DNA of 64,000 nt, taken from assembly GCF_036588685.1 (NCBI RefSeq), contig NC_086378.1:54560001-54624000 (forward strand). Reading direction: 5' to 3'. This document shows, piece after piece, positions 1-64,000 of the stretch. Source of the stretch: Mytilus trossulus. Lineage: Eukaryota. Both the position numbers and the translations under genes were made by a program. The notes under the pieces were generated by a model. The model was given only the letters and a program-made list of their open reading frames with translations. It was not told the origin of the DNA and made no database searches. Within the stretch, counting starts at the first letter, position 1, and every line of letters begins with the position of its first letter.

Positions 1-305
1 TTTAGAACTGTTCTTCAGTCCTGACTGATTTGGTCAGTTCTGCTGACAGTTCTACAGTTAGAACTGACTCGTTTGGTCAGTTCTACCTAGAACAGTTTTA
101 GACAGTTCTACCCTAGAACTGATCCTGACAGTTCTACCTAGAACTGATTTAGTCAGTTCTACATAGAACTGATCCTGACAGTTCTACCTAGAACAGTTCT
201 AGGGTAGAACTGTTCTAGCTAGAACTGTTCTAGGACAGGTTAGAACAGTTCTATGACAGATTATTCTGACAGTTCTAATGAGAGGTTAGAACTGATCTCC
301 ACTGT
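1..305. repeat. Short-period TAGAACTG/CAGTTCTA repeat in both orientations; probably the end of a MITE cut by the window edge
   Basis: Many agaac(t/a)g and cagttct motifs. Confidence 0.6.
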
Positions 306-608
306 ATTTCATTTACTGTTATCTGTTATTATCCCTATTCAATTCCTTGTTATCTGTTTTTCACAAAATCAATTCACTGTTTTGCTGTTATGGGGACCCC
401 CCTTGCCCCCCCCCCCTCTTCAATTATGTTCTGTCTCGTTGTATGGCATACGATACAGTTACAGCGGAGGTAATGACGTTGCTAACGTAAGTTGTTATTT
501 TCGCGACATCAAACTATCATGACTTATCGGGAAAATATTCAGTTTTCGACTAATTTTTATCATTCAAACTAATTTAACTTGAAAACGAGTTCATGGACCC
601 CTTTTTTT

Positions 609-2410
609 TAGCTCACCTGACCCAAAGGGGGCCAAGTTAGCTTTTCTCATCACTTGGCGTCCGTCGTCCGTCGTCGTCCGTCGTCGTCGTCGTCGTCCGG
701 CGTTAGCTTTTACAAAAATCTTCTCCTCTGAAACTACTGGGCCAAATTAAACCAAACTTGGCCACAATAATCATTGGGATATCTAGTTTAAAAATGTGTC
801 CGGTGACCCCGCCAACCAACCAAGATGGCCGCCATGGCTAAAAATAGAACATAGGGGTAAAATACAGTTTTTGGCTTATAGCTCAAAAACCAAAGCATTT
901 AGAGAAAATCTGACAGGGGAAAAACTGTTTATCAGGTCAAGATCTATCTGCCCTGAAATTTTCAGATGAATCGGAAAACCCGTTGTTGGGTTGCTGTCCC
1001 TAAATTGGTAATTTTAAGGAAATTTTACTGTTTTTGGTTATTATCTTTAATAATATTATAGATAGAGATAAACTGTGAACAGCAATAATGTTCAGCAAAG
1101 TAAGATTTACAAATAAGTCAACATGACCGAAATGGTCAGTTGACCCCTTTAGGAGTTATTGCCCTTTATAGTCAATTTTTAACCATTTTACGTAAATCTT
1201 AGTAATCTTTTACAAATATCTCCTCTGAAACTACTGGGCCAAATTAAACCAAACTCGGCCACAATCATCATTGGGGTATCTAGTTTAAAAAATGTGTCCG
1301 GTGACCCCGCCAACCAACCAAGATGGCCGCCATGGCTAAAAATAGAATATAGGGGTAAAATACAGTTTGTATGCCCCACCTACGATAGTAGAGGGGCATT
1401 ATGTTTTCTGGTCTGTGCGTCTGTTCGTCCGTCTGTTAGTTCGTCCGTTCGTTCGTCTGTCCGTTCGTTCGTCGTACCGTTCGTTCGTCCGTCTGTCCCG
1501 CTTCAGGTTAAAGTTTTTGGTCAAGGTAGTTTTTGATGAAGTTGAAGTCCAATCAACTTGACACTTAGTACACATGTTCCTTATGATATGATCTTTCTAA
1601 TTTTAAAGCCAAATTAAACTTTTGACCCCAATTTCACGGTCCACTGAACATAGAAAATGAAAGTGCATGTTTCAGGTTAAAGTTTTTGGTCAAGGAAGTT
1701 TTTGATGAAGTTGAGGTCCAATCAACTTGAAACTTGGTACACATGTTCCCTATGATATTATCTTTCTAATTTTAATGCCTAATTATATTTTTTATTCAAT
1801 TTCACGGTCCATTGAATATGGAAAATGATAGTGCGAGTGGGGCATCCGTGTACCTTAGACACATTCTTGTTGACTTATAACTCAAAAACCAAAGCATTTA
1901 GAAAATTTCTGACATGTGGTAAAATTGTTTATCAGGTCAAGATCTATCTGCCCTGAAATTTTCAGATGAATCAGACAACCCGTTGCTGGGTTGCTGCCCC
2001 TGAATTGGTAATTTTAAGGAAATTTTGCTGTTTTTGGTCATTATCTTGAATATTATTATAGATAGAGATAAACTGTAAACATCATTAATGTTCAGCAAAG
2101 TAAGATTTACACATAAGTCAATATGACTGAAGTGGTCAATTGACCCCCTAAGGAGTTATTGTCCTTTATAGTCAATTTTTAACAATTTTCATAAAATTTG
2201 TAAATTTTTACTAACATTTTCCACTGAAACTAATGGGCCAAGTTCATTATTGATAGAGATAATTGCAAATTGCAAGAATGTTCAGTAAAGTAAGATGTAC
2301 AAACACATCACCATCACCAAAAAATAATTTTGTCATGAATCCATCTGCTTCCTTTCTTAAAAACTCACATATACTTAGGTGAGCGACACAGGCTCTTTAG
2401 AGCCTCTAGT
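609..2410 (+). mobile_element. HINE (non-autonomous Helentron-like) element with internal repeats
   Basis: Subterminal IRs GCTCACCT (611) and AGGTGAGC (2377), (GTC)n microsatellite, duplicated core, 3' stem-loop AGGCTCT-tt-AGAGCCT, T-run insertion site. Confidence 0.75.
1368..1870 (+). mobile_element. Second HINE family nested inside the first
   Basis: Subterminal IRs ATGCCCCAC (1371) and GTGGGGCAT (1837), (GTCC/GTTC)n microsatellite, two ~170-bp core repeats, 3' hairpin; interrupts host sequence tacagttt|tgacttata. Confidence 0.75.
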
Positions 2411-4018
2411 TTAAAATGTCATTTGGTTTGTTTAAGTAAGAAGATGGTGTGTGCCAATTTTCATCTAAAACGTAAATAGTGCAATTTTTTAAAATTTTGA
2501 TAAATATATAGCAAAAAATATCGTTTTTTTTTCTCAATTCATGAACATTTGATAAATATGAGTTATTTCTGAATAAAAAATGCATAAATTTTTAGGATAC
2601 TTACAACATAAAGAAATTACATTTTATTTAACAAAAAACAAATTGTGTTTATCTTTTAAAACAAAAAAGTTACGTCTTTGTTTCGAAATCGATAATACAA
2701 CCTCATTTTACTCAAAAGTAGCATATGAAGGTACATTTTTTATTACATATTTGATTTAATCAGGTAAAAAGTAAATGTAAATCAGGATCAAAACTGTATC
2801 GTATGCCCTTAACTGATAATAACTATTGGTCGACTCGGGTCGGTACTGTAATATTGTTCCTTATATGCCGTAGTAAGACGTTTCTCCTGTCCGGGTCATA
2901 TACCTAATTTAAAATCTCATTGTACCCAAAAGAACTTTACCAAATCATAAGGCAACCAATCAAAACCGTACATCTATATATCCATTTGGTGTGACGGCAA
3001 AGTACAGTAAATTGATCATCCGTTACGATAGACAAACACAGCTGATCTGCAAAGTATACCAACTACTTGCTACGGTACATAATGCACTGTGTCACAACCC
3101 TAGTTAAATGCATTACAAAATACAAGATGAACGAAAGCTAAAAAACAAAAAAGAGACCATATGACACAGAAATTAACAACTATAGGTCACTGTACGTCCT
3201 TCAACAATAAGCCAAACCCATACCACATAGTCGGCTATAAAAGGCCCCGAAATGACAATGTAAAACAATTCAAACGAGAAAAATAACGGCCTTATCTATG
3301 TTTATTATAACCTTGTTGTTAGAGTGGTCTTACATGTAATTAACTTCCCTGTGTAAGCGGTGTTGCCCTTATGTTTCAGATGCAGGGGTTCGAATCTCAC
3401 TAATAGAAGAACAAAAATTGGCTAATTTAAAATTGTAGATTTAACATGACTTTGCTATTTAGAGACGAAGTATAAATACATTATGGTGTTAGTCCTGTAT
3501 AATCACAGGAGAACGTCTGTCGGGGATTGACAAAAATGCAACAGTCTTTTTATTCCTTGACATTTTGAATCCAGGGACACTGACATAAATCTAAAGAGAA
3601 AGAGAGTACTTTATATTATTATGTTACGAACTACGATCGCTCGATTAACCCTGATATCATTTGGAATTCATTAAGTTTTGTCACTCTTCTAGTTTTGACA
3701 TTAAAAAATGTGAACAGTTTAAATACATTATACTGAGGTACATAAACAATAAATGCTTCACTCATTTCACCATTAGATTGTTTTAACTGAGGTGTCAACG
3801 ATTTTAAGGTATGTTTTACACATTTATGTATTGAAATGTATACACAAAAATTAACAATAAACAAAAACCGTTTATTTTTCAAGATGAATTAAATTGCTGG
3901 CAGTTTTTTTTTCTAGTTAATGACACGCGTTAGTAATAAAAGGGGATGTAGATAAAGAAGATAAAAGTTGACCAAGCTAACTAGTAGTGTCTATTCCAAG
4001 TCAGAGAGCTAGTTATTG

Positions 4019-4763
4019 GACAAGGAACTTAGGCGTTTGTCTTAGAAGATTACAATTTTCAAAAAAGACAAAATTATTGGATAATTATTTTATTCAATTA
4101 GTTGTTTGTTATTGTCACCAAGTTTTTTGTCTGTAAACTTACAGTTGAACGTGTTTTTAATGCATAATACGTCATTCTGAAAATGCCTGTATTTGAGATG
4201 TTTAAAACGTTAATAAAACAAATGTATTAACACAAATGCTGAACACCAGGTTAAATTGAAATGGGGGACGTCCGACTATATCAACCTATGGGAAGAATGT
4301 AAAACAACTGTCACATTCCTGATTTAAAGCGTTTGTTGCTATTTTTCCTGTGACAAAGAATGTTGGTTGTTCTCGTTGTTAGTTTGCTGTATCATTGACA
4401 TGTTTACCACGTCTTTTTTTGTATTCCTACTTTATAAATTAAAAGTAACATATTCATATTGATAAAACTGAAAGGACAAGGTTCACTTTAGACTTATTAT
4501 GGCTCTGAGTTAATTTTATCATTGGATTATAAAATTGCCATATTCAGGTCTTTTATTGGATCTGTTTCAAAAGCCTAACTTCTTTGAAATACATGTATAA
4601 ATCTCTTCATAATAGTACAGTTTTGGCTTTAAAATCAGCACAGTTTGGATATATTGTCAAATACGATAATTTTGCGCATTGTTCGGACCTTAAAGCTTGA
4701 AGGAACCCTTGACCGTAACGTAGGATCCACAATGTTCTGTAACCAAGAGTTGACTATAATGTT
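4019..4763 (+). repeat. 745-bp direct repeat, copy 1
   Basis: Near-identical to 6279-7026. Confidence 0.9.
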
Positions 4764-4872
4764 TGGTTTTTTTTTAATGTTGAGGTCTTTATATTGGTGG
4801 GGGTAGGGGTTTCTGCTTTGAGAAATTACTCTGATAACAGATATTTTGTATTTTCTTACTAAATTATTCATC

Positions 4873-6089
4873 CAGGGGCGGATCCAGAACCTTGATGTCT
4901 AGGGGGGCACCATGAAACCAAAATTTTAGATTTTTTAGAGATGTATATATGGTATATGCGTGTGAGTGTTTTGTTTTTTGGTTGTTTTAAGAAGGATCAG
5001 ATCAGATCATCGTTTCTATATCTTTATATTTCTAGATCTTTTATTGTTTTTATTTATTTCACTTTATACTTTCTTTCTGCCAATAGATCTTTATTATATT
5101 TGTCCTCAACATGCATCAAATATTTGCCACTGGACGTCAAACAACATACAATCAATCAATATTTTCTACCATCACTTCTATATTTGTTTGACCTTGCTTC
5201 CAACCTTACTTTTTTGTAAAATATTCTAATTTCTGTAAAACACCTTCATATCCTTACAAATGGTGACCTTTTTTTAGCCTCGTACATGTACATGGCAATT
5301 GAAACAAGAAAAATAAACAAATATAACTATATGCTCGAGCATTTAAAGAAATGATTAAGTCCCAGATTCAGTTACAAAAGTTTAATAAGAAAATGTCAAC
5401 TCATCATGTTTTCCTAGGCCGTTGGAAAAGGGGGGGGGTGCAATTCTCGATTTCCCATGTAAAATAAGAGGGAGGGAAATAGGACATTCCATTTAAAAAA
5501 CAAACGTGTATGGTATTATAAAATAATAAATGATTTGATTTATTGCTGCATAAATTCACAAAAAGACGGTTTTGAAGAGAGAAAAAACATAAATTCTAAA
5601 TAAAATGGTATTGTGAGTACTGTATTTTGAAATGAAGAGAAACTAAGTACTATTAAAATATAGATGTATACCAACATTAAACATATAATTTGTACCTAAT
5701 CTTTAAAGGTACACAGATCAGGAGTTTCACCTGGTAATCGATCTTAATCTGTATTGTATAATTATAAACCAATAAAAATTTGTACTATTCCAATCAACAT
5801 GTATATGTATTTTCCATAATTTAAGCTTCCAAAGAGACATTAAAAACACACAAAAGTGTCAATATTTACACACCCATCGATAAGTTGTCATAAATCACGC
5901 ATGTGGACGCTGGCATTAATTAACGACCAGTTTAAGAAGTCAAATCAAGCTGTGATTCATTTCCGCTCTAGATAAGAAGATTCAGTAGCAATAAAATTAT
6001 GTTAGAAATTATTTTTTTGGTGACCTGAACTGGGGGGGGGGGGGCACGTGCCCCCTGTGCCCCCCCCCCCCCCGGTAAATCCGCCACTG
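4873..6089. mobile_element. MITE/non-autonomous DNA transposon with 5-bp TSD
   Basis: Ends CAGGGGCGGAT... and ...ATCCGCCACTG flanked by TCATC (4868-4872, 6090-6094). Confidence 0.7.
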
Positions 6090-6278
6090 TCATCCATATT
6101 TTGACTGGTTACGTTATAGAGCTTGAATATCGAAAAGATACATATATAGTGTTGAAGGGTATAATAAAATTTAATATGTTATCTGATAAACAGGTTAAAA
6201 AACAACATTAGTTGCGCTACAATTGCTTATTGAATAAAAGGAAATTTTAACGTATAGCAAACTTCTTCAAAACATGCA

Positions 6279-7026
6279 GACAAGGAACTTAGACGTTTGT
6301 CATAGAAGATTACAATTTTCAAAAAAGACAAAAATATTGGATAATTATTTTACTTCAACTAGTTGTATGTTATTGTCACCAAGTTTTTCGTCTGTAAACT
6401 TACAGTTGAACGTGTTTTTAATGCATAATACGTCATTCTGAAAATGCCTGTATTTGAGATGTTTAAAACGTTAGTAAAACAAATGTATTAACACAATTGC
6501 TGAACACCAGGTTAAATTGAAATGGGGGACGTCCGACTATATCAACCTATGGAAAGAATGTAAAACAACCGTCACATTCCTGATTTAAAGCGTTTGTTGT
6601 TATTTTTTCCTGTGACAAAGAATGTTGGTTATTCTCGTTGTTAGTTTGCTGTATCATTGACATGTTTACCACGTCTTTTTTTGTATTCCTACTTTATAAA
6701 TTAGAAGTAACATATTCATATTGATAAAACTGAAAGGACAAGGTTCACTTTAGACTTATTATGGCTCTGAGTTAATTTTATCATTGGATTATAAAATTGC
6801 CATATTCAGGTCTTTTATTGGATCTGTTTCAAAAGCCTAACTTCTTTGAAATACATGTATAAATCTCTTCATAAGAGTACAGTTTTGGCTTTAAAATCAG
6901 CACAGTTTGGATATATTGTCAAAATACGATAATTTTGCGCATTGTTCGGACCTTAAAGCTTGAAGGAACCCTTGACCGTTACGTAGGATCCACAATGTTA
7001 TGTAACCAAGAGTTGACTATAATGTT
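6279..7026 (+). repeat. Direct repeat, copy 2 (748 bp)
   Basis: Near-identical to 4019-4763. Confidence 0.9.
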
Positions 7027-8001
7027 ATTGAATCACTAAACACAAACGTTTTGTGGATCTTGAGTGGCGGCCAAAGTAAATTTGCTTAAAACTGTTAAGA
7101 ATTATTAAAAATTTGATCAAAACTGACACTACAACACAATATTATCCTTTGAATAGACATCAATGATATCATGGATATAGCAACCCGGTCAACAACAAAA
7201 TTAACAAAGCACAAAATGTGTTAAACTCCGCCATATTCTTTATATTCATATAAATAAAGAGACGTTGTATGCGTGCTCATAATCAGAAGTGGTTGACTTT
7301 TCATCAATATTTGTTATATGTTTAATTGTTTCAAGCTCAGACCCAACCGTTGGTGATATCTTTCAAATGTTTATATATTAAGTTTCATTCTATTCCTTTT
7401 AATATTTGCTATATGGTATGGGCTTCGTGCGTTGTTGAAGGTCGTACCGTGATCTATAGTTATTTACATACTCTGTGGTCTCCGGTGAATAGTTGCATGT
7501 TGGCAATTATACAAACATTGTTTTTAGAGAGAATATTTTAAGGGCAACATAGAGGCATAAACACTAAGTCAGACGTGTTTAATACAATTTGCTTTTCTAC
7601 TATATATTAAAATGTATTTCATAATATAGCATAACTTAAAAATGATTTTTTTATGTAATGTTCGTAGGCTTGTTTAATCGATAATTTTCGGCTATTTTGC
7701 AATGTTTTTGAATAGTGCGATATTGCAGCGGCTGGTCAAATTGTCAAACACAGTGTACAGTACTTCGGAATGATCTAACTGTCCAAAAACTAAAAAGAGA
7801 CATAAACTATATACGTAGGAACTACTAAAAAGGGGGGGGGGAAACGAAATTAAAGTGTAGTTTTTTAATGTTTAAATAGAAGGTAACCCTAGTAAAAAAG
7901 TATCCACATACAGCATTTAAGGACATATATGATTAAAGTTAAACTTTAGAAAGCTTATACTTATTTCTATGTAACGTATGCGTGGACTTATATATGGGGA
8001 G

Positions 8002-8132
8002 CAGTGGCGGATCCAGGGGGGACCGATTGATTGGAACCAGATCAATGCATTTGAATGGGGACTTATAGTTGGACCCCCCTTTTTGTCCTGGGTTGGGACC
8101 CCTCTTTTTTAAAATGTCTGGATCCGCCCCTG
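8002..8132. mobile_element. 131-bp MITE, same TIR type, 5-bp TSD
   Basis: CAGTGGCGGATCCAG ... CTGGATCCGCCCCTG flanked by GGGAG (7997-8001, 8133-8137). Confidence 0.75.
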
Positions 8133-8420
8133 GGGAGCATGCATAGCAGGAGACGCTTACCCTGTTGAACCCGTTCTTGCTCACTTTTGGTTAATGTCAT
8201 TCCCTCAATTTTTTATTGTAACCTTGATTTGTACCTTATATATATATTTTTTAGATTCTAACATCGATAATCTACTGATGCCTGACTTAATCTATCTTAA
8301 TAGGTTATTACAATAAGACAACATGTATCTTTGATTCAGACGAGTAGCTTATTTTATAGAAAATGATGAAATGTTTTGCTAACGCTGCATCATTTTATAT
8401 TTTTTTTTCAGGAAGCTAAG

Positions 8421-8780
8421 ATGAGGATTTCCACTCTTTTAACAGTTGCAATATGTATCATAATTACCATAACTTCTATAATGGCACAATTTAATGTCGA
8501 CATTGCTGGTGGCGGCGGCGGCGGCGGCGGTGGACCTAACGCTCCAGGCGGGAGAGGAGGAGATGTAATTACAAACATAAGAATTAATGGAGGTGGAAGA
8601 TTCTTTCGTGGGGGAGGTAATGATCAAGGCGGAAGAGGAAACCAAAGAGGCAATGGAAGAGGAAATAATAGAGGAAACGGAAGAGGAAATAGTAGAGGAA
8701 ATGGTAGAGGAAATAATAGAGGAAATGGTAGAGGAAATGGAAGAGGGAATGGACGTGGTAAAGGTAAAGGAAGAGGTTGA
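8421..8780 (+). CDS. Secreted Gly-rich cationic protein, paralog 1 (119 aa; 1 G9 module; RGN(G/N/S) repeat tail)
   Basis: Acceptor ttttttttcAG (8410-8411) 9 nt before ATG 8421; hydrophobic signal peptide MRISTLLTVAICIIITITSIMA; module NVDIA-G9-PNAP-GGRGG-DVITNIRI; TGA 8778-8780; AATAAA at 8797. The ORF-track start (8376) is intronic. Confidence 0.88.
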   Translation: MRISTLLTVAICIIITITSIMAQFNVDIAGGGGGGGGGPNAPGGRGGDVITNIRINGGGRFFRGGGNDQGGRGNQRGNGRGNNRGNGRGNSRGNGRGNNRGNGRGNGRGNGRGKGKGRG

Positions 8781-11700
8781 AAGAAGTGAAGTCAAGAATA
8801 AAAACTTCACCCGTATATGACTTTGAATTACACAGCTTTGATGAAATGGTGTAGATAATGACAAAGCTATTCATATTTTTGTTGTTGTTTTTAGTTGTGT
8901 TTTTGTTGTTGTTGTGTGTGTGTGTGTGGTTTTTTTTATACAGTTGTTGCTCTCGATCTTCTTTAAAACTTCAGTAACCATATCCTGACATGTCAGCTTA
9001 ACACAAAACGAAGTGATTTGCCCAACACTGAAAGGACTATTTATAGGCATTAGAAGATGTTCAGAGATAACGGATTTTATAGTATTTTTTCACGTGTAAG
9101 AAAACATTGTGAATAAAATTAGTTTTCACTTCATCTTTTTGTCTACAATGAAGTACCATATGTCTTCACCGAACATAATCAGATTTGCAAAACTGTACCT
9201 GGTAGATTCAAATCAAATTGTTTTAGATCTATATAGATCTGTTAACGAATTATACTAGAATCGTTAGCGAGCTCTATGATTCTGATGGGCCGCACATTAC
9301 GAGTTTCTGTATTAAACTTTAACAGGTATACATGTATATGAAAAAAGAGATATTCGCGCGTACGACACGTGTTTCTGGAATAAACTTTATACAGAAACAA
9401 AAAGATGTGGTATGAGTGCCAATGAGACAACTCTCAATCTAAGTCACAATTTTTAAACAGTAAAACATTTTAGGTCAAAGTACGATCTTCTACAAGTTAC
9501 ATTCAAGTTCAACTCGAAGTATGGAAAGCCATCAATGTGAAATGCGAAAGAGGTCAACTTTTTTTAATAAAAGATACTTGAACAGAACAACCAAAAACTG
9601 CATAAAAACCAATTCCCAGGAAAAAGATATCTGAGCGCTCATAAGCATGTTTAACCCCGCTACATTCTATAGGTACCTGTCCCAAGTAAGGAACCTGTTA
9701 TTTAGGGAAAATCCTTGATTGCTGTCTTTTTCTGTTGTTTGTTTTATTTTTACACACAAACATATATAACCCCACCACATTATATGTGTGCCTATCACAT
9801 AGTAAGGAACCTGTTATTTAGGGATAGTCCTTGGTTGCTGTCTTTTTCTGATGTTATTTTTATTTTTACACGGAAACATATTCAACCCAACCACATCTAT
9901 TTGTGCCTTTCACTTAGTAATGCACCTATAATTCAGCAAAAGTTGTTGGTTGCTGTCTTTCATATTTTTTTTTCATTTATTGTTGTTTACAAAACACAGA
10001 CCGTGGGTTTCCTCGTTAGAATTGTTCCACATTTTGTCACATCGGGCTCTTTATTAGCTGACTATATGATATGGGTTTTGCTCATTGTTGAATATCGTAC
10101 GGTGATCTATGGTGCTTATATCCATTTCATTCGGACTGAGGTGTAAAGTTCATACGGACATACCACATCTTATTCTATAACGTCAACTTCTATTAGATAA
10201 ACAACTCAGTCTGGCTTAGGTCTTGGAACACAGTTATTGTCCTTTATACGAATATAGTCCCTAGAATGGACAGTGTGTTACTTGCAATTTTTTCTTTACC
10301 CCTTCCAAATCTATGTCATCATGTTCATGTCTCAAATAGCACATTGGGTGATAAAATTACACTGTAAAACCATTTGGGTCATAAATTTTAAAGTAAAGAA
10401 GTGATTTTTGTCTAACTGAAAAAGGGACAAAAGAGCATTTCGGAAGCTGTCAAAAGATTCCAAGACCCCCTATACATAAAACTTCCATATTTTGAGTTAT
10501 AGCTGATGAAGTTTTGAATAATTTTGATATAATTTGTCCCAAAAGTAGTACAACACACTGTAAAATATTATTGAGAAAGCGCAGGTGCTTTTTTTTTAAA
10601 TTTCCATGTATTGTCTCTACGTTATAACTGTGATCTCAGGCCATTAGTAGCGAATGATTTGGGGGTATGAATGAATTTCCTCGTCACAAAGCCATCTAAA
10701 TATGATGATTTCTTTATAGCTACATTGTATGATGGTGACATGTAAAGAGAAGGTATTTATTATTTGTTGACGTCCACAATAAATTCATGTTGTGTTTCCT
10801 TGTAATAAATTTGACATTTATTTATTTTCCTCGCACTTGTTTGTAAAAGTTCAGACGTGAACGACCAACCATTTGAGAACCAGGTAAAGTTGTGTTATTT
10901 TGTATGATAATTATTCTTTCTACACATTTTTATGTAATAATTAATAGTTCTTTCTACACATTTTTATCTAGAATATAAAGATAGGCTAATTTACATATTT
11001 ACATAATTTTTTATGAGCGTTTAAACATTTTGACATAATTGTGAATTAATTTGTTGACGTCTTTATGATAGGTTTTACCTTATGATTATACACGGAGATA
11101 AATAAACACACTGACATATTATAATATATATTATATTATAAAATGCGGAAACGTAAATAACATTTAACAAAATCAATGTAAAAACAATGCAGAGAAGAGT
11201 ACTATAATTGTATAAAATCACGGACAATAAAAGTCACAATTTAGTTTTTGAGATTATTTTCTCTTCGAATAAGAAAAAACTTATTACTAGAAAATATTTT
11301 GTATTTTTCTTGAACTATTATACGTAAACAAAATTTATCAAAAATATGAATAATGATAAAATATTTTTTTAAGAAAACAAAATGTCAAATCATTTTACCT
11401 TTGGAGAATGGATCCCCTGTTTCTATATGAAAATTCATTTTTGCTCGTTTCTCAATTGCATATATTCTGTGAAAATTTACCTTCTTTTCACTTTTGTGTT
11501 TTGCTTTTTTAATACGATACTACAATGACAAAATTTCAGAGACTGAATTTTCGGCTCTCCCTTGACACCATTTGCGAGTATGGTCTTGAGGAAACGATGA
11601 TAGTCCGTCGGAAGGGAACGATCCACATGGTTGACCCGTGTTAAGAGAGAGCCATATCTCTTGCACGTAAAAGACACCCTTGTAGATTTTGCAAAGGAGC

Positions 11701-12062
11701 AGGATAATGCCGCTACAAGGCAGCACTTTTCCCCCATTCCACTTTAAATAAATATGTTTAAACTAAACTACAATGAGAGTAGTTTATGAAAAAAATAAAT
11801 ATGTTTAAACTAAACTACAATGAGAGTAGTTTATGAAAAAAAAACATTTACCAAAAATACCGAATTCAAGTCAATAACAAAAAGGGAAGTCCATAAAAAG
11901 CGACAAAATTGAACGCCATCAATCAACGGTAGAAGTGAACTAAATCTCAACCCTATGTTATTGTTTTGCAGGGTCAACTTTATTTACTACTGTCATTTCA
12001 ATATCGTATGGAAAAGAGCAAAAATACATTAGATAAGTTAAAATATCATGAATATTTACTAA

Positions 12063-13046
12063 AGCCTCGGTCACACCTTACCGGATAGCACGAACGGACG
12101 GCTATCGGATGAAAATAAAAGTTGTCCGTTGACAAAATTGTTATCCGTTTGGAGTCCGTTGATATACTGACCGAATAAAACGGACGTGTAACGAATGCAT
12201 AACGGACACACATCGGATATGCACCGGACGTTTAACGGAAACGTACCGGACAGAACGGATGTCTAACGTACATCCAACGGACGAGTACCGCATAGAACGG
12301 ACACCTAACGGAAGCGTACCGGATAAAACGGATGAATAAGATATACGGAAAAATTAAAGACGACAATAAGAATACATGTAAATCGCATAAATATTCAAAA
12401 GGTTTCTGTGTAACTAGTTTTGGTTTGTTCAAAATGCCGCCAAAGGGCAGTGTGTGGCCTGAATAAGAGCTGTTTGATTGTGAAGACGTTGCCTTTACTC
12501 TAAGATCGATTTTGAATGATAAGAATTCATGAACCTTCAGAAATCTGACATACCAATAATTGGCATTTCTGACGCGAAATTTTCAATTGGCATTTATCCG
12601 TTTCAGATCCGTTCATCATCCGTTTTATCAGTTATACGTCCGGTAGAAGTCCGTTTCTCATTCGTTCAACATCCGTTTTATCCGTTAAACGTCCGGTAGA
12701 AGTCCGTTGGTAAATTTATCTTCCAGACCTCCAACGGATGTATAACGGACACTGAACGGATACCAAACGGAAACGAAACGGATGAGCACCGTACAAAACG
12801 GACGCCTAACGGACGTTCAACGGACATTTTATCCGTTGGATGTCCGTTCAAAGTTTTGAACATGCTCAAAATTTTCCACCGGACAGAACGGACGTCGACG
12901 GATAAAACGTACGCTTAACGGACATGCAATGGATATGGACGGACGTCTAACGGATAAGAACGGACGTCTAACGGACATGAACGGATTGAAAATAAGTTAT
13001 CCGTTAGGCGTCCGTGCGAGCTATCCGGTAAGGTGTGACCGAGGGT
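12063..13046. mobile_element. PIF/Harbinger-like MITE with ACGGA-rich internal inverted repeats
   Basis: Long TIRs containing CCTCGGTCACACCTTACCGGATAGC at both ends; TAA on both flanks (12060-12062, 13047-13049). Confidence 0.75.
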
Positions 13047-13119
13047 TAAAAAAAAATCAATAAGGCAAAACAAAAAAAAATAGAAAAAGAGGAATCTGTT
13101 CCCCCTAAGAGCCTGTGAT

Positions 13120-13250
13120 TCATGATAACAAAATTGTGTCATGATTAATGCTTACAAAATTGTGTCATGTTTTATGATAACAAAATTGTGTCCTGGTTTA
13201 CTATCACAAAATTTTGTCATGGTTTATGATAACAAATTTGTGTCATGGTT
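13120..13250. repeat. ~29-bp minisatellite (acaaaattgtgtcatggttt)
   Basis: Five diverged copies. Confidence 0.7.
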
Positions 13251-16200
13251 TCAGGTATTTTTGGATAAGGTATGATCTAAAATTCGTAATGGCGTTTAAG
13301 AAGAGGACCCAGTCCGTACTACAACTTCTACTCAGTCAACATTGCAGTCTATATAATGATTATATGATAATGTATATCGCTTCTGAACAGTAAGAAAACG
13401 TATGCTCACCCAGACGTTAGTGTTCAAGCTGTTAAAAAGATTTACGTATGAAGCGGTGACCAATTTCTTCGTTTATATTATCCTAAAAAATAAAAACATG
13501 TCTAATATGTCCAATAATCAAGGCCTTTGATTATAGAAATTCCTTTTTATGGATGGAATTAACATGGAAATTATACAAAAAATGGACACTTTACGAAAAA
13601 AAAATATCAAACAATGACAAATGTATAGCAAAGTAGGTAAAGACCGGTTGGTCTGGGTTTTTGTAAATCATTATTGTTAACCATTCCTCCCGACTTTTGA
13701 CTATTTACCACAAACGATATGTTAACATATAGTATATAACAAGGAGCACTCATCGCAATTACGTTGTTTATCAATTCATTTAATTAATGGACTGTCACAA
13801 CAAATCGGGTTATATGTCTAATCAAACTGAACCGTCTTTTGTAACCAGTTAAAAAACAAAAAAAAAGGCAATAGTAGTTTACCACTTTTCAATAGGCATA
13901 AATCAATTTAACTGAAACAAATACGGGTCACAAACAAAGACTGAGTAAACACATCAACTATAAGACGGGAAAACGAAACAAACACCAACGTACATAGAAA
14001 CGATCTATGTGATAACAACTGCCATAATCCCGACTTGGGACATGACATTTTAAGAAAACAAATGATTTCAGCATAGCGATTTTAGAGATTAATAATTAGG
14101 TTTATTCTACATTATATAAAATTGAGAATGGAAATGGGGAATGTGTCAAAGAGACAACAACCCGACTATAGAGCAGACAACATCAGAAGGTCACCAATAG
14201 GTCTTAAATGCAGAGAGAAATTCCCACACCCGGAGGCGTCCTTCAGCTGACCCCTAAACAAATATATATACTAGTCAGATGACTATTTCCCCCAAGAACT
14301 TATTTCATTAAGTCACAGGGACAAATTCCAAAAGTCGTTGAAACTTACTGGAACATAACCATAAGAATTAAGCAATGAGTTTACTCAATGATAATATGTT
14401 TATGATATGAGTTGTCAATAATCTCTAAACATTGTTGTTGAAGTAAATTTTGAAAAAAAAATAGATAACCGAAACTTGTTTCCCTTAAATTTGAATTGAT
14501 GATTTGATTGACTGAATGTTTTGCTTAATGTTTAGTCACAATTTTTCACGCATACTCAGGACTAGCGTCAATCAAGAATAACCGCTTAAGGTGGCTCGGG
14601 TGTCTTCCTCCATCCTGGATTTTGAAGAATCAGATAACTTTGGTCTAGATATTTGATGAAATGTGCAAATTTTGAGAGTTGGATGTAATTTATGTGAAAG
14701 ACTTTTGATATTAATATAGAAAATTGTGTGTTTTATCATAATTTCTATACAGTTGTAATTTCTCAAAAACACCTTGTTTGTGTTTGATTAGATTTTTTTC
14801 AACTTTGTCAAATAATGGGATATAACTCGGATAAAGTTATTCTAAATTAATAATAGAAAGTGTTATGAATTTACCTATTTTGATATGTAGCAAGAAAACA
14901 AGTTCGGTGACCCCATTTTATTCTTTTTCTTATCTGAAAGCATGTTTTAAGTTCAATATTCTCACATTTTATCTGAAAGTTCTAATAGTACGTTTTCTTT
15001 TTATCACACAAAATTTGATTTTCTATGTATAATCTATACAAAATCTGACAATTTTGCACAACCTGTAGCGTGAAAAAAAGTCTGGTGACCCATACTTTTT
15101 AATACAGTTTTGAAAAAAGCATGATAAAAACCTCATTTTGACAATTTATCAAAACATTCTATCAATTTTAAGTAATACGCCCTAGCCACCTTAACTGTTA
15201 TACAATAAAATAAACTTTTCCTCCGAACAACATCTTGTTTATCAAATATGTGTAATATTTTGAATTTGTAATTGATTTATTGGAAATCTTTTAGTAGCAT
15301 GCGTATGTTCTGTAAATCAGCTATAATCCCTAAACCTATCGCACTGTATAAAATTTACAATTTATTAATTTATAAATTTCTCAAAAGGTATGCACACAAT
15401 TTAAATAGCCTCCGAGCAAATGAATCGGGTTAGAACTTTCTTAATAAGTGTTTTGGAAATTTTAAAAAGATTTAACCAAGTGACAACATTTAATTTTTTT
15501 TTATTGCAAAGCGATTTAGGCTGTAAGTACTACATGTATTTTGGCTGGAAATACTTTTATCAATAAAAACTATTACTTTATTTATGAATACTGTTAATTT
15601 AAAAATTATTGCGAAAAATGCGCCAGGGTTGTTTAAACTCGCATTTTGAATTTTTTTATTAGAACTATACAGAATTTTTTCACTATCGTAAAAATAAAAA
15701 TCGAATTTTAGTCTTAAATGACAAAATCGCAATCATAAATGCACGCAATAATGTCTGAATTTGCAGTATGTAGTAATAAGAGATTTTTCGGTTAACTTAA
15801 ATCAAACGACAACTGCACATATGCTCTAAAACGAAGAGTCGATACTTTAAGATCTAGTTAGAGACTTGGCTTGATACAACTCTGTGTAGTTGATCTATTA
15901 CAATTGAATGACGCCTGGTTAGACCAAAAAGAGAGATTAAAGTTACAAAAAGGATAACCAAATTCATTAGTCAAAAACATACAGGTAATGCAGTGGTCAA
16001 ATATAAAAAAAACGATAAAAAGACAAACAACAGTACACAAAATAAAACATAAACTAAAGACTTAGCAAGACGAACCGCACCAAAAAATCCGTAATGATCT
16101 GAGGTGCTCCGGAAGGGTAAAGAAAAACATATACTGCTCGACATGTGACCCAAGAAATATTTGCCTATATTTTTCGTATGATGTCAAAGCATATATAAAA

Positions 16201-16354
16201 GCATAAAATATAATTAGAAAGGAACACAATCTTTCACAATGTCCATTGAAAATGTGCATATTTCAGATATGTTTTCAAATCAGTTCAAGTAAGAATGTGG
16301 GATTTCCCTAATGTCTCATCAATGTGTTTTTTTTTTCTTTTTCAGTGACAGATT

Positions 16355-16903
16355 ATGAACTGTTCTATCGTTTTTTTGATAGCTTCAATATCTATTGTGT
16401 ATTACATCAACTCTGTTTCTGCCCAAGTAAATGTCGACATAACTGGTGGCGGAGGAGGCGGCGGTGGTGGTGATCAAGCACCTGGCGGTAGAGGTGGCGA
16501 TGTCAATACTAAGATTGTCATAAAAAAAGGTAGAGGAGGAAAAAGAGACAAAATTAAAGTAAACGGAAAAACAGTTGGGAAAGGAGAAAATGCAGGTGTT
16601 ATAAAAGTAAATGGAAAAAAAGTTGATATAGGAGGAAAAACAGGTATAAAAGTAGACGGAAAAGGTGTTATCGGAGGTAGAGGGAGAGGACAAGTTGGAC
16701 AGAGAGGACCAGTTGTAGGGAGAGGACAAGTTGGAGGGAGGGGACCAGTTGTAGGGAGAGGACAATTTGGAGGCAGAGGACCATTTGTAGGGAGGAGACA
16801 AGTTGGAGGACAAGGACTAGGGGGACTTCTATTAAACGGACTAAGAAGACAAGTTAGAAAGTTACTGGGAAATGCTGTTAGTCCAAGGGTTAGACGATTT
16901 TAA
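16355..16903 (+). CDS. Secreted Gly-rich cationic protein, paralog 2 (182 aa; 1 G9 module; IKV(N/D)GK and GRGQVGGRGPVV repeats)
   Basis: Polypyrimidine tract plus AG (16344-16345) 9 nt before ATG; signal peptide ending VSA|Q; module NVDIT-G9-DQAP-GGRGG-DVNTKIVI; AATAAA at 16924. Confidence 0.9.
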   Translation: MNCSIVFLIASISIVYYINSVSAQVNVDITGGGGGGGGGDQAPGGRGGDVNTKIVIKKGRGGKRDKIKVNGKTVGKGENAGVIKVNGKKVDIGGKTGIKVDGKGVIGGRGRGQVGQRGPVVGRGQVGGRGPVVGRGQFGGRGPFVGRRQVGGQGLGGLLLNGLRRQVRKLLGNAVSPRVRRF

Positions 16904-17841
16904 TTATTTAAATATCCAAAGACAATAAATCGACAAATATCATTTGTTTTATTTCTATGTCCGAGTATTCTTTTTACAATCACATATACATAGGCATTCC
17001 ATTCCCTAGCAAGACTGAATAAACAATCAGTCAGCATCAGGAAACACACCAGGATCAATATCAAAAGCATCTCAAATTTGAAGAGTATCGCACATTATCG
17101 TTTTAGCTAAATGTCAATCATACAAAGTGACTATGATACATCATTATATTTATAGTAAGAATAAAACTAAAACGTCTGATGAAAATAACTACGAATTAAA
17201 ATGTTTTATTCAACACTGGCATGCCCGATTTAACGTTGTCTGTATTTTTATATGACATCATACATTTATCTTATTTTCTTTTAAGTTGAGAAATAATAAA
17301 ATTGAAGAATTTTTTAAATTCAAAATTCTGAATAAATTACGATCTATAACATGTAAAACACTATATTTCAAACAGCCAATCTGAAATGAATCATACAATG
17401 AAAACTCGAAATAGATTTTCATTTTCATTTTACCTTCATCAAATGACCAACTCAAAAGCTCAAACACATCAAATGAGGGATAACAACTGTGACTTGGTAC
17501 AGGCATTTTCTTATATGCAAATGGTAGATTACACCTGGTTTTAAAGCTAGCCAAACCTTTCACTTGTATGACAGTCGCATCATAATCCATTATATTGACA
17601 ACGATACGTAAACAAAACAAACAGACATAATACGAACAAAATGTTAAAATTAGGGGTATAGCAGTCAACATTGTGTTATAATCTTAATCACTAAAAAACA
17701 ACAAATATGTAACTAAATAAAACGAGTAACATACATTGTACATGTAAAGTTATGCTGGATTCTAATCGGTTTTTTTTTTTCGTCAAAGAATTGTGTACAA
17801 ACTTACATTTCAGCAATGATGTAAAGGTGTGATATTATAAC

Positions 17842-17930
17842 TAGGGATGGCAAAGAGTACTCGACTACTCAGGTACTCGGTCGGAAGCCCGAGTACTCGA
17901 GTACAGTTTTAGTACTCGGATACTCGTTTT
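17842..17930 (+). mobile_element. One end of a hAT-like MITE (TAGGGATG plus TACTCG subterminal repeats)
   Basis: TAGGGATGGCAA followed by several TACTCG/CGAGTA motifs; the matching other end was not found. Confidence 0.4.
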
Positions 17931-19025
17931 CCTGTCATCTTGAGATATTTCTCTTCACATTTCCACTGACTTTAGTTCCGTTGAAATATCCCCTTCGTAA
18001 TACTAAACAAAATCAAGTAACAACTTAAACATGTTTATCCTGGGGATACTATTTGTTACAGTAGAACCAGCAACACTATTTCCTTCCAAGGGAATGTTTT
18101 CATGTGTACAACTTGTAAAAAAAAATAAGAATTCAAACAGTCTTTCATTTGAAATTGTTGACCAGATCATATTTCTAAACAAGAACAAAATCTAAGTGAC
18201 CTGCGGTGAACCCTACGCAACTGATTAGAGACATTTGTAACGGCGTTTTAACACGGATCAACACTTTCATGGATTAATAATTAACTCATCACAAGCCGTA
18301 AAAACTTACTGTTGTTTGTTAATCAAGACTTCTGTGTAAACGTGATTGGTATGCGATGTACATTTAAATTAATTAATTACTCTGTATTTGAAACTTATTA
18401 AGTAAACTGATAACTGTTTAATTTACAATTTAAAGATAGGCGAAAGTACGAGAGAGGCATTCGAACCCAAAAGTCGAAAATAAACTGACAACGTCATGGC
18501 TAAAAAAATGAAAATCAGAAAAACGATAGTGCAAGAAAAACAAAACACAGAAAAAGTAGAACCGAGAACGCCAAAAACACAAGTAATTTGTAAACCAATA
18601 TTGTTGTTGACAAATTAATTGACAAGATGTATTATAACAAATTAACAACTCATCAGGAACTGATGATACATATATTGCAAATATTTTTGATTTTATTGGA
18701 ATTTGGTTCATGAACACGTACACAAACAATAATTGCTATTATGATAGGTTATTTGTAGAAACGGCGGTCGGCAATTCGTTGTTTAATTGACACAAAAACA
18801 GAGGATAAAGCTCTGTTTGAAGTACGTATGTTTGTCGTTAATATGTATATGAAAGGTGATAACAAAAATGTTTGTAGTACGTATGTCTGTCGTTAATATG
18901 TATATGAAAGGGGTTATTGTCCTTTAATGACAATTTTTCACAATTTGTTCATCATATTTGCTAACTTTTAAAAAATCTTCTCCTCTGAATAGTTATCAAA
19001 AGTACCAGGATTATAATTTTTTTAT

Positions 19026-19069
19026 ACGCCAGACGCGCGTTTCGTCTACATAAGACTCATCAGTGACGC
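19026..19069 (-). ncRNA. Minimal type I hammerhead ribozyme
   Basis: GCGUCA-CUGAUGA-GUCU(uaugu)AGAC-GAAA-CGCGCG-UC|UGGCGU: core boxes, stem II, stem I with 2 G-U pairs, palindromic stem III; predicted cut after GUC between 19032 and 19031. Confidence 0.88.
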
Positions 19070-19383
19070 TCACATCAAAAAAGTTCAAAAGCCAAACAAA
19101 TACAAAGTTGAAGAGCATTGAGGACCCAAAATTCCAAAAAGTTGTGCCAAATACGTCTAAGGTAATCTACTCCTGGGGTAAGAAAATCCTTAGTATTTCG
19201 TAAAATTCAAAGTTTTGTAAACAGAAAATTTATAAAAATGACCATGTAATTGATATTCATGTCAACACCGAAGTGCTGACTACTGGGCTGGTGATACCCT
19301 CGGGGACGAAACGTCCACCAGCAGTGGCATCGACCCAGTGGTGTAAATAGTTATCAAAAGTACCAGGATTATAATTTTTTTAT

Positions 19384-19427
19384 ACGCCAGACGCGCGTTT
19401 CGTCTACATAAGACTCATCAGTGACGC
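19384..19427 (-). ncRNA. Minimal type I hammerhead ribozyme
   Basis: Identical to 19026-19069. Confidence 0.88.
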
Positions 19428-19741
19428 TCACATCAAAAAAGTTCAAAAGCCAAACAAATACAAAGTTGAAGAGCATTGAGGACCCAAAATTCCAAAAAGT
19501 TGTGCCAAATACGTCTAAGGTAATCTACTCCTGGGGTAAGAAAATCCTTAGTATTTCGTAAAATTCAAAGTTTTGTAAACAGAAAATTTATAAAAATGAC
19601 CATGTAATTGATATTCATGTCAACACCGAAGTGCTGACTACTGGGCTGGTGATACCCTCGGGGACGAAACGTCCACCAGCAGTGGCATCGACCCAGTGGT
19701 GTAAATAGTTATCAAAAGTACCAGGATTATAATTTTTTTAT

Positions 19742-19785
19742 ACGCCAGACGCGCGTTTCGTCTACATAAGACTCATCAGTGACGC
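19742..19785 (-). ncRNA. Minimal type I hammerhead ribozyme
   Basis: Identical to 19026-19069. Confidence 0.88.
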
Positions 19786-20099
19786 TCACATCAAAAAAGT
19801 TCAAAAGCCAAACAAATACAAAGTTGAAGAGCATTGAGGACCCAAAATTCCAAAAAGTTGTGCCAAATACGTCTAAGGTAATCTACTCCTGGGGTAAGAA
19901 AATCCTTAGTATTTCGTAAAATTCAAAGTTTTGTAAACAGAAAATTTATAAAAATGACCATGTAATTGATATTCATGTCAACACCGAAGTGCTGACTACT
20001 GGGCTGGTGATACACTCGGGGACGAAACGTCCACCAGCAGTGGCATCGACCCAGTGGTGTAAATAGTTATCAAAAGTACCAGGATTATAATTTTTTTAT

Positions 20100-20143
20100 A
20101 CGCCAGACGCGCGTTTCGTCTACATAAGACTCATCAGTGACGC
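20100..20143 (-). ncRNA. Minimal type I hammerhead ribozyme
   Basis: Identical to 19026-19069. Confidence 0.88.
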
Positions 20144-20457
20144 TCACATCCAAAAAGTTCAAAAGCCAAACAAATACAAAGTTGAAGAGCATTGAGGACC
20201 CAAAATTCCAAAAAGTTGTGCCAAATACGTCTAAGGTAATCTACTCCTGGGGTAAGAAAATCCTTAGTATTTCGTAAAATTCAAAGTTTTGTAAACAGAA
20301 AATTTATAAAAATGACCATGTAATTGATATTCATGTCAACACCGAAGTGCTGACTACTGGGCTGGTGATACCCTCGGGGACGAAACGTCCACCAGCAGTG
20401 GCATCGATCCAGTGGTGTAAATAGTTATCAAAAGTACCAGGATTATAATTTTTTTAT

Positions 20458-20501
20458 ACGCCAGACGCGCGTTTCGTCTACATAAGACTCATCAGTGACG
20501 C
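20458..20501 (-). ncRNA. Minimal type I hammerhead ribozyme
   Basis: Identical to 19026-19069. Confidence 0.88.
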
Positions 20502-21674
20502 TCACATCCAAAAAGTTCAAAAGCCAAACAAATACAAAGTTGAAGAGCATTGAGGACCAACTACTGAATGGATTTGGATAAAACTTAGCATGATTGTTCC
20601 TTAGATTATCCTGCACAAAGTGTGTGCTTAGATTTTCGATCCATCAAAAAACATGGCCGCCGTTACTTAAAATAGAACATAGGGGTCAAATGCAGTTTTT
20701 GGCTTATATCTCAAAAATGAAAGCATTAAGAGCAAATCTGAGAGGGGTAAAAATGTTCATTAGGTTAATATATATCAGCCCTGAACTTTTCAGATGAATC
20801 AAACAACCCATTGTTGGGTTGCTGCCACTTAATTGGTAATTTTAAGGAAATTTTGCAGTTTTTGGTCATTATCTTGAATATTATTATAGATACAGATAAA
20901 CTGGTTATAGCAAAAATGTAAAGCAAAGTAAGATATACAAATAAGTCAATTTGACCAAAATTGTCAATTGACCTCTTAAGGAGTTATTGCCCTTTAAAGA
21001 CTTTTTTCACAATTTGTTCATCATGTTGACTTACTTTAAAAAATCCTCTCCTTTGAAACTGCTGTATCAATTTCAGCCAAACTTAGGCTAAATGAGTTTC
21101 AGAGTTTCAGAGTATCTAGTATAAATTTTATATTTCATTTCCTTGTATGTCAAGAAACATAGCTCCTATGGCTAAAATAAAACATAGGAGAAAATGATTT
21201 TTTTTTGCTTTTGAAGAAAATAGGACGATCCAAAAAACATTTAAATAAATTGAAAAGCCAAAATAATCATTGATGAGAGATTTAACCAAAAGAATTAAGG
21301 TGAGCGATTCAGGCTCTTGAGAGCCTCTTGTTTATTGTAGTTTTTTGTATATCATATATATAAAAGTAACCATTACTCTCTGACCTTTGGATGATACTGT
21401 GAGTATTTGCATTGCAATTTCTTGTTTAGATGTGATAAATAAACGATAAATCTTTTATTGCAAATTTCTCTGCTGTTAAAAAAATTGTGTTATGCTTGCA
21501 CAGTTCAAAATAAACCTTCAGAATAAAAAAAAAACGTAAACCCTTCTTAAAGTTGAATAAATAGTTCATTATTTTGTTGTGTTGGTATTATAATACACGA
21601 TGTATTCATTGCTGTTTGAATAATGTATTGCTACAAATATCCCAAAACATGAATAATCCTTTTTGGTTTATAGT

Positions 21675-22150
21675 TCTTTAAGCTTTGGATTTTTAAAACA
21701 TTTTGCCTCGCGCATCACTAAAGAGACATTAATTGTTGAAATTGGCATCTGCAATTTTGTTGTTCAACACTATTGGTACGTTTATGTAAATACTATCATT
21801 GGGTCGATGCCTCTGCTTGTGGACATATAGTTCCTAAGACTAACTCCATCCCAGAAGCCAATACTACGGTACTGGCATGATGATATGGATTTGCGTTATC
21901 AAAATTTGCTGTTACAAAATTTTGGAAATTATTTTAAATCAAGGACTATATTTCTCTCATTCAAAGCTCTAATTACTTCCGCGTTGTTTTGTTTGTTTGT
22001 TTTTTGTCTATATTGTTTTGTCCTTTTTGCTTAATAAATATTGATCTGCTTGATAAGCTTTGGGATTTTAAATATTTTGGCCTCGAGCAACTCTGAAGAG
22101 ACATTTATTGTCGAAATGCGCATATAGAGACGTGATTCTGGTACCGTGTT
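21675..22150 (+). mobile_element. Degenerate retrozyme-like repeat of a second family (~375 bp period)
   Basis: Repeated agcttt..gattttaaa..gcctcg segment; core CTGAAGA-GAC-atttatt-GTC-GAAA-TGCGCA-TA at 22093-22124 with stem I eroded; decayed copy near 21718-21750. Confidence 0.6.
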
Positions 22151-24936
22151 TGATATTAAACAATATGTACAATCATTAGATCATGTATACATTTTGCAGT
22201 TGGTCAACCATGATTTTGTAGGATAAGGGGATAAGACTTCCATCTTCATTCCAACTTATAGCACCTCAAAGAAGTTGCAAGGGGTCGTAAACATACAGAT
22301 AGAGTGACACTCTCTCTACATGCACCATAGGATTTTATCGCCCCCTTTTTGCATTAGTAAAATGTATATGAATTCCAAAATTCAAATTTTATATAGATCT
22401 TCGTTTACAATAAAGAAAATATTTTAGAATAAAGGCAAATGAACACAGGGTAAACAAACTGTCTGAACAACGGTGGTCGGACACACAAGTTATGTTTGGA
22501 AAAAACACTATTCAATTGTTATAATACCAGGCTCAACCCACCTTTTCTTCTTATAATGTCCTGTATCATGTTAGGAATATGGCAATTGTTATAAAAAAGG
22601 CCGTATCTATAAAATATATTATGTTGGCGTTTATTTTTATAGAAGTTCAGTGTTTATGTCATTCCGTTGTTTCTCACTTAATGTTGATGTATATCTCTCA
22701 GTTTTTTTGTTGTGTCCTGGATTTGTTTTTAACCTAATCGATTTATGACTATTGAACAGTTGTATACTCCTATTGCCTTAATTTTTAGGTTACTTATATG
22801 CGTATTACTTTTACTTCATGCATTAAAGTTGAATTGAAAATAACGAAATTGATTATATTTAAGGAGACGAAATATTTGACAAAATTGGTTTCATTGTTAA
22901 TGGAAGATGGGGTAAAAAAATAAACATACACATTTGTCAGTTGATAGCAGAATTGTGAATCTATTTAGTTAGGCTATATGTAGACGATACGGTGTATATT
23001 TTGAAAGATAAGTAAAGGTTGAAACTATTGCATATTCGTTTTCATTCAATACGTTAACTTAAGTTGAAATCACTCTAACTACTAAGTAAATTTTATCCAG
23101 GTAACCAACGTCCAACATACGGTTGAGTAGTTTTAATCTGTTAATATCGATGCTTATATCTCATCAATCGAATTTGGAAGATATAAACCAAACTGAGGAT
23201 CGTGTCCGCAGTGTGCATAAGTTAATTTATAAAGGAAATTGTAATATTTCGTTATTATTTTAGTTAAATCAAATAAACCCGACTTTTGCATAATAGCGTA
23301 TGTGCTTGCAAAAAGTAATATCACAAAAGTACTGAACTCCAAGGAAAAATTCAAGTGCAAAGCAGGTAATAAAATTGTTAAAAAAATCGGGGTATTTACC
23401 GACCTATTATATGCGCACTCGTCATAACTGCGTCGTTTATCCATTTACTTAATAAATTGACTGTCTCAAATTACAACAAAAAAGGTTAAATGTCAAGCTT
23501 GACCGTCATATTGTCTCCAATAAAATATATAAACAAACCCAAAATATTGGTTGGACGATTCTGAAGTTATAATACAGACATAAGTGTTACCACTTACAGT
23601 ATTACTCAAAAATTAATAATTGGTTTTCTGGTTTGAAAATAGATTTAAACGTCGTTTATATATAGAACATCAACTTTATACGCATATTTGGGTATGTATA
23701 GTTAAAATAATTATCAATTTAACTAAACATTTAGCATGGCGATTCTAATGTGTACGGAGTTTTATTTAAAGAAGATTTATACTTGCTGTCATCGACTTTC
23801 ATTATTTACCGTTGTTACTTTTTGTAAAACCTTCAATTGGAAACAGAGGAAATTAGTTCATTATTTTATTTTGTTGTTGAGGTCAAATTTGAAATGAAAA
23901 TGACCAAAAAAGGAAATATGTTTTAGTAAGATACTTTGAGGGTTTGATTGCTTGAATTTTTTTCTAATGGATTTGTGCCTTTGCGTGCATATTCAGGACG
24001 ACCATTTAAAAGATGTAGTCAACCAAAGCTTATACATTTATATAAAAAAAAAAGCATACCGAGTTTGAGGCGACAATACAATCCATTGTTTCTATAAACC
24101 ATTTTAGACAAGGCGGAGTGAGACCTTTCTGAAAGATATATATATATATTTTTTAACCAATTATGTTTATAATTGAATGTGAATAAAACAAGAAATAACG
24201 TTAAATAATCATGAACAACTGAGCATGCGCTATAGGGTGAATGGATTAGGTTTATAATGTAACATATAGTTAAAGTCTAATTAAAAACCAGATATTATTA
24301 AACAGTCCAGGACACAATTCTAAAGTTAGACAAATGTTTAAAAAATACAAACCAAAAAACAAAGAAAAATTACGATTTCAGTAAAAAAAAAAAAAAATCA
24401 TGTAGTTAAACGCATTAAATACGTTATCTATTTTCAATTATGGGTAGCAAATTCAGACCTATGTATATGATCTGTTAAAACTGAATGACGCCTGACTGGC
24501 CTTACAAAGAGAAGGGATATACTAAATGGATAATCAAACTCCTAAGTGGAAAATTAACAGTCAATGCAATGGTCAAAAATGAAAAACGACAAAAAGACAC
24601 AAATCAATATACAAAACCCAGCAATGAAAACTAAAAACGAGCAACTCGAACTCCCAAAAAGAAACAAGGGTATAGCAGGTGCACTGGAAGGGTAAACATA
24701 TCCTGTTCGACAAGTGACAACCCAAATATCGGCCTTTATACTTCATAATAGACATATATCAAAGCAACATATAGAAATAAAAAAAATAATACTAGTTCTC
24801 ACAATGCACATTGACAATTTGTATTTTCACGAAAGTTTTCAAATCAGCTCAAATTAGGTATAAAGGAAGTGGGTTTTCCCTTATAATGTCTCATAATTAT
24901 ATATAGATTCTATTGATTTTTTTTCAGTGACGGATT

Positions 24937-25341
24937 ATGAACTGTGCAACCATTATTGTGATAGCTTCGATATCTGTTGTATTTTACCTCAACTCAGTAA
25001 CTGCTCAAGTAAATGTCGACATAACTGGTGGCGGAGGAGGCGGCGGTGGTGGTGATCAAGCACCTGGCGGTAGAGGTGGCGATGTCAATACTAAGATTGT
25101 CATAAAAGGAGTTGGAAGAGGAGGTATAAAAGTAAACGGAAACGGAGTTCGACAAGGAGGTAAAGGCAGATTAAATAATAAAGGTAGAAGACGAGGAGGA
25201 CAAAACATCGGGTTTGGAGGAAGAGGACAAGTTCGAGGGAGAGGACAAGTTTGGGGGCGAGGACAAATTCGAGGACTAGGACGAGGCGGGGGTCAGTATA
25301 GAGGATCACTAGGACATGCTGGTGGATTTAGACGTTTTTAG
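24937..25341 (+). CDS. Secreted Gly-rich cationic protein, paralog 3 (134 aa; 1 G9 module; GRGQ(V/I)x repeats)
   Basis: Acceptor AG 24926-24927, 9 nt before ATG, with near-identical context to paralog 2; signal peptide ending VTA|Q; module identical to paralog 2; ends RRF*; AATAAA at 25361. Confidence 0.9.
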   Translation: MNCATIIVIASISVVFYLNSVTAQVNVDITGGGGGGGGGDQAPGGRGGDVNTKIVIKGVGRGGIKVNGNGVRQGGKGRLNNKGRRRGGQNIGFGGRGQVRGRGQVWGRGQIRGLGRGGGQYRGSLGHAGGFRRF

Positions 25342-25794
25342 TTATTTTAATTTTAAAGGGAATAAAACTTCAAATATCATATGTTTTGATTTATGTCAGA
25401 ATTTTGCTATTTTAATCGCAATACTGTGTTGCATTTAGTTAGAAAACGCAGATTGTAGTAATTTAACTTTGTATACCTTACATGTTTTCTGTGAGTGACT
25501 CGATTTCTATATCCTCTTCAAATATTGATTGATTTGCGAAATGTGAATAATATGTAAATAACGTGGGGATATAATGTAATAATTGTTGTAAATAGGATAG
25601 GCACCCTTATAACACTACCAGATCTTGTAAAAAGAGTGATGAATGTTTTAAAGTTTAATCCCAATCAAATCTTACGACAATATTTTGCTTGGCATCTTTT
25701 CTATTACAGGTTTTGCATTAAACTTCGCAAACGATTTGGTATTGTGTGCCTTACCCTTTCATGATAACCTTCGTGCAATATGTATTTACATAGA

Positions 25795-26035
25795 TATAGT
25801 TATGAGTGCCAATGAGACAAGTCTCCATCCAAGTCACAATTTTAAAAAGTAAACCACTATAGGTCAAGGTACGGTCTTCCACACGGAGCCTAGGCTCACA
25901 CCGAACAGCAAGATATAAAGGGTCCAAAAAATTACTAGTGTAAAATCATTCAAACGGAAAAACAAACTGTCTAATCTTTATAAAAAACGAGACACAAGAA
26001 ACACTTATGAACCACATAAACGACAACCACTGCAC
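25795..26035 (+). repeat. Abundant interspersed repeat (atgagtgccaatgagacaa...); other copies near 9405, 46990-47245 (minus), 55690 and 63000-63145 (minus)
   Basis: Several diverged copies in the window; class (SINE-like?) not determined. Confidence 0.6.
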
Positions 26036-28488
26036 ATACATTGTATGTTTTACCACAGCACTAGTTGTTGCATAAGATAAGAATTAACTGATTGTCTCTC
26101 TTTGACTGATGTTTTTTTTGTATTTCCTTTTCTGTATGAAAATGATTTTTTAATTACGCGAGAGTGTGGTTTAATAATAGTAACTTACATCCAGGTCAAT
26201 TGTAGTACGATATAAGGTAGTGACAATTGTCTCATAAATCATCTCTATATTCTTTATATTACTTTATTAATATATGAATACAAGAAAACAAGTTGTTTAT
26301 GTGCATTGTTTCTCTATATGACCTTCAACCTCCATTTCTTAAAACTAATGGTCAGCTGAGTACTAAACGTTTTCGACCGATATATAAACAGCTGAATTAC
26401 GTCATGATATTATTCTAAAGAAAGTAGCAATTTATTATTATCCTTGCGAAGGTTACAAGAGAAATATGATGTTTTCGAATTTAAAACATTTCCGATAAAT
26501 CATTCGAAACTTAAATCTGGTTTTTATAAAAATATTAATTACATTAAGTATCAACATGCTCCCGTTCTTAAAGTGCATGTAATATTTAACAACGTCCTTT
26601 ACTGTCCCTTTGGTATCTTTCGTCCCTTACTTGATTATTTACACTAACTTCGATCATTCAATCATAAAATGAAAAAAGTATGGCAAAATCGTGGGAATGC
26701 TTGGGTTATTTTAAGACCTTTAACATGTTTGAGAGGTTCTGGATTTTCTCATTGTTCTACAGTTAATGTTTATATATCAGTCCTTTCAAAAACATCGTAA
26801 AAATTCTTTTACTAAAACGTTGGTGGTTTTATTTTTATTTATTTGTTTGAATAAAAAAGAAAAGTGTGCGTCTCTCATTTAAGGAAGATAAAGAACTACT
26901 TCGATAAAAAAAAAATAAGAAGGTATTGTTCGAATGAGATTTTTATATTTCATACATTATGTCTTTGATATATCAAGTGGATTATTCGATTGAAATCTAT
27001 GAGCAACAATTGTGGATGTTTCTTGATATGCATGAAACAGATGATATGAAAAGTACATTAAGCATGAAACATAATTCAAAATTTCATGAATTTAGTTTTC
27101 TTTTTGTGGTTTTTCCTTTCTCTATTTACTTTGCCATTTAGCCTTTTCTATACCCATTGTGTTAACAAAGTACATCACCGCGTGGTTGCCGATGATCCCA
27201 ATAGGTGGTTGACTTAGTTAAAAGGTTGATACCTTTTTGAGCTTTCAGTGTCAATCGAAATAGGGTAAGAGGTGTTAGAGAAACTGACAACTTTCAGTGT
27301 ATGCCGAAAAATAAAGAATGTGGTAGGCAATCAAAGAATTAATTTTGTCATTATTAAGGAAACAGATTATAGTATGAATGGTTCCACATGTAAGAACTGA
27401 ATGCTTCTTTTTGAAACTACATTGCCGCGCTTCATACAAAATGTACTTCGGTCAACGCTTTTACAACCCTATGAAGTTACGAAAAGAAGCATTCAATACT
27501 TATAATTACATTTTTTAGCTAGGATCGATTTTTATCAAGTTTTTATTTAATTTACCTGTGCACTTTATTGTGGGACCTCTTGCCATCATGAACGATAATT
27601 TTTATTGTGTAATGAATCTGCTTAATGAATAACGCGAGATTGTAGTGTAGCCAATCAGAAAAGCGTATTATAATGAAACATACATCTAATGTAATTTTTC
27701 AGTTATGATGTTGTGCTCGCTGTTCTTATAGATATCCATCAACGGTTGATCTGTTCACCTGTCACTTGGCATTCATTTTTTTCGTTTTCGAATTTTGAGT
27801 TGTTTGCTCGCTCTAATTTTGATGTCTTCGCCTATAATATACATCTAATGAAAACCACGAAGTATATGTCAAATCCTCTAAATGCGTGTTATGTCGAACT
27901 TTATTAAACTCGCACAAATTTTTACTTTGAAACTACTACACAATCATAAAACAAAATTTAAATGTTAACGTTTTGTCAGATTTTCGGAATCCTCTTAATA
28001 AAGCTTGTTTTATACATTTGAATGCCTTAAAAAAAATTGGCCCATTGACCCCAAATTTTCTTTTTATAAATCATTTACATGTATAATTATAAGCCTAATA
28101 AAATCTTTGTTATTTAAAAAAAAAAAATTGAGAACTGAAACTTGTCAATGATAATGCTAAGAACAATCAAGAGAGAACATTTCCAACCAAATTTCAATGG
28201 CTAATATCTCAGGAACAAGCACATTGACCTATATTCTATTTTTGCTCTTTTTGTTCCTTTATTAATCTGACGGTAATAGTGCATATTGTATCTGTTAAAA
28301 TTCCATCTTCCACAGATCGAAATAAAAAGAGATAACACCCAACTCAGATCAGAAACCTCGTCAATGGTTGTCGTAAGTTCATAACGATTTGTTTTGTAGT
28401 AGGTGGTAGAACTATTGTAGCCTGTTAAATTTGTCTACGACTTGCCTAGAGTTTTGAAAAAATATTAAGATGTTAATAACCTGTCCAG

Positions 28489-28846
28489 TTCTTGGGGTGA
28501 ACACTAAATTTTTGTAAAAATCTGGATGCCTGCTAGACGACTTAGTTTGTTTAAAATTGGTATGGACTAATACTGTTACATGCAATGCATTACAAGCTAA
28601 TGTTGATTTTTCAGAAGATGTATTGGTTTATGAGTTTCAGTTAATTTCATGTATCTAAGTGAACGAATATCGAAGGTACAATACATAAATTGGACAAACA
28701 TGCCATTGAACCATATTTATTTGACAAAACAACATTAGCTTGTACTGCATTACATGTAACAGTATTCATCCATACCAATTTTGAACAATTTAAGTCGTCT
28801 AGCAGGCCTCCAGATTTTTCGGAAAATTCAGTGTTCACCCCAAGAA
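28489..28846. repeat. Imperfect inverted repeat, ~117-bp arms
   Basis: 28489-28605 is a diverged reverse complement of 28730-28846. Confidence 0.8.
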
Positions 28847-31109
28847 CCGGTTTGGCCACAACATAACAATTTCAAGTTTATTAACAATTTACACTGTGTG
28901 TTTATGTTAAGTATGTCTAAATGAAGATATGTTTCCATAGTTTAGGACTTTTTTCATTATAGGTTGAAAAATAAGTTTAGATGTTTTTATGCTTCCTATA
29001 TTTTGACTTTAGTGGAATCTTAAAACACTTGTCTATTGTTAAAGAACGTACATAGCTAATATATGTTGATCTCCAGATGTCCCTATTTGTATAGTGTTGG
29101 GTAAAAGTCTCATTAAAATGCATGTCAAACCCTTTTTTTCAACTATTTTGGCTATATTCATACAAAAATAAATTTCTTAAAAAAATTATCTGCAGTAATA
29201 CGATAAATGTTGGTACCCATTTGCTCTTAAACAAATTTTCAGGTACACATCATATACGGACTTTCTAAAACTCAATTTTATTATCTGCAATTAAAATTAT
29301 ATAATAAAATCGCACTTAAATAGGATGTATTTCATTATATCACTTCCATGTTATTATGTCAAGATCACAATCTTTGCATGTTTTTTTTAAGAAAAAGCAA
29401 AAAATGCATGTAATTTTTCATTTGCAATCCCGGATATATGATGGTAACCAAAAGCGATTTCGAACTAAAAGGTGCATTTTCAAAGTGTAGATGAAACTTT
29501 AGGAAGAAAGGTAATATGTTTAAATATTTTTGATTATTTTATATAATCGTAAGGCTAGTAATTTTGTATTCTTTTAAATGTTAGTTTGTACCGGAATATC
29601 AAAGACGCACGGTATTTAAAATATTTGTTTTTTTTTCTCCTCTTGCTTTCCAAACTTTCTAATGTTGTTTTTTTTTTTTTTATTTTTATAAGATATATGA
29701 TTTTTATTTTCTCTTTGCTTTTCCAAACTTTCTAAAGTTTTTTTTTTTTTTTTAATTTATGATATCTAGTCTATTCCTCATTAAAGTTTCTTCGTCTAAT
29801 GTTATGTATAATAAGGCCTTAAAGTGTTACCCTGATTCATTGAGAAACATGCGTTCTCCTTAATTAAATGTTTTTTCATACCGGTATATGATACAAACTG
29901 TATATAAATTCAGTCGTCTAATAAAAAAATCATGCTTACCACCATTGCACCAATTTGCAGTAGATATTCACTATGGAAGTCACGAACTTTGTCTTTGCAT
30001 GCATTTATGTATTTCTCTGTTCATGGTTCCTACAAAACTGGTTGTTAACTTTGTAGTGTCATCAGTCTTATTGTTCCTGTAAGTATAACATAACAAGGAT
30101 ACATGTTAATATATAATTACTACTGAAAAAAATAAAAATGTTTTGTAACAGAACTTCATAACAAATTGACCATAAATTGCGCAGCGTTCTGAGGTTCACG
30201 ATTGCTTAATTTATATCAGAAAACATCTTATTTTGTAATTTCGTAAATTGGACAAGTTTTATATATCGACAAATAACATGTTCCGCTTAACAAAAAATCT
30301 TCAAACGAGTTGTTTTATATATTATATTGTTTTTACTAATATGAATAATCCTCTTTTTTTGTTTTTCGTTTCTTGTTTTACCCAGCTCGCATTAAAAGGC
30401 AAAGTAAAGGCTTGGACAAGACAATGCTGTTCGTAAAAATGTTAGAAAATCGTCAAATCTTTCAATATTTAAAATTTACAAGTTTTATAACCATTTCAAG
30501 ATCAACTTTGTACATGAAACAAACCGGACATACTTCAAGTTAGCTTTGTGCTTTGTTTAATTAATTTGTTTGTGGTTTTGTTTCTAGGTTCAAGAGGTCA
30601 TGCGTGTTTTTTCACCTAAATATATATATGTCTTCTATTTTTACTTTTTTACCATTTGCCTCGCTATGAATAATGGAGCTGTTACTTTAATTTTGCTGAA
30701 ACAGCACTTCAATAACGCAAACAAAACCGCATACAGAAGTCAACATACGGTATTTAACGATATAGGCTCTGAATATCCCAGCTTTAAACAAATAGCAGAG
30801 ACTACAACATTTTGTCATCAAAACCATATTATCAAAATAACAAAAACTTTTTTGAGGATGCACTTTTCTTTAAAAGTCATATTTAGGAATTTGAGTTATA
30901 TGTTCGGTCTCCTTGGATTTTTCTGTACAATATAAGGTAAAATAGTTTTCCCCATGTATAACCACCAATTTTACTTTCCTTGTAAATCTTCGATTGCTCA
31001 TACCAGTTCATTTACCAAAATATTAGCAGATTCTCGCTTTCTTTTCTAACGCTTGAAGACTGTAATATTGACCATCGTGTACTAAGGTAAACACTAGGTT
31101 AGTCTTTCT

Positions 31110-31628
31110 CGCCATATTTCAAAAATCAAAAATCTCGATGTTAAAAACCTATCAATATATTTGGCTTATTTGTTCCTGAACTAATGTTCTTCTGACTTAT
31201 TATATCAATTTCAAATGCTAGTTTAATTTCAACTAAAATCACCCTAAGATATAACACCATTATATCTTTTTAATCAAATATCTCAAAACGTAGTTGGATA
31301 ACCTATCAATATGTGTGGCATATTTGTTTCTTAACTAATGCTCTTCTGATTTATAGTATCAATTCCAAATTCTAGCGGTTTTTTTTATTTCAACTAATTA
31401 CATCCATAAATGTAATACAATAATATTTCAAAAATCAAATATCTCAAAAAGGAGTTCGATAACCTATCAATTTTTTTCGCATATTTGTTCCTTAACTCAT
31501 GCTCCTCTGATTTATAGTATTATTTTAAATTCTAGCGGGTTTTTTTTTTATTATTTCATTTAAGTACATCCATAGTTATAACACAATAATATTTAAAAAG
31601 AATCAAATATCTCAAAATGGAGTTCCAT
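31110..31628. repeat. Degenerate ~160-170 bp tandem repeat hosting the second retrozyme array
   Basis: aatcaaatatctcaaaa...acctatcaa...taatgctcttctga recurs three to four times and resumes at 32546. Confidence 0.65.
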
Positions 31629-31661
31629 TAGTTATCAAAGGTACCAGGATTATAATTTAAT

Positions 31662-31705
31662 ACGCCAGACGCGCGTTTCGTCTACATAAGACTCATCAGT
31701 GACGC
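31662..31705 (-). ncRNA. Minimal type I hammerhead ribozyme
   Basis: Same 44-nt motif as in the first array. Confidence 0.88.
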
Positions 31706-32018
31706 TCAGATCAAAACAGTTAAAAAGCCAAACAAATACAAAGTTGAAGAGCATTGAGGACCCAAAAATTCCAAAAAGTTGTGCCAAATACGGCTAAGGT
31801 AATCTACTCCTGGGCGTAAGAAAATCCTTAGTTTTTCGAAAATATCAAAGTTTTATAAACAGAAAATTTATAAAAATTACCATATAATTGATATTCATGT
31901 CAACACCGAAGTGCTGACTACTGGGCTGGTGATACCCTCGGGGACGAAACGTCCACCAGCAGTGGCATCGACCCAGTGGTGTAAATAGTTATCAAAGGTA
32001 CCAGGATTATAATTTAAT

Positions 32019-32062
32019 ACGCCAGACGCGCGTTTCGTCTACATAAGACTCATCAGTGACGC
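32019..32062 (-). ncRNA. Minimal type I hammerhead ribozyme
   Basis: Same 44-nt motif as in the first array. Confidence 0.88.
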
Positions 32063-32375
32063 TCAGATCAAAACAGTTAAAAAGCCAAACAAATACAAAG
32101 TTGAAGAGCATTGAGGACCCAAAAATTCCAAAAAGTTGTGCCAAATACGGCTACGGTAATCTACTCCTGGGCGTAAGACAATCCTTAGTTTTTCGAAAAT
32201 ATCAAAGTTTTATAAACAGAAAATTTATAAAAATGACCATATAATTGATATTCATGTCAACACCGAAGTGCTGACTACTGGGCTGGTGATACCCTCGGGG
32301 ACGAAACGTCCACCAGCAGTGGCATCGACCCAGTGGTGTAAATAGTTATCAAAGGTACCAGGATTATAATTTAAT

Positions 32376-32419
32376 ACGCCAGACGCGCGTTTCGTCAACA
32401 TAAGACTCATCAGTGACGC
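32376..32419 (-). ncRNA. Minimal type I hammerhead ribozyme (one stem II substitution)
   Basis: Core intact; plus strand reads gtcaaca instead of gtctaca, which shortens stem II. Confidence 0.8.
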
Positions 32420-32975
32420 TCAGATCAAAACAGTTTAAATGCCAAACAAATACAAAGTTGAAGAGCATTGAGGACCCAAAAATTCCAAAAAGTTGTGCCA
32501 AATACGGCTAAGGTAATCTACTCCAGGGCGTAAGAAAATCCATAGTAATGCTCTTCTGACCTATAGTATCAACTTCAAAATCTAGTAATCACATCCTTTA
32601 ACATAACACAATAATAACCACTGGCACAGAAGCTATGCAAGCCAATTCACACGAAAGTATGTAAAATTACATATTGTATTTTAATAAAATCCCCTTTCTT
32701 TTCCCAATCTTAAAACATTATAATCTACAAATTACAAAAAAAAATTGACAATGACAATGACAAATCATACGGATTCTATGTAATGATTCAAAATTCATTT
32801 CATTGGATAATATAAATGGGTATGCAAATTTAAGAAAGGTGTTTCACCTCAGTCTATACATGTAATGCATTTATATATTTATTTTATTTTTTTTATTTTT
32901 AATAGATTGTACGAAGCTACGACAAACTGAACTAATGAAAAACAGTCATAAAGACCAAGTTTTACTCTATACACA

Positions 32976-33437
32976 ATGAAAGTTGCAAACGGTTTATTAA
33001 CAATCCTTATCTTTTACAATTGTTGTTCTGTGCTGATCTGTGGACAGAAAAGTCACAATAATGGTTTAAATTTGAATATTTCTGGAGGAGGGGGTGGAGG
33101 AATTGGAGGAATTGGTCCCGGGGGAGACGGTGGAAGCGTCATCACTAACCTGAATATCAAGAAAATAAAAAATGTTCGCAAGAATAAAGGCGACAGACAA
33201 AAGATTAAGTTAGCAAACGGGACAACCCTTGAAGGATTTAATTTAAATATTAATGGCGGCGGAGGTGGTGGCGGCGGTGGTCCTGGAGCAGGAGGCGATG
33301 GTGGAGATGTAATTACTAATGTTAATGTGGGAAAGATGAAGAATGTTGATAAGATTAAACCGTGGAAGAAAAAGAAAGACAAAAAAGACAAAAAGAAGGA
33401 TAAAAAAGATAAAAAGAAAGACAAAGAAACAAAATAA
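32976..33437 (+). CDS. Secreted Gly-rich cationic protein, paralog 4 (153 aa; 2 G9 modules; KKD-repeat tail)
   Basis: Signal peptide MKVANGLLTILIFYNCCSVLICG; two modules 57 aa apart; Lys/Asp tail; candidate acceptor AG 32904-32905; AATAAA at 33480 and 33551. Confidence 0.88.
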   Translation: MKVANGLLTILIFYNCCSVLICGQKSHNNGLNLNISGGGGGGIGGIGPGGDGGSVITNLNIKKIKNVRKNKGDRQKIKLANGTTLEGFNLNINGGGGGGGGGPGAGGDGGDVITNVNVGKMKNVDKIKPWKKKKDKKDKKKDKKDKKKDKETK

Positions 33438-33821
33438 ACTAAAGAATTACGGTGAACAGCATTATAATAGCAAAAGAGCAATAAATCAGATTTTAGATAA
33501 AAAAAAAAATTAAAGAATTACGATTGGTGTTGATAAGGAAATATTATATGAATAAAGATGTAATTACACACGTCTTTATTATTTCTCTATTGACTGAGAT
33601 TTGAGACAAAATAAATTCGATTGCTAATATATTGTTTATATTTGCCTTATGTTAGATTCGACCGTCCTATATATAACAAGGACACTTAACAAATTTAAAT
33701 TCAAATCTTTATTGTCATTACACTACATATTTATAGTATGTGACAAAGCATAACAAAATAAAAAGAAACAATAAAGTTAACGAACACATGTTATAGTTCT
33801 CATAGTTCATATACTTTTTTT

Positions 33822-34158
33822 TAACTCACATTGACCTAAACGTCAACGTGAGCTTTTCACGATACTTGGCAACCGTCGTCTGTCGTCAGCGGTCGTCATT
33901 AACTTTTACAAAAATCTTCTTCTCTACTGAGACAAATTTAACAAAACTCTGCCAACAATCATTATTGAGGTATATATTTTAAAAAAAGTGTCCGATGACC
34001 CTGCTTGCTTACCAACAAGGCCGACATGGCATAAAAACAGAACATAGAGGCTTTTAGTTATTATCTCTGACACTAAAGCAAATGTTTGCATTATTTCTTC
34101 ATGCAACAATTGTTAACAAAAATATCGTGAGCGACACAGGATCCATGAAGCCTCTAGT
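33822..34158 (+). mobile_element. Short internally deleted HINE
   Basis: Diverged 5' end, (GTC)n tract and 3' end gtgagcgacacagg...agcctctagt as in 609-2410. Confidence 0.6.
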
Positions 34159-36512
34159 TTGTATACACGACCGGTTGAACAACATTCCTTTTAAGTAACG
34201 TTACCGTAAATATAAATAACATATCATGTTTACAATAAGTTACAAAGATTATGATATGAAACAGTTGATGGTACAAATGTAACTGTTAAATAAGTTTACA
34301 ACCATATCACTGTAGGCCTAGGACTGTTTGTTTCTCTTCTTTCACATTGATGACACAATAATGCTTTTTAATCTATAAAAACATAAGTTGAGTGATATTT
34401 TTTTTATTGAATTAAAGAACACAACCGTAGCTCCGTCATGCAAAAATTGTATTAGCTCTTTATTTTTGTATTGAATTATGTTACTAATAAATCAGAAAAT
34501 GCAATAAATACTTTTTGCCTCCGAACTCTAAAGTTTCACTTTTCCTCCGTCTTCGTTTTTTACCTCTCTGTTTCTTTCTAAATCCTACAAGTGCAGCTAT
34601 TATCAAAGAGAGTTAAAATTATAAAAGGGACATTAAAACTCCTAAGTCAAAATTCAACTTACTGCGACATGGCTAAAAAAGAAAAACAGACACACAACAG
34701 TGCTTGCACAGAACACAGCACAGACCCTAGAGACTGTTTAACACGAACCACAACAAAAACTTGGATGACCTCAAGTACAGCAGAAAGGTAAGTAGATACT
34801 ACTCCAAATATGGCAGATCGTCGTGCAGCTCATGGTAATATTACAAATCCTGTAATAAGCTTATTCTGTGCGTCTCATTTGGGGAAAACAAACAGGATTA
34901 CATTTAGTAAGACATTTGGAAAATTTCTGCCAGCATCTTTGAAACTGATATTCCATAAATGGGAACCAACTCGTGGTGGCTACCGTAAATTTTACGAAGT
35001 GATAATTTCAACTTCAACACTTGAAGCTCTTGTTTTGATAGCTTCCTTATAAATAATAATTTATCAAATTGAATATTTCATATTCATTTTAGAAATTATA
35101 AATCTATATAAAGGCAAAAGTAGTATACCAATGTTCAAAACTCATAAATCGACAGAAAAAATAAACAAATTCGGGTCACAAACCAAAACCGAGGAAAACG
35201 CATTAGACAAAATCCTATCAGAATAACAAATATAACATCAAAACTAAAAACATGAATTTGGGATAGAAAAGTACCGTGACACGTCTTATGTGAATTCACA
35301 CTCAAATATAAGAGGAAAAAACGACACAGAATAAACACAACGTTAAAATGTAACACACAGACACGAACTATAATATAACAATGACCATATTCCTGACTAT
35401 ATTATAGACTAGTTGATTATCTAATGTGATTTTAATATCAAATTGTCAACATGCAGGAGAGGACTTCATAAGTGGGTAAAACTTGTGACTGATCCTTTAA
35501 AATGAACACAAACCTTTTTATTAAAAACAACTTATATAAAAACTTTCATAGCTGACTATGCAGAATGGGCGTTACTTATTGTCGAAGGTAGTCTGGTGAC
35601 CTATAGTTGTTACTTTCTGTGTCGTGTGGTCTCCTTTGAAAAGTTGTCCTATTGACAATCATACCACATCTTCTTTTTCATATGGAAAACTATTTTGCAT
35701 TTTAACTGATTGTATGTGCTTCCAATGTAATTTGAATATTGGGACCGTCAGATTAAACTAATAAATGCAAGGGAACGAAGGCACAAAATGATAAAATATT
35801 CACAATGATGATCTATCTATTTTCAAGTCCAAGTATTATTAAGGTATCTTCTCTTGTTTCATCTAAATATTCTTAATTTTTTTCCGGCGTTATTCAAATT
35901 TCAAATGGATTTCAAGACTAAAAAGAATATTACAATTTTGGGATAATTTGAGTTTTCTCTTCCACTTATGATATAATTTGCCTCATTCCCTGAGTTTTAA
36001 ACACATCCTTGGCTTTCACATATTCAACTCTGGTGAAGGTAAGTCAAGAAAAGCGGTTCTGGCGCATGCAATTGATATTGTTGCTTTTATTTTTATACAG
36101 CAGTGCTCCTAAGAACTTTTCTTGATTTACCTTTACCAGAACGGCATCGCTGCTTGTGAACTGGCTTCATCCGAGTCTATCATCAGCTCAGAAGTTAGTA
36201 CAGAGTTGCAAACATTATTTAAAACCACTCTTTATAATATTGTCCGTTAAAAAGTTCTTTCAGTTCCCTTAGTTAAAGTTGACCCTAAATGGATTTCGCT
36301 TTATTTTGATTTTTTTAATTTGGTCATAAAGCTCCTCAGTTGTTTGCGTTTTTATGCATCCTCGTCTTTCAAATGTTTGCTATTGAGCGTTCTTTGTAAA
36401 GGTAAATCAAGAAAAGTGCTTAGGACCACAGGTTCATGTCTGTGGAATAATATCAAACATATAAAAATGAGAAGACGTGGTATGATTCCCAATGAAACAA
36501 CTTAAGAAATAG

Positions 36513-36660
36513 TTCCTTCATGTCATGCTCTATGCTCATTTTAACATGGGTAGGCATTATATTTGTCGATATTTTACACTGAGCGTTAGCGAGGTGTAAA
36601 ATGTGGTCAAATATAATGCCTACCCATGTTAAAATGAGCATAGAGCATGACATGAAGGAA
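36513..36660. repeat. Perfect 53-bp-arm inverted repeat (palindromic non-autonomous element)
   Basis: 36513-36565 is the exact reverse complement of 36608-36660; the spacer also pairs (attttacac/gtgtaaaat) around gagcgttagcgag. Confidence 0.85.
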
Positions 36661-37184
36661 TAATTTCGATTCTAATAGGACAAATGCAGTATTTTTATAG
36701 GTCGAAGCGTAAGAAAATACCGTAAACACTTTTGGCTTTTCTCGTTTCCTCCCCGAGGAGTATGTGCATTACAATTCATATTTGATAAGTTTAAAAACCG
36801 CGATCAGGGTAAATATATGTTGTTTGATATAAATATATAATAACAGTTTATGCTAGCTGCTTAAATGTATACATTTTAAAGGATAACGATGGACATAACG
36901 TTTATACAAACAGTAAGGTCGTGCGCATGTGTCAAACATATTTTTTATGCTCATTAGAACACGGCTTTGTTAACAAAGCGTAATAAGGACGTCATATTAG
37001 AATCTCCATTAGAGACCAAAATGACATAATAAATAGACCTAGATTACTCTCAGGTCGGACGTCTGAGCTCGTCGCATATAGAAAAATAGATATTTGCCCA
37101 TCCAAAAAGGATGCGCTGCTTCGTTCCTTCTGGAGACTTCTGATTGCATTAGATCCATACAAATCGGACCTCAATTTTTTCATT

Positions 37185-37790
37185 TTTTATTTATATTTAT
37201 TCATTTATGTAAGTTTCATCAACCTGCCTACCTTTATTTTCTCACATTTGGACAGTTTCGCAGTGAACAATCGTTGTGTACCAGAAAAATATAATAAAAA
37301 TTTACAAAAAATCAGGCTTAACTTATCAAATCGATATACGAAAAGGTATACATTTGACAAAAACACGGACCGGATATTGCAAGATATTTATACACTCCTT
37401 ATCGCATAAATCACAAATTCTTTCAGATCTATCAATAGAAAAAATCTACCAGTCTCAATTGGCAACTTGTGACTTCCACATCTGCATTTAATAATATTAT
37501 ACCTCAAATCCGGTGGGAATACCGAGAGATACTTCTCAAGACCAAATTCAGTCTTATAAATTATATAATTAATACACACAGGGGAGTAAAAAATTTATGC
37601 TTTCCAAATTTCAACAAATTTTTCATGAAGAACTTGTTTAACTTGTCTTGACAGAATAACATTTCTTTCAACATTTTGGTTATTCCAACAATGAGTATAA
37701 CCACATTCAAGTAAAATTTCTTTGATACATGATGACCATTTTAAGTGATACACATCACCTTCGTCAAGTCTATTTAACATCTCATATGCA
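37185..37790 (-). mobile_element. 3' fragment of a non-LTR retrotransposon (LINE) ORF2, frameshifted
   Basis: Minus-strand pieces KWSSCIKEILLECGY..W, YKTEFGLEKYL, RCGSHKLPIETGR, ERICDLC resemble the C-terminal region of invertebrate LINE RT ORFs; A-rich tail near 37185-37205. Confidence 0.65.
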
Positions 37791-39336
37791 GTCAGGATTA
37801 TAATACTTCGTCAAAATTATCTCCCCATTACGCCGCTTTTTTTTATGAATATAAACATGGAATTCAATTGTAGTGATGAAGCGCCGTCAATTTCATGAAT
37901 TTAAATCTTGAAAACCGATCAATTTATTCACATAGTATTCTTACGATCCTTTACTTATGTCAGTTGTGTTTTTAAAAACGAATGTATGGACTTGCGCATC
38001 TTCTAATGTTCTTTTAGGCATTTTGATCAGCTTGAAACTATTGTCTGATCGGTTGTAAGGGATACTTTTGAAAGATCAAAAATTAAAAAAATACCTGGAA
38101 GGGCAGAATAAAAAAAATAGATGTAAAGATTAATAACCATAGATAACACATACTTTAAAAAATGATGTCATTCGAACACGCCTTCTCTATCATTGTCTAT
38201 TGTTATGACTCATTAGAAAGTTGGTTTACTTAAACCATATATTTACTCTTTTAGTACTGTTACATTTTGATATATGTTTGTATCAACCTTAAGTCTATAT
38301 ATACATGTATTTATTGATAATAGAATCTGAAGCGAGATGTTGTATAAACTATTTTTCTTTTTAAAAGTTTCAAGACAAAATAGTCAACTCAACCCCATTT
38401 GAACAAAAAAGGTGTACTCCACTTTCTCTTCCCGATGATGCAATTATTGGATATTTTGAGAATTTTTTCAAAAAAGACTTTAACCGGGGACAGAGATACA
38501 AATAAATGCCATTTCTTTTGCTTGATTTGAACTGAATTTCAGCCTGGATGAGAATTATCTGTCTATTTTTTTTAAATGCTTCATGATATATTTGAAAATA
38601 TGAATACGATTTGTTATTCTTATACTAAGACTGCTTTAACATAACGCGAAATTATGTTAATTTTGATACGATTCAACAGCCCAACTCAAAGTTAAGGTCA
38701 ATACACCTTATCGCTTATCCCGGCCTACCAGGCCGCTTGAAATTTTGACGTATACAACAATCACTTTTCCATTGTGGCGTCAGATTTTTTTTACGGGAAC
38801 CTGTGTGATATCCAGTAATGGCGGACAAATAGAGATACGGTGTATTGTTCAATTATTTAGACCTAATGTTTCCCTGTTTTAGCTCACCGTTGGAAAGTAT
38901 GCATTCTGATATGTAGCTTTTTGTGACAGTGTTGCTATTTTAGAGTAAATAAGTCTTGAATCTTGAAATCTGGGGATGTTCAGTTTTAAAATAAAAACAA
39001 TCCAAACATGTTTTCATGGTTTATAATTAGTCGAAAAACTGTTTTCTTAATATATCAACTATCATACTTTCAGTTTTTCACTGTATGGTTTGATGACTAT
39101 GCTTTTTTATTGGTTTGTTTTCTTCGCTTTTTAAGAGTGGTTGTTTTAATTAAAAACGCAAATTAGAATCAATTATTCTCTAACTTTAAAAAAAAACATA
39201 AACATTTTGTTGTACTTGCATAATACCGTTGACGACACAAAACAACATCAACACACATAGCATTATAAAATTACTCAAAGAAATATTGCAAAAAGTTCTT
39301 TTCAGCATATAGACATAATTTATCATTTTGAAGTAC

Positions 39337-39438
39337 ACAAGGATACATGCACCATTTGTATGCATGTTATAAAGTAGATATAGTTCAACATTTTACATTT
39401 ATTGCTCGGCGTAAGAATCAAATATTAAAGGTAGGTTA
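39337..39438 (+). promoter_or_regulatory. Putative core promoter and short non-coding exon 1 of paralog 5
   Basis: ACAAGGATAC (39337), TATAAA (39368), AG|GTAGGT donor (39431); matches the equivalent block upstream of paralog 6. Confidence 0.5.
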
Positions 39439-40292
39439 AACAACTCTGTAATAATAATGATTTAAATTTGTATAATTGAATAAACATTTCCATTCAAACC
39501 ACCAAATAAATAAATATACATGTATGTATTAGATGAAAACCAATCCAGAATAGCTATTTGGACGCAAAAAGTTTTTGTTTATTGTTTATTGCAGTTTGAC
39601 GATAAGTTTCTTTTTTTTTTTTTGCAATTTTGATTTTAATAAATATTTTGTATATTGATATTTGCCAAATATGGATGCCAATGATATGCGAAGATTCTGA
39701 AAATAAATTGTTTTAAAACATGTGAATACCGCTTCTTGTTTCATATTATTTCACAAAAAAATCGTTAATCATTGGTTGATTTGAAGTAATTTCAAGATTT
39801 CGTTTCTAACAATACATTTTCTCCCGGAATACCATGGCAGCTTTCAAGATTGTTGAAAAATTCAATAAATATATATTTATTTCTAGGAAATGCTTTTATC
39901 AACAAGATAAAAAAATCTAGCTAAAAAAATATGGCTAAAAAAATCTAAATTAAGTAGAAGTATTTGAAGTTCCCAGTTTTGTTTACTTTTTTGCAAATTA
40001 AACATAAATATAAAACAGACAGAAATATGACTCATTCGATGTGTTAAAACTTTTGATTTAGCCATTTGATAATATTATACTTTCCGTTTTGAATTTTTCT
40101 TGGAGTTCGGTATTTTTTCTCTTCTAGTTTTACTCGGAATCAATTGATCTTAGATATCTGCTCAGTTAAAAGAGTTATTGGATACACAGTTTAATTTTGT
40201 TCACCTAATAACAAAGCTAAAACAAAAACTAAACAAAAGAAATATGTTTGTACGCAACTATTGTGTGTTTTCCTTTCCTTTTTGTAGAAAAG

Positions 40293-41090
40293 ATGAACAT
40301 CTCAATAACTGACATCGGGCTGATATGGATCCTTTGCATTTATAACTATTGTTCATGCCATGGATATTATGGAGATCATTATTATAGAGGACAGGGACGA
40401 TATTCAAGGCAAAAACCGCAATCATACGGTAGAGATTTAGAAAGTCCATTTAAAACGGAAGCCATAGAACAAAGTCAATTAATCAAAGACTTAAAAGCAC
40501 GTGTTAGCAATTTAGAAAAAGTTATCCGTGATTATAAGGATGGAAACATTGATATTAATATCAAAGGAGGAGGGGGTGGTGGTGGAGGCGGACTCGAACC
40601 AGGAGGAAATGGTGGAAATCTAACGACTCATTTATTTATAAAGAAAATCAAAACGGTTCATACTAAAGATGGAACAAAAGTCATTATAAAGCCTGGTGAT
40701 GGGCGAACATTACGAGCGCTTAAACTAATGATCGAAGGAGGAGGTGGCGGGGGTGGGGGCGGAATAGGAAAAGGCGGCGACGGTGGAAGTATATTTACAA
40801 ACTTGACAATCAAAACATTTAAGACTGTATTTAGAGATGGAATAAATGTCACTACTGCAGAGGGTATAAATCCACTAGAAGGACTCGGTTTGAACATTAA
40901 AGGCGGTGGCGGAGGTGGCGGCGGCGGTACAGGCCCTGGTGGCGATGGCGGTGATTTGATTACATCTATTGTCATAGAGAATGTAAAGGATGTAACTATT
41001 AATGGAACTTGGACAAAGGAAGATAGGAAGGCATGGAAATTAATGAAGAAGTTACGGAGGCAAAAGAATAAACAGAAAGGAAATAAATAG
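40293..41090 (+). CDS. Secreted Gly-rich cationic protein, paralog 5 (265 aa; 3 G9 modules)
   Basis: Acceptor tttgtAG (40286-40287) 5 nt before ATG 40293 (ORF-track start 40248 is intronic); signal peptide; Tyr/His-rich N-terminus; short heptad segment; three modules at 57 and 55 aa spacing; K/R tail. Confidence 0.9.
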   Translation: MNISITDIGLIWILCIYNYCSCHGYYGDHYYRGQGRYSRQKPQSYGRDLESPFKTEAIEQSQLIKDLKARVSNLEKVIRDYKDGNIDINIKGGGGGGGGGLEPGGNGGNLTTHLFIKKIKTVHTKDGTKVIIKPGDGRTLRALKLMIEGGGGGGGGGIGKGGDGGSIFTNLTIKTFKTVFRDGINVTTAEGINPLEGLGLNIKGGGGGGGGGTGPGGDGGDLITSIVIENVKDVTINGTWTKEDRKAWKLMKKLRRQKNKQKGNK

Positions 41091-44000
41091 GACCTGATGA
41101 GTCGTTCATTGATTTTTTTATGTTGGTTCTAATGGTGTGCTATATAATTCACTACTCTCCTTTGTTAAATATATATCTTTGCCCACAATTAAAACATAAG
41201 CATGAAATGGTGTTTATTTTATTTTAAAATTGATTTGCAACTTACATGTTATTAGATTCCAATTGTCCCCGTTATCATTCGTATTTAAAGATTTTTAAAA
41301 TACTTCAGATTTGTTATTTTTTTTCTTTCTTATTGTTATACACCCAGCAACAAATGGAAATATCAATTGACCTCTGTTTGTTCCAAACGGGTTTTTTGTT
41401 CATCTTTGTAATACGAAATGCTCAAACCCAAAGTTTAAAAAGTACGGATATATAATATTAAATGAATGAGAAGCAATACATATTATGATAATAAACTTGA
41501 AATTAGAAGCTGAATCCTTCAATGGTCAGGTTTGACTGTGGGCATTGTAACTATTCAACAGTAAGTGGATGCAAAGCAGCCAACCATAAAAAAAAACAGT
41601 ACTATTGTATGAGAGAGATTTTGCAAAACCTCAGTTCATTTTTTACTCAATATGCCTAATTGAGCAAGGAACTGTGCTTTTTATCCTGAAGTTGGGTTTC
41701 TTTAAACAAATGTACGAAATAAAAAAAACAGATGTCCATTTATAACAAATCCAAAGATGTTCAATCTGTGGGTTTTCATAACTAAAAAATGACAAAATAC
41801 AGAGCATTTAACACAAAGACATTTTGTTATTGTGAAATATAGCTTGAAAAACAATACAAAGAATATGAGGATTTTTTGATAAAAAGAGTTACTGACTTTC
41901 TTTATCTTATTACACAATGGGTATATTTGATATGTTTGGGGATACAGGAACAATCACTATATATTTTTAGATAATGTAGCCTAACAACATTTTGAACCAT
42001 CAACATGCATTCATTAGGATTTTTATTGATATGGCAAATATATTTGACATATATGATAAAAACAAAAGCCAACTCAATATGTGTGGTTATCTTTCCATAC
42101 AAAACCATACACAAAACACAATAAGTACTGTTGTCGTGTGCAGAGAATTACCTTAATCCCATTACTTTGATATATGCAGACTCGTTAAAAAACTATTTTT
42201 CTAATTTTAATACTCAAAAGCAACTTAATTCACCACTAATGTTTCCTGATGATAGGAACGTCCAACTCAATTTGCCGGGTTCGTTAAAGTTTGTCTGCAG
42301 GAAAAAAAAACAAAATAGATTTGAAACCTACGAATATACCGTAACAACACATACTTTCTTCAATACCTAGATGGTTTACCTAGAAGTCTGGACATATATT
42401 GAAATATAATTGATAATCATAAGATACCAAAGAGACAAAACTCATTAAGTCCATTAAGAAAACCAAAAACTCTTTGTGATCGCAGCTGTTCTTGGAGGGT
42501 GAACATATTTTGTTCCATTGCATTAAGCGTCATGTTTCACATAGTAAAACTTATTAAAGATACTAAGCTTATTATTTGCCACACCAAACAAGTGTTTCAT
42601 CTTCATGAAACTTGGCAATGATACTCGAAGATATACAAAGTAAAGGCATAATAAAATACGAAATTTTAGAACATAAAACATGTGTGTATTACAAAAGGCT
42701 AGTGTAATAAATTCATGAGGGTAGAAAACTTTAGTGTTTAATAAGCTAATATCCTGTGTTATCAACAGTAAAAAGTAGGAAAACAAAAATACCGAACTCC
42801 GAGGAAAATTTAAAATATAAAATCAGTTAACAAAAGGCAAAATCGAAAGCTCAAACACATCAATCGGAGTAACAACTGTCATCATATTCCTGACACTTGG
42901 TACACTTCTTATGAAAAAACCTGGTTTCATAGCTAAACCTCTCATTTGTATGACAGTCGCATGAAATTTCATTTTATTGGCAATGATGCGTTAACCAAAC
43001 AAACTGACGTAGCATGTAAAAATGTCAACAAAGACAAATTAGCATAAAACTAACATATCAATGGTCAGTGCAAAATCTCTGATAGTTCTTGTCCGGGGAT
43101 GTTACAATCAAGGCAAAACGGACGAAAAGGTGATAAAGACAAGAGCAAAAGATCACAACATTTTAAACTGCCTCTGGTATGACAAAAAACGAATAAACTA
43201 TGAAAAAACACAGGTGTTTATACAACAGAAAACTAAAACAGAAAACTAAAAACTGAGCAACACTGTTAATACGAAAAACCAATGGTGATCACAGGTGCTC
43301 TGGTCCTGTTCTTCTTTTGACAATTGTCGGGTTGTTCATATTAAATACGTTGAAAAGTTATATTCAAGATATAATTCCTTCATGTCATGCTCTACGCTCG
43401 TTTAAATATGTGCAGGTATAATTCAGTTAAGATTTGATAATCTGAATTTATCTTTTTTTTCTGACAGAATCATGTTCCATTGGTATTCTTTATCATCCTG
43501 TCATAAAAGATATTCTATATGTAAAAAACTAATATTAAAACTATGCAAACTGGTACCAAATGCTGAACAAATCGCACCAAAATATTACAATGCAATGTTA
43601 GAGTCTAGATTAATCCTGTAAAAAATAATGGTATATCTCACAAAACTTTCATTATAACACTTCTTGTCTCATCTAATACTACTATCTCTAAGTCTATGGC
43701 TCGTATGAAGATTTCATCTCCCCCATATTCTCCTTTGTCACATATCATTTAATTACATTTATTGTAAATAAGGGATTTTTTCAACAATGTATTCTTTGCT
43801 GACCGATTGGTGAATTTTTCTACGTGTACATGATGTTTTGGTCTTTTAGGAACCAAAAGCAATTCTTAAATCGCACTTAACAGTTTTACACCTTTTCTTT
43901 CCGATTTTATTATGTTATATTTGTTATTCTCGTGGGATTTTGTTTGATGCTTGGTCCGTTTTTGTGTGTGTTACATTTAAGTGTTGTGTTGTTGTTCTCC

Positions 44001-44291
44001 TCTAATATTTAATGCGTGTCCCTCGGTTTTGGTTTGTTACCCCGATTTTTGTTTTTTGTCCATGGATTCATGAGTTTTGAACAGCGGTATACTACTGTTG
44101 CCTTTATTTATTGGGGGAAACATTCGTCTAATATTTTAACCATAATATAAATCTTTCTAATGAATTATACAACCATCTGATAGATTGCAATAGAATATTG
44201 CGAAAAAAAAATAACATCAGGTCATTGCTCTAAAATAAAGTGCATGAAGTTCCTTTGTTACTTAAAGTTTCAATTTTTCATTTTAATGTAA

Positions 44292-44405
44292 ACAAGGATA
44301 CACATTTGCACATACACTGTATATTTAAAGATATTTATAAGATATAGTGCATTTGTAATAAACATTCTATTGTTCTTCATAGGAAAAACCTAAACAGGTA
44401 GGTTA
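44292..44405 (+). promoter_or_regulatory. Putative core promoter and short non-coding exon 1 of paralog 6
   Basis: ACAAGGATAC (44292), TATAAG (44336), AG|GTAGGT donor (44398). Confidence 0.5.
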
Positions 44406-44938
44406 TACGTCTTTAAAACAATATCAAGATAAATTTGCTAATTAATAAAATTTGACCATGCATAGAAGGAAAATATTATCAACTGTTCTCAAAGATACGT
44501 TATTACAGATAACTGATATTTCTTTTCTGTAAAACCGTCTTCTCTTTTTTTTCCTTTTCGGAATAGTATATGATATAATACATAAAATTGAAAATAATGT
44601 TGGTGTCGTTAATTTTATTAATAAGAATGTGTTTATTTTTTCATCTCTTTACCATACAGAACTCGAATGTTATTGAGATAACTTACAATTGTCATATAGA
44701 ACTGCGAAAATGTGCGGAATAAAGCGCAAATAACGTTAAAAAAAGTATAAAATATTATCAAAACGCGCAAACATGACGCGACGTGATTTGACCTTTTGGT
44801 TGCTTCAATGTGTTTTATCATCAAATAATGTCGCCATTAACATTATACCCAATTTAAGACAGAAATAAAAATAAAAAAATAAAAAAAGTTTTTTTTAAGC
44901 ATTAATTTAGTTCGTTTCTATTTCTTCTTGCAGAAAAA

Positions 44939-45745
44939 ATGAACATCTCAATAATTTACATCAGTGTGATGTTTATCTTTGTTATTTATAACAATTGTTC
45001 AGGACATAGATCATATGCAGAAAACTATCGCCGAAGACACGGAAGACTACCAAGACATAGACCACGATCTAGAACTTTTGGAAGAAGATTAGGAAAGAAA
45101 GCAATACAAAAAAGTCTAGCTCCGAAAGAATTAGAAAGAACTTTAAGCAATACTGATCAGGTAGCACTTTCTAATATTGACAGAAATATCAATATGAATA
45201 TAAAAGGAGGCGGAGGTGGTGGCGGGGGAGGAATCGATCCAGGTGGAAATGGTGGAAATCTTACTACTAACTTGTTTATTAATAAAATCAAGACAATTCA
45301 TACCAGTGACGGAACAATAGTAAAAATAAAGCCTGGTGATGGACGAACATTAGAGGCACTTAAATTGATCATTGATGGGGGAGGTGGCGGGGGAGGAGGG
45401 GGGATAGGAAAAGGCGGTGATGGAGGAAGTTTATTTACAACCTTGACAATCAACAAATTAAAGACTGTTTTCAGAAATGAAGCAAATGCAACTATTGTTG
45501 AAGTTCAAAACCCTCTACGTGGACTCAGTTTGAATATTAATGGCGGTGGTGGAGGTGGAGGTGGGGGACCAGGTCAAGGTGGAGATGGCGGTGATTTGGT
45601 TACAAACATTGTCATAGGAAAAGTTAAGACAGTCACAAAAAATGGTGCTAGAAGAAGAAAAAATAAAAAGGATCGGAAATTAAAAAGGATGTTGAAGAGA
45701 AAAAGGAATAACAAAAACAAGATTAAGCCATTACCTAATTACTAG
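44939..45745 (+). CDS. Secreted Gly-rich cationic protein, paralog 6 (268 aa; 3 G9 modules)
   Basis: Acceptor ttgcAG (44932-44933) 5 nt before ATG; signal peptide; Arg-rich N-terminus; three modules (57/55 aa spacing); K/R tail; AATAAA at 45850. Confidence 0.9.
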   Translation: MNISIIYISVMFIFVIYNNCSGHRSYAENYRRRHGRLPRHRPRSRTFGRRLGKKAIQKSLAPKELERTLSNTDQVALSNIDRNINMNIKGGGGGGGGGIDPGGNGGNLTTNLFINKIKTIHTSDGTIVKIKPGDGRTLEALKLIIDGGGGGGGGGIGKGGDGGSLFTTLTINKLKTVFRNEANATIVEVQNPLRGLSLNINGGGGGGGGGPGQGGDGGDLVTNIVIGKVKTVTKNGARRRKNKKDRKLKRMLKRKRNNKNKIKPLPNY

Positions 45746-48700
45746 TAGTGATGTGACGGAAAATGACAAAATAATGTTATCAAGAGGATTCATCTTTTCC
45801 TAAAAATATCAACAAAGGCTTAAAAATTTTGATGCTAAATTTCAAGCTAAATAAAATATGTACGAATCAAAATTACACAAAAAATAAACCGAAATTTAAC
45901 GACAAAAATACTTCATCATTAATGAATTCAGAACTTGTACTTATATGATCTGTTCTATTCTGAAAACGTATTATTTATATGCCAGCGTTTCTTACTTTAA
46001 ACTAATTTGTCTCAAATTAAGACAACACTTAGCCATACAATTTGTTACTCAACTATTGCAGCAGAAAGTTTCGTTAAAAGAACATATTTCTAATCTATTT
46101 TCATGTTTGCTTATGTTCTTACATTAATTTACAAGTGTGAAACGTTTTATTTGATTTGTATGATATAAAGCGACTGTAACCCCAATTCTTGTTTAAATAC
46201 CATTTGTCTCTGTCATGGTATAGTGATTCTTTGTCGGTTTGTTCTGTGCTGTATATCTTTGCTGTTATTATTTCATAAAGTTAGGTTAAACCGCTTTCAT
46301 ATATACATGTATATCATGTTCGTACACAGATGAAATAGTTTATAAAATTTATTCTATTTGGTTACATATTTGTTTCATAATGAAACGCCTCATTGGAAAC
46401 GACTTAAACTAATAAAATATCTGTAAAATCTTTGTTGTTTGCTTTTTTCATATGAAAAAAACTGTGATTGGTCAATTTCCCTGCAGTACCAGAGTTATTA
46501 TGACCGGTTTTGCACGAAAGAGAGGTATACAACGTTAATAGTTAGTATGTGTAAAGCTCATGTGTGGAATTATACCCTGTATGAATATTTTTATAATTAC
46601 CTAATAGATGTGATAGAATTTAACTGTTATGAGTAATACAACATATTATATTGAAGCCAAAACAAGATCACTTATTTTTAGATCAAGTATTGCTGCCAAA
46701 ATGTTGTTCTCAAAACATAAAGTCAGAAACAAATCATAACTATTTCCAATATAAATTAAGTACTAAAACTTGTTAGAGAAGCCAAAAACATTCCCCCCTA
46801 ACTCAAAATTTAAAACATCGTTTCCTTTACAAAATGGCCATCCAGTTTATGGCCATGGTGTTTACATCTATTTTTGGTAATGATTCCTGTGGATATTTCT
46901 TATTCAGATCATTTCATAAAACGAATTTTAGGAAATTTCCCATCAATAATATGGAATTAAAATATTTGCGCCTGTCCTAAGTCAGAAATCTGATGAACAG
47001 TAGTTGTCGTTTGTTTTTATGTAATTTATACGTGTTTCTCGTTTCTCTTTTTTTTTTTTAAATAGACCGTTGATTTTCCCGTTTGAATGGTTTACACTAG
47101 TAATTTTGGGGCCCTTTATAGCTTTTTGTTTGGTGTGAGCCAAGGATCCGTGTTGAAGGCCGTACATTGACCTTTAATGGTTTACCTTTATAAATTGTTA
47201 TTTGGATGGAGAGTTGTCTCATTGGCACTCATGCCACATCTTTCTATAGCTTTTCATTTATTGTTCTGCTTTCCATTTGTTACTGTCTAGTATAAAAAAC
47301 AAAAGAAGACACGATATGTTAACCAATGAAACAACTTATTTCAATGACAAAATAAATTGTGTTTCAACAAAAAACGAAAAATGTGAAACAGACAATAAAA
47401 AATAAAATCACAAAAATACCGAACTCCTAGGTAAGTTCAAAAAGGAAATATCCAAGTCAAAAGGCAAAATCAAAAGCTCAAAATCATCAAACGAATGGAT
47501 AACATCTGTCATATTCCTGGCTTTGGTCAGGCATGTTCTTATGTAGAAAATAGTGGATTAATCCAACAACTTCTACTGTATTTCAAAATTCTCAATTGGG
47601 ACAGGAACTTAAGGAATGTATACATATGTGTTTAGCGCTGAGTCATGTCCGATCTGGGACATTGTTCAACATATGGAAACTGTCATGTTGACCACTGAAC
47701 ATTCAAATCTGTATTTGAAGTCACTAAAGTCTAGTTCAAAAGTCCATTTTTAAATTATTAATAAATAATGTTTTCATATATAAAAGGTGTCTATGTTTTG
47801 TTTTCTAGCCCTTTTTTCTATTTTCACCTGTCCATTTCAGTTATGTTTAATGAATGAAATGATTATTTGATTTTTGCTCATCTTTCCAACAAGAATCCCC
47901 TTATGACATTGTATCTTCATATTTTATGTGGTAAATTCAAAATTACATCTGTTACTAATTGTTCTCCCTAATTAGTTACTTGTTTCTCCTTTGTATTGCA
48001 GACGTTTTACAACTTACAGATCGGTCCGTTCATAACCTGTACATCAAGTTAATTTAATGACCAGATATTTAGGCAATTTTATATTACCTAGTAATAGTTT
48101 TGTTTACTGCTCCGGTCGGCCTTTAGACCAAAGTCTGGTTAACACGGAAACAATAATTGTATCAAATATTTATACAATGAAACACATGTAGAGCTAAATG
48201 TGGTATGAAGAGTTCTAAACACCATTACAAGTCAAATACAGATATGTCATTAGTTCTCTTGTTGTTTTTATGCATGATTTATCATTTAAAAATAAACAAA
48301 GAGACACCACGTGTTAAAAAATATTTAGTATATAATGATATTCAATTTTTTTTAACAGAAAAAAACAAATAAAAGGTAAGTAATTATACTACATCTCTAT
48401 CTAGTTTCGAATCAATTTCAATTCCGAATATTCTTACAGACATGTCTGCTTTGAATGAATTAGACCAGTCATACAAACATTACCGAAGGCACTCGAATAC
48501 TCGTACACACATTGACGTTTTGTTGATGGAATTGAGCCATTCATTCAGATACCATAATTTTAACCGTGCAAGGTGATATCATTTCTGTTCATTTCGTTTT
48601 ATGTAAATCGGACTCGTATGAGACATGTTAAGAAACAGAGCTTTAGTCATTTATTAACATATCTTCATCGTGAGAATATTCTTAATAGTTTATTTTTAGA

Positions 48701-49459
48701 AATTATAATTTCTGGACAGTATAATTTACAATGATTTGATACATACATTTTAATATATATTCAAAATCCGTTTTTAAAAATATTATTTTCACAACGTTGC
48801 TAGTGATGAGCAATCGAAATTCACGGTTCTAAGTATTTGAAAGTGCTTACAAAGGAAAACGAAGAAAATGTATATTTAAACACTTGACGCATCTATTCTT
48901 ATGTATTCCTAAAGGTAAAAGTGCATAACAGCTGCTGCCAAAAAAGACTCATTTAAAATGTCGTCATTAAGATATTTGAGAAACGGAAAAAAGTCCTAAC
49001 CCCAAAACAAATGATAATTATGTAGTTGTTGATATAATATATACATTGTGTGTTATTAGATTTTAACAAATTTAAACTATATTAAATTGTTATTTTAAGT
49101 CAGATCTGTTAAATTGTTTTAATAATGTCATCATAGTAATATCATATTTGTGCAGTAAAGTTGTCTTGTTTTATCATGCTATCCATTTATCAATCGTGTT
49201 GGTTGCAATTTCAAGGCCAAAAATATTAGGGTGACAGACCACAGATGTTAAGATTAAAACATGTAACCGTCTTTATTATTTAATAATTAGACGCTGCATT
49301 CATATACGAAGGTGTCTGAAAGTGCATTTTATTAGATTTTGTGTGGTCTGAAATCATTAGACACTGGAATATTCGTCCGATCTGTAATTTAATCGCGTTT
49401 GTCATCATAACGATGTTGATATTTAGCAGGATATCCCTTTCTTGCTGACTGACATGTTT

Positions 49460-49800
49460 AGGCTCAACCACTATGTCACTGCCACTACTGTTGGAGTCTG
49501 TATCCCCGAGAGTTATCAACACTTCTGTTTTACATTTAATTTCATTGATAAGATCATAAAAATAAATTAGCTGTTAACAAAACTTTGTTTTTTTTTGACA
49601 TACTGAAGAGTCTTTATCCCAGAAATTGATAATTTCAGCTGTATTTAATAAAACCTATCAGAATCTATGGTCTCAATACTCTTCCACTTCGTACTTTATT
49701 TTGCCTTTTAACATTTTTATTTTAGCGTAATTGGAGAGTATATTATTTACGAACGCATGTCTTACATACAACATATTGAGCCTGGGATCTATGTTTAGTA
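49460..49800 (+). mobile_element. Highly decayed retrozyme-like unit just upstream of paralog 7
   Basis: Patchy similarity to the 59761-60437 unit (gccactactgttgga, ccccgagagttatca, ctcttccacttcgtactt); ribozyme core lost. Confidence 0.45.
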
Positions 49801-49930
49801 TAGTCAAGAGTGCATTCGATTTTCCCAGAATTTAATTTATCTTGTTTTGTATCTTTTTAACCGATAAGTGAGATTTAAACATTGATTAACTTCTGTCGTA
49901 TACGTTGTTTATATTTCTCTTTCAGAAAAG

Positions 49931-50797
49931 ATGAACCTTACAGTTAGTTATGCCGTCGTGTTTTGGTTACTTGTCATTGATGACAATTGTTCAGCAGAGC
50001 TAACAGATGACAATAAAGTTATAGAAACGAGAGAAAAAGACACGGAAAAAGAAGCAAAAGTAAAGTTTCAACCATTGAAAACAGATTTTAAAAATGCTAT
50101 TAGTAATGCTCAAGAGGTCAACCATGATAATAATAAAGGAAATTATAGTTTGAATATTAAAAGGGGTGGTGAGGGCGGGGGTGAAGGAATCAGTCCAGCT
50201 GGAGATGGTGGTAGTATTAGAACTAATTTTGTTATCAAGAAAATAAGGACGATTCATACAAGTGAGGGATCAAAAACACTTATCAAAACAGATGATGGAC
50301 GAAAATTAACTTCACTTAATTTAGTTATTGACGGAGGAGGTGGCGGCGGTGGAGGTGGAGTAGGAAAAGGCGGAGATGGAGGAGGGGTAATAACAAACCT
50401 GTTAATCAGGAAAATTCAGTCTGAGCATAGAAAAGGGTCAAAGGTCACTACTTCCGGATCTGAAAGCCCTCTACATGGAGTGAGTCTTAACATTAAGGGT
50501 GGTGGTGGCGGAGGCGGCGGTGGACCAGGTCCGGGAGGCAAAGGTGGAAACCTTGTTACAAATGTTGTTATAGGGAAACTACAGCAAAGAGATTCTAGAA
50601 ATGGGTCTGTGGAAAGAGCAAATCAGAAGAAAAAGCAAATTGTTAAAGACGCTAGAAATGGTACCGTTGAAAGAGTAGATCATAAGGAAAAGAAAATTGT
50701 AAAGAACGCGAGAAAGAAACTAATGAAAGCAATGAAAAATCAAAAAAAGAAAAGGAAACGGATCGAAAAAGAAGGCAAAAAGACTAGAGAAAAATGA
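49931..50797 (+). CDS. Secreted Gly-rich cationic protein, paralog 7 (288 aa; 3 modules, first one substituted)
   Basis: Acceptor ttcAG (49924-49925) 5 nt before ATG; putative signal peptide; modules at 57/55 aa spacing; long Lys-rich tail with a 19-aa internal duplication. Confidence 0.88.
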   Translation: MNLTVSYAVVFWLLVIDDNCSAELTDDNKVIETREKDTEKEAKVKFQPLKTDFKNAISNAQEVNHDNNKGNYSLNIKRGGEGGGEGISPAGDGGSIRTNFVIKKIRTIHTSEGSKTLIKTDDGRKLTSLNLVIDGGGGGGGGGVGKGGDGGGVITNLLIRKIQSEHRKGSKVTTSGSESPLHGVSLNIKGGGGGGGGGPGPGGKGGNLVTNVVIGKLQQRDSRNGSVERANQKKKQIVKDARNGTVERVDHKEKKIVKNARKKLMKAMKNQKKKRKRIEKEGKKTREK

Positions 50798-52809
50798 TAT
50801 GTTCGTCCTTAAAGATATAATTTTTATATTGTCCGTTTTAAATTTCATACCACTATCGTTATATCTATATACTCATCTATGTTTTTCTTTTCTTTTTCAA
50901 ACAAATATGAAATCGTTATATATAATATATTTTTATCATTCTATGTTCGTCTCCTTTACTTTAAACTCTCATAAACTCTCGAGAACATCACCTCAAAAAC
51001 ATGTTCAAAAGGCGACGCTTGTGCTTTTTCACGACATTTAATACATATAAAACGCCATTATTTTTTTTTAAATATGAGTAATTGGTGGTCGGTGCTGTGT
51101 GCGAGAACAAAATAACATGCTCTCATTCGGTGATTTTTCTATGCTTTCGAGAAGTATAAGAACATAAAAAATGAGCGAGTACAGTCATTTATCTTACATT
51201 TTTGTTATATTTACAAATGACAGGTTAAGCTGGCTATAAAACCTTGTTTAATCCACCATTCACTTCATTAAACAATGCCCGCAGTTAATATCCATTTGTT
51301 TGATGTGTTTGACATTTTGAATTTGATATTTGTTTAGAATCTTTCCGTTTGGAATTTTCCTCGAATTTGTTATTTTTGTTATTTTCTTTTTATGAATAAA
51401 GGCAACAGTAGTATACCGCTGTTCGAAATTCATAAATCGATTAAGAAAAAAACAAATCCGGATTACAAACTAAAACTTAAACTGTTTCACATGTACTATT
51501 CTTGACTTCTTATGTTCAACAACAAAAACAAATTAAAGATGTTATAACTATGTAACACTGCCTTGGTGATAGTAAAATAATATAGGTATAAGGAGTCCTC
51601 AATCATTTTTTCTTCTGTTCCCGGAAGTTAATCTTCATCATTTGCGCAATAATTTTCAATTTAGGAGACATTGGAAAATAAACTAAATTCACCAATAATT
51701 TTGATATATATATATTTATTATTTAAAAAATCAATATTTCATCATGACACACAATAATACACGTACAAAGGATAATCAACATCTGTCCTAAATGATTTCA
51801 AAGATAAAACAGTCAGACGCCTTTGTACATATTCTACTGTTTTATTGTGGAAATAGGGGACTTGGGGTATCCAGCTCAGACTTCTTAGCAAGTTTCAGAC
51901 AGACGTTGTCAGTTTAAACAAACTTATTTGCTAAATACCTCACTTTTATAAATGCCTTGAAGAACATTAATACAAGATGATATCTAAAAAAAGTCATGCT
52001 CAAAAGGGTATATATGAAGTTGAAAATGGAAACGGCGACAAGAGACAGAGACAGAGACAGAGACACAACAACCCGATTGAAAAACAGAAAGCCACCAATG
52101 GATCTTCGACACAGTGAGGAAACCCGATCAGAAGGCTGGTTTGAGCTGGCCTTGATACAAAAGTACATACTAGTTCAGCGAAAACGGACGTCACATTTAA
52201 CTCCAAGCAAATATATGAATTAAAATCATAAAAGCATACAGGTTAGAGGTACCTGACTTGAGACAGTGCAAAATATGCAGCAGGGTTAGATCTTGCCTCA
52301 AATATATGCTTCGCAAAAATAGATATAGTGTAATAAAAAAAGATGACATACTAAAAAGTGCATATATGACTTAGTTACGGGATAATATTTAAAATAACAT
52401 GCTAAAAGGGACAATTATACCTTGAGGGAAATCGATATGGGATAATATAAACAATGACATAAACAAAATGGCAAAGATACATGACAAATACTTAGACAAT
52501 ATTTACCAAAATATTTTTTCTTTTTTTAGAATTTATCAATGATAAAACATAAAAATATCATCTTTAAAGCTAGTCCTACAAAACCGTTATCTTCCTCAAA
52601 AACAACGTCAAATAATGATGCAAAATGGGGTTGTTGAGGGGATTGTCCTCCACGATTATGAATAATGAATATAGGTTAAATCGAATTGAATAAACTAAAT
52701 GTATTAAAATTATGATAATATTCATTTATAAGATGTTACATTGAATTTAGTGTACAATCAATGTTCAGTCGAAGATTGCACATTGTGATCAAATGTTGGT
52801 ATGCAGATG

Positions 52810-52877
52810 TTAATCATCAGGCTCATACGGGCTAGGCACTATCTCACATAGCAATTGACAAAATTCTGTTACTTTTG
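52810..52877 (-). CDS. SLC7A9: SLC7A9-like last coding exon ([22 protein letters not shown])
   Basis: tttcAG acceptor, phase 1; QLL-containing C-terminus typical of LATs; TAA at 52812-52810. Confidence 0.85.
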
Positions 52878-55800
52878 CTGAAATAAAACATAAATACTTT
52901 ATCAACAATAACATTGGGACACATTTTTAATTCATGTCTGTTTTTAATTTGTTTGCTTTATGCAAAAGGAAAACCTAAAATAAAACAAACATTTTTTTCA
53001 ATTCATTTTTACATCAAAACCATTCACACATATGACATCATACTAATTGCTCCTTGTCATATTAGTTTTAAATGCTGTTAAATTTTTATAGTATTTCTTT
53101 TTCTTATAGTAGCACGTATCGTTTGCAATATCACATGCATGTACATTTCAGTGCAGGTAAAATATATTACTTTTATGGAAGCAATACATCGTTTTTTTGT
53201 AATGTTGCATTGATTGCAGATACTTGATTATATCTGTTAAATTTGTTCGCAAATATTCTCGATTTGAGCCGAGTTACAACTTATTTTATGCACATTGCGT
53301 TGTTAGGTTTGTGTCTTATTCACTTTTACACCGCACATTCTTTTATGGTTTATCTTTGATTGAATGTCTTTCAAAAAAAGTCAATTACAGAAAAATGTGT
53401 ATATTACACAGAAAATTCTCAGACGTTTTTCATACTTACCAAATATTTTCAGTTCTATTTTGAAGAACACAAAAGGAATATAAAACAAAAGTCCACCAAT
53501 AACAAAGAGAAAGGCGTACAGGAATTCAATCTTTGGATCTTGAACAATTGGTCCAATAACCAAGTAACAAGCGATCAACACAAATACTATAGGTATTATA
53601 ATCGGTATCTGAAAAATGATTGCAAAAAGAAAATCAGTTGAAATCAAAATGTTTTTTTATTGTGGCTGAAATTTTTAGGGTATATCAAAATTATAAGATA
53701 TATCGCTGTTTTTTTTTTCTTCAAATCTGATAATACAGTATTTATGTTTTATGTAAGAACCCAGGAACAAGCGATTATTGATGATTTTCTAAATCTTCAC
53801 TCTTAAAATTAAAATATGGTGGTGTTCGGTTGTCTATATACAACTAAATGGAAAACAAATTAATAAAATTATAAATCATTGCACTAACCTTTAAAGGTCT
53901 TTCTAAATCCTTTCTTGTAAATCTTAATAGTATAAGAGAACCAACTGTTCCACCGTAGAACAGCCATGCTGTAAAACTGAAGAAGTCAATCAAACTTCCT
54001 ATATTTCCTGGTATCACCATGGCGATGCTAATTAAAGCCTATAAGTACAAACTAGTTCTTAAATATATCGACATAAATCTTTTCAATTTTTTGTTGTTAT
54101 ACTTTGGAATGTGTATTTGAATACTGTTATTTGCATTAAAAAAAGTTGTCGGAAAATTTAAACTCTTTCTATCCATTTGATTTCAGGTGTAAACCTTGTA
54201 AAATTTCCTTGGTGTTAACTCTGAAAAGAAAACGTTTGATAAACGTAAAGGTGACAGTAATCAAAACCAGAAAATATCCCTCTGTATGTTATAGCAAATG
54301 TTGATATCGGTATGGGTGTGAGTTATTTCTGTTTGTACCGTAGAGGGTTAAATGAAATGGATATCCCGCTTTTTTAAGGTCTTTAAGTTCTTAGCGAAAA
54401 AGATGGGCTATTGTTTAGATAATTAAGATGTAAAGGAGTTGTAATGTCAACTTCAATGAGACAGCATCCAGACATTAAAAGTGCATTAAAAGAAGACTAA
54501 TACTTCTTTTATATACATAGGAACTTGGTGTACAAGTGAGAGGTTTAGCTAGCTATAAAACAATACTTAATCCACTATTTTCTACAAAAGACAAATTATG
54601 AACCAAGTCATTCGCAAGATGTGTTTAAGTCTGATTTGATTTTGTCATATTATATGAAGGTATTTTTATATAAAAGTCTTTTCGTTTTAAATTCCCTTGG
54701 AGTACGTTTTTTTTTTTTATTTTACTTTTTTTGTATGATGGGAATTAAACTGTAATTGTGTCTTTATAACTAGATGTCTTTTTATCTGTTTTTTTTTCTC
54801 ATTGACATATTCTCTATTTCCCTTCTTTATTCATATGCAAATGAAATACATACAGATGCATGATGCGTACTAACTACCAGAAAATATAGAATGAGGAAAT
54901 GATTTTACATACTTAATAGTTTTTTAATACAATCTACTAACTGTAAAAACAATGGACGGCATTGGTGTGACCCGTTTACAATGTACATACGACAAAACTT
55001 CGGGTAAATGACCTTCTCTACTGGCTACGTACACAACTCTGTAACAAAATAATATTTGAAGTGAAAACATCTGTTAAGGTTACAAGAATATATGTCAAAT
55101 ACTGAAGTGAAGCATAAATTTTAATTATTAAATATTCTGTCATTTTATCTAAACTGTGATATATCAAGAGAAACAAAACAATCCGTGTAGAAAAGATTCT
55201 GAAATGAAATTTAATTAATCATCTTTTCCTCGTTTGGTAAACATTTAATTAAAAAAAAACTTAAGCATGCCATGTCAACAGGAAAAGTAAAACATACTTT
55301 TTATAATATGGCAAATATCTGTTATTGTAAACAAAACACATATCCTTTTAAGATTTTTCATATTGTATGTCAACAATGAACACATGATAGTATCACTATT
55401 GTTACAGATGAAAATAAAATCAACATTGCTTTCGAAGCACTTTTTGTATTTACCTTAATAAGAAACGCTCAAACTAAGAAATTTGAAATCAGGGGAAAGT
55501 TAATACGCTGACTTGGAAGTAGCTTTAGGATAAAAAAAAAAAAAAAAAAAAAAAGAAAAGAACTTTAACACCAGATTAGCCAAATTAATTGCAGATCAAC
55601 GTTGGCTGACGTATGTTTACATATACCCGTATATCTACTAGTATAATTGTTATACCCACTTATTTAATTGCATCAGTTTTTAGATATAGGAAGATGTGTT
55701 GTGAGTGCCAAGGAGATAACTCTCCATCCAAATAACAAATTATAAAAGTAAACCATTATAGGTCAATCATCTTAAACAACGGAAATAGAATATCATAAAA

Positions 55801-58800
55801 ACACCAGATTGAGTCTGTATATGTTATGACAAGGCATAGGTCGATGCATATGTTGGTGGACTGTTCAGTACTGGCATGAACACACGAATGTTGTTATAAA
55901 AACATTTTAAATTTCGTCAGTATTCAGCACTTCTGAGTTGACTTGGGTGTATCATTTATATGGTCATAAATGTAAATTAATTGGTTAACAGAATTTTGAA
56001 ATTTTGAAATACCAAGGTTTTTTTTTAATATTTTTTATTCGAACGGTCACTGTTGAGTCTTTTGTAGACGAAATGTGCGTGTGGCATAAATATTTTATCT
56101 AATCCTGTTATCTATGATGAGTTTATGTTATATAAAGGAATATATCTTTCATTTTCATGATTTTTAATTACAATTATTTGACCAAAGTCATCAGTGAAGA
56201 GATACTTTTATTACGAAATGCTCATCGGATGAGGACAAATTGATACCGATATTGTTATGTTATATATATGTAAATATCTTGACATAGATTACCTTCCTCC
56301 ACTGAATAGGGTACCATTAGCAGCTCCAAAAGTTGAAAATAAAACTGCTAAGGGCATGAGAATAGCTGCTCCCCCTAAAACTCTGTCTCCCCATGTCTGT
56401 AATAAATACAAATATATTTTGGCAGATTTCAGTTTATTTTATTAAATAAACTTGAAAATTTCTAATCGTTGCAGCTGAGCCTAGAAAAGCCAACAATAAA
56501 AAAAAAATATGCGTTCTATAAAAACCTTGAGCAGCCTTAAAAAGTGATGAGCGACTTTTTTGAGTCGTTCAAAGCAGCAAGTTCAATTTACACATATTGT
56601 CAGTAAAGTTATCGTGGTTAAACAGTTTTATAACTATACGAAACAACAAAAATGTATGCTTTTTCGAAATGTCGCAATTGATTTTATTTTGTAATTTTCA
56701 AATTCATTTTAATGTTAATACCGTTCAAATACGACATGCGCAGTACAATTTGCCTAAAATTGAAGTCGGTCACTGTAAAGAATAAGCAATCTCTGTTTGT
56801 TTAAAAACGGTATTTTCATTGCGGGTTGTCTGTAATTGAACACGTGGTTACGTGGAACAATCATTTGAATTGTGTCAACACACAGCGGGTGCAATCAGGT
56901 TCGGATATTCTTACTCATAAACGAAAAACTGGCAATGCTCTGGGATAACACTGCACATACCGAGTATAAAATGCACAGCTTTGCAGATGATTCAAAAAAC
57001 GAAAAACACATACTAATGAATTTAATATTCTAGTCTGCATGGCTAAATGCATTCATTTTGTTGGTGGATATTAAAGTGTTGTTAAAACTTAAGGGTATAC
57101 TTTAAAAGACACTACATTTTTAAACAATAAAATGTTTAATATCGGTATTTTATTTCTGAATATTCATTGACCTCATGAGACCAATAAAATATGTAATGCT
57201 GTTTTTAGCTATAGAAATATTAAAGATGTTGAACCATATAATAAAACAATAAAAATTATGTAACCATTATGCATAATATATGATGTCAATGAACTTCTAC
57301 TTTATACTTTTATAAATGAGACAAATAAATAACGAGGTACAATCTGCTATAAAAAAAATGTACACAATATGTAATACTTTCTCGAATAGACCACACAAAT
57401 CCAAGAAAAACAACAACCTTGATAAGGTTAAATGCAATTGGGGGACAAGGCATTTTATTTAATCCAAATGTTTTCAGTACTACCTAACATCTTACTTAGT
57501 AATTCTTATTTAAAAGTAAAATTGCACAAAAGTCATACAGTGCGTAATTTTTTCAAGAGGAAACACATATGAATTTGATGCTAATTTGACAGAATTTTTC
57601 AAAAGATAGTATGATAGATATATAGACAATTACTGTTTAGTGTCTTTAAATATCAGCTGTATTTGTATAAAGCTAGGAAACAAGGTGTATGCGAGCTTTT
57701 AGCTAGCTATTACATCCGTTTCGAGCCGAGTATAAACACGACTGATATTTAAAGACACTAAACAGTTATTGTCTTTATCCTGCAATTAATTCTGTATATT
57801 ATTTGTGTTTTGAAAGACACAAAAACACATGTTTTGCATTTATTTTCGATTTGAAATCCAGTGAGGCCCGTGTAGTAATACAATACAGTAATCACACATT
57901 CACGGGTTCGTCAAAAAAAAATCTCGAATGATCAACAACAATACATCACTCAAGGTGAATAATTATCTATGTTAACATAACTAATTTCAACAGTAAAAAC
58001 AAATGAAAAAAAAATGTCCAATTTGAAACAGGAGTGTACGAGTTGTCCTACGCTTCAGACTCGACATTCACTAATCATGCATGCTGAAACTGACATGGTT
58101 GTTTTTATTACACAATCATACACATTCAAGTTTTGAAATCGACAGTTGTCATCGTAGAAAAGACTGCTGTTCATGTATGTATGTTATCAGAAGATTGGTG
58201 TGATTCTTATTGCTCTAAAGAAATGTTTGCAAACAAACGGAACGTATAAAAGTAATCGTTAATTCCCAATGAATGCGACTCCAATACACATTCTGAGGTC
58301 ACGTAGGTTCATACAATACACGGTCCGACAGTGGGCGGAGCTTTAAAGCGATATCTGTATAGTATACATATACAGCACAGCAATATCTGTAGGCCTGTAT
58401 CTGTATAGTAGAACAACCAATTGCAGGATAAATACAGGTTAACACAGGGTGTTTAAAAATACAACAGATAATATTCCTGTTGTCAAGCAATTTACCGACC
58501 CGAGCTTCTAAAGTTTTGAATGAAATTAGCAGGTATTATAAACAATCTTCTGAAAATTCTTTAAAGGAACACACTCAATATATCATACATTGTGTAACTT
58601 TAGACAATAACTAAGGAGGTTCCTGCCTGACCTTGACAGGCACATGATCAGGAGAAAACTTATTATCTAGTATCGAAGCTTCTTCCCTTTTATTTTGATA
58701 AGTGGGATTACATTGCTAACTCTTAGATATAATGTGAGCTTACGACTGCTACTGCGTCCACAGAAAGTAGTTCTGCCGCTGTCATGGCTGTTAGATACGA

Positions 58801-61800
58801 TATGTTAGTAAGTATATACACAATAGTAACAAGTAGTACTGCTATAATGTTTGCCCTCGGAAGGTTTCTGAAATAGAGGTGATTTTACAATGCATTAATT
58901 TCTCCTAAACCTTATTTTTATTTTTGTACAGAAAATCAATGTCGTTGCATTAATGTCTTTTAAATGTTCTGTTTATTTTCAAAAAGTAGCATAGAAATGT
59001 TATATACTATAGTAAGTGTTCAATTTATGTTTGGATGTTTTTTGTTATTAGAATCGTCTGAGTGGTTGATATAATAAGTAATAATTACGAAGCATGTATG
59101 TTGTCGAATTTCAATTTTAAAGCATAGACTGAAAAATAAATGCTTGTAGAAGGTAAAATTGGGTTATGGATTTGTGTAGTTTTGGGTTTTTTTAATTTTA
59201 AGTAAACTGAACAAAGTTACGTTCATAGTGAGTTGTATATTGAAATACAGTTACATAGAAATTTAAAAATAAAACACACACTCACTTTTTAGGATCTTCT
59301 ATTTCCTCTGTGACATAATTTAAGTTATTCCTGAAATGGAAATATAGTAGGAAAATCAATGAAAATTCATCAATTTGAAGATCTCGTATTAATGACACTC
59401 ACCATTTTTTTTTCAATTTATTACAGTTAGCAAATACTTCTGCTGATGGGCTATTTTAATGTCTTAATGGATCAATAACCAAAAAGCTCAGTTCTTTGTT
59501 TAACTGGCATGAAAATGTAGACAATGTTTTTTTATCTATTGCTGTGGTTTATCTTTAGAAAATCATTTGAAATTAATGAACCGGCTCCCTCATGCATAGT
59601 TCTGATTCCTTCTTCGAATTTCGCGGTTCTTTGCACAGTCCGTCATGATTATGTCCGCTATTCAACGATTTTATTAGTTTTCGGTTTTCAAATATATTCG
59701 ATTCAATCGTCATAAATTCAATTTATTGTGTGTGGGTCCATATTCTTGACGCCAGTCTTATAACTAGTTACACCCCTAGGTCGATGACACTGCTGGTGGA
59801 CGTTTTGTCCCCGAGGGTATCACCAGCCCAGTAGTCAACATTTCGGTGTTGGCATGAATATTAATAACGTGGTCAATTTTCTGTTTACAAAACATTGATT
59901 TTTTTCGAAAACTTTAGGATTTTCTTATCCCAGGCATAGATTACCTTAGCTGTATTTGGCACAACTTTTAGAAGTTTTGGATCCTCAATGCTCTTCAACC
60001 TTAGTACTTGTTTGGCTTTATAAATATTTTGATGTGAGCGTCACTGATGAGTCTTATGTAGACGAAACGCGCATCTGGCGTACTAAATTAAAATCCTGGT
60101 ACCTTTGATAACTATTTACACCACTGGATCGATGCCACTGCTGGTTTGACGTCACCGAGGGTATCACCAGCTCAGTAGTCAACATTTTGGTGTTGACATG
60201 AATATCAATAATGTGGTAATTTTTTTTTCTGTTTACAAAAATTTAATTTTTGGAAAACTTAAGAATTTTTTTATCCCAGGAGTAGATTACCTTAGCCGTA
60301 TTTGGCACAACTTTTGGGTGCTAAATGCTCTTCAACTTTGTACTTGTTTGGCTTTATTATACCTGTTTTATGAGTCTTGTGTAGACGAAACACGCGTCTG
60401 ACGTACTTAATTATAATGCTGATACATTTGATAACTATTTGGTCTCTTTGACACATTTCCCATTTCCATTATCAATTTTACTGATTATCAAAATGTGCAT
60501 TAAGTGCCGTAAATCGAAATCATATCATGTGATCATATATGCATAGAAAATGTTAAATATCAGATTATCTACTGCAGAATAAGAACATTTAAGATTACAC
60601 ATCACCTTGTCAGAAAATATTTGTAGGTTAAGCGAGATAACTCAAACAGTACACATATCTTATTTACTGTCGTTTTTCTACATATTGTGTGCCATAAGCA
60701 TATTACGCCTTATTTGTTAGGTAAATAGTATCTGGAAAAGTCATTATGTGGTGTGAAAGTATAAAATGCTACCATAATTAAAAACGAGTAAAACAAGACG
60801 AAGCATTACAGAATTGATTTCCATCGGGGGAAAACAATCAGAAAAAAATATATTCATTTCATTATTGCTGAGAGCAAACCTTTAGAAATCCAGTGAATCC
60901 CATCAAATTGGTAATATTAGCATCATTATGAAACTCATTTTGGATTTTGAGTCTTGAATATTTTAAAGACATCGGTAATTTATACCTATTAATTTATGGA
61001 ATGGCTTAACTACACAGGATAAAATAGCACACTTGGAGTACTGTTTCAAAAAAAGAATATACTAGTATGTACTTTTTTCCGCTCTGTATTTTTACATAGC
61101 TATTACACAACTATATCAATTCATCATCTAATACATGATCTTGTTTCACATGGAATTTCTGCTCACAAGAAGTCCTCAATGATTAGGATAGTCATAAATT
61201 TCAAATGCATGCCATCCTGGATTATGTAATGTCCAATGTATTTTTAGAGGTGTTTTATTTTTGCAAAATAAATCCAGACGTATAACTTACCATCCATCGT
61301 ATGCCCACAGTGCATTGTAAAAGGCCAGGGCTATTGATGACGGGTTCGTCTCACTTCCTTTAAAGGAGTCTTGAAATTGTGAAACATGACCTGATAAGTA
61401 TAATATAAATTAACTGTTTATGAAACTTATGTCTTACGATAATTTGTACAATCTTAACAGACATATATAGCGGGAAATGAAGTTTACTAGAGGGTAGATG
61501 TCAAACACGTTTTCATCAACTTAATTATTCAGTAAAACGACTTCAGCTGACTATGCAGTATTGGTGTTGCTCATTGTCGAAGACCGAATGTTGACATATA
61601 GTCCTTGTTGATTTGTGGGGTTTTTTTGTGTCTTGTGGAGATTTGCCGTATTCGCAATCATACCACATCTACCTTTTTTATACTAAATCTCAACAATAGC
61701 GGCGAAGAGGTAATCTATATACACATAGATATATATTATAACTTATATGGGTCGCTACTGACCCCCTACGGATCCATAGAGGGTTAGTAAAATCCATAGG

Positions 61801-63744
61801 AGGTGAGGCCGGAGGTCGAATCCCCTCTGCATTTTATTCACCCTCTATGGACCCGTTGGGGATCAGTAGTTAACCGTATAACGAATTTATCGGACGCTGG
61901 ACATTTTCTGCTGCGTTTTGTTGAAAAATAAACAATGAAACACAACAACATTTAATTTATTAGAAGACGCCACCATTAACGCATCACGAACCTCCTATGA
62001 AATTTACTCACCCCCTACGGTCTCATAGGGGGTCACCACGTAACGACGTTTAACCAATCACAACGTGATAATTTACACGCAATACGATAATATAAGTTAT
62101 ACGATTCGCTACTGACCCCCTACGGATCTATAGAGGACTAGTAAAATCCATAGGGGGTGAGGCCGGAGGCCGAATCCCCTATGCATTTTATTCACCCTCT
62201 ATGGATCCGGAGGGGGTCAGTAGTTAACCGTATAACGAATTTATCGGACGCTAGACTTTTTCTGCGGCGTTTTGTTGAAAAATCATTGATAGATGACGTC
62301 GCCATTAACGCGTCATGAACCCCATATGAAACTTACTAACCCCATATGGTCTCATAGGGGTCACCACATGACGGCGTTTAACCAATCACAACGTGATAAT
62401 TTACTCGCAGTGCGATACTACCTATTAGTTTAATATAAAATCTATAGTGTTAGAGCACAATTAATCGAATCAATCTTTTAACTACGATTATCTTCAGTGC
62501 TTTTAGTTTGGCACCGGTAAAGAAGTTAAAGTCGCGTACCCTGATTGGCTTAGAATTTTACCTTGTCCCAGTCGAATCAATCCTCCAACAACAATAATCA
62601 TCAGAGCTATTAGTTTGGCACCGGTAAAGAAGACCTGCATCCTTGCCGCCAATGTTGTGTCAATACAGTTTACTACAGCAATCGTAACTACAAATAACAA
62701 GACATGTATTAAGGATGTATTTATGTGAAGTTTATTAATAAACTCATCATAGAAATCAGGACTAATTTTGTATATACGCTAGACTCGCATGACTTTTTGA
62801 CAGATGTTCAGACTCCTTGGTTTTTTCCTTCAATACAGTGTTAAATATTTTGCCCCGCAACACCCATTTTTCGTTTCATATAATATTTCAATAGCTCATT
62901 TAAATTTTATTTACCAAACTTTCAGCAAATTCTAGATTTCTTTTGTATTAATTTGAGACCCAAATAATACCAATGCGTGATCATATATTGAATGTTTTTA
63001 CTAGTAATTTTGGTGCCCTTTATAGCTTGCTGTTCGATGTGAGCCAGGGTTCTTTGTTGACGTACGTTGGCCTACAATGCTTTACTTTTACAAATTGTCA
63101 CTTGGATAGAGAGGTGTTTCATTGGCACTTATACCACACCTTCTTTAATAGATCTATATATCTATTACAACTATAGTACGAGTGTCTTTACATTTTCTAG
63201 AGAGCGACACATCGTAAAGAATGAAGCCATGTTTTATTATCTTGTTGTATATTTGGTCTTATATTTACGTACCTATTACAACTATGGCAACAAGTTTCTT
63301 TACATTTTCTGCTGGAGAGCCACAAATGGGGAAGAATGTAAGCTAGCAATGTTTTATTATCTCGTTGCATATGTGATCTAATATTAACGTACCTATTACA
63401 ATTATAGCAACGAGTTTCTTTACATTTTCTGAAGAGCCACACATCGGTAAGAATGTAGCCATGTTTTATTATCTAGTTGTATATGTGGTCTAATATTTAC
63501 GTACCTATTACAACTATGGCAACGAGTTTCTTTATATTTTCCGGAGAGCCACACATGGGGAAGAATGTAGCCATGTATTCTCCAAACGTCAATGATATGA
63601 TGGCCACCGATGATGTCCTTATTACAATAACGGAAGTCCACGCGAATAGAAATGCCATGACGTCACCATATGCTTCCTTCATATAGGCATATTCTCCACC
63701 AGACTTTCGGATCATTGTTCCAAGTTCTGAGTATGATAAAGCTC
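52810..63744 (-). CDS. SLC7A9: SLC7 family heteromeric amino acid transporter light chain, b(0,+)AT/SLC7A9-like; 10 coding exons, 5' exons outside the window
   Basis: Ten GT-AG exons (240,126,100,45,124,104,97,150,169,68 nt) join in frame to about 406 codons with LAT-family motifs [45 protein letters not shown] and the TM3-TM4 loop Cys (FPMCGSP). Assignment to SLC7A9 rather than another LAT paralog rests on recalled similarity. Confidence 0.85.
53440..53608 (-). CDS. SLC7A9: SLC7A9-like exon (IPIIIPIVF...IELKIF)
   Basis: tttcAG / GTaagt, 169 nt, phase 0-1. Confidence 0.9.
53889..54038 (-). CDS. SLC7A9: SLC7A9-like exon ([11 protein letters not shown]...LERPLK)
   Basis: ttatAG / GTtagt, 150 nt, phase 0-0. 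Confidence 0.9.
54942..55038 (-). CDS. SLC7A9: SLC7A9-like exon ([12 protein letters not shown]...PSIVFT)
   Basis: ttacAG / GTtagt, 97 nt, phase 2-0. Confidence 0.9.
55835..56240 (+). mobile_element. Decayed retrozyme-like relics
   Basis: gtcaCTGTTGAgtcttttgtagacGAAAtgtgcgt at ~56046-56080 and a second decayed core at ~56190-56226. Confidence 0.45.
56293..56396 (-). CDS. SLC7A9: SLC7A9-like exon (TWGDRVLG...TLFSGGR)
   Basis: ttacAG / GTaatc, 104 nt, phase 0-2. Confidence 0.9.
57625..58432. mobile_element. Palindrome-containing non-autonomous element in an SLC7 intron
   Basis: ctgtttagtgtctttaaatatcag / ctgatatttaaagacactaaacag hairpin (57625-57773) plus tttatcctgcaatt / aattgcaggataaa inverted pair. 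Confidence 0.5.
58744..58867 (-). CDS. SLC7A9: SLC7A9-like exon (NLPRANII...DAVAV)
   Basis: tttcAG / GTaagc, 124 nt, phase 2-0. Confidence 0.9.
59286..59330 (-). CDS. SLC7A9: SLC7A9-like exon ([15 protein letters not shown])
   Basis: tttcAG / GTgagt, 45 nt, phase 2-2. Confidence 0.9.
59761..60437 (+). mobile_element. Older retrozyme-like array (~2 diverged units) in an SLC7 intron
   Basis: Reverse-complement similarity to the 358-bp unit; one hammerhead core retained, the second partly deleted. Confidence 0.8.
60038..60081 (+). ncRNA. Type I hammerhead ribozyme, stem III mismatch
   Basis: GCGTCA-CTGATGA-GTCTtatgtAGAC-GAAA-CGCGCA-TC-TGGCGT; the G>A change gives an AUC triplet and breaks one stem III pair. 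Confidence 0.7.
61291..61390 (-). CDS. SLC7A9: SLC7A9-like exon ([10 protein letters not shown]...LWAYDGW)
   Basis: atcAG / GTaagt, 100 nt, phase 1-2. Confidence 0.9.
61736..62416. repeat. Two tandem copies (354-bp offset) of a palindromic element
   Basis: Each copy has a ctactgaccccc...ggggtcagtag-type hairpin around gaggccggaggccga. Confidence 0.75.
62562..62687 (-). CDS. SLC7A9: SLC7A9-like exon (VTIAVVNC...IRLGQ)
   Basis: ttgtAG / GTaaaa, 126 nt, phase 1-1. Confidence 0.9.
63187..63575 (-). repeat. Tandem duplication (112-120 bp unit) of an SLC7 exon 3' end plus splice donor
   Basis: cgtacctattacaa(c/t)tat(g/a)gcaac at ~63268, ~63388 and ~63500. Confidence 0.85.
63505..63744 (-). CDS. 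SLC7A9: SLC7A9-like exon ([10 protein letters not shown]...KKLVAIVVI)
   Basis: tttcAG acceptor, GTacgt donor, 240 nt, phase 1-1. Confidence 0.9.
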
Positions 63745-64000
63745 CTGAAATTGTCAAATTTAAGGGTATGCAACATTATGTTAATTAAGTGAATGGAATG
63801 CTAATGTCTGGACATTTTGTGCTAATATAGCCCTAGCCTTATCATATCTTTTCCTTATCAGCCCAAAAATCAAAAATCAATTAGTGGAGTATCACTAAGT
63901 ACATGTGCACATCAAAGAACATACAACAAAAAGTAAGCATAGATATAGCACATTTAAATATACATACCCAATAGCGCCAGAAGTCCAGAAAGAACCCAAA

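Follow-up and report, generated by a model that had tools for sequence, protein, structure and literature searches.

The window, a 64,000-nt stretch of the Mytilus trossulus genome, contains seven plus-strand open reading frames, g1-g7, that together carry 14 copies of a glycine-rich module, distributed over g1-g7 as 1+1+1+2+3+3+3 (Table 1). The preliminary description of this DNA had reported a cluster of seven genes with 14 modules. Both counts are reproduced for the window, with all seven reading frames in the reported places, but 4.3 kb upstream of the window, at contig positions 54555395-54555658, there is an eighth gene, g0, which encodes 87 aa with one module; the cluster comprises eight genes, not seven. 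Module matches in the 1.3 Gb genome number 15, every one within this single cluster, and all eight genes have an intact reading frame and a predicted signal peptide.

The module is a 43-aa unit comprising a strand, a nine-glycine tract (G9), a loop, a GGxGG motif, and a second strand. Loops are one residue longer in g1-g3 (4 residues) than in g4-g7 (3 residues), and the start-to-start spacing of GGxGG motifs is 57/55 aa in g5-g7 and 57 aa in g4. The strands show hydrophobic/polar alternation, with an invariant Ile before the glycine tract and an invariant Thr after it, and alignment columns 23-29, which correspond to the second arm, read X-GG-X-GG-X, a pattern obtained independently of AF2. 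The module had been described as fixed; this holds for the 3-4 residue loop and for the length of the tract, but pure G9 is present in only 12 of the 14 window modules, the first modules of g4 and g7 being degenerate with the 9-residue length kept. Across four species (M. trossulus, M. galloprovincialis, M. edulis, and M. californianus), 32/32 pattern-matching modules have a tract of 9 residues, which is pure glycine in 31/32. The G9 codons are a mixture of GGA, GGC, GGT, and GGG that differs between paralogs, and a seven-codon GGN pattern gives 36 overlapping matches, all on the plus strand inside the seven genes, as compared to 0 in 100 shuffles.

Hydrophobic N-terminal stretches (12-aa Kyte-Doolittle mean 2.3-3.1) and small-x-small sites close to residue 22/23 are present in all of the proteins, and signal peptides were called by a hand rule that combines these two features. 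All Cys precede the putative cleavage site, and the mature chains would therefore be free of Cys. The tails are Lys/Arg-rich, and the net charge of the whole protein is +15 to +33. Hydropathy, small-x-small sites, Cys positions, and net charge thus bear out the signal peptides, Cys-free mature chains, and basic tails proposed previously. The mature chains of g0-g3 are ~64-160 aa, are strongly cationic, and have an N-terminal Gln after the predicted signal peptide; g0 and g1 have a C-terminal Gly, which, judging from sequence, is a possible amidation signal. Tyr residues number 0-9 per protein (at most 3.4%) and occur only in the N-terminal part of g5 and g6.

Exactly 9 nt (g0-g3) or exactly 5 nt (g5-g7) before the ATG is a YAG preceded by a tract of 78-94% pyrimidine, and AG sites with at least 80% pyrimidine make up only 0.6% of those in the window. 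The expectation of a splice acceptor for each gene is borne out, at the level of candidate sites at 9 or 5 nt, in 7/8 genes, including g1-g3 and g5-g7 in the window, but not in g4, for which the best candidate is 70 nt upstream.

Table 1. Genes, modules, and candidate splice acceptors in the window (positions are window positions).
Feature	Positions	Strand	Remarks
g1	8421..8780	+	119-aa precursor: signal peptide, one module at mature N-terminus, GRGN-repeat tail with C-terminal Gly
g2	16355..16903	+	182-aa precursor: one module, then K-rich and RG-repeat tail
g3	24937..25341	+	134-aa precursor: one module, then RG-rich tail
g4	32976..33437	+	153-aa precursor: two modules (first degenerate), then KKDK-repeat tail
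g5	40293..41090	+	265-aa precursor: Tyr/Arg/Gly-rich N-terminal region, three modules, basic tail
g6	44939..45745	+	268-aa precursor: three modules, basic tail; protein used for modelling
g7	49931..50797	+	288-aa precursor: three modules (first degenerate), long K-rich tail
g1 module	8481..8609	+	4-residue loop, GGRGG
g2 module	16418..16546	+	includes 16424-16525, identical to g3 tract
g3 module	25000..25128	+	includes 102-nt tract 25006-25107, identical to g2 tract
g4 module 1	33054..33182	+	Gly tract broken by one Ile; 9-residue length kept
g4 module 2	33225..33353	+	
g5 module 1	40536..40664	+	
g5 module 2	40707..40835	+	
g5 module 3	40872..41000	+	
g6 module 1	45176..45304	+	
g6 module 2	45347..45475	+	top-confidence part of model (10-residue blocks, mean pLDDT 73 and 82)
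g6 module 3	45512..45640	+	
g7 module 1	50132..50260	+	Gly tract with Arg/Glu substitutions, 9-residue length kept; orthologs likewise degenerate
g7 module 2	50303..50431	+	
g7 module 3	50468..50596	+	
g1 candidate splice acceptor	8392..8411	+	pyrimidine tract and CAG, 9 nt before ATG
g2 candidate splice acceptor	16326..16345	+	9 nt before ATG, 94% pyrimidine
g3 candidate splice acceptor	24908..24927	+	9 nt before ATG
g4 weaker candidate acceptor	32886..32905	+	70 nt before ATG
g5 candidate splice acceptor	40268..40287	+	5 nt before ATG
g6 candidate splice acceptor	44914..44933	+	5 nt before ATG
g7 candidate splice acceptor	49906..49925	+	5 nt before ATG

Constraint and distribution of the family

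One-to-one orthologs were identified for g5 (M. galloprovincialis VDI21652, 84% identity), g6 (M. galloprovincialis VDI21651, 85% identity), and g7 (P0021, 85% identity), with modules matching best by position in the protein, and at least three further species have orthologs. Orthologs share 89-95% identity in the core vs. 64-79% in the N-terminal region, and paralog dN/dS is 0.20-0.39 (core) vs. 0.73-1.02 (N-terminal region); differences between paralogs lie chiefly in the tails. The core dN/dS values, being below 1, indicate purifying selection, the lack of which had been named in advance as an argument against functional genes.

A profile search of 1.84 billion representative proteins at E ≤0.001, the type of search that the preliminary description had proposed, returned four matches, three traceable to Mytilus and the fourth being P0021, and no relative outside Mytilus. 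Pfam gave no family match for the seven proteins at E ≤1, apart from a SNARE match in g7 that we attribute to chance, a search of the ESM Atlas found no match, and a literature search found no paper citing the family accessions or automatic names. The family is thus uncharacterised, as first supposed.

The profile search and composition likewise uphold the reported lack of a match to collagen, shematrin/KRMP, or DOPA-type foot proteins. Collagen/preCol was rejected on the absence of a Pfam match and on the arrangement of glycine, which occurs as a G9 run plus GGxGG and not as Gly-X-Y triplets, and DOPA-type foot proteins were rejected on the low, N-terminally confined Tyr content. Shematrin/KRMP and mussel foot proteins resemble the family in being Gly-rich and secreted with a basic C-terminus, and a short stretch rich in Tyr/Arg occurs in g5 and g6; shematrin/KRMP, however, have variable X-Gn-X glycine runs, in contrast to the fixed G9 here, and were set apart by this description and by the profile search. 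Arthropod Gly-rich antimicrobial peptides (attacin, gloverin, and diptericin types) gave no Pfam match.

According to one alternative, the reading frames are non-functional, being either chance open reading frames over GGN microsatellites or decaying copies, and it accords with this alternative that neither g2 itself nor any ortholog of g1-g4 turned up among publicly available protein predictions. However, a microsatellite origin is hard to reconcile with the mixed codons and fixed tract length, and the eight intact frames with signal peptides, the dN/dS values below 1, the orthologs in further species, and the conserved acceptor positions make this alternative exceedingly improbable and leave it largely refuted. 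We conclude from the mixed GGN codons, fixed tract length, core identity, core dN/dS, and acceptor positions that the genes are, on sequence grounds, real and under constraint, and, as judged by the database searches, that the family is restricted to Mytilus.

Predicted fold of the module

In two AlphaFold runs the three glycine hairpins packed as a six-helix polyproline-II (PPII) bundle, the glycine helices being separated by ~35-residue stretches modelled mostly as beta-strand. The AF2 model of the g6 core had pLDDT 65.2 and pTM 0.54, with 10-residue blocks over the glycine tracts mostly at pLDDT 73-82, among the highest in the model; the remaining four models per run were lower (38-55 and 30-45), and the Atlas model had pLDDT 0.53. 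An exhaustive structural search with the g6 core model ranked first the snow-flea antifreeze protein (AFP) 2pne (Z 8.5, rmsd 1.6 Å, 66/81 residues), where best Z values of 7-8 are common among models without a clear match, and ranked second the springtail AFP 7jjv (Z 6.5), with rank 3 at only Z 3.3. With a full-length AlphaFold model built from a different alignment, the top two were again 2pne and 7jjv (Z 5.2 and 4.9). Foldseek gave no significant structural match, and AlphaFold, having been trained on 2pne, may over-apply that fold. PPII helices have a 3-residue periodicity (10.1101/2023.11.25.568672), and the X-GG-X-GG-X pattern of the second arm fits this geometry; in phage S16 gp38, all-glycine helices are the buried ones (PMC8409303). 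We conclude that the G9 module is predicted to fold into a rare polyglycine-helix bundle.

According to the proposed model, the conserved unit would be a beta-hairpin with a rigid glycine hairpin inserted at its tip: a first arm consisting of an all-glycine helix of exactly three polyglycine/PPII turns (G9), a 3-4 residue turn, and a second arm in which the spacing X-G-G-X-G-G-X would place the side chains all on one face. In g5-g7, six such helices would form a flat two-layer bundle on a beta-sheet, as in the snow-flea antifreeze protein. In the single-module proteins g0-g3, burial of the hairpin would require self-association or co-assembly; that one module alone cannot make a six-helix bundle counts against the proposed fold.

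Gly-rich PPII bundles are a rare third protein architecture, represented by a handful of unrelated cases: springtail antifreezes, Obg, ALK/LTK, and phage adhesins. To our knowledge, snow-flea antifreeze proteins have so far been the main animal example of the polyglycine-helix bundle. The springtail (Collembola) AFPs (snow-flea 2pne/3bog; Granisotoma rainieri 7jjv) are, like the mussel family, secreted animal proteins; the predicted mussel core shares with them a two-layer arrangement of antiparallel Gly-rich PPII helices, six in number, and the g6 core model superposes on the whole 81-residue snow-flea AFP chain. Neither the profile search of 1.84 billion proteins nor a PDB profile search detected a sequence relation, however, and, whereas the AFPs are one continuous GXX-repeat chain, the mussel proteins would have three hairpins ~55 residues apart, each within a beta-hairpin and with one pure-glycine arm, and have no Ala-rich face, no disulfide, and long polybasic tails. 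The N-terminal Obg fold of Obg/GTPBP10 likewise has Gly-rich PPII helices projecting from beta structure, and GTPBP10 was the best match in the PDB profile search, through a local GG-x-GG-D-V running from helix to strand at a non-significant E of 0.13. Obg, unlike the mussel family, is an intracellular GTPase domain and is not in the structural match lists; with no Pfam match to GTP1_OBG at E ≤1 and that local match as the sole link, it was rejected. In the ALK/LTK glycine-rich domain and in S16 gp38, 6-8 consecutive glycines form buried PPII lattice helices on a beta domain (PMC13243192, PMC8409303), but architecture, size, and lineage differ from those of the mussel family, and neither is among the top 50 structural matches.

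Candidate functions

We tentatively propose, at a probability of roughly 0.45, that this Mytilus-restricted eight-gene tandem family of secreted, Cys-free, cationic proteins is a mucosal or digestive-tract binding/defence set built on a rigid bundle platform. The bundle would provide the platform, and the fast-evolving N-terminal regions and paralog-specific polybasic tails would attach it to anionic targets, putatively microbial envelopes, mucus, or food particles. A function in secreted cationic binding or defence is our best guess, suggested by charge and by the analogy of other effector clusters in Mytilus. Myticalins resemble the family in being Mytilus-restricted, secreted, Cys-free, and cationic antimicrobial peptides encoded in tandem clusters, and in both groups the first exon is apparently non-coding; myticalins are unrelated in sequence, being Pro/Arg/aromatic-rich, and their coding sequence spans two exons and includes a C-terminal extension that is anionic (PMC12294457). 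In M. galloprovincialis digestive gland, a 1,021 bp 'glycine-rich protein' transcript is the third most expressed gene (PMC4203926), and the four Logan contigs with the g5-ortholog open reading frame are 1,021, 1,021, 1,021, and 1,018 nt; the link, a coincidence of lengths only, is a weak lead to digestive-gland expression of the family.

The Gly-rich core and basic C-terminal tail also recall mollusc shell proteins, and the family could instead supply subunits of an extracellular material (byssus, periostracum, shell or ligament matrix, or gel), in which all-glycine layers would zip into a polyglycine-II lattice, single- and multi-module paralogs would co-assemble, and basic tails would bind mineral or anionic partners. 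The polyglycine II honeycomb shows that all-glycine helices can be enclosed on all sides (10.1101/2023.11.25.568672), docking of a hexaglycine peptide on Gly-rich PPII bundles has been predicted (PMC13243192), and the Tyr/Arg/Gly-rich N-terminal stretch of g5 and g6 and the concentration of paralog differences in the tails would fit; nevertheless, we consider this unlikely, in view of a Tyr content that excludes a DOPA-type protein, the absence of both M. galloprovincialis accessions from the supplement to one byssus transcriptome/proteome study of that species, and a sole expression lead that points to digestive gland. Alternatively, the proteins could be intrinsically disordered Gly-rich cationic peptides resembling arthropod Gly-rich antimicrobial peptides, with G9 serving as a flexible hinge, no bundle, and activity arising from charge, amphipathic strands, and tails. 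The moderate to low model confidence, with most AF2 models poor, the small size, N-terminal Gln, and C-terminal Gly among g0-g3, and the myticalin-like tandem cluster with a putative non-coding first exon (PMC12294457) favor disorder, but a hinge would allow changes in length, whereas the tract is 9 residues in all 32 pattern-matching modules and also in the degenerate first module of g7; the maintained register of the second arm, the conservation of the core above all other protein parts, and the high pLDDT of the glycine tracts within the core model also make disorder decidedly unlikely. That mussels independently evolved a snow-flea-type polyglycine-II bundle from three hairpins on a beta-sheet and use it for ice binding is improbable. 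Two springtail antifreeze proteins are the only structural matches, an early report described antifreeze-like activity in M. edulis, and freeze-tolerant M. trossulus is suspected of having ice-binding proteins (10.1101/2021.08.30.458284); if ice binding were the function, the family would be the source of the reported Mytilus antifreeze activity and a striking instance of molluscs and springtails converging on one fold. However, a shared fold is no proof of shared function, the flat, Ala-rich, charge-poor face with which the springtail proteins bind ice (PMC8409303) is absent from these highly charged proteins, and the family has been conserved just as well in warm-temperate M. galloprovincialis and M. 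californianus.

The predicted polyglycine-II bundle fold, the restriction to Mytilus, and the eighth gene are new relative to the preliminary description. If the predicted fold is correct, nesting a strictly fixed G9-turn-XGGXGGX hairpin inside a beta-hairpin would be a novel and highly regular means of constructing a PPII bundle and a natural template for protein design, and the proteins would clearly exemplify a young gene family that is restricted to one lineage and has a defined fold. According to a 2025 review, bivalves have no known glycine-rich peptides (PMC12294457); should the small members function as peptides, theirs would be the first glycine-rich cationic peptides in bivalves, and, if the digestive-gland lead holds, the family would be among the most abundant transcripts of that organ.

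Gene cluster and module sequence

The window (G000:C6:54560001-54624000), which is AT-rich eukaryotic DNA (GC 29-39%) and lies in a host genome of 1.30 Gb, contains seven plus-strand ORFs of one family (g1-g7) carrying 14 modules (1, 1, 1, 2, 3, 3, and 3), as the preliminary description of a seven-gene tandem cluster had it, positions included. A profile scan of all six frames across the entire genome returned 15 modules, 14 inside the window and one in an eighth gene, g0, 4.3 kb upstream. g0 encodes an 87-aa paralog of g1, in which a run of 11 Gly followed by AP preserves the spacing of G9 plus a four-residue loop, and in which a short GK/GR tail ends in a C-terminal Gly; no other long ORF was found in the 20 kb upstream of the window. 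The count of seven thus stands for the window and is extended to eight by g0. Because the genome-wide search gave only the window modules and g0, we conclude that the cluster comprises eight genes over ~55 kb and is the sole one in the genome. Downstream, the cluster is followed by minus-strand ORFs that resemble, from translations judged by eye, exons of an amino-acid transporter of the SLC7 type.

Features of the cluster and its surroundings (window coordinates unless a sequence handle, G000:C6 or L017, is given)
Feature	Position	Strand	Remarks
g0 ORF	G000:C6:54555395-54555658 (L017:5395-5658)		1 module
g1 ORF	8421-8780	+	1 module
g2 ORF	16355-16903	+	1 module
g3 ORF	24937-25341	+	1 module
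g4 ORF	32976-33437	+	2 modules
g5 ORF	40293-41090	+	3 modules
g6 ORF	44939-45745	+	3 modules
g7 ORF	49931-50797	+	3 modules
g2/g3 identical tract	16424-16525 (g2), 25006-25107 (g3)		102 nt
Mature N-terminal regions	40359-40430 (g5), 45005-45100 (g6)
Antisense ORFs over the genes	8439-8864, 16385-16813, 33053-33481, 40658-40975	-	Pro- or Ser-rich
SLC7-type transporter-like exons	53381-53647, 63497-63757	-	downstream neighbour
Type-I hammerhead array (RF00163)	19026-20501, between g2 and g3	-	5 motifs, 358-nt period
Second hammerhead array	31662-32419, just upstream of g4	-	3 motifs, 357-nt period

The 43-column module alignment (A1) resolves three parts: a strand, a Gly hairpin, and a second strand. 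The first strand has a hydrophobic residue at every second position and ends in an invariant Ile; the middle consists of nine residues (all Gly in 12 of 14 modules), a loop of three residues in g4-g7 or four in g1-g3, and GGxGG; and in the second strand, which again alternates, one Thr is invariant and one Ile nearly so. The two degenerate modules, the first of g4 and the first of g7, both preserve the nine-residue length, and the start-to-start spacing of GGxGG is 57 and 55 residues in g5-g7 and 57 in g4. When proteins of the window are pooled with those of M. galloprovincialis, M. edulis, and M. californianus, the Gly count is exactly nine in 31 of 32 modules, and no loop departs from three or four residues. 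A seven-codon GGN pattern gives 36 overlapping matches, all in family genes, and none in 100 shuffles. The G9 codons are a mixture of GGA, GGC, GGT, and GGG that differs from paralog to paralog, which makes it unlikely that G9 is a microsatellite product or a length-tolerant tract. The Pro- or Ser-rich antisense ORFs were rejected as separate genes, being the reverse complement of the GGN runs.

Between the genes lie hammerhead ribozyme repeats. The five motifs between g2 and g3 score 33 bits each (E 9e-6), 1 bit below the gathering score, so that this retrozyme-like tandem array is invisible at the gathering threshold and was recovered with E-value filters. Repeat copies related to the arrays also lie upstream of g0 and g7.

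Probable secretion, constraint, and duplication history

Reading frames are open in all eight genes, each of which encodes a hydrophobic N-terminus followed by a small-x-small site around residue 22/23; every Cys precedes that site. By this hand rule the proteins are probably secreted, which agrees with the signal peptides and Cys-free mature chains proposed in the preliminary description. All genes but g4 have a YAG behind a 78-94% pyrimidine tract, exactly 9 nt (g0-g3) or 5 nt (g5-g7) upstream of the ATG; a pyrimidine content of 80% is attained at just 0.6% of the AG sites in the window. The expected splice acceptor before the coding exon thus has a candidate at fixed distance in these seven genes; the best one for g4 is 70 nt away from the ATG. 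The placement fits a putative non-coding first exon, like that of the myticalin genes (PMC12294457); comparison of the upstream regions revealed no common first exon or promoter, only repeats and a block common to g2 and g3.

Paralog dN/dS (Nei-Gojobori) is 0.33-0.57 for entire genes, falling to 0.20-0.39 in the three-module core and rising to 0.73-1.02 in the N-terminal region. Values below 1 over whole genes, with the lowest range in the core, bear out the view that the genes are functional. One-to-one orthologs are 84% identical for g5 (VDI21652 of M. galloprovincialis), 85% for g6 (VDI21651 of the same species), and 85% for g7 (the database protein P0021), with 89-95% identity in the core vs. 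64-79% in the N-terminal region. The N-terminal regions of g5-g7 evolve almost neutrally and may be pro-regions removed by cleavage. In the mature chains of g5 and g6 they are rich in Tyr, Arg, and Gly and contain several di- and tribasic sites; in g7 the region is acidic and Lys-rich.

Modules at the same position in g5-g7 resemble one another (0.40-0.73 at non-Gly columns vs. ~0.3 across positions), and the three-module design is therefore older than the g5/g6/g7 duplications. Gene order seems to be conserved, to judge from ortholog accession numbers that run consecutively in M. galloprovincialis and from gene models of M. californianus and M. edulis in which g6 and g7 are fused. The tract shared by g2 and g3 has zero differences and spans exactly the module; since its flanks have diverged and g2 vs. 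g3 dS is ~0.5, recent gene conversion is likely.

Predicted fold of the three-module core

AlphaFold2 gave a poor model of full-length g6 (six sequences; pLDDT 50) and a better-scored model of the g6 core (residues 76-236, nine sequences; pLDDT 65.2, pTM 0.54), in which seven strands flank three DSSP-unassigned stretches. In the core model the Gly tracts are among the best-scored parts: most of the 10-residue blocks that cover them average pLDDT 73-82. VIA-align comparison of the core model with 48,161 PDB representatives ranked first the snow-flea antifreeze protein 2pne (Z 8.5, rmsd 1.6 Å, over 66 residues, chain 1-81 with model 14-145) and second the nine-helix springtail antifreeze protein 7jjv (Z 6.5, rmsd 2.0 Å), with the third rank at Z 3.3; the tool itself warns that best Z values of 7-8 are common. 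The same two structures were the top matches of the full-length g6 model, an independent one (Z 5.2 and 4.9), which indicates that both models pack the hairpins as a six-helix bundle. Foldseek gave no match at E ≤0.001 for either model against the PDB, nor in a comparison with viral models (best, FapC amyloid, TM 0.14), and no match reached significance in a PDB sequence profile search, where the best (E 0.13) was GTPBP10, whose Obg fold has Gly-rich polyproline-II helices that run into strands, as here.

The sequence fits such a bundle independently of AlphaFold. In a helix with three residues to the turn (10.1101/2023.11.25.568672), a nine-residue tract completes exactly three turns. The X-GG-X-GG-X register of alignment columns 23-29 would put every side chain of the second arm on the same face, like those of outer-layer helices, and all-Gly helices are those able to be buried, for example in phage S16 gp38 (PMC8409303). 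We estimate a probability of roughly 0.6 that the three Gly hairpins pack as a six-helix polyproline-II/polyglycine-II bundle, a moderate-confidence prediction for which the lower-ranked models are poor and 2pne is in the AlphaFold training set. The new element would be a polyglycine-II bundle made of hairpins grafted onto a beta-sheet, predicted to be of a rare structural kind and to have evolved independently of known examples.

Distribution and possible function

Pfam returned no family for any of the seven window proteins, only a chance SNARE match (E 0.45). The ESM Atlas contains g6 and offered no feature matches or look-alike for the whole protein or the core (structure TM ≤0.38). Word-based searches found relatives in Mytilus only, those with g4 and g2 returning window proteins alone, and the module profile, run exhaustively with HMMER on 1.84 billion cluster representatives, matched four proteins, of which three trace back to Mytilus and one is P0021 (source not shown). 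The claim of novelty survives these searches, none of which matched a characterised family. The automatic names of orthologs are "hypothetical" or "cabeza-like", "IcsA autotransporter-like", and "PE_PGRS10-like"; the latter three find no support in any family search and so seem artefacts of Gly composition. No description of the family was found in literature searched by accession, automatic name, or "glycine-rich" Mytilus protein, and a byssus transcriptome/proteome study (PMC12607631) has none of its accessions in the supplement. Box et al. named a type II AFP-like candidate from M. coruscus, which is a different protein and was rejected as a member.

A 1,021-bp transcript called "glycine-rich protein" ranks third in expression in the digestive gland of M. 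galloprovincialis, at 3.27 times actin (PMC4203926), and four Logan contigs with a g5-ortholog ORF measure 1,021, 1,021, 1,021, and 1,018 nt. This is a coincidence of length, a lead and not an identification; the transcript is absent from the supplement of that study.

Ice binding, though improbable, is attractive as an explanation because of the fold match to springtail antifreeze proteins and the antifreeze activity reported long ago from Mytilus (10.1101/2021.08.30.458284); however, the face of the springtail proteins, rich in Ala and poor in charge (PMC8409303), is absent from the modules, and warm-temperate species conserve the family equally. A self-assembling material, in which exposed all-Gly layers would zip together, is a rival of low but higher probability, and a complex prediction for three copies of the g1 module (score 0.04) bears neither way on self-association. 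About as probable as the material is the reading that the proteins are disordered Gly-rich peptides without a fold.

The basic tails noted in the preliminary description are indeed polybasic and paralog-specific (GRGN repeats, RG repeats, KKDK repeats, or a predicted basic helix), and whole-protein net charge is +15 to +33. The anatomy would thus combine a sheet-borne rigid Gly bundle with rapidly evolving N-terminal regions and polybasic tails. The family is real, undescribed, and under constraint, and in public data it is confined to Mytilus; our best guess is that its members may be secreted binders of anionic surfaces with a role in mucosal or digestive defence.

What the first reader, a model, noticed from the sequence alone, without database searches (positions are those of the whole stretch)
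16424..25107. Paralogs 2 and 3 share a 102-nt perfectly identical tract that covers exactly the module
Seen: 16424-16525 and 25006-25107 are 100% identical (34 codons, including every synonymous Gly position), while the adjacent signal-peptide codons differ at 15 of 69 nt and the tails align only in patches with large indels. The tract starts at the predicted mature N-terminal Gln and ends at the module boundary. Inference: recent gene conversion confined to, or retained only in, the module. This is the reverse of the usual secreted-peptide pattern of conserved signal and variable mature region.
Basis: partly seen in the sequence, partly recalled or inferred. Interest (0 to 1): 0.7.

Follow-up and report, generated by a model that had tools for sequence, protein, structure and literature searches.

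The report
Gene-conversion island in mussel polyglycine genes
Two neighbouring mussel genes that differ at about a quarter of their aligned letters share one perfectly identical 102-letter stretch, most likely copied between them by gene conversion (a well-known process), and that stretch encodes one unit of a secreted protein family predicted to fold into rare polyglycine helix bundles.

Summary
In detail: 16424-16525 and 25006-25107 are identical over exactly 102 nt, against 15/69 differences in the signal and about 24% in intron and 3' flank. It is not an assembly artefact: a public DNA run collapses exactly these 102 letters into one contig that forks into both genes. It is not nucleotide-level constraint: in a related mussel about 5% away the two copies differ at 5 fixed places plus polymorphic silent ones, and a second relative shows the same pattern. 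Non-allelic gene conversion is the best explanation (about 0.8). Protein constraint keeps the module alike, so conversion can persist there while flanks drift, a pattern already described. 'Recent' and 'exactly the module' are only partly supported: donor and date are unresolved, the 5' edge rests on one silent change, and the silent-site signal weakens to P about 0.06 when corrected for scanning. The better lead is the protein: an eight-gene Mytilus cluster of secreted, cationic proteins with one, two or three strand-polyGly-polyGly-strand modules. The three-module core is predicted to match the six-helix polyproline-II bundle of snow flea antifreeze protein (Z 8.1, rmsd 1.7 A).

The parts
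16424..16525 (+). Identical tract, copy in paralog 2: codons 24-57, the whole strand-polyGly-turn-PGGRGG-strand module
   Evidence: single-module model has strands at residues 2-8 and 27-33 of the module (pLDDT 59, low)
25006..25107 (+). Identical tract, copy in paralog 3
   Evidence: one 102-nt contig in run X1 covers exactly these places with 0 other letters
16355..16903 (+). Paralog 2 coding exon, 182 aa: signal, one module, three IKV(N/D)GK repeats, Gly/Arg/Val/Gln-rich tail
   Evidence: a contig of run X6 covers 16343-17050 in one piece
24937..25341 (+). Paralog 3 coding exon, 134 aa: signal, one module, Gly/Arg-rich tail
   Evidence: a spliced contig of run X6 carries its 5' end
10843..10883 (+). 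3' part of the 5' non-coding exon of paralog 2, followed by GT at 10884; intron to the AG at 16344-16345
   Evidence: loose end of the X6 contig matches 10854-10877 exactly; donor read
23552..23691 (+). 5' non-coding exon of paralog 3 (start estimated from a 139-nt loose end), followed by GT at 23692
15882..16354 (+). Intron stretch homologous to 24459-24936, 24.5% different: the clock for the age of the duplication
8421..8780 (+). Paralog 1, 119 aa, one module; with the gene just upstream of the window (L003:1438-1701) it forms the control pair
32976..33437 (+). Paralog 4, 153 aa, two modules, Lys/Asp tail
40293..41090 (+). Paralog 5, 265 aa, three modules; its core was folded
44939..45745 (+). 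Paralog 6, 268 aa, three modules
49931..50797 (+). Paralog 7, 288 aa, three modules, the first partly degenerate (two Gly to Glu)

Best explanation
The 102-nt tract is a real shared sequence of two tandem paralogs 8.6 kb apart, most likely made identical by non-allelic gene conversion that is likely confined to the module because only there has protein constraint kept the copies alike enough to pair and interchangeable enough for the result to be kept. Shown: identity, old divergence of the flanks, presence in an independent contig graph, freedom of the silent sites in relatives and in other paralog pairs. Inferred: conversion as the cause; probably more than one event (an older one, then one in this lineage with paralog 2 the likelier donor); the 3' end set by an old indel. 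Predicted: the module is one strand-PPII-PPII-strand hairpin, a third of the six-helix polyglycine-II bundle that the three-module paralogs are predicted to form. Inferred from composition only: an extracellular structural or surface-binding role for these secreted, Cys-free, strongly cationic proteins.
For: (1) 0/102 differences against 110/449 in the intron and 15/69 in the signal; with the protein held fixed, about 6.8 silent differences are expected and P(0) is 5e-4 at the intron rate. (2) Control pair of like age, paralog 1 and its upstream neighbour: 15/66 differences in the signal, 14/102 in the module, 7 silent among 30 same-residue codons (Fisher P 0.003 against 0/34); paralogs 5 and 6 differ at 20 to 22 of 102 in each of three modules. 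(3) Run X1: one contig of exactly 102 nt at 25006-25107, no other letter, joined by 30-nt overlaps to the paralog 3 signal, the paralog 3 tail and the paralog 2 tail; its depth 96.4 is close to 39-40 plus 60. (4) Run X6: one contig spans the paralog 2 tract with 9 other letters in 708, none in the tract; run X2 forks into both tails at 25107. (5) Organisms C and D, 4.2% and 5.1% from the window: paralog 2 carries 25015 G>A and 25038 A>T in both; paralog 3 of D carries 25080 T, 25084 A, 25086 T (loose end, table 7) and varies between its two forms at 25044, 25068 and, by contig ends, 25035; in C the copies merge only over 25039-25079. (6) Every conversion model scored 114 to 95,000 times above 'no conversion' over 6 parameter sets. 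(7) Published pattern: conversion continues in stretches of high identity between diverged tandem paralogs (PMC3966223, passages) and is favoured where purifying selection keeps coding sequence alike (PMC3924837, passages).
Against: (1) The tract was picked because it is identical: allowing the silent run to lie anywhere in the aligned region gives P 0.06 for 28 effective sites and 0.36 for the 21 four-fold sites alone; at an assumed silent rate of 0.15, P(0) is 0.011. The ratios rest mostly on this same zero. (2) No lineage-specific letter shared by both copies, the hallmark of concerted evolution, was found. (3) In D the 3 to 5 silent differences are not significantly below the 6.8 expected without conversion (P 0.09 to 0.33), so conversion is not shown there. 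(4) Organism B is only 0.65% from the window, closer than another sample of organism A (1.3%), so it is no second species. (5) X1 may be the sample that the assembly came from, its library is not on record, and contigs drop rare variants. (6) The fold rests on a model with mean pLDDT 70, pTM 0.58, three of five models under 50; Foldseek gave no match at E <= 0.001.
Confidence: 0.8

Rival explanations
1. Purifying selection on the module plus chance: the protein is frozen, and the roughly 28 effective silent sites happened not to change in either copy; the pair was noticed because of that.
For: The module is the conserved core of all 15 copies (10 invariant columns of 47). Scan-corrected P is 0.06 to 0.36. 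The window's letters are the ancestral Val at both places where relatives have Ile (paralog 1 and its neighbour have Val), and no shared derived letter was found.
Against: P(0) at this predefined unit is 5e-4 to 4e-3. It needs no change on both long branches since duplication (about 7 to 9 expected) and then 5 changes on the short branches of C/D. The tract has 6 CpG and three of them are changed in D. The control pair has 14/102 differences.
Confidence: 0.13
2. Selected homogenisation: the one-module proteins 2 and 3 would have to co-assemble through their modules, so selection favours identical modules and fixes conversions; conversion is then adaptive, not merely tolerated.
For: The tract equals one structural unit, and three such units make the predicted six-helix bundle in paralogs 5 to 7. 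Both genes are spliced and present in the same run X6.
Against: In C and D the two modules differ by Val/Ile changes, so identity is not required. Selection on the protein cannot by itself equalise silent sites. Paralog 1 and its neighbour, also one-module genes, are not homogenised.
Confidence: 0.08
3. Nucleotide-level constraint (RNA structure, regulatory element or fixed codon choice) holds the tract unchanged.
For: Only the identity itself; the 3' half of paralog 2 (25050-25107) is unchanged in C and D.
Against: Silent sites vary in C and D and between the two forms of paralog 3 in D. The tract folds no better than shuffles (z -0.45; 61 of 200 as good). No Rfam match at E <= 1 in 16300-16950. 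Gly codons are mixed across the family (chance of identity 0.32).
Confidence: 0.02
4. Assembly or polishing artefact: reads of one paralog overwrote the other's tract.
For: X1 may be the assembled sample; no contig bridges the whole tract at paralog 3, and no raw reads were available.
Against: In X1 all 4 laid contigs have 0 other letters and no second version of the tract appears; both paralog 3 flanks run 30 nt into the same tract. X2 shows the same fork at 25107.
Confidence: 0.02

Closest known systems
Non-allelic gene conversion between diverged tandem paralogs, e.g. C. elegans fog-2/ftr-1 and col-12/col-13 (PMC3966223, passages seen)
   Same: Neighbouring paralogs, overall silent divergence near 28% for fog-2/ftr-1, islands of complete identity of 70 to 102 bp, conversion in both directions; for the collagens near-identical coding sequence with unlike flanks.
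   Different: Here the island coincides with one predicted folding unit, and no converted allele or shared polymorphism has been seen yet.
Conversion kept in coding sequence by purifying selection (PMC3924837, passages seen)
   Same: Conversion silent in non-coding flanks while constraint keeps the coding part alike enough to pair.
   Different: The scale is one 34-codon module inside a single exon, not a whole coding region.
Glycine-rich polyproline-II (polyglycine-II) helix bundles: snow flea antifreeze protein 2pne/3BOG, springtail 7JJV, Obg, acetophenone carboxylase, phage S16 gp38, ALK/LTK (bioRxiv 10.1101/2023.11.25.568672, parts 1-2 of 4 and passages seen)
   Same: The model of the three-module core aligns with 2pne at Z 8.1, rmsd 1.7 A, 66 of 81 residues, and with 7jjv at Z 6.0; six Gly-rich segments per core.
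   Different: Each helix pair is framed by beta-strands; the first helix is a pure Gly8-9 run, not Gly-X-X; no Cys and few Ala; family members carry one, two or three units; secreted with long cationic tails. 'Mussel', 'Mytilus' and 'mollus-' occur 0 times in that paper and in PMC13243192.
Mytilus CRP-I peptides, the 'usual' secreted-peptide pattern (PMC10138031, passages seen)
   Same: Clustered, secreted, cationic Mytilus gene family.
   Different: CRP-I has a conserved signal and propeptide with a variable six-Cys mature part; these proteins have no Cys in the mature chain, a variable signal and a conserved module.

Membership tests
Non-allelic gene conversion tract | Identical stretch longer than the flanking divergence allows | tested here: met
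   0 of 100,000 permutations reach 102; flanks 21-25% different
Non-allelic gene conversion tract | Identity extends to silent sites beyond what protein constraint gives | tested here: met
   0 silent differences against 6.8 expected, P 5e-4 at this unit; control pair 7/30. Weak after correction for scanning, P 0.06
Non-allelic gene conversion tract | Paralogs within a species closer than orthologs between species | tested here: met
   Window copies differ at 0; window vs paralog 2 of C and D at 2; window vs paralog 3 of D at 4 to 5. Not met inside D, where the paralogs differ at 6 to 7
Non-allelic gene conversion tract | Lineage-specific letters shared by both copies, or shared polymorphism | tested here: inconclusive
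   None seen; only about 0.4 to 1 such change is expected, and contigs drop rare variants
Non-allelic gene conversion tract | Non-reciprocal transfer with an identifiable donor | not testable with these tools
   No outgroup sequence of paralogs 2 and 3 was found; donor 2 is favoured over donor 3 about 9 to 12 fold in a rough model
Gly-rich PPII helix bundle | Several Gly-rich extended helices packed as a bundle | tested here: met
   Predicted only: VIA-align to 2pne Z 8.1, rmsd 1.7, 66 aligned; next unrelated row Z 4.0; model pLDDT 70. Z is at the level where the tool warns of common arrangements
Gly-rich PPII helix bundle | PPII backbone angles and C-alpha-H...O=C network | not testable with these tools
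Springtail antifreeze proteins | Gly-X-X repeats giving a flat Ala-rich ice-binding face (Ala face recalled, not from a call), disulfides in HhAFP | tested here: not met
   Modules are Gly8-9 runs; mature chains hold 0 Cys and 2 to 8 Ala
Springtail antifreeze proteins | Thermal hysteresis or ice shaping | not testable with these tools
   Needs purified protein
ALK/LTK glycine-rich domain or PE_PGRS | Sequence match to the family profile | tested here: inconclusive
   No Pfam match for 6 of 7 proteins and one E 0.45 SNARE match for the seventh; Atlas rows for PE_PGRS have TM 0.28 to 0.41
Mytilus CRP-I / Cys-rich defence peptides | Six-Cys array in the mature peptide | tested here: not met
   0 Cys in all 7 mature chains

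The most novel reading that the evidence does not exclude
The cluster is an undescribed animal family that builds a polyglycine-II bundle from a portable 34-residue hairpin: three-module paralogs fold it within one chain, one-module paralogs assemble it from three chains and so display different cationic tails on a common hub, and conversion between paralogs 2 and 3 keeps their hubs interchangeable while the tails diverge.
Probability: 0.2. Interest if true: 0.7.

Novelty: new member of a known kind. Interest (0 to 1): 0.36.

Why it matters
The tract itself is a tidy example of a known process and would matter mainly as a test case: population and outgroup sequences of 102 nt can show whether conversion is recurrent, GC-biased (the window has G or C at all 4 fixed places where the relatives' differing copy has A or T) and bounded by a folding unit. 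The family matters more. Natural polyglycine-II bundles are few, and a secreted mussel family with one-, two- and three-unit members would be a natural series for asking how such bundles fold and whether they can be built from separate chains, with use for protein design and for the materials of shell, periostracum or byssus.

Tried and rejected
Three copies of the 47-residue module of paralog 2 were folded as a complex: no verdict (score 0.03, mark 0.32, own fold uncertain, alignment not used). The single module alone gave a low-confidence model (pLDDT 59) and was not searched. Protein searches for orthologs of paralogs 2 and 3 found only paralog 3 itself (1 of 541 candidates; 1 of 12) or no candidate, so no outgroup could polarise the Val/Ile changes. 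The search of cluster representatives with paralog 4 gave 4 hits: itself, two three-module homologs and one bacterial-type fibronectin-repeat protein at E 1e-4, set aside as chance. PDB sequence search gave 30 matches, none under E 0.016, mostly Gly-Ser linkers. Foldseek gave no match at E <= 0.001; its best row was 7jjv at E 9e-3. ALK/LTK did not appear among the 50 rows, which does not exclude it. The ESM Atlas gave no usable hit. A third donor copy was sought: a DNA search of the genome gave 3 matches (both paralogs and the upstream gene at 78%) and a protein search 7 matches from 16 candidates, all in this cluster; both are lower bounds. RNA structure and Rfam were negative. The database name 'IcsA autotransporter-like' of the M. 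californianus homolog was rejected as an automatic label: no Pfam domain supports it in the window's homologs. An antifreeze role was considered from the fold match and rejected as unsupported by composition. Only 5 of the 22 listed runs were laid (X1, X2, X6, X14, X18). Earlier findings of this scan: 0 in four look-ups.
Full report
Observation. The two stretches are identical over exactly 102 nt, with a mismatch on either side. The signal codons differ at 15 of 69 nt, 5 silent and 9 amino-acid-changing codons. Homology between the two genes reaches about 470 nt upstream and 90 nt downstream, with 110/449 mismatches in the intron, 49/228 plus 156 gap columns in the tails and 20/83 in the 3' flank. 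The duplication is therefore old (corrected distance 0.30), and 0 of 100,000 permutations of the 931 aligned columns give a run of 102.

Setting. The window lies in a 1.3-Gb genome. Seven genes on the + strand, and an eighth 4.5 kb upstream of the window, share the module strand-Gly8/9-turn-GGxGG-strand: one copy in the upstream gene and paralogs 1, 2 and 3, two in paralog 4, three in paralogs 5, 6 and 7. Named homologs come from Mytilus californianus (XP_052059724.1) and M. galloprovincialis (VDI21650.1, 'hypothetical'), so the host is a Mytilus mussel by inference; the species was not determined. Genome searches found members only in this cluster (lower bounds). Paralogs 2 and 3 are each a single coding exon behind a 5' non-coding exon: contigs of run X6 join exons ending at 10883 and 23691 to the acceptors before the start codons. 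All seven mature chains are Gly-rich (18-42%), cationic (computed pI 9.9 to 12) and free of Cys.

Artefact test. Twenty-two runs were listed and five were laid, all as contigs. In X1 (organism A, DNA by guess) the graph holds one contig of exactly 102 nt on 25006-25107 with no other letter; the paralog 3 signal contig ends 30 nt inside it, and the paralog 3 and paralog 2 tail contigs begin 30 nt before its end; its depth, 96.4, is near 39-40 plus 60. This is what a true exact two-copy repeat gives. X1 may be the assembled sample, so it speaks against a polishing error but is no second individual. X6 (organism A, another study) covers paralog 2 in one contig with 9 other letters in 708, none in the tract. 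X2 (organism B) forks into both tails at 25107, but its middle part is uncovered and B is only 0.65% from the window.

Relatives. Organisms C and D are 4.2% and 5.1% from the window over the paralog 2 pieces. Contigs were assigned to paralogs by their flanks and depths across. Paralog 2 of both carries 25015 G>A (Val to Ile) and 25038 A>T (silent) and equals the window over 25050-25107. Paralog 3 of D equals the window at those two places but reads T, A, T at 25080, 25084, 25086 (silent; Val to Ile), seen in a loose end and in three contigs with 3 or more other letters; its two forms differ further at 25044, 25068 and, deduced from contig ends, 25035. In C the two copies merge only over 25039-25079, so they differ at 25038 and 25080; the rest of C's paralog 3 tract was not shown. 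Thus the tract is not invariant at the nucleotide level, and the window's version equals the relatives' paralog 3 in its 5' part and their paralog 2 in its 3' part. Paralog 1 and its neighbour have Val at both Val/Ile places, so the window holds the ancestral residues.

Is it conversion? With the protein held fixed, about 6.8 silent differences are expected at the intron rate and P(0) is 5e-4. The control pair, as far apart in the signal (15/66), differs at 14/102 in the module, and paralogs 5 and 6 at 20 to 22 per module. Against this, the tract was chosen for being identical: allowing the silent run to lie anywhere gives P 0.06 (28 effective sites) or 0.36 (21 four-fold sites), and D's own 3 to 5 silent differences are compatible with no conversion there (P 0.09 to 0.33). 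A rough Poisson comparison over 6 parameter sets puts every conversion history 114 to 95,000 times above none; an old event plus a later one with paralog 2 as donor scores highest (it has one fitted parameter), and one event just before the split, one event in this lineage and two opposite half-events remain within about 1 to 40 fold of it. So conversion is likely, its date and direction open. At the 4 fixed places with a strong/weak difference the window has G or C; this fits GC-biased repair but equally the usual drift of C/D towards A and T, three of the changes lying in CpG.

Edges. The 5' edge is the silent third letter of Ala23; contig ends indicate that D's paralog 3 has the paralog 2 letter there (record 13; records 11, 12), so coincidence with the mature Gln is good to about 5 nt only. 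The 3' edge is where the tails part with an indel, present also in C and D (tables 7, 8). The simplest mechanism is self-reinforcing: constraint keeps the module alike, likeness lets the copies pair, the indel and the diverged signal stop the tract, and conversions into the tails would alter distinct proteins. This is the pattern described in PMC3966223 (passages: fog-2/ftr-1, 28% silent divergence, identical stretches of 70 to 102 bp) and PMC3924837 (passages).

The module. No Pfam family, PDB sequence or Atlas cluster explains it. AlphaFold2 on the three-module core of paralog 5 with a 17-row alignment gave mean pLDDT 70 and pTM 0.58 for the best model, 62 for the second and under 50 for three; strands frame three 18-residue non-helical, non-strand segments. 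A structural search of 48,161 chains ranks the snow flea antifreeze protein first (Z 8.1, rmsd 1.7 A, 66 of 81 residues) and the springtail nine-helix bundle second (Z 6.0); the next row has Z 4.0. Foldseek's best row is also the springtail protein but only at E 9e-3. Each module is thus predicted to give two polyglycine-II helices between two strands, and the single-module model has its strands at residues 2-8 and 27-33 of the 34-codon tract (low confidence). The likeness is of fold: Cys and the Ala-rich repeats of the antifreeze proteins are missing. That a one-module chain must find partners to complete a bundle is my inference. An extracellular structural or surface role is inferred from signal, charge and Gly content alone; tissue is unknown.

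Prior description. Searches for Mytilus with polyglycine and glycine-rich terms and for the accessions and module motifs gave 0 papers. A survey of known PPII bundles (10.1101/2023.11.25.568672; parts 1-2 of 4 and passages) and PMC13243192 (passages) do not mention mussels. Listings of byssus, shell, ice-binding and conversion papers were seen as titles and abstract starts only, apart from the five papers named here; their supplements were not read, and proteome tables or subscription journals may list these proteins under other names.

Verdict. A real, probably converted, module-sized island: a new example of a known process, less recent and less exact than first read. The lasting lead is the family of secreted proteins with a predicted modular polyglycine-II bundle.

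Noticed in passing
window 8421-50797 and L003:1438-1701: Eight-gene cluster of secreted Gly-rich cationic proteins ordered by module number (1,1,1,1,2,3,3,3) on one strand; three-module core predicted as a six-helix polyglycine-II bundle.
   Followed up: partly
window 16556-16663: Paralog 2 has 2.3 copies of a 48-nt unit giving three IKV(N/D)GK motifs at 16-residue spacing; paralog 3 keeps one. The spacing recalls triple beta-spiral fibre repeats (recalled, not tested).
   Followed up: no
window 18988-20558 and 31629-32546: Tandem arrays of a 357-358-nt unit, 4.4 copies at 99% and 2.6 copies at 98%, with an inverted partial copy near 59760-60145; one array lies between paralogs 2 and 3. Likely the tandem core of a mobile element (inference).
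   Followed up: no
window 4056-4641 and 6317-6903: Local duplication of about 590 nt at 2.26 kb spacing, 91 to 99% identical.
   Followed up: no
window 16350 and 16373: All four runs read G and A here, as paralog 3 does; the window's letters look private to the assembled individual. One of the 15 signal differences (16373, Phe for Ile) is thus probably a polymorphism.
   Followed up: partly
window 50141-50240: First module of paralog 7 has two Gly replaced by Glu and one by Arg, where homologs in other samples read VGGGGG(D/G)GG: possible decay of one unit in this lineage.
   Followed up: no
window 16010-16130: Part of the shared intron is a very common genomic repeat (hundreds of contigs laid), so some of the upstream homology may be an element inserted before the duplication.
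   Followed up: no
window 31146-31625 and 63162-63576: Satellite-like arrays of 161 nt (3 copies) and 112 nt (3.6 copies).
   Followed up: no

What the first reader, a model, noticed from the sequence alone, without database searches (positions are those of the whole stretch)
33060..50580. The module behaves like a rigid fold: invariant 9-residue Gly tract and 57/55-aa spacing suggest polyglycine-II hairpins on a beta scaffold
Seen: the Gly tract is nine positions long in all 14 modules and mostly uses mixed GGN codons, unlike a slipping microsatellite. G-tract starts are 171 nt then 165 nt apart in paralogs 5, 6 and 7 (40566/40737/40902; 45206/45377/45542; 50162/50333/50498) and 171 nt apart in paralog 4 (33084/33255). 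Flanks alternate hydrophobic and polar residues like beta strands. The only substitutions in the tract are at positions 1, 4, 8 (paralog 7) and 7 (paralog 4); three of four share one face of a 3-residue-per-turn helix. Established: Gly-rich PPII/PGII bundles exist in the ALK/LTK glycine-rich domain, snow-flea antifreeze protein and phage gp38 adhesins. Inference: a new PGII-bundle domain.
Basis: partly seen in the sequence, partly recalled or inferred. Interest (0 to 1): 0.8.

Follow-up and report, generated by a model that had tools for sequence, protein, structure and literature searches.

The report
Mussel secreted proteins with Gly9 modules
A mussel-only cluster of secreted, strongly basic proteins is built from a rigidly conserved module with nine glycines in a row, which structure prediction places, with modest confidence, in a rare snow-flea-antifreeze-like bundle of polyglycine helices.

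Summary
The window, from a Mytilus chromosome, carries seven tandem + strand genes with 14 modules. Each module is a beta strand, a nine-codon Gly tract, a 2-4 residue turn, xGGxGGx and a long beta strand, spaced 171/165 nt apart. An eighth gene lies 4.5 kb upstream, and the genome holds no other copy.

The tract is selected, not slipping. Third codon positions differ in 71% of comparisons among the 12 all-Gly tracts; first and second positions never differ. Of 73 modules in 30 proteins of other Mytilus, 72 keep nine positions; the other lies in a chimeric gene model. The core has dN/dS 0.19-0.39 and no indel.

There is no Pfam hit, no PDB sequence relative and no homolog outside Mytilus.

AlphaFold2 confidence is modest: pLDDT 44.6 full length, 65.6 core only. 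Both best models match snow flea antifreeze protein best (Z 6.4 and 7.7, rmsd 2.0 and 1.9 A over 66 of 81 residues), then the nine-helix springtail protein; the next rows have Z 3.4-3.5.

Function is unknown.

The parts
8421..8780 (+). Paralog 1 coding exon: signal peptide, one module, Arg/Gly/Asn-rich tail
   Evidence: ORF and translation; pI 12.0
16355..16903 (+). Paralog 2 coding exon: signal peptide, one module, basic Gly-rich tail
   Evidence: pI 11.8
24937..25341 (+). Paralog 3 coding exon: signal peptide, one module, basic Gly-rich tail
   Evidence: exact sequence in the protein collection as P0033
32976..33437 (+). Paralog 4 coding exon: signal peptide, two modules, Lys/Asp tail
   Evidence: identical to P0008
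40293..41090 (+). Paralog 5 coding exon: signal peptide, variable pro-region, three modules, basic tail
   Evidence: contigs of runs X1-X3 lie on it
44939..45745 (+). Paralog 6 coding exon: signal peptide, variable pro-region, three modules, basic tail. This is the protein that was folded.
   Evidence: contigs of runs X1-X3 lie on it
49931..50797 (+). Paralog 7 coding exon: signal peptide, acidic/basic pro-region, three modules (the first with a substituted tract), long basic tail
8487..8612 (+). Module p1m1 (Gly tract 8508-8534)
16424..16549 (+). Module p2m1 (Gly tract 16445-16471). Bases 16424-16525 are identical to 25006-25107.
25006..25131 (+). Module p3m1 (Gly tract 25027-25053)
33063..33188 (+). 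Module p4m1 (tract 33084-33110, Ile at position 7)
33234..33359 (+). Module p4m2 (Gly tract 33255-33281)
40545..40670 (+). Module p5m1 (Gly tract 40566-40592)
40716..40841 (+). Module p5m2 (Gly tract 40737-40763)
40881..41006 (+). Module p5m3 (Gly tract 40902-40928)
45185..45310 (+). Module p6m1 (Gly tract 45206-45232)
45356..45481 (+). Module p6m2 (Gly tract 45377-45403)
45521..45646 (+). Module p6m3 (Gly tract 45542-45568)
50141..50266 (+). Module p7m1 (tract 50162-50188, Arg/Glu/Glu at positions 1, 4, 8)
50312..50437 (+). Module p7m2 (Gly tract 50333-50359)
50477..50602 (+). Module p7m3 (Gly tract 50498-50524)
40286..40287 (+). Likely splice acceptor AG after a pyrimidine tract, 5 nt before the paralog 5 ATG
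   Evidence: Sequence. Contigs of X2 and X3 start fitting at 40286, and one X3 contig carries 92 further letters that do not fit the adjoining DNA.
44932..44933 (+). Likely splice acceptor AG after a pyrimidine tract, 5 nt before the paralog 6 ATG
   Evidence: Sequence; contigs start fitting at 44931-44941

Best explanation
This is a family of eight tandem genes found only in Mytilus. They encode small, secreted, strongly basic proteins (pI 9.7-12 for the seven in the window) built from one, two or three copies of a module of about 55 residues. Each module runs: short beta strand, nine glycines, a 2-4 residue turn, a segment of pattern xGGxGGx whose non-Gly residues fall every third position, then a long beta strand. 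In multi-module proteins two further short strands lead to the next module. I read the two Gly segments of a module as an antiparallel pair of left-handed polyglycine-II (polyproline-II type) helices. In the three-module proteins the six helices would pack into a flat two-layer bundle like that of snow flea antifreeze protein, held by a beta sheet formed from the flanking strands. The next steps are inference. The all-Gly helices carry no side chain on any face, which in solved bundles is typical of helices with many neighbours. They are therefore likely to be buried or to form an interface. That would let one- and two-module paralogs complete a bundle by self- or co-assembly. The variable pro-region and the Lys- or Arg/Gly-rich tails lie outside the fold, and the tails probably bind anionic partners. 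The biological role is not shown. My guess is a cationic surface-binding or host-defence effector (about 40%) or a self-assembling component of an extracellular secretion (about 35%).
For: Anatomy and register of 14 of 14 modules. Invariant columns are the Ile before the tract, the Gly of the tract, GG-x-GG and a Thr. Selection on the tract: the 12 all-Gly tracts differ at 71% of third codon positions and 0% of first and second positions. Of 73 modules in 30 proteins of other Mytilus, 72 keep nine positions: 61 are all Gly and 11 carry 1-2 substitutions. The middle tract of three-module proteins is all Gly in every sequence seen. A folded core is suggested by dN/dS of 0.19-0.39 with no indel over 151 codons at dS about 0.8. 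The pro-region, by contrast, has dN/dS 0.68-1.95 and indels. The core-only AF2 model has mean pLDDT 65.6 and pTM 0.60, and its Gly segments score 53-76, like the strands. VIA-align against 48,161 PDB chains gives, for the core model, 2pne_A at Z 7.7, rmsd 1.9 A, 66 of 81 residues, and 7jjv_B at Z 5.8, with the third row at Z 3.4. For the full-length model it gives 2pne_A at Z 6.4, rmsd 2.0 A, 66 residues, and 7jjv_B at Z 4.4, with the third row at Z 3.5. The GG-x-GG-Asp-Val-strand motif recurs in the Obg fold, a solved PPII bundle on a beta base: the best PDB profile hit is GTPBP10 (E 0.12, not significant), the mussel's own Obg exon shows the motif, and passages of PMC8409303 describe the fold. 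In solved bundles, helices with more neighbours are richer in Gly and the central gp38 helices are 6-7 consecutive Gly (passages). The genes appear to be transcribed and spliced.
Against: The prediction is weak. The full-length model has pLDDT 44.6. Four of the five core models score 54.0 or less. The alignments have only 7 and 10 closely related rows. ESMFold gives pLDDT 0.53. Foldseek finds no PDB match at E <= 0.001 for either model, and 7jjv_B appears only at E 1.0 with TM about 0.2. The tool's own note says a best Z of 7-8 is typical for models without a true match. AF2 has seen the snow flea protein, and the 38% identity is nearly all Gly, so the model may reflect memory of that structure rather than signal from this family. 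Three solvent-exposed all-Gly helices would be unusual. One-module proteins cannot form a bundle alone, and their assembly is untested. I could not see model coordinates, so I verified neither helix geometry nor which layer faces the sheet.
Confidence: 0.5

Rival explanations
1. The Gly tracts are flexible, unstructured loops between ordinary beta hairpins. Their fixed length is kept because the loop must span a set distance, or because the protein works as an elastic, adhesive or condensate-forming low-complexity material.
For: AF2 and ESMFold confidence is low to modest. Foldseek finds no fold match. DSSP shows only strands and coil, although DSSP does not name PPII. Tails rich in Lys or Arg/Gly resemble condensate-forming sequences discussed in PMC8409303 (passages).
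Against: A flexible linker rarely needs nine Gly with no substitution at positions 2, 3, 5 and 6 across 14 window modules and the 72 intact modules of other Mytilus (for the M. californianus p7-type tract that one search missed). Third codon positions are saturated over the same comparisons. The following segment keeps a strict three-residue period. AF2 scores the Gly segments like the strands. Both best models superpose on a six-helix PPII bundle at about 2 A rmsd.
Confidence: 0.27
2. The repeats stack as a cross-beta solenoid or functional-amyloid-like fibre, with the Gly-rich segments serving as the arcs between stacked strands.
For: The best Foldseek row for both models is the functional amyloid FapC (9u4u_A, E 0.068 and 0.0089). 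A CsgA fibril appears at Z 2.4. Asn- and Ile-rich alternating strands repeat at a fixed period.
Against: TM-scores to FapC are 0.10-0.15 with rmsd 18.7-20 A, which is no real superposition. Arcs of 18 residues made almost wholly of Gly are not a feature of the solenoids listed. Snow flea antifreeze protein ranks far higher in the exhaustive alignment.
Confidence: 0.1
3. The tracts are slipping GGN microsatellites inside chance ORFs or decayed genes, with no protein-level meaning.
For: Paralog 1 has a run of six GGC codons. The opposite strand also gives long ORFs (poly-Pro) across the tracts.
Against: Thirteen of the 14 tracts have same-codon runs of only 2-3. Every gene has a signal-peptide-like start and an open frame. 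Orthologs exist in three other named Mytilus species and keep the tract length. Core dN/dS is 0.19-0.39. Contigs of probable RNA runs cover the coding exons and skip the intergenic DNA.
Confidence: 0.02

Closest known systems
Snow flea and other springtail polyproline-II-bundle antifreeze proteins (PDB 2PNE, 3BOG, 7JJV)
   Same: They are the top two structural matches of both AF2 models (Z 7.7 and 5.8; Z 6.4 and 4.4). Both have six antiparallel Gly-rich PPII helices joined by short turns, and both are small secreted proteins. The xGGxGGx segments carry the same three-residue period.
   Different: There is no sequence relationship. Here half the helices are pure Gly9. There is no Ala-rich flat face and no Cys in the core. 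The helix pairs are separated by 37-39 residues of beta strand, and long basic tails are attached. Ice binding was not tested.
Obg fold, the N-terminal domain of Obg/GTPBP10 GTPases (Pfam PF01018; PDB 1LNZ)
   Same: It is a solved example of six Gly-rich PPII helices in two layers carried on a beta base, with connections that include beta strands (passages of PMC8409303 and bioRxiv 10.1101/2023.11.25.568672). The local motif of strand, GG-rich segment, GG-x-GG-Asp/His-Val, strand is shared: GTPBP10 is the best PDB profile hit, and the mussel's own Obg exon shows it.
   Different: The hit is not significant (E 0.12). There is no PF01018 match at E <= 1. No Obg chain is among the 50 rows shown. 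Obg is cytoplasmic, universal and fused to a GTPase. The mussel's Obg gene lies 18 Mb away.
Phage S16 gp38 adhesin polyglycine sandwich (PDB 6F45)
   Same: It has runs of 6-7 consecutive Gly forming the central PGII helices of a bundle that adjoins beta-solenoid layers (passages).
   Different: The structural match is only weak (6f45_D, Z 2.3, rmsd 5.4-5.6 A). gp38 has ten helices in three layers, and there is no sequence match.
ALK/LTK glycine-rich domain
   Same: By recall, and from a passage of PMC13243192, it has PGII helices built from Gly runs attached to a beta-sandwich domain in an animal extracellular protein.
   Different: There is no Pfam hit and no PDB sequence hit. No ALK/LTK chain is among the 50 rows shown.
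Mycobacterial PE_PGRS proteins
   Same: They have GGxGGx repeats that AlphaFold models as a bilayer of PPII helices (passage of PMC13243192). NCBI's automatic name for the M. edulis ortholog is 'PE-PGRS family protein PE_PGRS10-like'.
   Different: There is no PE domain or any other Pfam hit. Each module here has only one GGxGGx unit, paired with a Gly9. The name reflects composition, not homology.

Membership tests
Springtail PPII-bundle antifreeze proteins | Six or more antiparallel PPII helices packed in two flat layers | tested here: inconclusive
   Both AF2 models superpose on 2pne_A at rmsd 1.9-2.0 A over 66 of 81 residues, at rank 1 of 48,161 chains. The models have mean pLDDT of only 65.6 and 44.6, and Foldseek finds nothing.
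Springtail PPII-bundle antifreeze proteins | Gly-X-X repeats in every helix, with a flat Ala-rich ice-binding face (passage of PMC8409303) | tested here: not met
   Half the helices are pure Gly9. The x positions of the others are Pro/Lys/Gln/Ala, then Asn/Asp/Lys/Arg, then Asn/Ser/Asp/Gly.
Springtail PPII-bundle antifreeze proteins | Detectable sequence homology | tested here: not met
   phmmer and a module profile against all PDB sequences list no antifreeze protein at E <= 10. One search matched 97 sequences, of which the best 60 were shown.
Springtail PPII-bundle antifreeze proteins | Thermal hysteresis or ice-binding activity | not testable with these tools
   Needs purified protein.
Obg fold (PF01018 GTP1_OBG) | Match to the Pfam model | tested here: not met
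   None of the 7 proteins matches any Gly-rich family at E <= 1. The same model does find the mussel's real Obg exons.
Obg fold (PF01018 GTP1_OBG) | Structural match to a solved Obg N-domain | tested here: not met
   No Obg chain is among the 50 rows shown for either model. A local motif match to GTPBP10 has E 0.12.
ALK/LTK glycine-rich domain | Pfam, sequence or structure match to the domain | tested here: not met
   Searches give no hit. No ALK/LTK chain is among the 50 rows shown.
Phage gp38 polyglycine sandwich | Three-layer, ten-helix PGII sandwich | tested here: not met
   6f45_D scores Z 2.3 at rmsd 5.4-5.6 A, ranks 40 and 43. There are only six Gly segments per protein at most.
PE_PGRS | N-terminal PE domain followed by many GGxGGx repeats | tested here: not met
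   No Pfam hit. There is one GGxGGx unit per module.
RTX calcium-binding beta roll | Tandem GGxGxDxUx nonapeptides (motif recalled) | tested here: not met
   No Pfam hit of that kind at E <= 1. By eye the Asp/Asn falls at position 3 or 6 of GGxGGx, and the unit is not tandem.

The most novel reading that the evidence does not exclude
The family is a convergent mollusc counterpart of the springtail PPII-bundle antifreeze proteins. On this reading the flat polyglycine bundle binds or organises ice in freeze-tolerant intertidal mussels. That would supply the high-molecular-weight cryoprotectant that physiological work on Mytilus has inferred but never identified (passages of bioRxiv 10.1101/2021.08.30.458284). 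That survey has no occurrence of 'snow flea' or 'glycine'.
Probability: 0.07. Interest if true: 0.9.

Novelty: new variant of a known kind. Interest (0 to 1): 0.62.

Why it matters
Bundles of glycine-rich polyproline-II helices are a rare third kind of protein architecture. They are known from only a handful of unrelated families: springtail antifreeze proteins, Obg, phage gp38, acetophenone carboxylase and ALK/LTK.

If this mussel family folds as predicted, it would be a new one. Its building block would be unusually simple and modular: one pure Gly9 helix paired with one GGx-type helix, clamped between two beta strands. Nature uses that block in one, two or three copies.

That would give protein designers a minimal natural unit. 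It would give structural biologists a test of how an all-glycine helix is stabilised. It would also give mussel biologists a handle on a lineage-restricted, secreted, highly basic gene family that is now annotated only as 'uncharacterized' or under misleading automatic names.

If the tracts instead prove disordered, the absolute conservation of nine glycines would itself need an explanation.

Tried and rejected
**Sequence families.** Pfam gave nothing for any of the seven proteins, apart from a chance SNARE row at E 0.45. phmmer and a 14-module profile against all PDB sequences gave only low-complexity rows such as scFv linkers; the best profile row was GTPBP10 at E 0.12.

**Homologs.**
- Word-indexed searches with paralogs 6 and 7 found only Mytilus proteins: 6 hits including the window's own protein, and 7.
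- An exhaustive phmmer run over 1.84 billion representatives found 3 clusters.
- A search with the signal-plus-module part of paralog 3 found only itself among 93 candidates. I therefore cannot say whether the one-module genes exist in other species. Only proteins of 74-235 aa were candidates.

**Fold libraries.** Foldseek against the PDB gave no row at E <= 0.001 for either model. The ESM Atlas gave no feature hit, and its structure neighbours had TM 0.27-0.38 to unrelated FAD enzymes.

**Periodicity of substitutions.** I considered this as support for a three-residue helix and rejected it as uninformative once ortholog data were added.

**Tissue of expression.**
- The runs are coded and not recorded as RNA.
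- Papers on Mytilus mantle and Mytilisepta tissues mention glycine-rich proteins, but nothing links them to this family (passages).
- Assembly-graph loose ends in runs X1 and X3 lead into collagen-like Gly-X-Pro sequence. This may hint at foot tissue. By recall, byssal collagens are made in the foot. It shows only that both transcripts are in one library.

**Literature.**
- 'Mytilus' with 'polyglycine' found 4 papers, none on this family by title.
- 'Mytilus' with a nine-G string found 2 irrelevant papers.
- 'Mytilus' with 'PE-PGRS' found 0.
- 'polyproline II' with 'bundle', 'glycine-rich' and 'mussel' found 1 paper, on spider silk.
- Two papers that catalogue or predict PPII helices and bundles have no occurrence of mussel or mollusc terms ('Mytilus' itself was asked only).
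Byssus, shell or haemolymph proteome lists there could name these proteins.

**Rfam.** At gathering threshold the whole window gave 0 matches.

Full report
**What is in the window.** The window is AT-rich (GC 0.28-0.39), has no N and comes from a 91.4-Mb contig of a Mytilus genome. The proteins it encodes have their only relatives in M. galloprovincialis, M. edulis and M. californianus.

Seven open frames lie on the + strand, 4.6 to 8.6 kb apart. Each starts with a hydrophobic, signal-peptide-like segment; I read this by eye and ran no predictor.

A profile of the 14 modules finds exactly 15 places in the 1.3-Gb genome. Fourteen are in the window. One lies 4.5 kb before it, in an 87-aa one-module gene. 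The whole family therefore sits in this one cluster.

**Checking the observation.** All stated coordinates and spacings are right.
- Twelve of the 14 tracts are nine glycines.
- Codon use is mixed. The 12 all-Gly tracts differ from one another at 71% of third positions and at none of the first or second positions. The DNA has diverged to near saturation while the protein tract has not changed.
- In 30 proteins from other Mytilus (alleles and orthologs, many above 90% identical to each other and so not independent), 73 modules could be scored. Of these, 61 are Gly9 and 11 are nine long with one or two substitutions. One lies in a chimeric M. edulis gene model.
- The script's anchor missed the first module of the M. 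californianus paralog-7-type protein. That module is also nine long, with three substitutions.
- No length variant was seen.
- The eighth gene has 11 Gly in a row, but only because two turn residues are Gly. Its spacing to the next motif is unchanged.

Substitutions occur at positions 1, 4, 7, 8 and 9 only. They fall almost wholly in the first module of paralogs 4 and 7 or at the last tract position. The middle tract of three-module proteins is never substituted.

**Anatomy of the module.** The alignment of 14 modules gives four parts:
- an alternating strand ending in an invariant Ile;
- the nine-residue tract;
- a turn of two residues (three in paralogs 1-3) before a Pro, Lys, Gln or Ala;
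- GG-x-GG-x, followed by a strand with an invariant Thr and a near-invariant Ile.

Non-Gly residues of the second segment fall every third position and are polar or charged. Among paralogs 5-7 the 151-codon core has no indel and dN/dS 0.19-0.39 at dS about 0.8. The region between the signal peptide and the core has indels and dN/dS 0.68-1.95. The whole precursors have pI 9.65-12.0, and the tails are rich in Lys or Arg/Gly.

**Are the genes used?** The look-up of sequencing runs listed 24 runs. Fourteen hold at least part of paralog 6, one holds half or more of its sampled words, and none is recorded as RNA. The 14 holders come from six studies.

The contig sets are small, at 51-82 million letters. 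When laid on 40100-46000, contigs of X1-X3 cover the coding exons of paralogs 5 and 6. They leave the intergenic DNA empty except for two repeat-like blocks. Contigs begin to fit at an AG that follows a pyrimidine tract 5 nt before each ATG. One X3 contig carries 92 more letters that do not fit the adjoining DNA.

This pattern is what spliced mRNA with a non-coding first exon would give. I take it as probable, not proven, expression. Ten other runs with the same species label (X15-X24) hold next to none of its words. That is compatible with tissue-restricted expression but does not prove it.

**What it is not.** There is no Pfam family, no PDB sequence relative and no homolog outside Mytilus in an exhaustive HMMER pass over 1.84 billion representatives. 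Foldseek finds no match and the ESM Atlas finds no look-alike. The public names for orthologs (cabeza-like, IcsA autotransporter-like, PE_PGRS10-like, uncharacterized) reflect glycine content only.

**Structure prediction.** The full-length paralog 6 with a 7-row alignment gave mean pLDDT 44.6 and pTM 0.40, with the core at 45-60. The core alone with a 10-row alignment gave 65.6 and 0.60 for the best model, but 54.0, 46.7, 43.9 and 36.8 for the others.

In both models the flanks are strands. The Gly segments are non-helix, non-strand in DSSP terms. Their block pLDDT is 53-76, no lower than that of the strands.

The exhaustive VIA-align comparison put snow flea antifreeze protein first for both models:
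- core model: Z 7.7, rmsd 1.9 A, 66 of 81 residues aligned;
- full-length model: Z 6.4, rmsd 2.0 A, 66 residues aligned.

The nine-helix springtail protein came second (Z 5.8 and 4.4), and the next rows scored 3.4-3.5. Two other PPII-bundle proteins appear further down: acetophenone carboxylase 5l9w_B at Z 2.8 and 2.6, and gp38 6f45_D at Z 2.3.

The tool warns that Z 7-8 is a common best score. What gives the match weight is the gap to the third row, the coverage of nearly the whole target, the low rmsd and the repeat with a second model. The hit is also the rare fold class proposed beforehand. Against it stand the low model confidence, the thin alignment and the chance that AF2 reproduces a memorised Gly-rich structure.

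**The Obg lead.** The best, though non-significant, PDB profile hit is GTPBP10, an Obg-family GTPase. It aligns over a strand, a GG-rich segment, GG-x-GG-Asp-Val and a strand. The mussel's own Obg exon shows the same local pattern.

The Obg N-domain is a solved six-helix PPII bundle in two layers, whose helices are joined by segments that include beta strands (passages). This is the nearest known analogue of 'PPII hairpins on a beta base'. The family is not a member: there is no PF01018 match and no Obg chain among the 50 rows shown for either model.

**Mechanism proposed.**
- Shown: the module's rigid register and the selection on it.
- Predicted: six PPII helices in a snow-flea-like bundle next to a sheet.
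- Inferred: solved bundles put their most Gly-rich helices where neighbours are most numerous (passages). The Gly9 helices lack side chains even on the face that would point outward. They are therefore probably covered, either by the sheet or by another copy. This would explain how proteins with one or two modules could work, by assembling into the same lattice.
- Function is a guess from composition, secretion, tandem expansion and the fast-evolving pro-region.

**Novelty.** I found no paper on this family. It is best called a new variant of a known kind: a new sequence family and a new module architecture within the rare class of glycine-rich PPII bundles.

Noticed in passing
window 16424-16525 and 25006-25107: Paralogs 2 and 3 share a 102-nt run of perfect identity that covers exactly the mature N-terminus and module. 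The signal-peptide codons before it and the tail after it differ at many sites. This looks like gene conversion limited to the module.
   Followed up: partly
L003 5395-5658 (G000:C6:54555395-54555658, 4.3-4.6 kb before the window): An eighth family member of 87 aa, closest to paralog 1. It has 11 consecutive Gly at unchanged spacing and a Lys/Gly tail.
   Followed up: partly
window 63497-63757 (-): An ORF fragment matches Pfam AA_permease_2 (E 2.1e-10). It is probably an exon of an amino-acid transporter gene flanking the cluster on the other strand.
   Followed up: no
window 42661-43054 and 43843-44236: Two short blocks between paralogs 5 and 6 carry very high summed contig depth in all four runs, with many loose ends and partial contigs. 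They look like dispersed repeats or transposon fragments.
   Followed up: no
An Rfam scan of the whole window at gathering threshold gave 0 matches. I did not run the more permissive scan.
   Followed up: partly
window 40566-40592 and 45542-45568 (run contigs): Contigs in runs X1-X3 jump from these Gly tracts into collagen-like Gly-X-Pro sequence and other Gly-rich sequence. These are probably assembly-graph joins through shared GGN words. They show that such transcripts share the library (tables 5, 5c, 7).
   Followed up: no
P0003 and P0005 (public gene models of M. californianus and M. edulis): Both are faulty models. P0003 fuses a paralog-6-type and a paralog-7-type gene. P0005 joins the front of one to the back of the other through a junk segment.
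   Followed up: partly
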